Source of the DNA: Macrostomum lignano
Lineage: Eukaryota
Length of the DNA stretch: 30,380 bases
Assembly (NCBI GenBank): GCA_002269645.1
Contig: NIVC01000179.1
Location: 176,306-206,685, forward strand
Reading direction: 5' to 3'
The translations under genes and the position numbers were made by a program. The notes under the pieces were generated by a model. That model made no database searches, was not told the origin of the DNA, and was given only the letters and a program-made list of their open reading frames with translations. The stretch's first letter is position 1. Each line of letters begins with the position of its first letter. Shown one piece after another: positions 1-30,380 of the stretch.

Positions 1-558
1 TAGGGGTTTGACTGGCTGCTGAGTTTACATTGAAAGAGCGCGGATGAAGATTGAAATCATGAACGTTTGAACTCTCGGATTTCATTTTTTCGACATAATC
101 ACGGCATCTAGAAATTTCCTATGCAAGTGCCAAAGCAAGTGGAACTCGTAAGTAGTGACTATGAGTAGACTTCATCAGCCAATGGCGTTAGTGCGGGGGT
201 AAATTCCAGAACGCAGAGCATAGACGCTCGGCAGCTGAGCAATCCATGCTATTCCTTCATCCATACTTTGAAGTAGCTCAGAAGGAATTTTATGTTCACT
301 GCATGGCAGTCTGGGGAGAAGGGAAGTGTATCAATGGGACGTCAAGATAAGATTTTGTAGTCATTAGTGTCTTTCCGTAGGTTTAAGCGTCACAGAGATT
401 ATTGCCCTTCCATGTCAACAAATGCTTGCCATGCTTTCGAAGTTCGCACCTGATTATTAGTTTTGGGTTGAGGAATATTTCAAGATGCTGCCAATTTGCA
501 TGAGGCATGGCGATCGGCAATAGATTCCATTTTTCAATCGATCTTAGGCATGACGGCA

Positions 559-600
559 CCAAGGACCATTGTAGTAGAAGTCTACTACAATGGTCCTTGG
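559..600. repeat. Perfect inverted repeat, 20-bp arms, 2-nt spacer
   Basis: CCAAGGACCATTGTAGTAGA-AG-TCTACTACAATGGTCCTTGG. Confidence 0.95.
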
Positions 601-640
601 AGGGCACCCTTAGACAAAACAACCAAATTCACCACTTCAG

Positions 641-728
641 ACTGCTCGATATATTGGAGTTGGAAGCTATTCAGGCTCCACCATCTACTATACGATTTGT
701 GAGATTGAAGTCTATGGCTATCCGCTGG
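641..728 (+). CDS. C-terminal exon of an F-type lectin/discoidin-like domain
   Basis: cttcag|TARYIGVGSYSGSTIYYTICEIEVYGYPL|gtaagt. Same phase 0-1 boundaries and motif as exon 8311-8401 (AARYAG...EYEVYGYP). Confidence 0.75.
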
Positions 729-3700
729 GTAAGTCTGCCAATACGAGTTAAGTCTGTTTTGAGGGCTATGAGTTTGTTAGCTGCGATAGATTCCGCGCAA
801 GTTATTAAATGAGTTTGCCTTTTTCACGGGTTGCATTAATCTTCCTCTGTTTCCAAAGAGAGTTTTACAGTTCTCGTGTCGTATCTCATTCCAATTTTAA
901 TTCAAATCCTTATATTTATAACAAAAAGCTGCTTTTTCTTTTTACTTAGAAAAATCGTAAACCTAGGTATCAAAACTTTTATAGGCCACCCAGGTGATCA
1001 GCTGTCCGAGCTGTCGTTCGTCCGCACCGGCCTGGGCTCCCGGTATCCGGCCACCGTCGCCAGAGCTAACCGGGTGTACCCGTACAATGGGCTCACCGGT
1101 GATGTGTACTCTCTTCCACTCGAGTTCCCCGGTGACGAGGCCTTCAACTTTGCCCTATACCTGCACGGGCACGGGTACCTTGACTTGTACCTACCCTGCG
1201 TCTACACGGTCACTGGCTTGATTATTCAAGGCTCATCTGTGCACTATCCGTACTACGGTCGCTTCCTAACGTATAGAATACTCTACGCATACGAAAAGCG
1301 GCGAGACATGCTGACGTACTACAGGGACTTGGAGAACAATGGCGCTGTGAGCAAACTACCAGATATAGATGTTTTATTTGGAATTTTTGCTACTGAGCCA
1401 ATGCTTTCTGGCCAGTGTTAAACATTTAAAGTCGATTAATAATTGAGAATCATTCAAATAAACTATCCGGCTTGGTATTAGACTTAAACTCTTGTAAATG
1501 TCGGAGGATATTTTATCGTCAATATGTATTGTTATGGCAAGCTTAAAAATTACCTAATAATAACCCTATATTCAGGTGAGCTTTAGCGGGCCTCGAGATG
1601 AGAAGGAACGCCGTAGAGAAGTTTTCACCAACCCGTTCCAAGCTCAAATTGTGCGAGTGAATGCTCTGTCCTCTAGTGGCCGCTATGCAATAAAGCTTGA
1701 TTTACTTGGCTTTCCGAACGACACGAGTAAGTAAACTCTAATTTCCCCTAAAACATTGAATATTAGTATAAGAGCATACTAACAACTATAATCTACTACA
1801 GACAGCACCCAGATTCCGGAGGAGCATATGAACAAGACGATGGTGGATGGCTCAACGCTGCAGGTGACATTGAAGTACTTCTACCACCTGAACTTCATGC
1901 AGTTCAATAGAAAGTCAGCCGGTCTTCTCCGGTTCTATTTGAGCTTTGAGGAGCTGGCTGGAGAAGATGAGGTCTTCAAGGTGTACAACACAACGTGGAT
2001 GGTACGACTATCGTCTTTTAACTTTTTGATATCTTTTACATTGGCCCTAGTTATTTACCTGGATACTGTTAACTTGATTGCAGTTCAATGTCCAGTCTGC
2101 AAACCAAAGTCTGTACTTTCCACAAGTGCTGCAGCCGCTCAAGCTGACATTCCACATTGTCAATGGCAGCCTGTCTCCTGATGAGCTGAGTCTGCTCGGG
2201 AAGATGACCAACGACTGCCCGGATGGATTTACCCCGCATTTTGACGTTTGCTTGCGAACCATTACAGTGGTGGCAACTCAAGAAGTGGCGCAGAAACACT
2301 GCCAAAGCTATCGGTGGGCTGGGCAGAGGGGAACATTATTCATGCCGAAGGACGCCATGAAGATGAACTTCATTATAGGAAAATAGTGAGTTTTCAGTTT
2401 GCTAAACTTGTTTTGCTTAAAAAATTAACGTATTGTGGGGAATTTATGATAAAAAATGCATTGATACCTGGTAAATTCAGCTATGACTGGGAAGTGCATG
2501 TGGGCATCAGAAGAAACTCGAGCACCGGCAGCTGGGAATGGTTTGATGGAGAGCCAGTCAGCGATGGATCCTGGGCTGCCGAGAGGGCAGGGAATTTGTA
2601 TGCCGTGTGGCGTCCCTGGTTTAATGGATTGATTCCTAGCGGAAGCAGCACTGCCCGACTCTACTTTGTTTGCCAAATTCCTATTGTTATAAGTGAGTTT
2701 CAGCGCATTTTAAAGTTACTTTTTAATATTGCTTTCGACTACGTTCGCTGTTCACATTCTTGTTTTTAATCCTTTAGGACCGAATTCGTGTACTAAAGGG
2801 CCCATGGTTTACTACATGCATCCGTCAATGTGCTCAGGCTGCAATGACGATTTCGCTAAGTGGACCGATACTGACATCAATATTCGAGTAGCACACAATG
2901 ATGTCATGTTTATTGACGAATACTTCATGAACCGGACGACTAACTTTAGGGCTAATACGCAAGATTTTTGGATTTTTTCATCGAATCCTCTTTCTTCTCC
3001 TCCTCAAATAAATTCCAATAATGTTTTGCAGCACTTTCCTTGTGTTGAGTCTTGTAAGTGATTTTAATTGCAATCGAAATTTATGTCTGCCATTTCGCTT
3101 TGTACTGTTTAACTTATTCCTTTTATTATAGCTTGTCTGCAGCCTCTGCTTCCTGGGATTCCTGGAAAGTTAAGAGCAACTCTAAGCGGATCTGGTCGAT
3201 CGTCTTTTAATAAGCCAGAGGATGCGATTATGGGAAATCCTGTCCGCACACGAGGTAATCCTTCATGAATTATTTGTACCAGTGCTTTTGACAGCTTGCT
3301 TACGTTATACATGTAGTCTCAGCACTCAAAAACAGCAACAAATGCTAATCGCATTTATAGTTCCGTGTGTAAACAGCAGAGGAGATCATACCTACTTTCT
3401 GCACGAGCTGAATGTCACCAGAGAGGGTATCGCTTGCGCACCTTGGACGTCTGGAGTTCCGGACCGAATGAACTATAGCTCGTATTGCATAAGCAGTAAG
3501 TTAAATCGCATCTAATGCATAGGCTTGGCTGTAGCGCTTTCAGCAAACGGATATCCTCATTCACAAGAAGCTATGCATGCATTTCAGGTGCCACATCCGA
3601 GCAGCCTTCGTGCAACAAAGTCACGGGAGGGAAGGGAACCTGCCTTGCCACAAGCTGCTGTAAGCGTCACGAACTAGAACTCACTTTAAATTAATACAGA

Positions 3701-6700
3701 GGCTTTTAGGACTATTTGTTTGTTACAGAATAAAAGAACCAAAATTTAGGTGACGCTATTATTAAATGGGCGTTTAAGATTTTGTTCATAGGAGTTGCTG
3801 TGAGTTACTAGACGGTAAACGCGTCCGACTCAATCCCGCCACGACGCCTGGTTAGATTCGGGCCTGTGAGATTTTCCCGCAGAGTTTCCTGCAGAAGAAG
3901 CAGTGGGTTTCTCCTGCGGCGAAGTTTTCGCGCATGATGTTTTCCACCAAGATTCTCCTGACAGTTTTTCCTGCCAAGGTTTTTCTGTCGAGATTTGGCA
4001 ATCTGCACATCCGGGGTTTTAAAATCTAGGACCTACAAGCATTAGGGCTCAGGACCTAGAAACTATTAAAAAATCTGTAAGCATTACTGCTACAGCTTTT
4101 AGTAAAATTTTATACACGTGCACACGCTCCATGTATCCACATATATGTATTAACACATGTCATTTATTCATAAAATTCTCACATTCATATGTAGAATTGT
4201 ACAGTACGGAGTCTAAATCAACTGACGCGATGGTGATTTTCCCGCCTCCTCCCTGAGAAGCAAAGATGATAATTTTACCAAATTTTACCAGCAGCTTTAG
4301 CTTTTCTAGTACATATTTCCAAATACATTTCCTAACTGGTCCAAGATTTGCGCTGGGTATGGGATGATTTCACCGAAGGCGCTGCGCCAGGGTGCCCAAA
4401 ACCCACCAGCAAAATTTATTTTATTGTAAACTATATTGCTCTTATTGCGTAGTTCAAATCTTCGTCGATAGTGCTTTGGTTTTTCAAATTTAAAGAAATC
4501 TGGCAAATTATCAAAACTTAGGCTTCCTCCTTTTTACTAAACAATGTGATATCAGAATTTCAGTGAAATAGGCAGTCTTATATTATACAAATGTTTTATG
4601 GGGCGTTATCTTCAAACAAAAACCTGGAATTCTTGTTCCAGTTCACTACTACCACCCGAATATTGCGGGGCTGCAGGGCCACAATGCTGCTATCCACAAA
4701 AAAGTTTGGTTCAACAACAGAGAAGTGTCCGACACCGCCACATCTGGCGGTTTTCTCAACATTTACACCAACAATCAGGCATCGTATGTGGATGCTACTG
4801 AATACTATTATGTTCTGGTGGACCTGAAGTTGCTGCATACAATTTCGGGTGTCGACTTCCAGAGCCGTAAGAGGCATATTTCCAATTTTAGAAATATTCC
4901 GATTTTGCTCATCTGCAGTGCGAAGGCTTTTAAGTCTATGGATTTTTAATATGATAATTTCTTGAATGATGTTGCAGTTAAAAGTATTGTAATTTAAACT
5001 ACCTGTAGTTTGAAAATTGAGTCTATTGATAAACTTAAACTATGGTAGTTCATATATATGTTACTATATCTATATAATTAGCTCATATCTGACTACATCA
5101 TAATTTTCATGAATAATATATTGATGCAAGTGACCAGTGAAAGAATAATACTTGAAGTTTATTTTTTAAATTTTCAATGCCCAAGCAATTCGTTGGCCAA
5201 AACTAGTAGTGCATATACGAGCTATATAATTAATGCACTAACAACGATAACAAACAAAATACCCCCAGGATCTAGAGTAGCGATGACAATGTCGGCCGAT
5301 AGAATCCGGGCCGACGTTATTTACCTCAATATATTTAAGTAGATGCCATAAATTGTAAAACAAAAATAAGACATCAGTTTTCAGCTTTTTTCAGCATACA
5401 AAGCACATCTGCAGATCGCTGGTGAAACCTCATGCTTATATAATATGAATAATTACGGAATAGGTCACCGACTCGAGAGTTGCATACCAATAATTTGTAT
5501 AGACATGCTGAAATCAGTCTATATCCCTGCATCCGAGACAGCAGTCAGATGGCTAAAAAACGCACCCATTGCTTTTTAACTCCACCCGTTTCCTCACAGC
5601 AACCAGTGGCCAGTACCCGATCCACGTGCGCGTCAGCAGCAGCTATGACTCATCTCTGGGAGAGCGCGCCTTTATCAACTGGCCTCTGTGCGACTCGCTG
5701 GAGCTATCTGTCAGCAGTCTCACCGAGTACAGCTTCACCTGCTCCAGCGTCATGCTTGGTCGATATCTCGTTCTCACCAAGTCCGCTGATTTGGGATTCT
5801 TTCGGGTTGATCAAATCTTTGTGTTCGCAGAGGAGTGTAAGTTTTTGTCTTTTCATTGGTCCATTTTGTTTAAATTACGATTTTTTTTAGTAGTAACATG
5901 CCCAGCAATGTTAATCCCCAGACTATGACTACGACTCGCAAGTGGACATGCGAGTCACATGGATGCCGGATGAGACGATCTCGAAGGCTCTGCAGACTAA
6001 CAATGTCACATTCAATTTGCTCATTCGCAACAGACTGGCAAAGATCTGGTTCACCGATCAGTATGGCTACTTGGAGGCCATGACCAATGTAGGAAACCAG
6101 TTCTTAATGTCCAATTTTCATGCCAGTAAAGCACCCATTTCCTAAAACCAATCAATACTCATGCATTCCAGCCTCGCTACGTGCTGATGCTGCAAGGAGA
6201 CGGAGCGAGCCTGATCAAATATGTCGGAGGGCAAATCGAGAACAAAGACTACTCTGTAAACAGTCCGGCCGCATATGTGCTCGAAATGCTGAACAGCTCA
6301 CTCAACCGGACAGCAACTCATAATACACAGGACTTTGCCAAGGTCTGCGTTACCTGGACAGCCGACAACAATGCAACTACGTTTTTCACCTACGTAGATG
6401 GCCAGCTGATTGGTCAGTCAACGGACTTCCGTCACGCCATCCCGATCAGAAAAATAGGCTACTCAAACGACGTATACAGCACTGGCACAAGCATACAGAT
6501 GTACTTCGATGTGAGGAGCACAAAGACTATGTCAACATATCGGCCACAGTACTATTTCCACCAAGAACGAGTTTATCTTCAGGTAGCCTAACTTTTTTTT
6601 CTCATTTTATTTTCGGAATATGCGCACTCGAGCCCAACTGAATAAAAAAAATCCACTCGTATTTTTTCTAGGCAACGTTTGACAAGTTCGTCAGCCTGCA

Positions 6701-9700
6701 ATGGATCACACTGCAAGGGGGGCCGGGTATCAATGTTCTCTCTAACTCATGGACAACCGTGCTGAGCTACTATATGTACTATAGCGAGAATGCCCGCTAT
6801 TGGAGGTCACTCTACAACAAATTTGTAAGCAATCTCACAGATACATTATAAATGATAAATTTATGTTCACAGATAAATTATTTTAAGCAACTAAAATTAA
6901 ATTTTTTGTGTCGATAATTCCCTAAAATATATAAGAGCTACGATTTACAAGAAAACTAATTTCCCCATATTGCAGCTGTTCATTGGTCCACGTCAGACGC
7001 GTCAGGCGGCAAGTGTGAAGCTCCTGCCTGACCTGCGTACACTTGCTCTCAGAGTTTTCCCCTACCAATATCAAACACGGAACGAGTTGAAGTTGCAGCT
7101 GTATGGTTGTCCTTATGGTAAGTAAACCATTTAATCACATATAATTTCTGTTATGACAATTTTAGCTAATAAAAGTTCTGATTTTCAGATACAAAAGACG
7201 CCTCTCTGCCGTATATCGTGTCGAACTACAAGTATAGGTACTACAGCTCATTCAGCTATGCTGAGCGAGGCAACGATGGTAGAGCCTACATGTTCCAAGG
7301 GTATAATCAGCACTACATGACCTACTATCAGGACTACGCTGATCCGTATCACTACTGGTTGATCTCCTTTGGCCACCTCACAATTGTTAAACGGATTCGA
7401 GTTGTGGATTTGATCGAAGAGCTTGGTGAGCATAAAGCCTGTGCCTTATTTTGTACCTTTTTTACCCAATAAAGTAAGCTCACGCGTCACAAGCCCTCTG
7501 TAGTTTACAATATATGCCGGAATCCTGCTGTAACACCTATCCTTCTATTTATACCATTAATTACTTACCATCATTTTGAATATATGCTAAGGCTTAACTC
7601 AATTTAAACTCGTACATTACGATGTGAAGTCTACCTCCTGAGTTTTACGCCCGCACTATAAAAAAACTCGGGTTGAATTACGTCTCCAAACGTGAAAGCA
7701 ATGAGAGGTGCCGATCGAAAAGCATCGGACTAATTTCAGATGCGTACGGAGGGGACGTCTGTGGCCCTTCGTCTAGCCGCACGGGATACTTTGGACGACT
7801 GAATGTCACATCATCAGGTTATACTTGCCAGGATTGGGAGAGCAACACTCCACATGTTCCCAATACTGACTGCCAAAATGCTGGGTATTTTCCTGTGAAC
7901 AATAAAACTGCCTCCAAGAACTACTGTCGCAATTGTGACAACACAAACCGCTTCTGGTGTTATACCACCAATCCTAGTGTGAGATGGCAATCCTGCCAGA
8001 TTTATTCCTGCAGTCGAGCAAACATGCGATTCGGTGAGCTCAAACCACACAATTATATTAAATTCTATTTAAAAATACAGCTCTGAAGTTTTTTAATTTT
8101 CCAGACTATGAGGAGCTAGCTTTCGCGGAGCTTTTTGTATCAAACTCTTCCTCAGTCACGCACTCCAGCGTGCAGGTGCTTGAAAACCTGGGCGACAACT
8201 ACCTGAGAGAACACATTTGGGCTGTGGAAGCTAATAAGGTAAATTTTCTTGGTTTCCAGATTTTTATTGCTTGTGCTTCAAAAATTTAATTCTATCCATT
8301 GTTGTTTTAGGCAGCGCGCTATGCCGGAATACGAAAGCTGGCTGATTACAGACGGCGACTCAGCTTTGCAGAGTACGAGGTCTATGGATACCCTGCAATC
8401 AGTAAGCTCTCGTTTTTTTCTAACTCAAGTTAAAGTGAAATAATGCAATCGTACGAACTTTCAAATAAAATACTAAAACTACTCAAACCTTTCAGATCAG
8501 CTGCATTTGCTTGGCAATCCCATCGGAATGGAGGACGGCATTATTGAGTTGAACCAGCTGGACCCGCAAGCAACTCCGCTGCCGTCAAACGCGGATCCAA
8601 GTCAGTACCCGTCACCGTACATGTTTCGGCTCAACACCCCAAAGAAGCCTCGGCAGCCTCCTGGCATGTTCTACTACTCCGGTGAGTGGCAGAAGTGCTT
8701 CCTGTGTTGATAATTTCAGATATCGAATATGCTCATGAAACAGTGATGAAATCTTGACTATTGCATGGCTGAATCTCACAAGAGAAGCTGACAACTGTTT
8801 CAGAATACCCAATAAACATCTATCTGACTGTGAGTCACACCATCCTTGGATTCGTGATCCAAGGCTCATCAATGATGGACAGAACGAATTACTGGCGAGC
8901 CTATGTGAGGAGCTTCAAGATATTCTACGGCGATGACCCGAGAACTCTGGTTCCAGTGAGGTCTTATCAGACGAGCAACAGCTACGTTGATGTAAGATGC
9001 CTTTCTGATCGAAACCAATGCTTTCTTCTCCGCTCGCGACTAAGGCATAAAAATGCAGCGCTTTTTTACCATTGCAGCACCAGTTCAACCAGTACTACAA
9101 CGACATGATGCAGCTTCGAATGGATGTCCCAGTGCCATTCAAAGCAAAAATAATTCAGTTCCGTCCTGTGAGTTATTACAACAGGCGAGTGGCGAAACTG
9201 GAAATCCTGGGCTATCCGGATGGTGAGAAATTGCATGTATTACTCCCATTCAATCCCATTTGACTCAATAAGTCGAAGTGTGTTGATCCAATGGTTTCTG
9301 ATTAAAATTATGCAGCTTGTTTTTCTTCCCGCAGATTGTGGTCTAATTTCTGGTGACCAGGCAACGCTGTCGAGCCCAACGTCAAACACAAGGAACTTTA
9401 TATTCAAGGACTTTTACCATTTCTCAGGCTTCTCGTTGAACACAAGCGGTGACCCAGTGAAGTTCCTGTTGCAGTACAGGCACATGCGTACCTGGCAGCT
9501 TGTGAACTTTACGGTTCTCGGGGAAACAACGGTTCGTAATCTGTTGCATTATCAGCGTCTTTTCCAACTGGCTGCTCACAAATACTCGAATTCGATTAAA
9601 AGTATTTACTCTGATGGTGAGCTTGCAACTCACTCGCCCACTACAGGTATTTGCCTCATCAAACGGATGCGACCAAGCCCTGCCGCACCTGATCCGAACA

Positions 9701-12700
9701 AATGAGATTCGTATTGTCATTCTGAACGGTTCCGCATCGACAATGTCCGTTCTGTTCCGAGGCTGCATGATCAAAGAGGGTACGAGCTCGTAGGCACGGC
9801 ATGACACTGTTTTTTTTCAGGGCAGTTTTTTAAAGTATCGTTTATCGGCGTATTTAATATGATTACAAGTAGTATGCTGACAATAAAGTAAAAGTACAAG
9901 TTGCATCTTCTTTATAATATCCAGAATGCCCGTTCGGCTTCTTCCGGCACAAGGACAGCTGCTTCTGGGTTCCCTACGGCATGAACAGCTCATTCCCTCA
10001 CACGGTCGCGCCGCCAATGCTGGCCAAAGAGATTTGCGAGTCAATGCACTGGAACGGCAGCGCACATTTGGCCAGTCCGAAGACCGTGCTGGAAAACCAG
10101 CTCTTCTACTACATGTTCTATAACTCCATCACCAGGTACGAGAGTATTTATGCCTAGTATCTTTGAGCATATTGAAATATATATAAACATACGAAGATAA
10201 AAAGACAGCAAAATGTATCGCTCGCTGCTTAAATCTTAGTGGTCAAAATCTGCACAAGTTTGTCCACATCGATGGCCAGTACAATCGATCATCCGGTCAG
10301 TGGAAGTGGTGGGATGGAAGTCCAGTTGACTGGAAGTTCTGGCGCCACAGCAGTCCAGGCAAGGAGTGCCTCATGATGGACTTGGAACACGGCGGAACGT
10401 GGCGCAATATCAAATGCGACACCTATCAGTCGGTCTACCAGTTCATCTGTGAGGTGAATGCACTCAACACAGGATACTCGATGGTTTCGGAGCCGATCAA
10501 CATCACTGGAAATCCGGTCAACTACTACAATCTCCGATCAGGATACAGCGCTTCTGCCGCCAATGATGGGGACTTTACTCTGAATGTTGTGTCAAAGATT
10601 TACTCGTCAACTCCGGTCACATCAGCATCAAGATTCGACTGGTGGCGTGTCGACATGCGGACTGTTCAGTATGTCAGCGAGGTGTGGATTTACCTGCGCA
10701 GCGACGTAAACGGTATGTTTGATAATAAACCAAAAAGTGTACAGCATGTTATTAATACGAATATTTTAAGCACTGCTAATAAAAATGTTCCTTTGGCTGA
10801 AACTTGATGACGGAATAGTGTATTTTGCATGTTCACGATGCTGCTTGCAAATTGATTTTATCATCGAATCCATTGTAACTCCTTTAGAGAATGCTCGACT
10901 GTATGAAGCCTGGATCTCACAAACGACGGCTGACAATCCATACACAACATCAATGTTTTACTCAATACTGTGTCAGAAGAGAACCGAAACATTCAATCCC
11001 GGGGATGTAATTGAAATGATGTGCGGATTCTCTGGACGATATGTGATTCTCAGACGGGAGAGAATTGGCTGCTGCTTCTCGTTGGCCGAAGTCGTGGTGT
11101 ACACAAGGAGATGTAGGTTAACACACTTAATTACCCTCGCGAAACTTTCATCAGGACAATGAAATAAGCATTCTAACCTATCTTCTACAGATGTGCAGCA
11201 GGAAAGACAGGCAAAGAAGGTGTACGTAAAGCGCATGATGTACTACGACAACAACTACTACATGGCGTCATACAGCGGACTCAGTCACTTGCGTCAGCTT
11301 TTTGACTGTTTCCGTGAGCTGGCACCCACATGCAAGTCCGTTTTTACCGGAGGTTCCGTAGTTTCCAAGTTCAGCGATGAAAATGCGACTCACACGAGCG
11401 ATGGAATGATCAATCGATATGGAACCAATTACAACATGCTTCAGTGGTTGCCTTACAGTACGTACGCATTTAGTTGATGGAATCAAAACCTGCTCAATTA
11501 AGTACGCAATTATTTGTCAATTTAAATAATGTATTTTAGACACTTCGTGCGATCTTCGGCTGGTGAACGGTGTGCCAGGACTGTTGACGACGAATGTCAC
11601 ATCAAAGTCTGAAACGTTCCGCTACACAGCAAAGAGCGTATCGTACAAGGTCCAATCTTGGGGTGAGTACAACATACTCGAGTTAAATCTACAGATTGTC
11701 ACAAAACTAGTAAAAAATATGCAAACAATGACCCACAGACCCCGAGTCCCAAACAGTTCAGCTTGATCGGTACCGTGTTGGCTTCTGGCCGCTGGTACAA
11801 GAAACTCAAGCAAATGACATTCAACAGGGCATGCGACATGGCGACCTCGGCTCCAATGTGAGCTGGGCCAGCGGACCGACCTTCAAGACAAACGGTGCCC
11901 TGTATTTGCTTGGTAATGCAAACAGCACTTTGCAAGTTCCGGCAAGCGGGGCGTTGGAAATGGATGGCAATGAGTACACAGTGTGCTTCTACAGCTACTT
12001 CAACCAAAGCTATGACTTCACAATGCCGGTTCTGCAATCGTCTGGAGACAGTCTACAGTTCCGATACACCGACATCAACAACTTTGAGACTCGAGTCATT
12101 CGGCAATCCGGAGCTGCCACGGTGGTCACAGGAACTCTAAAAGCTCCCTACTTCTGGCACTATTTCTGTGTGGCGGTGACTCGATCGCCTGCACAAGTGG
12201 TCGTGATCGAAGGTCACCGAACAGTTTTTTCATCCTCGGTCACAAGTGATGACCCGGTTCGATCACTTGCTAGGTATATGATACTGCGGCTGTATTATAG
12301 GTATTGTTTTATTACACAAGTTATCAAGTCACATTATTGAAGTTTTGCTATTTCAGCGAGTCGCTAGTGTTTGGAAATGGAAGCCATGGATTTTTGTTCT
12401 GCCTGCAAGTGTTTTCTTTGTCATTGGATGTCCACCAAAGCCACTGGGCGCACAGGGAGTGTGCACCATACACCAAGTGTAAGTGTTTTTTTCTCGGTAT
12501 GAGTCTCTGTTAAAGAATGGTGTATGGTATAGTAGAGCTAATGTACCGTCTTGCGAAGGCATGAAATTGGTTTAATTCAGCTGCCATTAGGACTTAAGAA
12601 TGTACTCCATGATTGACATTTTGTGTTGGTCCGGAAATTTTATAATTCCTTATACTTTGCTCCAGTGTGAATAGTTGCTCAGTTGCAAAGATTAAGTCCG

Positions 12701-15700
12701 AAAGTCTATCCAGTAGTGAATAAGGGCGGCCAAAGGGCCATGGCCCCATCTTCCAGTTGCAAGACATTGCCTTTACTTTTTGCCTTGAAACTACGAGTAC
12801 TTTATTTTGCTCTACGAATATACAAACAATGGGGCTTTAGATGGCAAAAGCTTTGCCTTTTCAAAACACTATTTTCCAAAAAGGCTCTGCCTTTTCTGTA
12901 TCCGCCTCAGGTTCAGGCTGTTTATCAGGATTTTTCTGTCATCTACAATTATTGTACTTCCATGTTGCAGCGTTAATTGCGCGGGACAACTTTTTACGTG
13001 GAATTTTTCTTTAATATTTCACTACTGGAATATTGAAGCAAATCTATTTAGGCCAAATTCTTGAAATAAAAAAATAATGTGATTGTACTTACTCTACTTC
13101 GTTCGTTGTGCTATAAATTATCAATATCACGCTGTGCTAAATGTTTTTCTTAACTTTTTTACTACGGCAACCAAATATCTGGCACAAAATGTTGAGGCTA
13201 GCTGCCAATAAAGCCAATATTGTGGTGTAGCCCGTAAACTCAATATTATAAGCATGACGCATACAACCCGCGCATACAACTCAGACTGCCGCTCCATGCC
13301 GAGTCGCTGCCCCGGCTACTTTGACCGAAGGCTGAACATTTTTCCTGGCCGAACGAGCACATCCTACAGTGAATACATTCGTTATACTACATGGTCGAGT
13401 GAAGAAACCGTGTTAAACTACTTCACAACCAACACTGGCTGCTTTGCTTTGGTCAATGGAGACAGTCACATGCGCTGTTTTCGAGATTGGCAGTTCAATG
13501 AGTTCAATACGGCGTACTACAGATATGACCAAAGAACCGACGCCCTGATGTGGATCTGCTGCGACTCCACCTTCTCAAACACAACTGCTTCCGGCCAATA
13601 CTGTATGGTGGACAATATTCAAGCTCTGTCATTTGCTGGCAAGTACTGGACAATTCAAGAAAACGGAGGAGTGTGTCCGAAGTGGACTCAGCGGATCGGC
13701 TCTCTGTTTCACGAGGATTTAGTTGAAGGCAGCCTTTACGATGCAGAGAACTATTGCAGAATGCCGACCTCAAACTATAAAAACGATTGCCCAAACAGCG
13801 GAACTGGATACAGCCAATGCAACTACTACTTCTGCGATGAGAGTGAGTACTATAAGTTGCTTGTAATGCAAAAGAATGAGCTTTATTGCTTTAAGTGTGC
13901 ATTTTAAAACTAATAATTACACCCCTCGATCAAAAGTCTGCAATACTGAACATAAATTGTACGAGTCGTATAACTGTGAGAAATATCTCACACTGAGATG
14001 AATATTTACTTCCAGACGATCCGAGACCGACCCTGGGCTCGTGGAGAGCGGGTTCAGCCGATCTGGACGAATGGCTGCAGTTGTCGTTTTCGAGGCGAGT
14101 GAGAGCTGAGAGCATCACAATTGGCTCAACTCACTGCTACCACAGCAGTGCTGTGCATGAGCTCATTCAGCGCTATGTGCTTGAGTACTCGGATGACAGT
14201 CTGTACTGGTACAGATATACAATGCCCATGTACCACTATCGGGTGAGCTGGATTTACTGGTAGAAATCTCTGTTGTTACTTTATTACATTTATTATATGG
14301 GTCCAGCTGCGCCTTTCAAAAAGGATTCGATAATGAAAAAATTACGCAGTATTTTCTATCTATAAAAAAGTTTTTCAATGGAATTTTCTTCGTGGGGTTC
14401 GTGGAAATCTGGGGGGATGCTTGCTGTCTAAGGTTACTTGCTATAGGGGGATGCTTACTATCGGGGGATGCTTGCTAACGGGGGATGCTTGCTATCGGGG
14501 GATGCTTGCTAACGGGGGATGCTTGCTATCGGGGGATGCTTGCTATCTGGAGGGGGGTGCTTTCTATCTGGAGGGTGCTTGCTATCTGATGCGCTTGCTA
14601 TTTGGGTGGGGGTATGTGTTAGCACTGTGATGAACTTTTATTTATTAGAGAATGTACTTTGCTTAGTAGCCGTCAACGGCTGAGAATTCTATTGATGTCT
14701 ATGGACATTTGTACAGTTCAATTCGGTGGCTTAAAGAGTTGCCAAAATATAATTGAAAAGACCAAGCGTCTGCAGAGTTAAGCTAAAGGCTGAGACTCGA
14801 TCAATTTTCTTACTCGTCCCAAAAAACGAACACTGGCGACGACGGCTGGTCTTATCGAGCCTCTGGAGACAGAAGCCCCAGCGGAAATTGAGCGCTGGTT
14901 CCAACGCTTCGAAGCTGTTTCCAAGCTGAACAAGTGGGATGACACCGCTCAGAAGTTCGCCCTCATCGCACACCTCGGCAAGAAGGCCTTCGCACTGTTG
15001 GCGGATGCGCTATTGCCAGATAAGCCTGACGCCAAGACCTACGCTGATCTGAAAACTCAGCTGATCAAGGAGACGAAAGCGGCGAAATCCGAGATTGCAT
15101 ACCGGTACGCGTTCCATCACCTCAAGCAGGACGACGGCGAAGACGTTTCTGCCTACGCAAGAAGGCTGCGACTGGGTTCGGAGAACTGCGGCTTTTCAAC
15201 CGCCGAACTGAATGACCGCCTGCGGGACCAATTTATCTTCGGATTGTCGAACAAGGAGATCGTCAGAAAGTTGCTCACGGAGAAACTGAAAGATCTGACG
15301 TGGGAAAAAGTAACTACGGTGGCCAATGCATGCGAGGCCGTAAGTCGCGGCGAGAGACAAATCTCAGGAGGCGAAATTCTACATGTCAAGTCAGATCCTC
15401 CTTCGACATCGAAAGCCCAGAAGCCAGCGTACCAGAAAAGCGACCAAAAGAACGGCCAATTGCGCCAAGTCAAGTGCTTCTGCTGCGGCAAGGAAGGACA
15501 TACAAAGGACCAGTGCCACCACCGGACTAAGACATGCCTTCAGTGTGGTAAGGTTGGTCATCTCAAAGCAGTTTGCAGGTGCGGACCTAACAAAGGTGGA
15601 CAACGGCCTTCAACGAGCAACAAATGGTCACAAGGAGGCGGATGGCATCCAAGGAGCAGAGTCAGAGCAATCGACGATGCAGCTGATCAAGTCGGGCACA

Positions 15701-18700
15701 TTTTCTCGACGATGACGCCGGAAGATGGTCGTGGAAGCAGAAGGATAACGCGACATGTAGTAGTCAATGGTACGAAAATCAAGGTGCTACTGGACACCGG
15801 GTCGTGCTCAACGTTCGTGTCAAGCTCGGTGTTTCAAAGCCTACTCGAACCAGCAAATGTAAGGCCCACAAGCAGACGATTCGCTGCGTATCAAGGGGAT
15901 CCAGTGCTAGTGAAAGGCGAAGCTATTGTGAACGCCAAGCTAAACTCAGTAAGTTCCGACCTAACTCTGTTTGTGGTGGACAACCCAAAAGCCGAATCTA
16001 TCTATGGCCTAGATTGGATTGCTGCCCTTGAGCCAGACCTCTACATTTTTATTACAAAATGTACGGTGCCTGAGGAAGACGGCTCGAATCCTACAACGGC
16101 GTGCTCTGTAAAAAGATTTTCTGTATCATTGGCCATTGAGGCGAGAGCAAAGCCCATCTTTTTTAAACCTCGGCAAATTCCATACGGGATTCAGGACGAT
16201 GTCAAGGCCGAGTTGAAGAGAATGGAAGAGGCTGGACAGCTCCAGAAGGTGGAATCCAGCGAGTGGGCTACACCCATTGTCTGTGTTCGAAAGCAGTCTG
16301 GAAAGGTTCGGATTTGTGGTGACTACAAGGTTACCCTCAACCCACTGCTGAAAGACATGGTGTCAACAACGCCCACAATTGACGAAGTTCTGTCAAAACT
16401 AGGCCGTGCCCGCCGATTCTCTACGTTGGACCTATCAAATGCGTACCTCCAAGTACCGGTGGATGAAGACAGCAGCGTGATGCTGACGTGGAGCACTCCG
16501 TTCGGCTTATACAGGCCCACTGCATTGGCATATGGAGTAAAGCAAGCACCAGCAATTTTTCAGTCATTCATGGACAGGTTGCTTCTAAACATAGAAGGTG
16601 TCATTTCCTACCAAGATGACATTCTTGTGTGGGGTTTCAACCAACAGAGTCATGACAACAGACTGTCCAATGTGCTTCGAATTTTAAAGGAGAGTGGACT
16701 GAGCATTAACGAGGAGAAATGCACTTTTAACAAGCCATCTATCATGTTCCTGGGATATGAGATCAGTGAAAACGGCATTCGTCCACCACCAAAGAAAGCC
16801 AAGGAGATTGCAGGATTAGAAGAGCCAAAGAATCTCAAGCAGCTGCAGTCATTTATCGGGATGGTCGATTTCTACGGACGGTGTATCAAGAATCTCGCGA
16901 GCCTGAAAGAACCTCTAACGAAACTGACCAGGTCAGGAACGAAGTGGGCATGGGGCCCAATCGAGCAGAGAGCCTTTCAGAGCATCAAGGACGAACTACA
17001 CAATGCAGTCGCTCTCAAGCCTTTTGATCCATCAGATAAGATCGTTCTCACTACTGACGCGTCACCATCGGGACTTGGTGCAGTCCTCGAGCAGTCGTCT
17101 GGGCCCGTAATATTCATTTCAAAGACTCTAACTCAAGCAGAGCGCAACTATGCTCAAATTGAACGCGAGGCCCTCGCCATTGTATGGGCTATGAAGCGCT
17201 TACACAAGTATTTGCTGGGACACAAGTTCGTCATTCACACAGACCACCAACCGTTAAAGTTCATCTTTGATCCTGGCAGATCCTTGTCAACTGTTGCTGC
17301 AGCGAGAGTGCAACGCTAGGCAATCACTTTGATGAGCTACGAATACGCCATTGAGTGCAAGAGATCTGCTGAGATTCCCGTGGCCGATGCCCTGTCAAGA
17401 CTGCAGAACAGCACGTCTGAAGGGGAGCAGTTTGACATTAGCTCAGTGCAGGACTGCCTACTAGATTTTCCAATCAACAAGGAGCGTTTGAGAAGACAAT
17501 CGAAAGAGGATTCAGAGCTCCGGAAGTTATTCGCTCTAGTCAAGTTTGGCTGGAATGCAGAAGGACTTCGAGAACTACAACAGTTTAGCCGATTCAGGGA
17601 CGAGTTAGTCATTGAGACTGTTGTACAGAGGTATTCGGCTGGTTGTACCAAAGCAGGAGCGTTCTGCAACTTTGCGATTGCTGCACGAAGGACACATCGG
17701 ACCAGAAAAGATGAAATCCATAGCTAGACAATGCGTCTGGTGGCCTGAAGTAGATCGAGACATCGAAAAGTATGCGAAAGGATGTAGTTCGTGCCAGGAA
17801 AACAAGGATCATGGGGCCACCCGACAATGGACTTCGTGGCCGGATGAGACCGAATGCTGGTCAAGAGTTCACATGGACTACGCAGGGCCTATGAAGGGAG
17901 GAAACTACATGTTGGTACTGATTGATGCGTTCAGTAAATGGGCTGAAGTTCACGTGACTAAGGGAACCACTTCATCTGAGACAATCAAGCGACTGCGAAG
18001 AACGTTCGCCCAAGAAGGCGTGCCCGTGACTATTGTTTCCGACAATGGACCTCAATTTGTATCGAAAGAAATGCAAGGTTGGTTAAAAGGAATCAACTGC
18101 CGACATGTTCTCACACCACCGTATCATCCAAGGTCAAATGGACTGGCCGAGCGCTTTGTGAGAGATTTAAAAAATCACGTCCGAGCCGCTGAAGAAGACG
18201 ACCTTCAGAGTTGCGTCGACCGGTTTCTGCTTCAATACCGGAACGCGAAACATTCTACGACCGGAAAATCGCCCTCTGAGCTGATGAGAGGTCACCTACT
18301 TCGCACCCCTGCATTTTCTCTGGCACGTGAGCCAGTCTGGGTGAAAACCTACAACAACGAGATGACAAAGTGGAAGTCTGGCGAAGTGGTGGCAACAGAG
18401 GGAAAGGTTGTGGTCGACGTTGAGCTGGAGGACGGAAGGCGTGGACGCTACCATCGTGAACAGACAAAGCCAAGGAGTTCCGGTTCCGATGACCTGGTGG
18501 AGACGGAGACTGAAGAACATGTGCACACGGATCAAGAGTCTGGTCTTCGGAGAAGTAATCGCCATCGGCAAGTACCAAGGCGACTTGAGTACCGCAAGCT
18601 TGGTGTACCTACCTAGCTGTTAACTAATGGGAAGGAGTGATAGCACTGTGATGAACTTTTATTTATTAGAGAATGTACTTTGCTTAGTAGCCGTCAACGG

Positions 18701-21700
18701 CTGAGAATTCTATTGATGTCTATGGACATTTGTACAGTTCAATTCGGTGGCTTAAAGAGTTGCCAAAATATAATTGAAAAGACCAAGCGTCTGCAGAGTT
18801 AAGCTAAAGGCTGAGACTCGATCAATTTTCTTACTCGTCCCAAAAAACGAACAGTATGCTTGTTTTCTATTTAGGAGAATGCCTCTATATCTGTGAAGGC
18901 TTTATTTTATTGTGTCCTTTTTGTTAATTCCGAAAAAAAGAGACTCATAGCAGACATCTTTGTTCACGACAATTTTACTCAAGAAAGGTTGTTTATAAAA
19001 CTGAAGAAATACTTAGTTATTTAAGAAAATTTGCCTTTTTAATGGATTTGCATAAATAATTTTTGCTCCTTGCTTATTGAAAGGCGGCACTAGATTGCTA
19101 GTCTTTGTTCTTAAATACTACGAGCGTATATTGCTAGATATTACTTAGATAGATATTAGATATTAGGTATTAGATATTAGATATTAGATTTCAGATATTA
19201 GATGTCAGATATTAGATATTAGATATTAGATATTACGAGCTAGATATTAGATATTGCTATATTGCTTATAGCGATCTTATATTGCTAGACTGCGTTCTTA
19301 TATACAGCATCCGCGTTTTTGTATGTACTCAAGAGTCTGCGGAATCAAATCCTCCTAAAAGAATTATTATTGTTATTAGCCTGCAGTATCTGCGCAAATG
19401 CGTAAAAATAAGCTGTTAGTGTTCAACCTCAACATAGAGTTACCGATCGCTAAAATGCGAATTAAAATAATTTAGTTGACGCGAAATCACTCAGATTCTG
19501 TACTTGTACAATGAACTTGTACTCGATTTCTCACCAGACGCTGTTCGGTCCCTACAACTCGCCGGACACCTGTGGCTCATCAACCGAGCGCCTCATTCCG
19601 TCAGTGGAGGCTGCATTCCTGCGAATTTACTCCCTGGCCAACACAGGTCGCACAGCAGGAAAGCTGGAAGTTTTTGGCTGCGTCGTGGAGCCCTACGCCC
19701 TCATACTGCCAGAAATCTACTATCATCCTTACCAAGTGTCCACCACCAAGATCGGAAACAGATTCAATGCTGACCACGTGGTCACTTCGATCAATCTAAA
19801 TTGGGGCACTGATGTCAGCTACGACGGAGTCTACTATCGACCCGGATTTCGAATTCATTCAAAAGTGTCCTATCTTATAGTGACCTTCGAGATTCCACAG
19901 CGAGTGTTTGCTGTGGTGACTGCAGGAGGCAGCTCTCATTACGTCGTTTCATACGAGCTGTTCTATGGCGAAACAGACGAAGCTCCAATGCAGGCCGTCA
20001 ACAGCTCTCAAACGGGAAATACCACATTTCTCGGAAACCAGGAGGACAAACAGTGGATTCGACAAGATCTTCAGGCTCCCGTTGTTGCAAAGTACATGGT
20101 GTTCAAGCCACAGCAAGTCAACTCGCTATGCATATTCAGACTGGGTTTCCTCGGATTTCCAGAAGGTAAGGCTTATTACGCAGAGAAAGTTCATCATCTC
20201 ATGTGACTTGCAATTACTGAATTATTGTTTCAGAGTGCCCTGTCATAAACCATGCGAGAATGACGGAGAGTGGCGTCACTCTAACAAGTCAAGCCAAAGT
20301 AACAAGCGGACCGAAATCCGAGTATCGCTTCGTTCTCGACAATGTTCACCACTTGTCGAACGTGAGCCTCTCTCCGACGGGTTGCTCAGCAAACCAAACT
20401 TTGCAGTTTGAGTTCCTCGACTTCAACAACAGCGTTGTTGCGTCCTACGTACGTTTTCTCTCTGTTTGTCATGTTCACAAAAAGTAGCAACCTAAATATA
20501 CACGAGACTTTACTGAAGTACTGAATAAATTTTAGAATAAGACGGTTTTGGCCACCAACTCGGACATTTGGCTGAATCGCACAGTCACGGCAGCACAGAT
20601 TGTTGTTAAGAAAGTTAACGGAGACTTCTGTTCAGCAGTTGGTCTTAGCTTTTACGGTCGTGAAGCTGATGGTAAGTTCAGCAAAGAAATTTTGAGTGGC
20701 GTACGACATAGATTCGCAGTTTCTGTTTAGTTTGCAGATCGAGAGCTCATTTTTACATTCGTTCTAATGCAGAATGTCCTCGGAACTTTTACTACTACAA
20801 CGGGCGCTGCGTGCACTACTACACGGACTACGAGGCCTCCGTGCACAGAGAAATCGCACGCCAATATTGTGCGAACATGACCTGGGCCAGCACAGGGCAC
20901 CTCTTTGTGCCAAGGAGCTTCTATGACAACACGGTGATTAGAATCGGTTACGCTGATCTCATGCAGTAAGTGCGCATATATATGTATGTAAAAAAATATT
21001 GCACGAATTAATACCATTCTGTCGTCCCCGAAACTAAAATTTAAAATCAGTCATGTTTCATGTTATTGTGCATGCCGTTTTGTTTTCGTAATTTTGTAAT
21101 CCATATATTCTAATGATATTCATCTAGCTAGCGTGCTAGGAAGAAAACGCATTTATGTGTAAACGGGCATGTAATAAGAACCGCTTTAGATATCTTTCTA
21201 ATGGTAATAATAATAGTAACAGTCAGTAGAATGAGTAGAAAATGTCAATAGAACTTTTTAACGGAATCATACTTGAAAATGAAACTTCAAGGTCCCGTGG
21301 TTCAGGAAGCAGTTTTGCTGCCAACAGCTACCGAGTTCACATCGGTGTAATCAGAAACGCCAGTGGAGTTTGGGTGCTTGGGCACACTAACCAGCCTCCC
21401 GTGTGGAAGAACTGGCGCTACGACGAACCTGCTGCAGCAGACACTTGCGCGTACTCAACCCTGTTAACCGAAAACTGGAAATCGAGCACTTCATGCACGA
21501 GCTCTTTCGTTGTGTGCGAGGTTGAGGCTGGTGAGACTCGGATGTTCCTTTAATTGCTTAATGCCTGGTATCCATGCGCTAGTAGCGTTTAATATCGAAA
21601 TGCAATTAATGCATTCCAGCCAAGAAAGCGAGTCGTCAATGCGACAACATGCTGTACAATGTGTACTTCGATTCGAAGACCACAGTACTGAGTCAGGCCG

Positions 21701-24700
21701 GATTGGACAAAGTCTCTCAGCCGTGGAGACGCGTTGCGGAGACTATCAAGTATTGCCAGAACAACAAAGACATTTGTGGAACAATGGAGATGATTACAAC
21801 TACAGAACAAGTAACAACGATCTCTCGCATGAACTCTCTCAGCGTGGGATTTGAGACAACTTCTCTGTCTGGAAGTTTCGTGATTGAGCAAATCTGTCGA
21901 GGTAAGTTGATACTGGCTAGAAGACGAAATTTGAAGTTGTTTTTTACTGATAAGATTAAATATATTTTTGAGTGCATAAACTCGACTTGCAGAGTCTTGC
22001 TGGACAAACTTTTTCGACACGAATAGCACGATTCCGATGAGCTTCGCTACCGGCCACATTTGGGCCGGGTCTGCTGCAGGAATTCCTCTTGCCGTCGTGC
22101 CTGATGCGACGACTGGCTTCTGGAGTGGCGACTGGGTCACGGTGCGTTTCGGCCAGCATTCTCTTTTAAGTTAGATTTTTTTACATAGAGCGTGTTGTAG
22201 CTTTCATGGGAATATAAAGCTTTTTAATTCTATAATACCGGATTCTATATAATCCGGATTCTATATAATAAGGTAGAAAAGCATAGACTAGCTTAAAAAA
22301 ATTTCGTATTGTTTTGGAGTTACGCTCGTATTTGTTGATACAGACCGTTTAATATGGTCTGTATCAACAAAATTCAAAGCTTTTCAATTAAAAAAGCATG
22401 CGGGAGCATCAGGTCGGTTCCGATCTCTTAAATATTGCTAGAATCCGGACTCGCTTGCTCCATATCAACATGTGCCAAGCAGTTCAGTAATTCCCATTCG
22501 CACTTTGTAAACTTCCCATAGCCTAAATGTATATTATAGCATGTATAGTGTAGCAACCATGTACTCGTACATCTATTTGCATGGTGAGCAACTAGCATGC
22601 GTGAGAATTGCATTCTGTGCGCGCGTAGGCTTAGTAAGAGGTATTTAGGATAAGAGCAATGTACATGCGACCCCAAAGCTCTGAAGTCAATGGCCTGAAG
22701 CATCGCTTTCCTCCTCAAGCGGATTAAAAATCATTGGCAAAGAAACGAGAAATATAAACGGAAGTAAAACAGTGCTTTAAAGAAACTTTATTTAAATTTC
22801 AGATATCATTCAACCAGACATTCCTATTTACTGCTGTGGCAGCCAGCGGTTCTGGCATCGAAGGTTCCGGTGACCGAGACTACTCAGGCTTCGTTCTTGA
22901 GTATTCAGATCTCACTCAGGCTGGAGCTCCTATGGTGACTGGCTCCTTCTCGTCTAGTGGGTCAGCGGTAAGATTCAAGCTGGAGCAAAATGTACATTGA
23001 CTGAATACTTCTGGGTCGAATTTTAATGAAATTTCGCTGTTTCCATTATAGGCTACTCTAACCGTTCAAAACGGCTACTTGTCTTGTCCGTTTAATCACA
23101 TCATTCGAAAGCCATTCTACACCAACAAGCTGAAGGTTATAACGAGTCCGGCTGGAAATTCAAAGGCCATGAAGTTCGACGTCTTTGGATGTCCAGTGAA
23201 TGGTAAAGTCTAATTTAAAATACAGCATTTCAGATGCATTAAAGATCAGAATGTCACTCGGTACTTAGCTCGTATTTACGCACATTTACCGTCACAATCA
23301 ATCTACCCGTCACAATTTTAGTTGATTCGCTTAGCTGCATAAACAGATCCGAGATCCACGTGCCGCACTCCCTGTACGGAAACATGCCGGCTCAGTGCCA
23401 AGACAACTGGATTGTGATCTACAAGAACTTCAATGCGAGCTGGAGCATGAACCGCAGTTACGAAGATTATCGACGCGGATTTTTCGACATGGAGAGTCTG
23501 CTAAATTCCAGCAGCTTCTGGATCGGAAACGAAGCCATGCGCACCCTCTCCATCTTCAACAAGTACCGACTGCGGATCGACATGTGGGACAAGAATGGCA
23601 AGTTCCAGTATGTGGAGTGCGACCGATTCTGGGTGGATTCGGTGTACGAAGGATACAAGGCCCACTTTGAGAGCTGTTTCTCTGCGTTCTCGGATTCTGT
23701 GCGACTGTCAAGTCACGACATCGCCCAGTTCTCTACTTTTGACAACGGGCCGCAGAAAAGCTGCGCCATCTCTGGAGGCAGTGGTTGGTGGTACAAATCA
23801 TCGGGTTGCTATGACAACAAGATGACTGGAAGCGGATTGTCCACATCACCCGATAAGATCTCATGGTCGCCTTCATTCGAGGGCGGAAAAGTGCTGATGC
23901 GGATCATTCAACCCAGCTATACCTATCCAGGTAAGTTTCTGTGTTGCATTTAATCATATATTTGAACAACAGCAGGTAATTTGTCACTCCTATAATGTAC
24001 ACGCTACTCCTTTAAAATCTTGCAGCACGAAATTTGAGCGAGGACTGTACTAGCGACCTCAACTGTCAAATTGTCAATCGATCTGTGTGTCTTGCACCAG
24101 ATACGATGTACCGAACTCGATGTAACTGCACTGTCGGTTGGTACCTTAATCAAGGAATGTGCAAGCCAGGTAAGCATTCAATAGTTTAATAGTTCTTGGC
24201 GCGCTGTGATAAACATACTCGTACTAACTAAAGTTGTAACTCTGCAAAACTTTTCAGTTGTCGACCTTGAAGCCATCGTATCATCGATTGTGTCTGGCTT
24301 GAGCGGCTCTTTTGTGCGCTCATTTAGGAAGAATTTCACTCAAGCTCTGACACTAAAAGTTCGAAATGGAACAGCCAATATTACTGCGGTAACTCCACCA
24401 AGCATCAACTACAACTTCAGTGTTTTTCTGTGGTCGGAAATGACTTCTTTGTACCCAGATCCATTGGCCGACCACTTCAAAGCAACCTATATGCAGGTTC
24501 TCGATGGAGATCAGGCTTCCTACGGTGCCATTGGACTGAATCTCACCTTCCAGGTATTCGGAAGCGTTCTTCTCGCTACTGGAAGCAGATGCAAAGCCAG
24601 CTCATATTTATGTATAGCCGTTATCAACTCCGACGACTCTTACTACCGGGATCTCAACTACACAAACAATGGTGGATGTTCGTCCATCACATCAGTGCGA

Positions 24701-27700
24701 AACTGTCAACCAAACACTGACACTCGCGTGTCTGCATTCAGCATTGCATCATCGAGTCCAAAAGTACTGACAAGATCGATGCGCAACGAATTCAGCATTT
24801 CTGCAACAGTGCAGGCCATTTCGGGTTCGTACGACATCAGTGCAGTGCAGGACAGTGATGAAAACTTTGTATTTTCTGCTCATCTCGCGTCAGCCGATTG
24901 TTCCAACAATGTGGCGTGCTTTGATTCTAGTCTCGTTCTCACTTCCAAGCTGACAAGTAACCTCACCGAGGTGCAGCGTGCTCTCAGCATTGGACAATCG
25001 CTCAGCTTCAGTTTGTCAGGTGGCTTTGAGTTCAACTTGACTTTGTGTGAACTCGCCAAGTACATTTGTGTGTCCAGTACAAACGGAGAAAACTCAAGTT
25101 TTACGGAAACAGTGCCGAACAATAATCTGCTATGCCAGCCAATCAGTATGAACTGCACGCCCTTCATCGATACGGCTGTGAGCTCAGTCTATCTTTCGGC
25201 ACGAAATGGCTCTTGGTTGTCTCGCTATGACGCACTGGTCGACTGGAACTCGACCCTGATGCATGTGAATGGATTGCATGTGACCGAAGTAGTTGGGAGC
25301 CGTCGTAACTTTTTTCCCACCATATTTCTCGCTTCGGACGACATGGCGCTCCAAGTCGGCTCAATTTGGCAGAGCTGCGGTGTTGAGGAACTGCAGCAGA
25401 GACTCGATCCGAACAGCACAATCGAATTCACATGTCAGGCAATGTTCAATGTCTCACGAACAAACTGTGAGAACCTTACCAGCTACTGTGTCATCTTTAA
25501 CAACACAGTCGCCCCATCATTCATTGAGGAGAATCCGACTAACAATATGCTATGTCGAGGATTGTCAGGGGCTTTGAACTGTCCTGGTCTTGCAGTCTCA
25601 AATACTACTTGCGTTTTGTCAGATAACACCGTTCGTCTTGGAGAGAGTTTCATGGTCACAGCGCACTGGGATGTTGCATCGACAATCGATGTGAACATCA
25701 GCTATGACACTGGCGTAAGCTATCATTGGAACTGGGCACAACAGAGCTACATTGCCAGTTTCTACGATATGGGATTCGATACTTACTATGAGTACAGGAG
25801 CGATGTCGGTCGCTTCAATGTTACATGTCGTCTTTGGAACGAAGTCAGTGAAGTTGTCCTACGAAATTCTATCGACGTGGTACCTGAGCTAGTCGACTTC
25901 CTCGACATCAGTTACGACTACTATCCATATGCCGTTCCGATAAACGTCAGCTTTACATTTCGAATGACAAACGGTTCGAGATATTCGCACCTCATCATCA
26001 ACTGCAGCATAGAAACAGAAACCGATCGCATCACATATGTACAGCTCACAGTGCCTCGGGATGTACCTCAAGTAGTGACTCTGGCTTATGTGGTCGATGA
26101 GCCATTTGTGTGGACCAACGTGACCTGCTGGAACCAGTTTTACAACTTCAACCGCACCTTCTATGTGATAAAGCAGGAGAATATCACAGGTTTGAGGGTG
26201 TTTCTGAACAACACACTTTATCGCACTGTAGAAGATTCGATGGCAAACATTAGCCTGACAAGTGGAACCCACGTGTCCTACATGATTCTTGTTGGAGACG
26301 GAAGGAACATCACGGTGGCTGACAATTCCAGACTGTCGGCTGATGCATCTGATGTTTACATCTGGAACTACCCTAATCATGGGGTGTACGATGTCGAGGT
26401 GACGGCTTTCAATTTTCACACAAGACAAACTGTGTACGTGAGAAATATAACGGTGCAACACATTCTGCAGAGCTTATTGCTGACGGCTCCAGCAAGCGTT
26501 CAGGTTCCTGATGGACGATTTACAGTCGACGTCACCCACACACTGACCCCATTCCCAACCAACGTGTCGTGTGTCATTTCGTTCGTCAGCTCTCGTTTGG
26601 AGCTCAGCTGGGTGAACTCTACGAGCCAGACGCAACAACTTATGTGCCAGCGCTCAATGATTGGCTCGCCAGTGAGCATCCAGGTCTTCTGCTCGAATCT
26701 CGTATCGTCAGCTGTTGCCGTGTCTAACTTGTCGTGCGAAGAGCGCATTATCGGTCTAAGCTTGACCTCGAAACTGCTCGAGCATCGAATGACTAATGTT
26801 GAAGTATCAGCCAAGCTGCTCAATGGATCTAATGTGCGCTACAGCTTTGATTTCGGAGATACATCACCAATTGAAAACTATACAAACCCGATGCTGTTTG
26901 CTGTGGACAAAGACATGGCAGTGAAGCACAACTATACAAAGGTTGGAAACTATACAGTACATGTGACTGTCTGGAACACGCTAAACTCTCTAAATGCCTC
27001 GATCGGTCCAATTATCATTCTTGACCCAGTGACATGTCCTAAAATCGTGTACAACAGCAGTGTTTTGTACACTCCAGCAACAGTCGGCTTCTGGGTCACA
27101 CACCCCTGCTACCCTGTGACAAACATGCACTGCACAATTGACTTTACTGGCTTCGGTAGTCTCTATCGGTACATTGACTATCTAGATGGAAGCAGTAGCG
27201 AGTACAGTGAAGCCTCGTTTCCTCGATCAGCCATCGGCTTGCGCAACTTCACTGTGAACTGTTCGAATCTACTCGACTGGCGCCTCACAAGTACGCCAGT
27301 CGAAATCATTCTTGACGCAGTGATTATCGGTGCATTCTACAATAACGGCTCAGTTCTGAACTACAATGCCACCACATTCGTGCTGAACATCACTCGATTC
27401 GGTACCAATGGCTGCTTTGCAGTGAACTTTGGTGATCACTCACCAGGTCGTTGCTTTGGCATTCCGAATCTTTGTGAACCGTACGCACGCAGTCACTCGA
27501 TGAACTTTACCGAGATCTCATATCAAGATACCAACCTTGTCTTCACTCACTTATACCCTTGGTACGGAAGCTACTCAGCAAGCGTCTTCGCTTTCAACCA
27601 CGTCAGCAACGACACAGCCGAAAACATTGCAGTGGTGTTGGACTGGCTCTGCTTCGAGCCTGGGCTCAATTTTACATTCAATGCAACAATTCTTACACCT

Positions 27701-29864
27701 CGCGATCCCGACAAGAGACTGGTGGTGCGACGTTCTGTGGCTTTCAGCGTAGAAGCGGTTGCAGATCTGAACTGCACAAAAACGCAAAACACGTGGCGCT
27801 TCTGGCAAATATTGGACCATCCGAGTGGCTCTGTTGCACTGACAAATCTGCCAGACTCATTCACGGTGTCACTGGCTGAGCGAACGCTTTGGTATGGAGT
27901 CTACAACGTGTTGCTGAATCTCTCCATGGCTCAAGTGCAGCCACCTGTGTCCACTGCGCTGAATTTTTATCTTGAGGTTGTCAAGACCCCGCTCGAATGC
28001 ACCGGTATTGATGGGCCGTCGGAGATAGAGTACAATGAGAATTTCGTACTCATAGCTGATAACTTTGTTCGCGACTATGACGTTGAGCCCGGAAATCACA
28101 CCGGAATGACATTTACCTGGGTGTGTCTGCAGTTGACAGAAAACGCATCTCAGCCGTTTAACTTAACGACTGTCGTGTCACTTCCTACTGAGCAGGGTGT
28201 TGAGAACTATCGAGGTTGCTATGGAAACGGAGCAGGTATTATTCACAGAGGTAGCAAAGCAGAGGCCGGCCGTTTTAACGGAAATAGCTACGACTTTATG
28301 CCGAATCGCACGTACCTGTTCAGAATGATTGTGTACAAGGACACAAGGTGGCAGTACTGCGAGAAAGCGCTGAAAGTGAGGCCACAAAAGGCGCCAAAAA
28401 TAAAAATGGCGTAAGTTCTGTCTAAATACAACACCAGTCGAATTTAATATTCGAGACGGAATGAAACATTTCCTATAAATTTGCTCATTTCAGATGCATC
28501 CACAACTGTGATTCGAAGATCACCTCTCTGCGAGATTTGGAGTATCAAGTAGAATGCACGAACTCTCTTTGCGGCCACAAGTTCCAGCCGCTTCAGTTCC
28601 GTTGGAGAATGTATCGAGTGGGCTCTCCTGCAGATGATAATTTAGCTGAGTGCACAAGAGGAGGTACGAGCATCAGATAGATAGATAGATACGGCTGTAC
28701 TTTGTCATTTATGTTATTTACCAAGCTCGTTGTCCCCAACCTTCCCACTTCAGGTGTATTCACAAACAGCACTCTTGTTAGAAACAAGTTCACTCTGATA
28801 AATGGCAGCTTTTACTACATAAATGTAACGGCGTACAACGTCGGACAAGAAGGTCCAGTAAGCGATCAGTTGCAGTTCATTGTGAACAGTCCACCGTTGG
28901 GCGGAAACTGCAGCGTCAAACCACTGAAGGGAATCGCCATGGAGACAAAGTTTCAAATCAACTGTTCCGGTTGGAAAGAGTTCCACACAAACACCGGTAG
29001 CTTAAAATACGAGTACCGCATTCAGCAGAAGGGAAGTCGGAGAGCGAACCTTCTGTTCTATGGAGATCTGACGACTCCACCAGCTATTTTCTTTCCAGTC
29101 GGGTCGCCAACAGACAATTTTGCGGCTACCCTCATTGCTTACATTTATGATTCTCTCGGAGACCGAAAAGACTATGTTTTCGATGTTTTTGTAAGTATTT
29201 CCTGTGCATTTATTGATGACACAATCGGTGACTGAACTTGCCGATGTGAACAAGCTTCAAATATCTGTTTCAGGTGGAACCACCGCCCGTTCCTCCAGAG
29301 GTGCTTGTTAAGAACATATCAGATATTTTCAGTGGAAGTAGTCCGGAGCTCAACAAATACCTTGAGAATGGAGATCAGCAAGGGGCATCTACGACGCTGC
29401 TGTGCGTTGGCTCACTGATGAATGTTAAGAATGAGGAAGCAGAAGGAGCCAACTCGACTGTTGAGTCACGAGAGAACTTCCGAATAAAGATGACTCAGGT
29501 ACACCACCGTCATAGATAATATTTTGATTGATGGAAAAAAACAATGCCCCGAAAATTCTTTCAGCAACGAACGCAGTTTATTAACGTGATTGCGAACTTT
29601 ACGGTGAACGCGACTGACTCGCTAGAGCAAACAAACGAGCTTCTGAGAAACTCTGTACTTCGAGTGGATCAGGTCACCTTAGGAGCTCAGGTAAGTATTG
29701 GCAGAACGATACGAGCGTAATGCTGCCAGAATCATGAAAAATTAATAAGACCAGCGTATTTTTATCTCAGGAAATCGTCGTAGGCAAGTTCTCCAGCCTG
29801 ACGGAAAACTATCGAACTCTGAAGACCAATATGAGTAAAAGAAACAAGTACTACATGGGTGAAG
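641..29864 (+). CDS. PKD1-like: Giant polycystin-1/REJ family receptor, partial (51 exons, about 5,245 aa, 5' and 3' incomplete)
   Basis: Hand-built GT-AG exon chain with consistent phases and no stops: 641-728, 985-1346, 1576-1726, 1802-2001, 2084-2385, 2481-2692, 2778-3053, 3132-3254, 3361-3495, 3588-3659, 4642-4866, 5600-5836, 5922-6088, 6172-6582, 6672-6824, 6976-7117, 7189-7425, 7740-8033, 8105-8238, 8311-8401, 8496-8681, 8804-8991, 9078-9222, 9335-9531, 9647-9779, 9925-10135, 10240-10712, 10888-11112, 11191-11457, 11540-11662, 11739-12273, 12357-12478, 13231-13842, 14016-14242, 19538-20165, 20234-20448, 20536-20671, 20773-20965, 21328-21530, 21620-21901, 21993-22141, 22803-22967, 23052-23202, 23322-23930, 24026-24169, 24258-28410, 28494-28663, 28754-29190, 29274-29498, 29565-29690, 29771-29864. 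PKD repeats followed by REJ define the family. That all exons belong to one transcript is inferred from phase continuity. Confidence 0.82.
985..1726 (+). CDS. Discoidin (F5/8 type C) domain, 2 exons
   Basis: YLDLYLPCVYTVTGLIIQGS...YRILYAY...|VSFSGPRD...FTNPFQAQIVRV...IKLDLLGFP matches the F5/8C pattern (VTGvitQG ... F.G..D ... P..A..vR ... rlEllG). Confidence 0.85.
1802..2692 (+). CDS. Short discoidin-like module followed by C-type lectin domain 1
   Basis: Short module ends DELSLLG. The CTL begins at about 2213: CPDGF..HFDVCL..AQKHCQS..GTLFMPKD|..VHVGIRRNSSTGSWEWFDGEPVSDGSW..YFVCQ, with a phase-2 intron. Confidence 0.8.
3361..3659 (+). CDS. Divergent kringle domain 1 (2 exons)
   Basis: CVNSRGDHTYF..LNVTREGIACAPWTS..SYCIS|SATSEQPSCNKVTGGKGTCLATSC has six Cys in kringle spacing. 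Confidence 0.7.
3868..4000. repeat. Degenerate ~13-16-bp tandem array (RAGNTTTTCCTGC-like)
   Basis: About 9 loosely aligned units, e.g. gagattttcccgc, agagtttcctgc, aagattctcctgac, agtttttcctgcc. Confidence 0.5.
4642..5836 (+). CDS. F-type lectin-like (FTP/discoidin fold) domain, 2 exons
   Basis: YVLVDLKLLHTISGVDFQS|P..IHVRVSSS..WPLC..YSFTCSSVMLGRYLVL..FFRVDQIFVF matches the FTP pattern VDL..I..V / C..C..GRYV..EV.V. Confidence 0.7.
5922..7117 (+). CDS. LamG/pentraxin-like module followed by the C-terminal two-thirds of a discoidin domain
   Basis: KVCVTWTADNNATTFFTYVDGQLIG..RKIGY is LamG/pentraxin-like. From about 6525: YLQ|ATFDKFVSLQWITLQG..YYSENARYW..|LFIGP..LRVFPYQY..LKLQLYGCP is F5/8C. 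Confidence 0.65.
7189..8401 (+). CDS. F-type lectin-like domain interrupted by a complete kringle exon (7740-8033)
   Basis: N-half AERGNDG..YWLISFGHLTIVKRIRV (7189-7425). Kringle GYFGRLNVTSSGYTCQDW..KNYCRN..FWCYTTNPSVRWQSCQIYSC. C-half ELFVSNS..|AARYAG..FAEYEVYGYP (8105-8401). Confidence 0.75.
8496..9779 (+). CDS. Discoidin domain followed by short discoidin-like module
   Basis: NPIGMEDGIIELNQL..FRLN|..TILGFVIQGS..VRSFKIFYGDD..|..PFKAKIIQFRPVSYYN..KLEILGYP, then DCGLIS..FYHFSGF..|..TNEIRIVI..VLFRGC. Confidence 0.85.
9925..11112 (+). CDS. C-type lectin domain 2 and F-type lectin-like domain
   Basis: CPFGFFRHKDSCFW..AKEICES..HLASPKTVLEN|..WKWWDGSPVDWKFW..ECL..TWRNIKC..FICE, then SASAANDG..DWWRVDMRTVQYVSEVWIYLRSD|..MCGFSGRYVIL..SLAEVVVY. 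Confidence 0.88.
11191..11662 (+). CDS. Degenerate PAN/apple-like exon plus N-terminal segment of a discoidin domain
   Basis: LFDCFRELAPTCKSVF retains only the inner Cys pair of a PAN domain. Exon 11540-11662 (SCDLRLVNGVPGLL..) resembles the F5/8C N-terminal segment and has the same length (123 nt) and phases as exon 3132-3254. Confidence 0.5.
11739..12478 (+). CDS. LamG/concanavalin-A-like domain
   Basis: VGFWPL..ANDI..GDLGSNVSWASGP..GALYLLGNANSTLQVP..YTVCFY..WHYFCVAV..|..GFLFCLQVFSLSL. Confidence 0.8.
12709..13029. mobile_element. Candidate decayed MITE (about 320 bp)
   Basis: 12-bp inverted termini TCCAGTAGTGAA / TTCACTACTGGA and a subterminal GGGCCATGGCCCC near-palindrome; no clear TSD. 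Confidence 0.4.
13231..14242 (+). CDS. Unassigned (PAN-like?) segment, kringle 3 and middle part of a discoidin domain
   Basis: Kringle at about 13600-13836 (CMVD..FAGKYW..GGVCPKW..AENYCRMP..C..C..C). Exon 14016-14242: GSWRAGSADLDEWLQLSF..YVLEYSDDSLYWYRY. Confidence 0.72.
14411..14616. repeat. 17-bp minisatellite GGGGGATGCTTGCTA(T/A)C
   Basis: Six near-perfect units at 14446-14547 with partly alternating AAC/ATC ends, plus degenerate units on both sides. The array appears to continue as CTTG.. after the retrotransposon. Confidence 0.92.
14617..14832 (+). repeat. 5' LTR (216 bp)
   Basis: TGTTAGCACTG...AAAAAACGAACA; identical to 18638-18853 except at position 3. Confidence 0.97.
14833..18616 (+). 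pseudogene. gag-pol: Disrupted gag-pol polyprotein
   Basis: Motifs: CFCCGKEGHTKDQC and CLQCGKVGHLKAVC knuckles; protease LLDTGS; RT LDLSNAY..YQDDILV; RNase H TDASPSGLGAVL; integrase HEGH..CSSC, DAFSKW, SDNGPQF, NGLAERFV. Lesions: TAG at 17317-17319 (ARVQR*AITL, normally W), a frameshift near 17612-17617, and no in-frame ATG before 15712. Confidence 0.9.
14834..14842 (+). promoter_or_regulatory. Primer binding site TGGCGACGA, probably tRNA-Ser(GCU)
   Basis: Lies 1 nt after the 5' LTR and is complementary to a 3' end ...UCGUCGCCA, as recalled for metazoan tRNA-Ser(GCU). The host tRNA is not visible. Confidence 0.75.
18629..18637 (+). promoter_or_regulatory. Polypurine tract GGGAAGGAG
   Basis: Purine run immediately 5' of the 3' LTR. 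Confidence 0.85.
18638..18853 (+). repeat. 3' LTR (216 bp)
   Basis: TGATAGCACTG...AAAAAACGAACA; 215/216 identical to the 5' LTR. Confidence 0.97.
19148..19256. repeat. (AGATATT)n heptamer microsatellite
   Basis: About 14 partly degenerate AGATATT units. Confidence 0.88.
19538..21901 (+). CDS. Discoidin C-terminus, full discoidin, short discoidin-like module, C-type lectin 3, PAN-like exon
   Basis: TLFGP..LRIY..KLEVFGC; then RVFAVVTAGG..VSYELFYG..TFLGNQED..APVVAKYMVFKP..FRLGFLGFP; CPRNFYYYNGRCV..ARQYCA..|VHIGV..WKNWRYDEP..TC..NWKSSTSC..VCE; KYCQNNKDICGT. Confidence 0.82.
21993..23202 (+). CDS. Discoidin domain (3 exons)
   Basis: SCW..GFWSGDWVT|ISFNQTFLFTAVAASG..FVLEYSD..|..KPFYTNKLKVI..AMKFDVFGCP. 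Confidence 0.72.
22228..22269. repeat. 16-bp tandem CCGGATTCTATATAAT x2 plus a partial copy
   Basis: Exact copies at 22238-22253 and 22254-22269. Confidence 0.85.
22331..22371. repeat. Perfect inverted repeat, 16-bp arms, 9-nt loop
   Basis: TTTGTTGATACAGACC-GTTTAATAT-GGTCTGTATCAACAAA. Confidence 0.93.
23322..23930 (+). CDS. Fibrinogen C-terminal (FReD) domain exon
   Basis: WIVIYKNFNASWSMNRSYEDYRRGF..FWIGNEAMRTL..YRLRIDMWD..QFSTFDNG..SCA..SGWWY..GC are hallmark FReD motifs. Confidence 0.92.
24026..24169 (+). CDS. EB-module/EGF-like six-cysteine exon
   Basis: LSEDCTSDLNCQIVNRSVC..RCNCTVGWYLNQGMCKP, phase 1-1. Confidence 0.7.
24258..28410 (+). CDS. 4,153-nt exon: three ~150-aa repeats, several PKD domains, start of the REJ module
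   Basis: Part of ORF 24206-28414. PKD motif YSFDFGD..HNYTKVGNYTVHVTVWN (about 26840-26980), also VNFGD..HLYPWYGSYSASVFAFN. REJ from about 27650: CFEP..LNC..LWYGVYNV..DYDV..TFTWVC. A very large PKD/REJ exon is also a feature of PKD1. Confidence 0.92.
28494..29864 (+). CDS. REJ C-terminal part and helical region preceding the GAIN domain
   Basis: CIHNCDSKI..FRWRMY|..VNSPPLGGNCSVKPLKGIAMETKFQINCSGW..LKYEY..FPVG..YIYDSLG is a REJ signature, followed by SLEQTNELL helical segments. Confidence 0.88.
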
Positions 29865-29942
29865 GTAAGCAACTGACCAGATTTTTCTGTTTACTGTAAT
29901 TTCATCCCAATCCGCTCAAAAGTCCAACATTTACTACATACT

Positions 29943-30163
<221 letters not shown>

Positions 30164-30166
30164 TAG

Positions 30167-30380
30167 ATTTCGTTAAAACCGATCGAACATCTGGCAAGCA
30201 TCAGACTCTACTATCAATGCGGAGAACAGTCGACTCGCTTCGCTGTGCGGTGGTTTGTCGAACGAAACATTGGAGAACTGCAGTGTCACACTAGAAGATG
30301 TTGGAACTACAACTGCATTTGCCATTTGATGAGACCACAACCTCTCTGAGTGGCGCTGCATTGTCAAACGCAATAACAGA
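30167..30380 (+). other. Probable next exon of the PKD1-like gene, reading frame not resolvable
   Basis: The TTTAG acceptor read in phase 1 gives DFVKT.. and stops at TAG 30292. The neighbouring frame reads SNIWQASDSTINAENSRLASLCGGLSNETLENC.. and stops at 30327. Confidence 0.5.

Follow-up and report, generated by a model that had tools for sequence, protein, structure and literature searches.

A probable giant polycystin-1-family gene of Macrostomum lignano with a mosaic ectodomain of lectin-type and adhesion modules

Introduction

Human polycystin-1 (PC1; PKD1, 4303 aa) carries LRR, WSC, C-type lectin and LDL-A domains and 16 PKD repeats followed by REJ in its ectodomain, with a very long exon over the PKD and REJ part. 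Its membrane part has an 11-transmembrane/PLAT organisation (PMC11448475). The sea-urchin proteins SpREJ1-10 and human PKD1L2 and PKD1L3, also of the PKD1 family, combine REJ with C-type lectin/SUEL and EGF modules; they have one to a few modules, and the paper on them makes no mention of discoidin, kringle or fibrinogen-C (PMC1934368). In ciliated mechanosensory neurons, Platynereis PKD1-1 and planarian pkd1L-2 work together with PKD2-like proteins, and vibration and flow sensing requires planarian pkd1L-2, pkd2L-1 and pkd2-4 (PMC11448475). According to the planarian study, only chordate PC1 has a complex N-terminal ectodomain (PMC11448475).

Here we analyse a 30,380-nt stretch of Macrostomum lignano DNA (the window). 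It is likely that the span 641-29864 is the middle of a single very large metazoan protein-coding gene for a polycystin-1-family receptor with at least 5164 aa of uninterrupted extracellular sequence. Like PC1, the encoded protein has PKD followed by REJ, a very long exon there and C-type lectin-like domains, and homology to its relatives suggests the same 11-transmembrane/PLAT organisation. Unlike PC1, it shows no LRR, WSC or LDL-A domain in the 5164 aa at E<=0.05 (the extreme N-terminus lies outside the window) and one PKD repeat above the cut-off; PC1 in turn lacks discoidin, kringle, fibrinogen-C and B modules. Its outer part strings together about 30 modules of adhesion and lectin type, against the few of the SpREJ and PKD1L proteins. 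Platynereis PKD1-1 and planarian pkd1L-2 come from the broad animal group to which the closest relatives also belong and are likened here by family only, not as orthologues. The planarian proteins are described as lacking complex N-terminal ectodomains, and the studied planarian PKD1-like genes probably differ in architecture from this one, because such ectodomains are confined to chordate PC1 in that account (PMC11448475).

Results

Exon chain and controls

The gene model was built independently by dynamic programming over GT-AG sites, with an intronic retrotransposon masked. The 4.2-kb open exon served as the first training set for codon usage, and the resulting chain as the second. The splice-aware model has 50 phase-consistent exons on the + strand at 641-29864, with 15,493 coding bases, 5164 aa and zero in-frame stops:

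Exons 1-10, + strand: 641-728; 994-1346; 1576-1726; 1802-2001; 2084-2385; 2481-2692; 2778-3053; 3361-3495; 3588-3659; 4642-4866
Exons 11-20, + strand: 5600-5836; 5922-6088; 6172-6510; 6672-6824; 6976-7117; 7189-7425; 7740-8033; 8105-8238; 8311-8401; 8496-8681
Exons 21-30, + strand: 8804-8991; 9078-9222; 9335-9531; 9647-9779; 9925-10135; 10240-10712; 10888-11112; 11191-11457; 11540-11662; 11739-12273
Exons 31-40, + strand: 12357-12478; 13285-13842; 14016-14242; 19538-20165; 20234-20448; 20536-20671; 20773-20965; 21313-21530; 21620-21901; 21993-22141
Exons 41-50, + strand: 22803-22967; 23052-23202; 23322-23930; 24026-24169; 24258-28410; 28494-28663; 28754-29190; 29274-29498; 29565-29690; 29771-29864

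The chain is stable across exon penalties 4-8. Its introns have a median length of 94 nt, and 29 of the 49 are in phase 1. The same procedure gives a longest chain of 18 aa on the minus strand and chains of 10-50 aa on three locally shuffled copies, with scores of at most 1.1 compared to 700 for the + strand. These controls (<=50 aa) rule out a chance chain of open frames. Rfam, tRNA and minus-strand coding scans of the window found no features. The initial annotation had given about 5,245 aa in 51 exons; its start, its end and its exon 24258-28410 are recovered here, and our total is 1.5% less. As it had also proposed, both gene ends are missing, since the first exon opens in the middle of a module and a conserved further exon from 30167 leaves the window. 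The search for an upstream exon within 1-640 returned just one weak candidate, at about 210-308. The exons are joined on the strength of splice signals, phase, continuous domains and homology to predicted proteins, which are themselves gene models. The exon-chain protein has 113 N-glycosylation sequons. No signal-peptide-like or transmembrane-like hydrophobic window occurs in the 5143-aa model that was scanned; the 21 aa encoded by 28348-28410, left out of that scan, are lysine-rich.

A further point for one gene is that several of the longer introns split single domains: the discoidin domain D3, the C-type lectin-like domain CTL3 and the F-type-lectin-like module F1. The intron in D3, 5295 nt long, holds an element that lies outside the protein and is absent from the initial annotation:

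14617-18853, + strand: Ty3/gypsy-type LTR retrotransposon, 4.2 kb

The LTRs are 216-217 nt long and 100% identical, the ends are TG..CA and the element is flanked by a 5-bp target-site duplication, GTATG. Pfam matches within it are DUF7041, aspartyl protease, RVT_1, RNase H and integrase. The retrotransposon is young, and its open reading frames, which Pfam shows to encode transposon domains, were rejected as parts of the gene.

Distal module mosaic

The modules ahead of the fibrinogen-C domain are as follows:

641-727, + strand: truncated F-type-lectin/discoidin-like module, C-terminal strand
728-1725, + strand: discoidin (F5/8 type C) domain D1, aa 30-197; Dimorphilus profile 27.4 bits; PF00754 15 bits, below cut-off
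1726-2206, + strand: U1, aa 198-305, unclassified and beta-rich; related only to U3/sD3 in the same protein (E ~3e-4); no Pfam match
2207-2691, + strand: C-type lectin-like CTL1, aa 306-435; Lectin_C 19.5 bits, below cut-off; against CTL2/CTL3 E 7e-8 to 7e-6
2692-3052, + strand: Cys-containing module, aa 436-527, called PAN-like in the initial annotation; no Pfam or Dimorphilus PAN-profile match
3361-3659, + strand: short kringle-like module, aa 528-596, exons 3361-3495 and 3588-3659; similar to KR1 (E=6e-5); no Pfam Kringle match
4642-5836, + strand: F-type-lectin-like F1, aa 597-750, interrupted by a 733-nt intron; resembles this fold only in its motifs (alignment A2); no Pfam match
5922-6510, + strand: LamG/pentraxin-like LG1, aa 751-919, read from sequence only; no Pfam match at E<=0.05
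6672-7116, + strand: short discoidin sD1, aa 920-1017; Dimorphilus profile 15.2 bits, i-E 4.5e-5; similar to D3 (E=1e-5)
7189-8401, + strand: two F-type-lectin-like halves, aa 1018-1096 and 1195-1269, with a kringle between them
7740-8033, + strand: kringle KR1, aa 1097-1194, a phase 1-1 exon; Pfam Kringle 55.1 bits against a cut-off of 34.3
8496-9221, + strand: discoidin D2, aa 1270-1442; matched by profiles; PF00754 15.3 bits, below cut-off
9335-9778, + strand: U3, aa 1443-1552, U1 family
9925-10471, + strand: C-type lectin-like CTL2, aa 1553-1700; Lectin_C 26.1 bits against a cut-off of 22.6
10472-11111, + strand: F-type-lectin-like F2, aa 1701-1855, weak; PF22633 24.6 bits against a cut-off of 27.8; PF00754 19 bits
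11191-11661, + strand: U4, aa 1856-1985, unclassified; no significant match
11739-12477, + strand: LamG/ConA-like LG2, aa 1986-2204; Laminin_G_3 16.9 bits, E=0.007, below cut-off
13285-13841, + strand: Cys-rich exon, aa 2205-2390; NYCR-type motif only; no Pfam match
14016-19699, + strand: discoidin D3, aa 2391-2520, split by the 5295-nt intron; PF00754 18.4 bits; Dimorphilus profile 21.5 bits
19700-20164, + strand: discoidin D4, aa 2521-2675; PF00754 22.1 bits; matched by profiles
20234-20670, + strand: sD3, aa 2676-2792, U type; similar to U3 (E=4e-4)
20773-21529, + strand: C-type lectin-like CTL3, aa 2793-2929, split by a 347-nt intron; Lectin_C 17.9 bits
21620-22141, + strand: PAN2-like module, aa 2930-3073; no Pfam or PAN-profile match; aligns where the Dimorphilus protein P0006 has Pfam PAN_1
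22803-23201, + strand: short discoidin-like sD4, aa 3074-3178; weak internal similarity only

Most of these distal modules score below the Pfam cut-offs. Across the protein, the matches above curated cut-offs are one Kringle (55 bits), one Lectin_C (26), one Fibrinogen_C (83), one PKD (55) and REJ (63 and 94). The module census of the initial annotation stands for one kringle, the three C-type lectin-like domains, fibrinogen-C, PKD and REJ, and is unconfirmed for the PAN-like modules and a third kringle. The U, U4 and LG1 modules likewise have no outside support. A profile of Dimorphilus PAN domains found no match in the window. The reading of the Cys-rich exon 13285-13841 as a PAN-like module plus a third kringle found no confirmation, with no Pfam match and no PDB kringle at E<=10.

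Five discoidin modules, of about six first counted, are confirmed with profiles: the window-derived profile A1 matches the C domains of factors V/VIII and neuropilin b1/b2 in the PDB (E=6e-22), and an independent profile built from Dimorphilus domains matches the same five. The PF00754 match of D3 crosses an exon junction at aa 2466/2467. Position also bears on sD4, which lies where P0006 has a discoidin domain just ahead of its fibrinogen-C domain. CTL2 is related to CTL1 and CTL3 with mutual E values of 3e-7 to 9e-10, CTL1 and CTL3 match each other at about 7e-6, and the C-type lectin-like profile matches PDB CTLDs at E=7e-6. Discoidin, U module and C-type lectin-like domain together form a three-fold super-repeat. 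From the sequence, U1 is possibly a reduced discoidin-like fold.

The matches to the four F-type-lectin-like modules, the two LamG-like modules and the second kringle that had been proposed are weak, and one LamG-like module has no Pfam match at E<=0.05. The F-type-lectin-like profile A2 finds eel fucolectin 1K12 as its best PDB match (E=0.022, weak), and the Dimorphilus F-type-lectin profile gives F2 only 7.2 bits. LG2 as a single sequence has no relevant match in the PDB. The support for the second, short kringle is its similarity to the first (E=6e-5); its exon was found by enumerating phase 1-1 candidates. In alignments with canonical F-type lectin domains of Dimorphilus, the F-type-lectin-like halves that flank KR1 correspond to the N-terminal and the C-terminal half. 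The kringle is possibly nested inside an F-type-lectin-like domain; an AlphaFold2 model of this segment has a pLDDT of 37, too low to interpret.

Membrane-proximal core

The remaining part of the chain contains the following features:

23322-23929, + strand: fibrinogen C-terminal domain (FReD), aa 3179-3381; Fibrinogen_C 82.8 bits, E=4e-23
24026-24169, + strand: EGF-like six-cysteine module, aa 3382-3429, read from its cysteine pattern; position conserved in Dimorphilus and Macrostomum relatives
24213-25489, + strand: three B modules in tandem, each about 135 aa long, at aa 3415-3548, 3565-3700 and 3717-3840, with conserved cysteines; mutual E ~3e-6
25490-27763, + strand: weak repeats over about 760 aa, including a single Pfam PKD; relatives have their PKD-repeat regions at the colinear position
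27764-29864, + strand: REJ domain (PF02010), encoded by the end of the big exon and five more exons

Pfam finds neither EB nor EGF at the EGF-like pattern; the initial annotation had counted one EB module. The big exon begins with 410 aa that are three copies of the B module and neither PKD nor REJ, a feature absent from the initial annotation. An iterated B-module profile finds three copies in the window, in the full-length relatives P0003, P0152, P0153, P0005 and P0006 and also in P0011 and P0020, and one copy in the truncated relatives P0004 and P0029. The B module has no sequence match in Pfam or the PDB. AlphaFold2 models it with a pLDDT of 89 as a mainly beta fold with short helices, and we leave it unclassified because Foldseek gave no significant PDB neighbour (best E=0.024, TM 0.39). 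The PKD repeat (PF00801, 55.2 bits, 26792-27001) is the sole one above the cut-off and lies N-terminal of REJ. REJ matches in two parts, with 62.7 bits (profile 4-207) at 27764-28405 and 93.6 bits (profile 271-404) at 28765-29169, against a cut-off of 25.

Relatives and the continuity of the gene

An exhaustive search found 543 relatives at E<=1e-3. With a word-indexed homologue search, the 1409-aa exon and the fibrinogen-C exon returned nothing and a 145-aa REJ query returned one protein. The best-scoring named relatives are the Macrostomum lignano PKD/REJ proteins A0A1I8JK18 (UniRef, 3185 aa), A0A1I8JIH8 and PAA69298.1 (2685 aa), with 26-31% identity over 1300-2100 aa and one fragment at 47% in part of REJ. 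Model aa 3129-5136 align with the Macrostomum protein P0153 in a single colinear alignment (E=3e-179), and aa 3845-5134 align colinearly with Macrostomum P0002 (E=2e-155). These proteins have the core of fibrinogen-C, three B modules, PKD and REJ, followed by PLAT, Polycystin domain and PKD_channel; they differ in having at most about 210 aa before fibrinogen-C, and the discoidin/C-type lectin mosaic is absent from their models, which may be truncated.

The closest architectures are found in Dimorphilus gyrociliatus, in two uncharacterised predicted proteins, DgyrCDS14777 (CAD5126713.1, 5543 aa, with a Polycystin domain) and DgyrCDS14438 (CAD5126282.1, 6071 aa, with Polycystin domain and PKD_channel). 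Like the window protein, they are giant and run from discoidin through fibrinogen-C, an EGF-like module, three B modules and PKD repeats to REJ, with recurring discoidin ... C-type lectin ... PAN blocks, at 20-28% identity. They have many F5/8-type-C domains, about three Lectin_C, PAN, F-type-lectin-like and Fibrinogen_C domains together with PKD, REJ and PLAT. They differ in having one more F-type-lectin-like domain, placed after fibrinogen-C and before the EGF-like module, and in showing no kringle or LamG-like module, and they are complete (PLAT, Polycystin domain), whereas the window holds the ectodomain part alone. The claims that the gene is lineage-specific and its module combination new do not survive this comparison, as the two proteins have nearly the same architecture; such proteins are in the databases, and no paper describing them was found. 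In substance, this is what the initial annotation had said would refute it, a family with the same architecture. The Dimorphilus proteins P0005 and P0006 give colinear core alignments (E about 1e-92 to 1e-95), and the alignment extends into distal blocks, with aa 2784-3327 against P0006 1980-2508 (E=2e-15) and aa 1262-1668 against P0005 1542-1951 (E=4e-13). The C-type lectin-like domain, PAN-position module, discoidin-like module and fibrinogen-C are colinear with P0006. When P0005/P0006 are scanned with the window-derived profiles, the succession of discoidin, C-type lectin-like, fibrinogen-C and B modules is that of the window protein.

Pfam finds PLAT and Polycystin_dom in P0002, P0005, P0006 and P0153, and PKD_channel passes its cut-off in both P0002 and P0005 but narrowly misses it in P0153 (21.5 against 22.4 bits). 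P0002 1678-1955 matches solved PC1 (E=3e-31), and P0002 matches solved PKD2L1/PC2 (E=3e-39); the channel-like part of the relatives is closer to PKD2-type sequences than to that of PC1. REJ and PKD, together with colinear relatives that carry the remaining family architecture, bear out the polycystin-1-family assignment. The window protein has the order fibrinogen-C, EGF-like, three B modules and PKD/REJ, by which we define a subfamily, and on this sequence criterion the gene belongs to that subfamily, which is present in Macrostomum lignano and Dimorphilus gyrociliatus.

The assignment of the distal modules to the same gene depends on the chain not merging two or more neighbouring genes, namely one or more upstream secreted multi-lectin proteins and a PKD1-like gene starting near the fibrinogen-C exon. 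Merged gene models are a documented artefact and a known cause of spurious architectures (PMC3927609). As most modules here are bounded by phase 1 introns on both sides (phase 1-1), an accidental in-frame chain of exons from tandem genes is conceivable, and the inter-module introns 3660-4641 (982 nt), 12479-13284 (806 nt) and 22142-22802 (661 nt) hold AATAAA-like hexamers. The start of the Macrostomum relatives close to fibrinogen-C (P0153 has 212 aa upstream) would also fit such a merger. However, the lectin-type exons belong with the PKD/REJ exon because the introns between the fibrinogen-C, EGF-like and big exons are just 95 and 88 nt long and have good splice sites, and the Dimorphilus and Macrostomum models keep the same order, in agreement with the initial annotation. 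Two independent Dimorphilus models join the mosaic to the PKD/REJ/transmembrane part in an order colinear with the window, and the discoidin, U and C-type lectin super-repeat crosses every candidate boundary. The distal exons score well under codon usage trained on the PKD/REJ exon, the chain has no signal-peptide-like hydrophobic stretch, and the long introns contain no convincing ATG-plus-leader exon by eye. A merger is very unlikely in our view, and a single gene is the reading that we keep.

Among all 157 relatives inspected, the kringle and LamG-like modules are the sole modules of the window protein that are absent. Judged from these sequences, the window gene would have added at least one kringle, and probably the LamG-like modules, to the subfamily. 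It is possible, and we suggest it only tentatively, that the gene represents an undescribed and apparently spiralian clade of giant PKD1-like receptors whose ectodomains, with over 5000 aa and at least 30 modules, would be the largest of the family, marked by three B modules and by lineage-recruited kringle/LamG-like modules.

Selection and the frame-disrupted exon

A 2753-nt related contig, L001, aligns with 27902-29868. The predicted exons show 77-79% nucleotide identity to it with zero indels over the 1498 nt of exon compared, and the introns show 46-59% identity with indels. Over 520 codons, the differences at codon positions 1/2/3 number 66/37/247, and synonymous and nonsynonymous codon changes stand at 215:77, pointing to strong purifying selection. 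The comparison validates six 3' exon boundaries. The big exon ends at 28410 because conservation and a GGC/GTAAGT donor are common to the window and L001, as the initial annotation had it; the alternative donors 28375 and 28347 are ruled out by the same alignment. L001 continues for 225 aa further, where no Pfam match was found. A metagenome scan for a related contig over fibrinogen-C/EGF/B1 found none.

The gene continues beyond the chain, and beyond the span of the initial annotation, with one exon that runs off the window:

30167-30380, + strand: next exon of the gene, with a conserved acceptor TTTAG/A and 81-82% identity to L001; frame-disrupted

Compared to L001, this exon has two 1-nt indels, one G missing after 30180 and one extra T at 30318, and a stop at 30290-30292 in the splice-defined frame. 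The indels are either assembly errors or the mark of a recent null allele. The gene could be a recently inactivated copy, a null allele or young pseudogene whose long open chain survives because the inactivation is recent. For random assembly error it is odd that 214 nt have two indels when the other 1498 nt of exon compared have none, and the very young LTR retrotransposon in the gene's orientation, with identical LTRs and an intact target-site duplication, would fit a recent event. On the other hand, 15.5 kb of upstream coding sequence has neither stop nor frameshift, and the strong purifying selection extends into the disrupted exon, where 30 of 37 substitutions fall on third positions of the ancestral frame. 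Each indel falls within a short homopolymer run (GG to G, TT to TTT), as is typical of errors in a long-read consensus, and functional genes commonly hold intronic retrotransposons. We consider inactivation unlikely.

Discussion

By analogy with its full-length relatives, the missing 3' part should encode a GPS/GAIN cleavage region and eleven transmembrane helices with PLAT after the first, the last six helices being channel-like and assembling with a PKD2-type (TRPP) subunit. The giant ectodomain may serve as a long adhesive tether or ligand-capturing arm that would bind extracellular matrix, glycocalyx or particulate ligands, and force or binding would reach the TRPP channel complex via the REJ/GAIN region. 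The most likely site is the cilia of sensory cells, by analogy with the PKD1-like and PKD2-like pairs that work in this way in mechanosensory neurons of annelids and planarians.

The same protein could instead act in ligand recognition, that is, gamete recognition, immune pattern recognition or settlement-cue sensing, and not in mechanosensation. Invertebrates commonly use fibrinogen-related, C-type lectin-like, F-type-lectin-like and discoidin folds for recognition. C-type lectin domains are also present in the sea-urchin REJ proteins, which belong to this family, and are described there as probably important in gamete recognition (PMC1934368). In their alignment, however, CTL1-3 show neither EPN/QPD nor WND at the sites of these motifs in sugar-binding CTLDs. 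SSPGKEC, ERAGNLY and DEPAAADTC form the loop ahead of the WND-equivalent position, and the position itself reads WRN, WRP and ENW, where we take both placements from the general CTLD fold. The best PDB relatives of CTL1-3 are non-lectin CTLDs, type II antifreeze protein and lithostathine, so that "lectin" is a fold name for these domains, and the glycan- or pattern-recognition role of the initial annotation is speculative. The F-type-lectin-like modules are too divergent to score, no feature of the window bears on immunity, gametes or settlement, and the sole functional data on spiralian PKD1-like genes indicate mechanosensory neurons. We therefore hold ligand recognition to be unlikely and prefer a mechanosensory tether as the working model.

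The locus is no new kind of system; its domains have been shuffled on a receptor scaffold that is already known, and public databases contain equivalent proteins. How very large polycystin-1-type ectodomains sense anything remains puzzling, human PKD1 included. In contrast to the view that complex ectodomains are confined to chordate PC1 (PMC11448475), this gene and its annelid and flatworm relatives show that some invertebrate PKD1-like ectodomains are even larger and quite different. The conserved core of fibrinogen-C, EGF-like and three B modules adjoining PKD/REJ should be useful for comparative work on polycystin activation and for genome annotation. If these proteins indeed tether ciliary TRPP mechano- or chemosensors, they would lend themselves as a natural model in which to ask how channel gating by a polycystin ectodomain works.

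Predicted exon chain and coding evidence

The window is eukaryotic genomic DNA (39-50% G+C) and holds no bacterial-type long gene array. On the + strand, translation of the stop-free segments yields recognisable extracellular modules, and one 4.2 kb segment (24185-28411, +) is open throughout. A coding scan of the minus strand gave nothing comparable, with a best coding-potential score of 9.5 versus 10-230 for the + strand exons, and Rfam and tRNA scans of the window returned no match. We linked exons into a chain by dynamic programming that considered every AG/GT pair, with the retrotransposon masked. Chains were scored by codon log-odds, splice-site matrices and an exon penalty; the codon term was trained on the long exon and, in later iterations, on the chain itself. 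The model includes one kringle-like exon that came from enumeration and one corrected donor. The final chain runs from 641 to 29864 (+) and comprises 50 exons with 15,493 coding bases, which encode 5164 aa with no stops. The same chain was obtained with every exon penalty from 4 to 8; the median intron size is 94 nt, and 29 of the 49 introns are in phase 1. Under identical parameters, the "chain" is 18 aa long on the minus strand and 10-50 aa long on three locally shuffled copies. Because these controls yield only 10-50 aa, the exon chain is real, beyond chance. The first and last coordinates of the initial annotation were recovered by an independent model, as was its exon 24258-28410; its count of 51 exons and about 5245 aa becomes 50 exons and 5164 aa here, the 81 additional residues not being located. 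The encoded ectodomain is cysteine-rich, carries 113 N-glycosylation sequons and about 35 modules, and ends with PKD/REJ. The truncated first module would be complete with a possible further upstream exon at about 210-308 (+; NAEHRR...EFYVHCMA), which has weak splice signals and for which we found no outside support.

Comparison with a related contig

A 145-aa REJ query retrieved a single protein (P0027, 86% identical), whose source is a 2753-nt contig (L001) from Logan run SRR24204725. L001 aligns with the window in two blocks, 27902-29868 and 30159-30380. Every predicted exon is 77-79% identical and gap-free, whereas every intron is 46-59% identical and gapped. Over 520 codons, the differences at codon positions 1, 2 and 3 number 66, 37 and 247, and synonymous codon changes outnumber nonsynonymous ones by 215 to 77. 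The donor GGC|GTAAGT is common to both sequences and conservation continues to 28410, so the big exon, which holds the start of REJ, ends at 28410. An alternative donor at 28347 is ruled out by the conservation up to 28410.

The next exon, past the span of the initial annotation, lies at 30167-30380 (+) and corresponds to L001 2077-2291, with a conserved acceptor between 30166 and 30167. The intron that precedes it, after exon 29771-29864, contains a (TACT)49 microsatellite (29969-30163) absent from L001. Relative to L001, a single G is missing from the window after 30180 and an additional T is present at 30318, both in short homopolymers, and the splice-defined frame reaches a stop at 30290-30292. 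Of the 37 substitutions in this exon, 30 fall at third positions when read in the L001 frame, and this holds in all three segments. The two indels are either assembly consensus errors or the mark of a very recent null allele. Strong constraint, together with 15.5 kb of upstream coding sequence free of stops and frameshifts, argues against an old pseudogene.

Module composition of the ectodomain

Five kinds of module exceed the Pfam curated cut-offs.

Modules above Pfam curated cut-offs (coordinates, strand, module, score)
exon 7740-8033, +, Kringle, 55 bits
9925-10471, +, Lectin_C, 26 bits
23322-23929, +, Fibrinogen_C, 83 bits
26792-27001, +, PKD, 55 bits
two matches, +, REJ, 63 and 94 bits

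The remaining modules fall under these cut-offs and were tested as family groups. A profile of five discoidin modules matches the factor V/VIII C domains, neuropilin b1/b2 and lactadherin in the PDB (E=6e-22), and a discoidin profile built from Dimorphilus sequences only matches the same five modules at 14-27 bits. Among the three C-type lectin-like domains (CTL1-CTL3), E values are 3e-7 to 9e-10 for CTL2 against CTL1 and CTL3 and about 7e-6 for CTL1 against CTL3; their joint profile matches PDB CTLDs with E=7e-6. The F-type-lectin-like matches are weak (PF22633, 24.6 bits; top PDB match eel fucolectin 1K12, E=0.022). A short kringle-like module matches the Pfam-supported kringle with E=6e-5, and one LamG-like module matches Laminin_G_3 in Pfam with E=0.007; the other LamG-like module has no match, and neither the third "kringle" nor the PAN-like modules find support in Pfam, the PDB or the Dimorphilus profiles. 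The module census of the initial annotation is correct as to the kinds of module and approximately so as to their number, with about one third of the calls coming from motif reading only.

Two module families had not been separated in that census. The first, U, has three copies with mutual E values of about 3e-4 and is unclassified. Discoidin, U and C-type lectin-like modules together form a super-repeat that occurs three times (aa 30-435, 1270-1700 and 2521-2929; window 641-22141, +), which suggests an old internal segmental duplication. In the Dimorphilus relatives, a comparable recurrence of discoidin ... C-type lectin ... PAN is seen. The second family, B, comprises three modules in tandem (24213-25489, +), each about 135 aa long and with conserved cysteines; they open the big exon, between the EGF-like module and the PKD repeats. 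An iterated B profile finds three copies in the window, in each full-length relative with the module, Macrostomum and Dimorphilus alike, and in P0011 and P0020; the truncated relatives P0004 and P0029 have one copy. The B sequence has no match in Pfam or the PDB. From a 17-sequence alignment, AlphaFold2 predicts a mainly beta structure with short helices at high confidence (pLDDT 89). A Foldseek search of the PDB with this model gave no significant neighbour (best E=0.024, TM 0.39), and we leave the B module unclassified.

The kringle exon 7740-8033 (phase 1-1) sits between the apparent N- and C-terminal halves of one F-type-lectin-like domain (7189-8401, +). Either a nested domain or a cassette exon would fit this arrangement; structure prediction of the segment gave a pLDDT of 37, too low to be informative.

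Continuity of the chain and the intronic retrotransposon

Splice signals, domains and relatives together predict that the exon chain is a single gene. Gene-model fusion is a known origin of spurious architectures (PMC3927609), and two or more adjoining genes could have been joined here: three inter-module introns (3660-4641, 12479-13284 and 22142-22802; 982, 806 and 661 nt), and only these, are long enough for a hidden gene boundary and contain AATAAA-like hexamers, and the Dimorphilus and other relatives used as support are predictions too. We consider such a fusion improbable, because the fibrinogen-C exon, the EGF-like exon and the big exon are joined across introns of only 95 and 88 nt, three long introns interrupt single domains, no hydrophobic signal-peptide-like or transmembrane-like window occurs along the chain, and the Dimorphilus models have the same module order within one protein. 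One of the three domain-splitting introns is the 5.3-kb intron that holds the retrotransposon, and a Pfam discoidin match crosses its exon junction.

14617-18853, +, Ty3/gypsy-type LTR retrotransposon, intronic, in the same orientation as the gene

The LTRs of this element (216-217 nt) are identical. Its ends are TG..CA, it is flanked by a 5-bp target-site duplication (GTATG), and it contains a primer-binding-site-like sequence (TGGCGACGACGG). Gag-like, protease, RT, RNase H and integrase domains are present, and the pol frame contains one stop (17317-17319) and one frame change before integrase. The insertion is recent. Within introns, ten copies of a 17-nt tandem repeat unit (GGGGGATGCTTGCTATC) lie just upstream of the element (14412-14613), and a 7-nt TAGATAT array lies downstream of it (19135-19255).

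Relatives and family membership

When the last 1200 aa of the chain were used as query, an exhaustive HMMER search returned 543 proteins at E<=1e-3. The closest database protein (P0001, MEE4247216.1) is 65% identical over 843 aa. Its database entry names it as a PKD domain protein from a "Kangiellaceae bacterium" MAG, but the 4.9-kb contig that encodes it is almost certainly eukaryotic DNA misbinned into a bacterial genome. The best named relatives are Macrostomum lignano proteins and Dimorphilus gyrociliatus CAD5126282.1 (6071 aa) and CAD5126713.1 (5543 aa), and more distant ones include amphioxus polycystin-1-like and scallop polycystin-1-like protein 2. By Pfam, the Dimorphilus proteins contain many F5/8-type-C modules, three Lectin_C, PAN_1, F5_F8_type_C_2, Fibrinogen_C, PKD, REJ, PLAT and Polycystin_dom, with PKD_channel also detected in the 6071-aa protein. 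The Macrostomum proteins contain fibrinogen-C, three B modules, PKD, REJ, PLAT, Polycystin_dom and PKD_channel, and one of them (P0002) matches solved PC1 and PKD2L1/PC2 chains. BLASTP alignments with the relatives are colinear.

Colinear BLASTP alignments (predicted chain, relative, E value)
aa 3129-5136, Macrostomum P0153 142-2209, E=3e-179
aa 2784-3327 (CTL3 to fibrinogen-C), Dimorphilus P0006 1980-2508, E=2e-15
aa 1262-1668, Dimorphilus P0005 1542-1951, E=4e-13

REJ and PKD, which mark the PKD1-like family, are present within the window; GPS, the 11 transmembrane helices, PLAT and the channel part lie beyond it and are found in the colinear relatives. Judged by its predicted modules, the gene is not a PC1 orthologue, because LRR, WSC and LDL-A modules were all not found in the 5164 aa. 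Complex ectodomains have been regarded as a chordate PC1 trait in a planarian study (PMC11448475), and our full-text literature search found no paper on a polycystin with the discoidin, kringle, fibrinogen-C and F-type-lectin module set. The combination had been proposed as novel, but essentially the same architecture is already public as uncharacterised Dimorphilus predictions, and the gene is therefore a further member of an existing, unstudied PKD1-like subfamily. In none of the 157 relatives fetched did we find kringle or LamG-like modules, which appear to be local additions in this gene.

Proposed function

By homology, the chain would be followed by a GAIN/GPS region and then by a PKD1-like body with 11 transmembrane helices, which would pair with a PKD2-type channel subunit. 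By analogy, the ectodomain may serve as a long arm that adheres or captures ligands, and its load or occupancy would act on the channel on sensory cilia. The hydrodynamic startle response of Platynereis requires PKD1-1 and PKD2-1 (PMC6294549), and planarian vibration and flow sensing requires pkd1L-2, pkd2L-1 and pkd2-4 (PMC11448475), these being analogies at the level of PKD1-like genes. A role in recognition during fertilisation, as for sea-urchin REJ (PMC1934368), or in immunity is possible, but canonical sugar-site motifs are not seen in the C-type lectin-like domains, whose closest relatives are non-lectin CTLDs.

Follow-up and report, generated by a model that had tools for sequence, protein, structure and literature searches.

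In exon-shuffling theory, modules of class 1-1 are able to land in any phase-1 intron. To our knowledge, almost all the documented cases of shuffling lie between domains, because an insert within a domain is expected to break its host. In kringles, the ends of the module are brought close by the Cys1-Cys6 bond, and Asp55 and Asp57 of plasminogen kringle 4 constitute the acidic pair of the lysine-binding site. Domains inserted into others usually measure 50-200 residues, with their two termini near each other (PMC13114784). The fucose-binding motif of F-type lectins is H-X24-R-X-D-X4-(R/K), and in the F-lectin repeats of oyster bindin each FTLD is split mid-domain by a variable, recombination-prone intron (PMC5712786). 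The FTLD of many invertebrate proteins has C-type lectin and discoidin domains beside it (PMC5712786), as does the F-type-like domain of the gene analyzed here.

The window, that is, the whole stretch of 30,380 nucleotides that was analyzed, had been the subject of a sequence-only reading in which a kringle exon was placed inside an F-type lectin domain. In the literature searched, no paper mentioning a kringle and an F-type lectin together was found. The analysis below shows a kringle exon lying in the middle of a very divergent F-type-lectin-like domain, called FTP2.

Results

Receptor gene and exon layout

The window is predicted to carry part of a very large gene coding for a receptor of the polycystin-1/REJ type, as indicated by its REJ (93.6 bits) and PKD (57.3 bits) domains. 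In the ectodomain, F-type-like, discoidin-like, C-type lectin, laminin-G-like, fibrinogen-C, PKD and REJ domains together form a mosaic of lectin-type modules. Every domain boundary in this stretch is in phase 1, which is the pattern expected of exon-shuffled 1-1 modules (PMC8001218). An integrase ORF was also observed among the ORFs of the window; when this ORF, the kringle ORF and the giant exon were looked up as exact sequences in public assemblies, no match was obtained. The features of FTP2, and one further intron, are the following:

7189 to 7425, + strand: N-terminal half of FTP2, 237 nt, entered and left in phase 1, ending in ...PYHYWLISFGHLTIVKRIRVVDLIEEL; this half is included in the F-type alignments
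7426 to 7739, + strand: intron upstream of the kringle exon, 314 nt, GTGAGC...TTTCAG, phase 1, read as the upstream remnant of a split intra-domain intron
7740 to 8033, + strand: kringle exon, 294 nt, class 1-1, product (D)AYGGDV-C...C-SRANMRF(D)
8034 to 8104, + strand: intron downstream of the kringle exon, 71 nt, GTGAGC...TTCCAG, phase 1, read as the remaining, downstream part of the split intron
8105 to 8238, + strand: first exon of the FTP2 C-terminal half, 134 nt, phase 1 to 0, (D)YEELAFAELFVSNSSS...REHIWAVEANK
8239 to 8310, + strand: intron within the C-terminal half, 72 nt, GT-AG, with in-frame stops
8311 to 8401, + strand: second exon of the C-terminal half, 91 nt, phase 0 to 1, AARYAGIRKLADYRRRLSFAEYEVYGYPAI
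9532 to 9646: intron in the gene model of the window

The kringle exon

The complete 294-nt kringle exon of phase 1-1 proposed at 7740-8033 by the sequence-only reading was confirmed by its frame, its splice sites and its Pfam score. AG stands directly before the exon and GT directly after it; one frame only, entered and left in phase 1, is open over exactly the 294 nt between these consensus sites, with stops outside. The product matched Pfam Kringle PF00051 with 56.1 bits (E 4.9e-15; cut-off 34.3) and each of the plasminogen and HGF kringles of the PDB with 36-58 bits, values far above chance level. Its identity to five plasminogen kringles is 33-46%, and the core NYCRN / WCYT / W is intact in the alignment with them. 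The six canonical Cys are all present (residues 87, 109, 142, 153, 165 and 170 of the 252-aa segment) and, judged with this core, are compatible with the 1-6, 2-4, 3-5 disulfide pattern; two extra Cys, residues 124 and 145 of the same segment, stand in the motifs 'NTDC' and 'CRNC'. The Cys1-Cys6 core (residues 87-170) is enclosed in the exon-encoded residues 80-178 with linkers of 6-7 residues. With phase-1 introns on both sides, a length that is a multiple of three and exon limits coinciding with the module limits, the exon has the attributes of a class 1-1 shuffling module. In the lysine-binding region, 'NCDNTNRFW' aligns with 'NPDADKGPW': the first Asp is conserved, whereas a Thr takes the place of the second, equivalent to Asp57, so that canonical lysine binding by this kringle appears doubtful.

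The GC3 of the exon is 0.51 versus 0.59-0.62 elsewhere, and its acceptor, with 9 pyrimidines in 18 positions, is among the weakest of 17; both were counted against the preferred reading. The downstream 71-nt intron and its splice sites are typical of the constitutive introns of the gene, and the upstream intron is above the median intron length. No repeat or transposon signature was found in intron 7426-7739; around the exon, the search for transposon and duplication signatures returned only short repeats at chance level, and the window holds no second copy of the exon. The likeness of the donors at 7425 and 8033 (GGTGAGC..) was considered as a trace of duplication and rejected, as it corresponds to the donor consensus. 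A kringle-like stretch at 3390-3461 was considered as a donor copy; its match is weak (tblastn E 0.009) and devoid of Pfam support.

Unity of the two flanking halves

The N-terminal half at 7189-7425 was borne out, with its phases 1-1, by frame and splice sites. The C-terminal half, previously taken as a single exon 8105-8401, is in fact made up of 8105-8238 and 8311-8401 with the stop-containing 72-nt intron between them. This intron is backed by the donor of a metagenomic relative and by an exactly placed gap in the tblastn alignment of the Macrostomum lignano protein P0004, which also covers 7344-7430 in the N-terminal half. The exon 8311-8401 aligns to 'ASVAGLLKPATLGGFSFCEFEIYGYPNI' of M. 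lignano and to the 'GRYV...LSLAEVEVY' end of the F-type lectins.

When the product of the kringle-less junction was compared by phmmer with 1.84 billion representatives, two matches only were obtained. One is the M. lignano protein P0002, whose alignment (query 53-147, E 5e-6) passes unbroken over the junction. The other is a metagenomic ORF of 62 aa that reproduces exon 8105-8238 with identical splice boundaries. A homologue search with a 472-aa query returned only a plasminogen, and one with the FTP2 profile returned only two M. lignano proteins, A0A1I8GVY1 and A0A1I8G5W4 (UniRef 'CUB domain-containing protein'), the only detectable homologues of the host. Identity between the host and the M. 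lignano proteins is 27-33%. P0004 is collinear with the window across three successive domains, FTP2, discoidin and the next one (E 3e-39); at the kringle site it reads 'ESLASVQQTIEEM', with no kringle and a loop 5 residues longer. The two M. lignano models, one of which represents a cluster of 7 sequences, are independent and both devoid of a kringle. The host is thus continuous in homologues free of the insert (P0002, P0004 and the PDB F-type lectins), and from these alignments 7189-7425 on one side, and 8105-8238 with 8311-8401 on the other, are read as the two halves of one domain. When kringle rows were added to the MAFFT alignment, the N-terminal half of the homologue was misdrawn into the kringle.

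In the metagenome contig L001 (972 nt), positions 791-925 hold an exon 58% identical to 8105-8238, with acceptor and donor conserved. Within the 790 nt upstream of this exon, where the contig ends, no kringle exon was found, against a distance of 71 nt in the present gene; only a decayed integrase fragment was seen there. No locus could be confirmed by a metagenome scan with patterns of the C-half exon, or by another with patterns of the FTP2/M. lignano profile.

Likeness of the host to F-type lectins

The host had been described as an FTP-like domain. Targeted profile comparisons support the likeness to F-type lectins; FTP2 is best regarded as very divergent and F-type-like only. It has no Pfam match at E <= 1, and the joined flanks found no match in the PDB by phmmer or hmmsearch. 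With a custom F-type HMM, FTP2 scored 8.3 bits, a value that none of 3000 shuffles equalled. The profile made from FTP2 and M. lignano matched six PDB F-type lectins by hhalign with a probability of 72% (P 3.4e-5), the 108 aligned columns being collinear and covering both halves, and the addition of FTP3, another copy in the same gene, to the profile raised the probability to 87% (P 3.9e-6). The N-terminal 'DG...PYHYWLISFG' and the C-terminal 'SFAEYEVYGYP' correspond to the two ends of one fold signature.

In these alignments, the insertion point of the kringle falls on the fucose-binding loop RGDCC-xER (CDR4), 'VVDLIEEL-D-YEEL' being aligned with 'ITNRGDCC-PERL'. The earlier proposal that the kringle occupies an intra-domain phase-1 intron close to the ligand loop (RxD region) is supported by this alignment and by the uninterrupted M. 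lignano domain, and both would fit an insertion by exon shuffling. The fucose motif itself is not conserved: His52, Arg79, Asp81 and Arg86 are Tyr, Leu, Glu and Glu in FTP2 (hhalign; sites according to PMC5712786), and in the kringle-less M. lignano homologue the first three are Arg, Met and Glu in the HMM alignment, in which the Arg86 equivalent is not aligned. FTP2 contains no cysteine. AlphaFold2 models were of low confidence: the nested 252-aa segment (3-row alignment) gave a pLDDT of 31.4, too low to show whether the halves pair, and the skipped 154-aa form (4-row alignment) gave 38.5, its Foldseek matches being noise (best E 0.46).

Other F-type-like copies of the gene

Two further copies had been reported in the same gene with an intron at the equivalent position:

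4642 to 5836, + strand: copy 1, exons 4642-4866 and 5600-5836, phase-1 intron 4867-5599, with a likeness to F-type lectins confined to motifs
10457 to 11112, + strand: FTP3, an uninterrupted F-type lectin-like domain, exon parts 10457-10712 and 10888-11112, phase-1 intron 10713-10887

The phase-1 intron was found in both. For copy 1, the F-type assignment could not be demonstrated: it has no Pfam match, its hhalign P is 0.027 and its custom HMM score is not significant, 755 of 3000 shuffles being as good. The third copy had been made to start at 10240; from there on, the sequence first completes a C-type lectin domain at its C-terminal end, and the F-type part runs from about 10457. So delimited, FTP3 scores 26.2 bits with Pfam F5_F8_type_C_2, just below the cut-off of 27.8, and its best five PDB matches are all F-type lectins (E 0.035-0.11); the custom F-type HMM gave 29.7 bits and hhalign a probability of 95.7% (P 1e-8). 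A homologue search with FTP3 returned nothing. The intron lies 22 residues past the WW motif in FTP3 and FTP2 alike; in the MAFFT alignment the two positions are no more than 3 residues apart.

Alternative explanations for the nested exon

The kringle exon could be an alternative cassette, so that the ectodomain would exist in two versions, one with the F-type-like domain closed (IEEL-D-YEEL) and one with the kringle in it, an explanation that we consider rather unlikely. The exon is symmetrical (class 1-1, 294 = 3n), its skipping keeps the frame and regenerates the Asp codon (G + AC), and the skipped product has the layout of the natural uninterrupted domain of M. lignano. The poor pyrimidine tract of the acceptor and the long upstream intron point in the same direction, and symmetrical shuffled modules are generally prone to skipping (PMC8001218). 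Frame neutrality is, however, common to every shuffled 1-1 module and is therefore no specific evidence for a cassette, and the consensus donor GTGAGC, the consensus acceptor TTTCAG and the standard downstream intron of 71 nt rather speak for regular splicing. The sequence-only reading had offered, as one of two possibilities, a cassette whose skipping would restore an ordinary lectin and thereby switch ligand binding. This pay-off is undercut, since the His/Arg/Arg residues are absent with or without the kringle and the skipped form would be no ordinary fucose lectin. A regulated version, in which a splice-controlled domain-in-domain switch would display the kringle from the former ligand loop and the gene would represent a living intermediate of exon shuffling, is judged unlikely. 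Most probably the exon is included constitutively, considering its splice sites and its downstream intron. At the opposite extreme, the exon could be an unused pseudo-exon, a recent or decaying kringle relic within an intron from which only the 7425>8105 product is made. Its somewhat lower GC3 would be compatible with such a relic, but the frame open exactly between consensus sites, the intact six structural Cys and NYCRN / WCYT / W core with 56 bits in Pfam, and the even count of extra Cys, suggestive of a maintained disulfide pattern, make it highly improbable. Moreover, the kringle stands closer to its vertebrate counterparts (33-46% identity) than the host does to its nearest homologue (33%), which argues against decay.

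Two other explanations concern the host. If the nested arrangement were ancestral, the kringle exon would have been lost in the Macrostomum lineage and the event would be a deletion, not an insertion. M. lignano is the single outgroup lineage available for comparison, at 27-33% identity; its loop, longer by 5 residues, could be a scar, and an exon could be missing from its proteins, which are gene models. Nevertheless, the sister FTP3 in the same gene has a plain intron without insert, the PDB F-type lectins are all unbroken at this loop, the kringle is absent from two independent M. lignano models, including the one standing for 7 sequences, and the metagenomic relative lacks the exon over a far longer upstream distance than that separating it from the C-half here. 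An ancestral state is thus quite unlikely, and a gain would explain the data better than a loss. The flanks could also be two unrelated segments with the kringle in an ordinary inter-domain position. The joined flanks have indeed no sequence match in Pfam or the PDB, and the structure models are uninformative; this explanation is nonetheless close to refuted by the M. lignano homologue aligned unbroken over the junction, by the collinear hhalign match to F-type lectins over both halves, and by the 'DG...PYHYWLISFG' and 'SFAEYEVYGYP' motifs as ends of a single signature.

Discussion

We consider it probable that a lineage-specific insertion by exon shuffling gave rise to a constitutive nested kringle domain. 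Like the sister copy, the F-type-like jelly-roll host would first have carried an intron of phase 1 within the loop that corresponds to CDR4 (in eel agglutinin, RGDCCxER), and a class 1-1 kringle exon would have recombined into this intron, leaving introns of 314 and 71 nt. The spliced product would be a nested A1-B-A2 protein in which the host halves come together in a beta-sandwich, with the kringle protruding from the former sugar-binding face and its ends tied by the Cys1-Cys6 disulfide. With its close termini and about 98 aa, the kringle fits the profile of typical inserts. As the fucose-binding residues are lacking in the host, we propose that the latter acts as a scaffold, and the kringle may add a protein-binding module to the receptor ectodomain.

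The locus would illustrate cleanly how one domain can be shuffled into the interior of another, with an unusually legible exon-level record: a symmetrical kringle exon, a split intron, a sister copy with a plain intron and a distant uninterrupted homologue. If the nested protein is made and folded, the CDR4 loop of the F-type jelly roll would tolerate a whole disulfide-clamped module, and this would be a natural design for showing a binding module on a lectin scaffold. It would also provide a polycystin/REJ-type receptor of a poorly sampled animal lineage with an unusual lectin/kringle ectodomain. At present purely genomic, the inference has no bearing on a long-standing open question.

The gene has in common with polycystin-1 and the sea-urchin REJ receptors the REJ and PKD domains, a giant exon and C-type lectin modules. 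The N-terminal array of vertebrate PKD1 is unlike the one found here (F-type-like, discoidin, laminin-G-like, fibrinogen-C and kringle). The GPS, PLAT and 11-TM parts of the family would fall downstream of the window, the assignment being drawn from REJ and PKD. The M. lignano proteins A0A1I8G5W4 and A0A1I8GVY1 show the same order of three domains as the window, with the F-type-like domain uninterrupted and no kringle; they are fragments and gene models, and the likeness is limited to this three-domain stretch.

FTP2 resembles the FTLD of eel agglutinin (AAA, 1K12), striped bass FBP32 (3CQO), the streptococcal fucolectin-related proteins 2J1R/2J22 and Sm-hPAF (4GWI) by its size of about 150 aa, by the collinear profile match and by the order of the signature, 'DG(n) ... 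(P)WW.vDL ... i.NR.D.. loop ... aeI.vG ... GRYv.i ... LsL.EVeVyG'. It differs from them by the replacement of the Cys82-Cys83 pair by Glu-Leu and by its CDR4 loop, which is broken by the 98-residue kringle whereas none of the six solved F-type domains aligned (five proteins) has an insertion there.

With the kringles of plasminogen, HGF, prothrombin, apolipoprotein(a) and ROR2, the present one shares the six-Cys pattern, the core motifs, a distance of about 84 residues from Cys1 to Cys6 and the encoding as a class 1-1 module (PMC8001218). It is distinguished by being encoded in a single exon, by its position inside another domain and not between domains, and by two additional Cys. Like other nested A1-B-A2 insertions, it would be a compact insert that folds on its own and whose termini lie next to each other, in the 50-200 range with its roughly 98 aa (PMC13114784). 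The catalogued insertions of this type are mostly ancient and found in enzymes, whereas the present one belongs to an extracellular mosaic, keeps an exon-level trace in the form of one symmetrical exon and one intron, and has a kringle-less homologue. Oyster bindin, a lophotrochozoan FTLD family, offers a precedent for an intron within the FTLD as a target of recombination, the likeness being that of mid-domain placement only: in bindin the intron shuffles FTLD halves, whereas here a foreign module appears to have been inserted.

The kringle exon and the receptor gene

The window sequence is eukaryotic (GT-AG introns mostly of 70-300 nt, G+C content of about 44%) and is spanned in its entirety by a single very large gene on the + strand, in which Pfam matches the following domains:

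23243-23950, + strand, fibrinogen-C domain (85 bits)
24185-28411, + strand, 1409-codon exon with a PKD domain
28681-29232, + strand, REJ domain exon (93.6 bits)

Together with weaker Pfam matches of its exons to C-type lectin, laminin-G-like and discoidin domains, these features indicate that the gene codes for a predicted polycystin-1/REJ-type receptor with an ectodomain rich in lectin modules. No orthologue of the N-terminal part was found except M. lignano fragments; for the region of interest, homology could be detected only with two M. lignano proteins, 27-33% identical, and with a metagenomic contig of 972 nt.

The exon chain 4642-11112 was rebuilt by hand, AG/GT and frame being checked at every junction, and the kringle exon was recovered exactly as first read from the sequence:

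7740-8033, + strand, kringle exon of 294 nt, phase 1-1, with acceptor TTTCAG and donor GTGAGC

Exon 7189-7425, upstream of it, is phase 1-1 too. The sequence-only reading had taken 8105-8401 as a single C-half, but it consists of two exons, 8105-8238 and 8311-8401, separated by a 72-nt intron with stop codons. The 7425-to-8105 join keeps the frame and forms an Asp codon, and both kringle-exon junctions likewise give one.

With Pfam PF00051, for which the cut-off is 34.3, the exon product scored 56.1 bits; each PDB kringle of plasminogen or HGF matched it at 36-58 bits, and its identity with the five kringles in one mammalian plasminogen is 33-46%. By sequence, the product is unambiguously a kringle. 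It carries all six structural cysteines and two extra ones. These eight are all the cysteines of the nested 252-aa segment, the host domain having none, unlike the M. lignano homologue and fish F-type lectins (the latter in CTH and RGDCC), which keep some. The lysine-binding site segment reads NCDNTNRFW and looks non-canonical.

Several neighbouring stretches were also annotated. A weak kringle-like N-terminal pattern (CVNSRGDHTYFLHELNVTREGIACAPW) at 3390-3461 (exon ~3375-3485; tblastn E 0.009 against the kringle exon) had no Pfam match and could represent a second, highly divergent kringle-like module that sits between domains in the ordinary way. Between copy 1 (4642-5836, claimed earlier as an uninterrupted copy of the host domain) and the host domain itself, 5922-7117 encodes 291 aa without Pfam match, resembling a jelly roll like that of laminin-G or pentraxin (FAKVCVTWTADNNATTFFTYVDGQLIG) and, after it, a discoidin-type C-terminus (LKLQLYGCPY). 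Another F-type-like C-terminal half (...ANLHEAWRS...ARYIGVGSYSGSTIYYTICEIEVYGYP) lies at 473-727; its exon apparently begins at the phase-1 acceptor 472/473, about 8 residues ahead of LHEAW and near the position of the intra-domain introns described below, and may contain a 48-nt intron (592-639). Further downstream, the C-terminus of the M. lignano protein A0A1I8G5W4 (KLFINFSDPAQLSTAISLRGC vs EIRIVILNGSASTMSVLFRGC) supports this local model:

9335-9531, + strand, exon
9532-9646, + strand, intron of 115 nt with a weak donor, GTTCGT
9647-9779, + strand, exon

The interrupted domain

The 154-aa product of the kringle-less junction (7425 joined to 8105) was searched exhaustively against 1.84 billion representative proteins and gave two matches only. 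The M. lignano protein A0A1I8GVY1 aligns without a break over query residues 53-147, straight through the junction at 79/80. A0A1I8G5W4, a fuller sister entry, is collinear with the window protein over three successive domains (E 3e-39), namely the host domain, the next discoidin and one more; at the junction it reads ...IVDMVESLASVQQTIEEMQSVSVFVGNS..., with a loop five residues longer and no kringle. The other match, a 62-aa ORF from a JGI metagenome contig, corresponds to exon 8105-8238 with 58% identity and has the same boundaries (acceptor ag|AC, donor AAG|gtgagt), so that the C-half exon structure is, on this alignment, shared with the metagenomic relative. From the uninterrupted alignments and these boundaries, it follows that the flanks of the kringle are two halves of one conserved domain, as the sequence-only reading had held. 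The kringle exon, which in the window ends 71 nt upstream, is absent from the 790 nt upstream of the metagenomic exon, a length that says nothing on an exon farther upstream. In this contig (1-660; JGI metagenome 3300040801), the only genomic relative found, the intron upstream of the exon holds a decayed integrase (rve) fragment, so mobile DNA targets this intron in that lineage as well.

The host domain (FTP2) had no Pfam match at E <= 1 and no PDB sequence match. FTP3, the sister copy at 10457-11112 that no kringle interrupts, reached 26.2 bits with Pfam F5_F8_type_C_2, slightly below cut-off, and its top five PDB matches are all F-type lectins. A custom HMM was built from six F-type lectin domain sequences taken from PDB alignments.

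Scores against the custom F-type HMM
FTP3: 29.7 bits
M. lignano domain: 10.1 bits; 0/3000 shuffles reach the score
Kringle-less FTP2: 8.3 bits; 0/3000 shuffles reach the score
Copy 1: not significant; 755/3000 shuffles reach the score

The FTP2 alignment extends through both halves. In profile-profile comparison, FTP2 with the M. lignano domain matched the F-type set with a probability of 72% (P 3.4e-5, 108 collinear columns), and the set plus FTP3 with 87% (P 3.9e-6); copy 1 gave P 0.027 in hhalign. We conclude that the host is probably a highly divergent F-type-lectin-like domain. It ought not to be classed as a lectin, for it lacks H-X24-R-X-D-X4-R/K, the motif that defines fucose binding (PMC5712786): His52, Arg79, Asp81 and Arg86 are replaced by Tyr, Leu, Glu and Glu in the hhalign alignment, and the motif is missing in the M. 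lignano homologue too (HMM alignment).

In HMM and hhalign alignments alike, VVDLIEEL|D|YEELAFAELFV pairs with ITNRGDCC-PERLNGVEIHIG. The kringle therefore splits the segment that bears Arg79, Asp81, Cys82-Cys83 and Arg86 in eel agglutinin. This segment is the CDR4 loop, part of the face that binds sugar (PMC5712786), which places the insertion near the F-type ligand loop as anticipated. The length of this loop differs among solved F-type lectins and also in M. lignano. The phase-1 intron of FTP3 lies exactly 22 residues past the WW motif, as does that of FTP2, and the two introns fall within three residues of each other in a MAFFT alignment; every module boundary of this stretch (5922, 7189, 8496, 9335) is phase 1 too. 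These positions confirm for FTP3 the conserved intra-domain intron that had been claimed for both uninterrupted copies; in copy 1 an equivalent site is plausible.

Origin and use of the kringle exon

The simplest account would be classical exon shuffling (background in PMC8001218), in which recombination placed a kringle exon of class 1-1 in the phase-1 intron of the F-type-like domain. We infer, with a single distant outgroup, that the kringle was gained in the window's lineage, since the M. lignano homologue, the sister copy in the same gene and the PDB family members are all uninterrupted. Around the kringle exon, no transposon or duplication signature was found that would point to a vehicle of insertion. 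Elsewhere in the window, the mobile element and repeats are:

14412-14613, tandem array of ~10 copies of 17 nt, immediately before the 5' LTR
14616-18853, + strand, Ty3/gypsy-type LTR retrotransposon, in a receptor-gene intron
19135-19255, (TAGATAT)n tandem repeat
29969-30163, (TACT)49 tandem repeat

The two LTRs (217 nt each) share 100% identity, which points to recent insertion of the element. The element encodes gag-like, aspartyl protease, RT, RNase H and integrase domains; an in-frame stop interrupts pol at 17317-17319, and another frame encodes the integrase (17609-18613).

The kringle exon is, in our estimate, fairly likely to be included constitutively. Its regulated skipping is an unlikely alternative: skipping would be frame-neutral and leave a domain that looks natural, but the same holds for every shuffled 1-1 module, and the weak acceptor pyrimidine tract (9/18, joint weakest of the 17 acceptors) and the 314-nt upstream intron are to be set against consensus splice sites and a 71-nt downstream intron typical for the gene. 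That the exon is never used is very improbable, its intact kringle being a strong argument against a pseudo-exon. The remaining probability is shared by other explanations, chiefly that the kringle is ancestral and Macrostomum lost it.

A kringle is compact and folds autonomously, and its Cys1-Cys6 disulfide ties its ends together. It is thus plausible as an insert, these being properties that inserted domains generally have (compactness, autonomous folding, close ends; PMC13114784). After a gain by shuffling, an A1-B-A2 protein (insert B inside host A) would be expected, with the jelly roll as pedestal and the kringle on the former ligand face. The gain in function would be the kringle itself, a predicted protein-binding module, because the fucose-binding residues are absent with or without the insert; for the same reason the proposed splice switch restoring lectin ligand binding would gate no sugar binding. 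Two AlphaFold2 runs gave pLDDT values of only 31.4 and 38.5 because the alignment had a single outside homologue, and the fold search with the second model returned noise.

Kringles, F-type-like jelly rolls, PKD1/REJ receptor families and the route from 1-1 exon shuffling to a nested domain are already known. The literature search found no paper mentioning a kringle together with an F-type lectin; what is new is this combination, the location of the insert (the aligned F-type lectins of solved structure are all continuous at this loop) and the clarity of the exon-level record. Regulated inclusion, if true in transcripts, would raise the interest of the nested kringle. A recombination-prone mid-domain intron is known in the oyster bindin F-lectin repeats too (PMC5712786).

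Follow-up and report, generated by a model that had tools for sequence, protein, structure and literature searches.

A candidate nested discoidin domain of the CASPR type in a PKD/REJ-type receptor gene of Macrostomum lignano

In the flatworm Macrostomum lignano, a gene coding for a mosaic receptor of the PKD/REJ type contains a discoidin domain whose parts appear to be encoded on separated exons. From the sequence comparisons presented here, we lean towards the reading that exon E1 (41 codons) and a body encoded by E4 and the first part of E5 (E5a) form one nested, discontinuous discoidin of the CASPR type, with two phase-1 blocks lying between them. The window, the whole stretch of DNA that was analysed, is 30,380 nucleotides long.

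Gene Context and Exon Structure

Pfam profile matches identified a REJ domain (93.6 bits, 28681-29232) and a PKD domain (57.3 bits, within exon 24185-28411) in the gene. Upstream, the same gene codes for a C-type lectin and further lectin-like modules, and a true kringle is located at 7628-8083 (Pfam, 58 bits). The following features are referred to in the text:

3132-3254: exon of 123 nt, phase 1-1, borders tattatag/CTTGTC and CACGAG/gtaatc
10888..11112, plus strand: upstream exon, phase 1-1, acceptor cctttag/AG, donor GAT/gtaggt, peptide ..GRYVILRRERIGCCFSLAEVVVYTRR
11540..11662, plus strand: E1, 123 nt, phase 1-1, borders ttttag/ACACTT and CTTGGG/gtgagt, peptide TSCDLRLVNGVPGLLTTNVTSKSETFRYTAKSVSYKVQSW
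11739..12273, plus strand: E2a, first exon of the LamG-like insert, entered at phase 1 and left at phase 2
12357..12478, plus strand: E2b, second exon of the LamG-like insert (..SLVFGNGSHGFLFCLQVFSLSLD..), left at phase 1
13231..13598, plus strand: E3a, Cys-rich stretch without family match, about 123 residues, 6 Cys
13599..13842, plus strand: E3b, kringle-like module, left at phase 1
14016..14242, plus strand: E4, first part of the discoidin body (DDPRPTLGSWRAGSADLDEWLQLSF..YHYR), profile positions 45-105, entered at phase 1 and left at phase 0
14617..18853, plus strand: Ty3/gypsy-type LTR retrotransposon in the E4-E5 intron, outside the protein
19538..19681, plus strand: E5a, second part of the discoidin body, profile positions 119-158, ending in ..GKLEVFGC with a C-terminal Cys
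19682..20165, plus strand: E5b, a second, uninterrupted discoidin in the same exon as E5a, serving as internal comparison

The exon structure given in the original prediction was confirmed by direct reading of the sequence, with canonical AG/GT at every exon border. E1 and exon 3132-3254 are identical in length and phases, the joining of 11662 to 14016 keeps the frame and reads ..SYKVQSWDDPRPTLGSWRAGSADLDEWLQLSF.., and the intervening blocks 11739-12478 and 13231-13842 are each phase 1-1. Several details had to be corrected, among them the following: the LamG-like block is phase 1-1 as a whole, but is divided by an internal phase-2 intron of 83 nt (12274-12356); E4 is left in phase 0 at 14242; and the discoidin is indeed completed in the exon starting at 19538, but its last Cys codon ends at 19681, while the exon continues to 20165.

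The preceding domain, which is FTP/fucolectin-like, has its second half in the upstream exon 10888-11112 and is therefore complete before E1 starts; the last base of this exon is the first of a codon, in keeping with the phase of E1. Together, E2a and E2b comprise 657 nt of exon (219 codons) with 4 Cys, and the whole of E3 comprises 612 nt with 12 Cys. For E3, an alternative in-frame acceptor is present at 13285, which is used by the paralogous gene model P0001. All four splice combinations (full, both blocks skipped, LamG-like block skipped, E3 skipped) stay open, and it is very unlikely that frames as long as 178 and 204 codons would be open by chance, the probabilities being approximately (61/64)^n, or 2e-4 and 6e-5.

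The position of the intron preceding E5a is common to four other discoidin bodies of the window and to cnidarian and mollusc homologues. At the E1/E4 junction, no coinciding intron was found in the two outgroup homologues examined. The E4-E5 intron is long (5295 nt) only because the 4.2-kb LTR retrotransposon sits inside it. This element, coding for protease-RT-RNaseH and integrase domains, inserted recently; its LTRs of 216 nt have TG..CA ends and differ by one mismatch, and it is flanked by a 5-bp target duplication, GTATG.

A Discoidin Body without Its N-Terminal Quarter

Judged by its sequence, E4 plus E5a is a genuine discoidin body that lacks the N-terminal quarter. Our own discoidin profile has 159 positions and was built from 71 homologous domains; E4 plus E5a covers only positions 45-158 of it with 60 bits, the first approximately 44 positions being missing, and E4 by itself reaches 38.3 bits. 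Against the PDB, phmmer matched the body to factor V/VIII C2, lactadherin, and CASPR2 with E-values of 3e-6 to 1e-4, and an exhaustive search with E<=1e-3 returned 50 proteins with discoidins. The body also contains the Trp conserved in discoidins, a strand of the WLQ type, and a C-terminus reading R..E..GC; in alignment A1, W50 and G163 are invariant, and R145, R158, and E160 are nearly so. For the uninterrupted discoidin E5b, 46.7 bits were obtained with the same profile, and its best stretch with the Pfam F5_F8_type_C profile lies at 650-733 of the 749-aa model. The end of E3 does not supply the missing part, since the E3 tail joined to the body scored 59.3 bits with our own profile.

E1 as Candidate for the Missing Segment

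E1 is proposed as the best candidate for the missing N-terminus, to which it would contribute the first strand together with the first Cys. When 22,647 six-frame windows were compared with the N-terminal 24-mer of the human CASPR2 discoidin, E1 ranked first, and its homologue at 3134 ranked fourth. The Smith-Waterman score of E1 against the CASPR2 N-terminus was 37, compared with 18.3+-3.7 for shuffled sequences, and was reached by 3/5000 shuffles; for exon 3132 the score was reached by 5/5000, and since CASPR2 had been chosen after its phmmer alignment to E1, only this result for exon 3132 is independent of that choice. The score between E1 and exon 3132 was reached by 15/5000 shuffles. With a PSSM of the canonical discoidin N-terminus (C..PLG....I...QITASS), E1 ranked 58 of 24,284. 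An N-terminal subprofile gave E1 nothing; a true paralog N-terminus barely scored with it either (5.8 bits).

E1 has a single, N-terminal Cys, and joining it to the body results in the canonical Cys-to-Trp spacing, the conserved Trp being residue 47 counted from the first Cys, compared with residue 46 in the coral homologue P0004. Cys3 of E1 and Cys164 of ..FGC both fall on aligned positions. With one Cys in E1 and three in the body, an even count of four is obtained only when both are taken together.

Joining of the Two Parts

The prediction of a split discoidin is thus supported by the truncated body, the similarity of E1 to a CASPR-type N-terminus, the Cys-to-Trp spacing, and the even number of Cys. 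The tests proposed along with it, a gain in HMM score and structural pairing, largely failed to bear it out. Joining brought no gain, with 22.0 bits compared to 21.8 bits for the body alone in Pfam (F5/8 type C, PF00754; curated cut-off 28.2) and 60.1 compared to 60.2 bits with our own profile. Shuffled versions of E1 attached to the body scored 60.3+-0.9 bits with the latter, so that E1 performed no better than shuffles. Only against CASPR2 did joining add 2.2 bits, and here phmmer aligned the joined peptide from end to end (residues 3-165 to 6-153 of PDB 5y4m).

As to structural pairing, AlphaFold (AF2) placed E1 only weakly, and only when homologous N-termini were aligned to it. The resulting model of the joined peptide had a pTM of 0.75 and contained an E1 strand at residues 17-21 with a pLDDT of approximately 60. 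Foldseek matched this model to factor V C2, lactadherin, and CASPR2 (E 1e-8 to 1e-10, TM 0.70-0.79, approximately 150-170 columns); since the N-terminal homology had been built into the alignment, this support is in part circular. In a model of the nested protein in which E1 was left unaligned, E1 was an undocked coil (pLDDT 37-40), the whole model being poor with a mean of 46. The E1/E4 junction falls into a loop of variable length among homologues, which is of low confidence in the joined model (residues 26-46).

These results would suit an explanation in which E4 plus E5a is an N-terminally truncated discoidin remnant and E1 a leftover or an independent short linker with a Cys, not paired with the body, so that the split is a relic of rearrangement and not a working nested fold. 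The missing HMM gain, the undocked E1 in the unbiased run, and its low pLDDT even with a favourable alignment point in this direction, as does the observation that two other discoidin bodies of the window, D3 (6687-7113) and D7 (22797-23198), have no detectable N-terminal part directly upstream either. Nevertheless, we judge a remnant to be unlikely. E1 (40/40) and E4 (75/75) are the most conserved blocks among three paralogous gene models, both being 100% identical; the number of Cys and the distance from Cys to Trp suit a whole domain; and the likeness of E1 to a discoidin N-terminus is well over chance. In addition, what the body lacks is a strand that belongs to the core of solved discoidins, because the Foldseek alignments span the entire target.

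In the preferred reading of a nested discoidin, the exons E1 to E5 would be spliced constitutively in their genomic order. The strand of E1 would complete the beta-barrel beside the C-terminal strand, and the usual N-to-C disulfide would tie the Cys of E1 to that of ..FGC. The insert of approximately 420 residues would then protrude from the variable loop that connects the first strand with the conserved Trp. In the structures of DDR2 and factor VIII C2, this loop is located at the end of the barrel that binds the ligand. Exon shuffling, by which phase 1-1 modules entered a phase-1 intron, is the likely origin of the arrangement.

The Inserted Modules

The first inserted block had been called LamG. 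Its match to Pfam Laminin_G_3 (PF13385) was weak, with 19 bits and an E-value of 1.6e-3, below the cut-off of 27.6 (residues 62-186 to profile positions 4-123/151). Neither a sequence match in the PDB nor relatives outside M. lignano were found for this block, and therefore it is designated LamG-like and not a LamG domain. A LamG-like module would be expected to fold as a ConA-like jelly-roll, a beta-sandwich; in the AF2 model of the nested protein the block is predicted as mostly strands, but with a pLDDT of only about 35-50.

For E3, no Pfam match was obtained even at E<=10, including Kringle (PF00051), and no match in the PDB, kringles included. The kringle assignment of E3b is nevertheless favoured by its Cys pattern. 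The canonical kringle pattern consists of a six-Cys spacing and an NYCRNP-type motif, and in E3b the spacing of the six Cys is 24/27/11/10/5, while the motif reads ENYCRMP. Compared with the true kringle at 7628-8083, E3b reached a Smith-Waterman score of 46 (shuffles 30.9+-6.1; reached by 108/5000, p~0.02), with C2, W, NYCR, C4, C5, and C6 matched in the alignment. For the insert as a whole, no relatives were detected outside M. lignano.

Paralogs and Alternative Splicing

Three paralogous gene models from another assembly (P0001-P0003) read E1, E2, E3, E4, and E5 in this order. E2 is 97.5% identical with its open frame kept, and E3 likewise retains an open frame at 86-91% identity, E3a being the fastest-diverging block (94/109). 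None of the three models skips a whole block (0/3). In P0002 and P0003, the E2a donor is instead joined to an acceptor within E3, owing either to alternative splicing or to an erroneous prediction; the UniProt models are unreliable, because they skip exon 10888-11112, which is needed by the preceding domain.

The blocks of 657 nt and 612 nt are both phase 1-1, and therefore every combination is in frame. It had been suggested that they are potential cassette exons, in which case a considerable fraction of the transcripts would lack E2 and/or E3, giving plain and decorated forms of the discoidin. The skipped product (E1 to E4) is of canonical domain length, and P0002 and P0003 have the deviating junction described above, yet the paralog models show no whole-block skipping and E2 is conserved and open. 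Moreover, symmetric phase 1-1 does not imply skipping, being the default for shuffled extracellular modules. Regulated cassette exons are thus quite improbable, and cassette use of the LamG-like and E3 blocks is unproven.

Likewise unproven is a recurring insertion site in the discoidin loop. Exon 3132-3254, the homologue of E1, is followed by a kringle-like phase-1 exon. It is conceivable, though very doubtful, that the loop between the first strand and Trp is a naturally permissive site for grafts and has served as such repeatedly in the gene, with regulated skipping of the phase 1-1 blocks. If so, skipping would determine whether the receptor has a bare discoidin or one with LamG-like and/or kringle-like modules on the ligand-binding face, and one PKD/REJ-type receptor would have several ligand specificities.

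That E2 and E3 are dead or mis-modelled, as decaying intronic exons or an artefact of assembly or annotation, with a real mRNA reading E1 to E4 to E5, might be suggested by the sub-threshold family matches, the lack of detectable relatives outside M. lignano, and a divergence of E3 faster than that of its neighbours, but is highly improbable given the open frames of 178, 40, and 204 codons with canonical borders, the even Cys counts and kringle-type Cys pattern, and the open frames and exon order kept in the three paralogous models.

Implications

Should the two halves fold together, this would be a clear natural case of exon shuffling of whole folded modules into another domain, not between domains. 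It would also reveal a discoidin barrel loop that tolerates an insert of approximately 420 residues, which would be useful to protein engineers, by whom binding loops are already grafted onto the discoidin scaffold. For annotation, the locus shows that domain callers report only a truncated, sub-threshold discoidin where the domain is probably split, and that public paralog gene models skip or invent exons around it.

Comparison with Known Systems

REJ and PKD domains are common to the polycystin-1/sea-urchin REJ receptor family and the M. lignano gene, and the assignment was made from these two; the GPS, PLAT, and eleven-helix membrane part would fall 3' of the window. Compared with this family, the M. 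lignano gene is unusually rich in discoidin, FTP-like, LamG-like, kringle, and fibrinogen-like modules.

The discoidin of CASPR2/CNTNAP2 (PDB 5y4m) is the only solved discoidin that phmmer aligned end-to-end with the joined peptide. Its N-terminus, CDEPLVSGLP.., matches CDLRLVNGVP.. of E1, and the Foldseek TM was 0.79, while the identity is only about 24%. The combination of discoidin, LamG, and fibrinogen-like domains that characterises CASPR proteins is also represented in the M. lignano gene. However, the CASPR2 discoidin is contiguous, with the LamG domains after it rather than within it, whereas the M. lignano discoidin is apparently interrupted; the M. lignano gene continues into PKD and REJ domains, in contrast to the neurexin-like tail of CASPR.

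The best matches of the body in sequence and fold are the discoidins of factor V/VIII C2, lactadherin, neuropilin b1, and DDR1/2. To our knowledge, no loop of these discoidins is interrupted by a folded domain. In a brief literature search, no report of a discoidin as host of a nested domain was found.

The gain of middle domains flanked by symmetric introns has been recognised as a minor route, accounting for under 10% of events (PMC2926785). As in nested domains and phase 1-1 exon shuffling, symmetric phase-1 blocks lie between two host parts in M. lignano. Shuffled modules are usually placed between domains, whereas here the insertion would be inside a domain, 41 codons from its start, and comprises two to three modules together.

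Among the fold matches was also the engineered 'discobody' (PDB 4pt6), a factor VIII C2 onto which binding loops were grafted, in which the discoidin loops tolerate engineered replacement and the barrel stays folded. The loops of the discobody are short and laboratory-made, whereas the insert in M. lignano is natural and multi-domain.

Exon Organization of the Split Discoidin Domain

At the genomic level, the discoidin domain is indeed split by two exon blocks, one LamG-like and one kringle-like. All exon borders are canonical, and the exons are arranged as follows:

11540-11662, + strand: E1, 123 nt, phase 1-1
11739-12273, + strand: E2a, first part of the LamG-like block, separated from E2b by an 83-nt phase-2 intron
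12357-12478, + strand: E2b, second part of the LamG-like block (E2a and E2b together 657 nt, phase 1-1)
13231-13842, + strand: E3, Cys-rich stretch and kringle-like module, 612 nt, phase 1-1
14016-14242, + strand: E4, first part of the discoidin body, phase 1 to 0
19538-20165, + strand: E5, begins in phase 0; its first part (E5a, 19538-19681) completes the body

As had been predicted from the sequence, E1 is equal in length and phases to exon 3132-3254, both inserted blocks are of phase 1-1, and joining position 11662 directly to 14016 preserves the frame and reads ..SYKVQSWDDPRPTLGSWRAGSADLDEWLQLSF.. across the junction. The reading frame stays open in all skip combinations. The exon upstream of E1, 10888-11112 (phase 1-1), ends an FTP-like domain and matches the entry phase of E1. 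Since the FTP-like domain is completed by this exon, E1 begins something new.

The Discoidin Body and Its Missing Start

The body encoded by E4 and E5a matched the factor V/VIII C2, lactadherin, and CASPR2 (human CNTNAP2) discoidin domains in the PDB with E values of 3e-6 to 6e-4. For the joined peptide, in which E1 is spliced directly to E4 and E5a, 50 proteins were identified at E<=1e-3 when 1.84 billion representatives were searched exhaustively, and the matches looked up were ordinary discoidin-repeat proteins from cnidarians, a sponge, echinoderms, a tunicate, and a mollusc. A discoidin profile of 159 positions was made from 71 domains of these 50 proteins. The body scored 60 bits with this profile, covering positions 45-158 only, and its Pfam match starts at position 24-25 of 127, with 22 bits versus a cut-off of 28.2. 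The missing N-terminal part is not supplied by the end of E3, which lies directly upstream of the body in the full transcript (59.3 bits with our profile).

E1 as the Probable Missing N-Terminal Part

An improved HMM score on joining the two halves, which was one of the checks proposed originally, was not obtained: the gain was +0.2 bits for Pfam, -0.1 bits for our profile, and +2.2 bits for CASPR2, and 500 shuffled E1 sequences equalled the true E1 in our profile (60.3±0.9). With an N-terminal sub-profile, E1 ranked 348 of 378, but this sub-profile hardly recognizes the N-terminus of a true paralog either, which scored just 5.8 bits. The profile tests of E1 are therefore low-powered and count neither for nor against it. 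E1 and exon 3132-3254 showed no significant similarity to the N-termini of the unsplit discoidins D1, D4, and D6 of the window. A summed weak match of E1 alone to a long repeat protein in the PDB was judged spurious.

The joined peptide was aligned end to end by phmmer with human CASPR2 only (residues 3-165 to 6-153), with CDLRLVNGVP of E1 placed opposite CDEPLVSGLP of CASPR2. Against the CASPR2 N-terminus, E1 scored 37 (shuffles 18.3±3.7; reached by 3 of 5000), and exon 3132-3254, which had no role in the choice of CASPR2, scored 38 (shuffles 20.1±3.9; reached by 5 of 5000), while in the comparison of the two exons with each other the shuffle test gave 15 of 5000. When the CASPR2 24-mer was slid along 22,647 stop-free six-frame windows, E1 ranked first and exon 3132-3254 fourth; with a matrix of the canonical C..PLG....I...QITASS pattern, E1 was at rank 58 of 24,284. 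The conserved Trp is the 47th residue from the first Cys in the joined peptide and the 46th in a coral homologue. Cys residues number one in E1, three in the body, four in the LamG-like block, and twelve in E3, so that the numbers are even only when E1 is assigned to the body. Both E1 and E4 are 100% identical to the UniProt gene models of three M. lignano paralogs (P0001-P0003). The best explanation is one in which E1 and the body form a single fold around the insert; on this indirect evidence, we hold it to be somewhat more probable than its opposite.

Structure Prediction and Position of the Insert

In a first AlphaFold run, homologous full-length domains were aligned, and N-terminal homology was thereby assumed. 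The model was a discoidin barrel (mean pLDDT 74, pTM 0.75, body 85-94), in which E1 residues 17-21 (NVTSK) formed the expected first strand with a pLDDT of about 60 under this assumption; residues 26-46, which span the exon junction, remained below 50. Foldseek with this model, again dependent on the assumed homology, retrieved factor V C2, lactadherin C2, factor VIII C2, and CASPR2 at E values of 1e-8 to 1e-10 and TM scores of 0.70-0.79, with nearly the whole target aligned. A second run modeled the nested protein with homologues aligned to the body alone, the first row being the 95%-identical segment of paralog P0001. Here, confidence was confined to the body, whereas E1 was modeled as coil (pLDDT 37-40) and the inserts stayed below 50. 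The LamG of the P0001 segment is 16 residues short, so the low LamG confidence is partly the fault of that gene model. The predicted pairing of E1 with the body, proposed as a structural check, appears when N-terminal homology is assumed but not with the body-only alignment. The latter outcome does not refute the pairing, and the models are supportive at best.

The insert junction falls in the loop that separates the first strand from the conserved Trp. This loop is variable in length among homologues, with about 20 extra residues in one tunicate relative. It may sit at the ligand-binding end of the barrel, as it does in the structures of DDR2 with collagen and of factor VIII C2.

The Inserted Modules

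For 11739-12478, originally assigned to LamG, a LamG-like identity is probable, short of established: the block matched Pfam Laminin_G_3 with 19 bits (E 1.6e-3), but this is below the cut-off, and a PDB sequence search gave no match. Database relatives of the block were found in M. lignano only, and the same holds for the combined LamG and E3 insert.

For E3, neither a Pfam family nor a PDB sequence was matched. Its first ~123 residues are a six-Cys stretch. The kringle proposed for this exon is suggested by its last 81 residues, which contain six Cys spaced 24/27/11/10/5 and the motif ENYCRMP, and which can be aligned to the gene's true kringle via C2, W, NYCR, C4, C5, and C6 (p about 0.02). 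Compared to the paralog models, identity is 97.5% in the LamG-like block, 86% in the Cys-rich part of E3, and 91% in its kringle-like part, with the frame still open. The faster divergence of E3 reflects either relaxed constraint or fast evolution.

Possible Recurrence of the Split and the Paralog Models

Exon 3132-3254 (CLQPLLPGIPGKLRATLSGSG..) is a homologue of E1, with significant similarity to E1 itself as well as to the N-terminus of CASPR2. After it comes an exon of kringle-like type and phase 1, 3361-3495, and kringle-like exons span 3361-3659. The recurring insertion site of the original prediction is at most possible: the best model of this kringle-like module has three Cys only, and the partner body is ambiguous, the candidates being D2 (4642-5180, too long) and D3 (6672-7113, too short). 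The D3 discoidin body, 6687-7113, begins at about profile position 60, immediately after a LamG-like block, so that it is also devoid of an adjacent N-terminal part.

The inserts are kept in all three paralog models. However, the UniProt gene models of this region are demonstrably not to be trusted, because they omit exon 10888-11112, needed by the FTP-like domain, and because a doubtful exon (VQQERQAKKVYVKRMMYYDNNYY.., about 11193-11315) is present in two of them. P0002 and P0003 also splice the E2a donor to an acceptor within E3.

The Gene and Its Modules

A single long mosaic gene is found on the + strand of the window. When 5.8 billion sequences were searched, the conceptual protein of the region matched three proteins only, the M. 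lignano UniProt models, which are 91-95% identical and titled 'C-type lectin domain-containing protein'. The following modules were assigned:

7628-8083, + strand: kringle, 58 bits
10187-10804, + strand: C-type lectin domain
23243-23950, + strand: fibrinogen C-terminal domain, 85 bits
inside the 4.2-kb exon 24185-28411, + strand: PKD domain, 57 bits
28681-29232, + strand: REJ domain, 94 bits

With our profile, seven discoidin bodies were located between 1173 and 23198, one of them in the remainder of E5. Based on the PKD, REJ, and lectin-type modules and the seven discoidin bodies, the gene is a polycystin-1/REJ-like receptor with a rich lectin-type ectodomain. Fragment scans of other exons gave no match. 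Pairwise phmmer comparison of every block with all open frames of the window revealed no significant paralog pair; the modules are old duplicates.

FTP/fucolectin-like half-domains (..GRYV.I......L.L.EV.V..) are repeated at 5450-5900, 7180-7470, and 10400-11112. The order FTP-like domain, LamG-like block, discoidin body is seen in two places, so that a larger unit of several modules may have been duplicated long ago. Close to the 3' end of the window, a simple repeat, (TACT)n, is present in 49 copies (29969-30163).

Introns and Origin of the Insertion

The intron between E4 and E5 lies at profile position ~105-111 and recurs in four further discoidin bodies of the window. It is also present in homologues of the anemone Exaiptasia and the clam Solemya, and being common to cnidarian and mollusc homologues, it is old. 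The discoidin body at 19862-20161, within exon E5, is intron-less.

The E4-E5 intron harbors an apparently intact Ty3/gypsy-type LTR retrotransposon (14617-18853) on the strand of the gene, and its insertion is very recent. The LTRs are 216 nt long, with one mismatch and TG..CA ends, and a 5-bp target duplication, GTATG, is found at 14612-14616 and 18854-18858. Next to the 5' LTR, on its downstream side, is TGGCGACGACGG, which resembles a tRNA primer site, and the 3' LTR is preceded by a purine tract; the element has open frames for protease-RT-RNaseH and integrase. Minus the element, the intron would measure about 1.05 kb. Directly upstream of the insertion point, a 17-nt tandem unit, GGGGGATGCTTGCTATC, occurs in about 10 copies with 80% matches (14412-14613), and (TAGATAT)n is present in about 15 copies at 19135-19255 of the intron.

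The E1-E4 junction corresponds to profile position ~44. No ancestral intron was identified at this junction in Exaiptasia, where each domain has a single intron, near position 108; Solemya has introns near positions 58 and 108, the nearest ~15 residues downstream of the junction. By this comparison, insertion of the modules into a pre-existing intron is plausible, short of demonstrated. Nested domains produced through exon shuffling are an already known phenomenon, and middle gains between symmetric introns have been recognised as one of the minor ways in which animal proteins acquire domains (PMC2926785).
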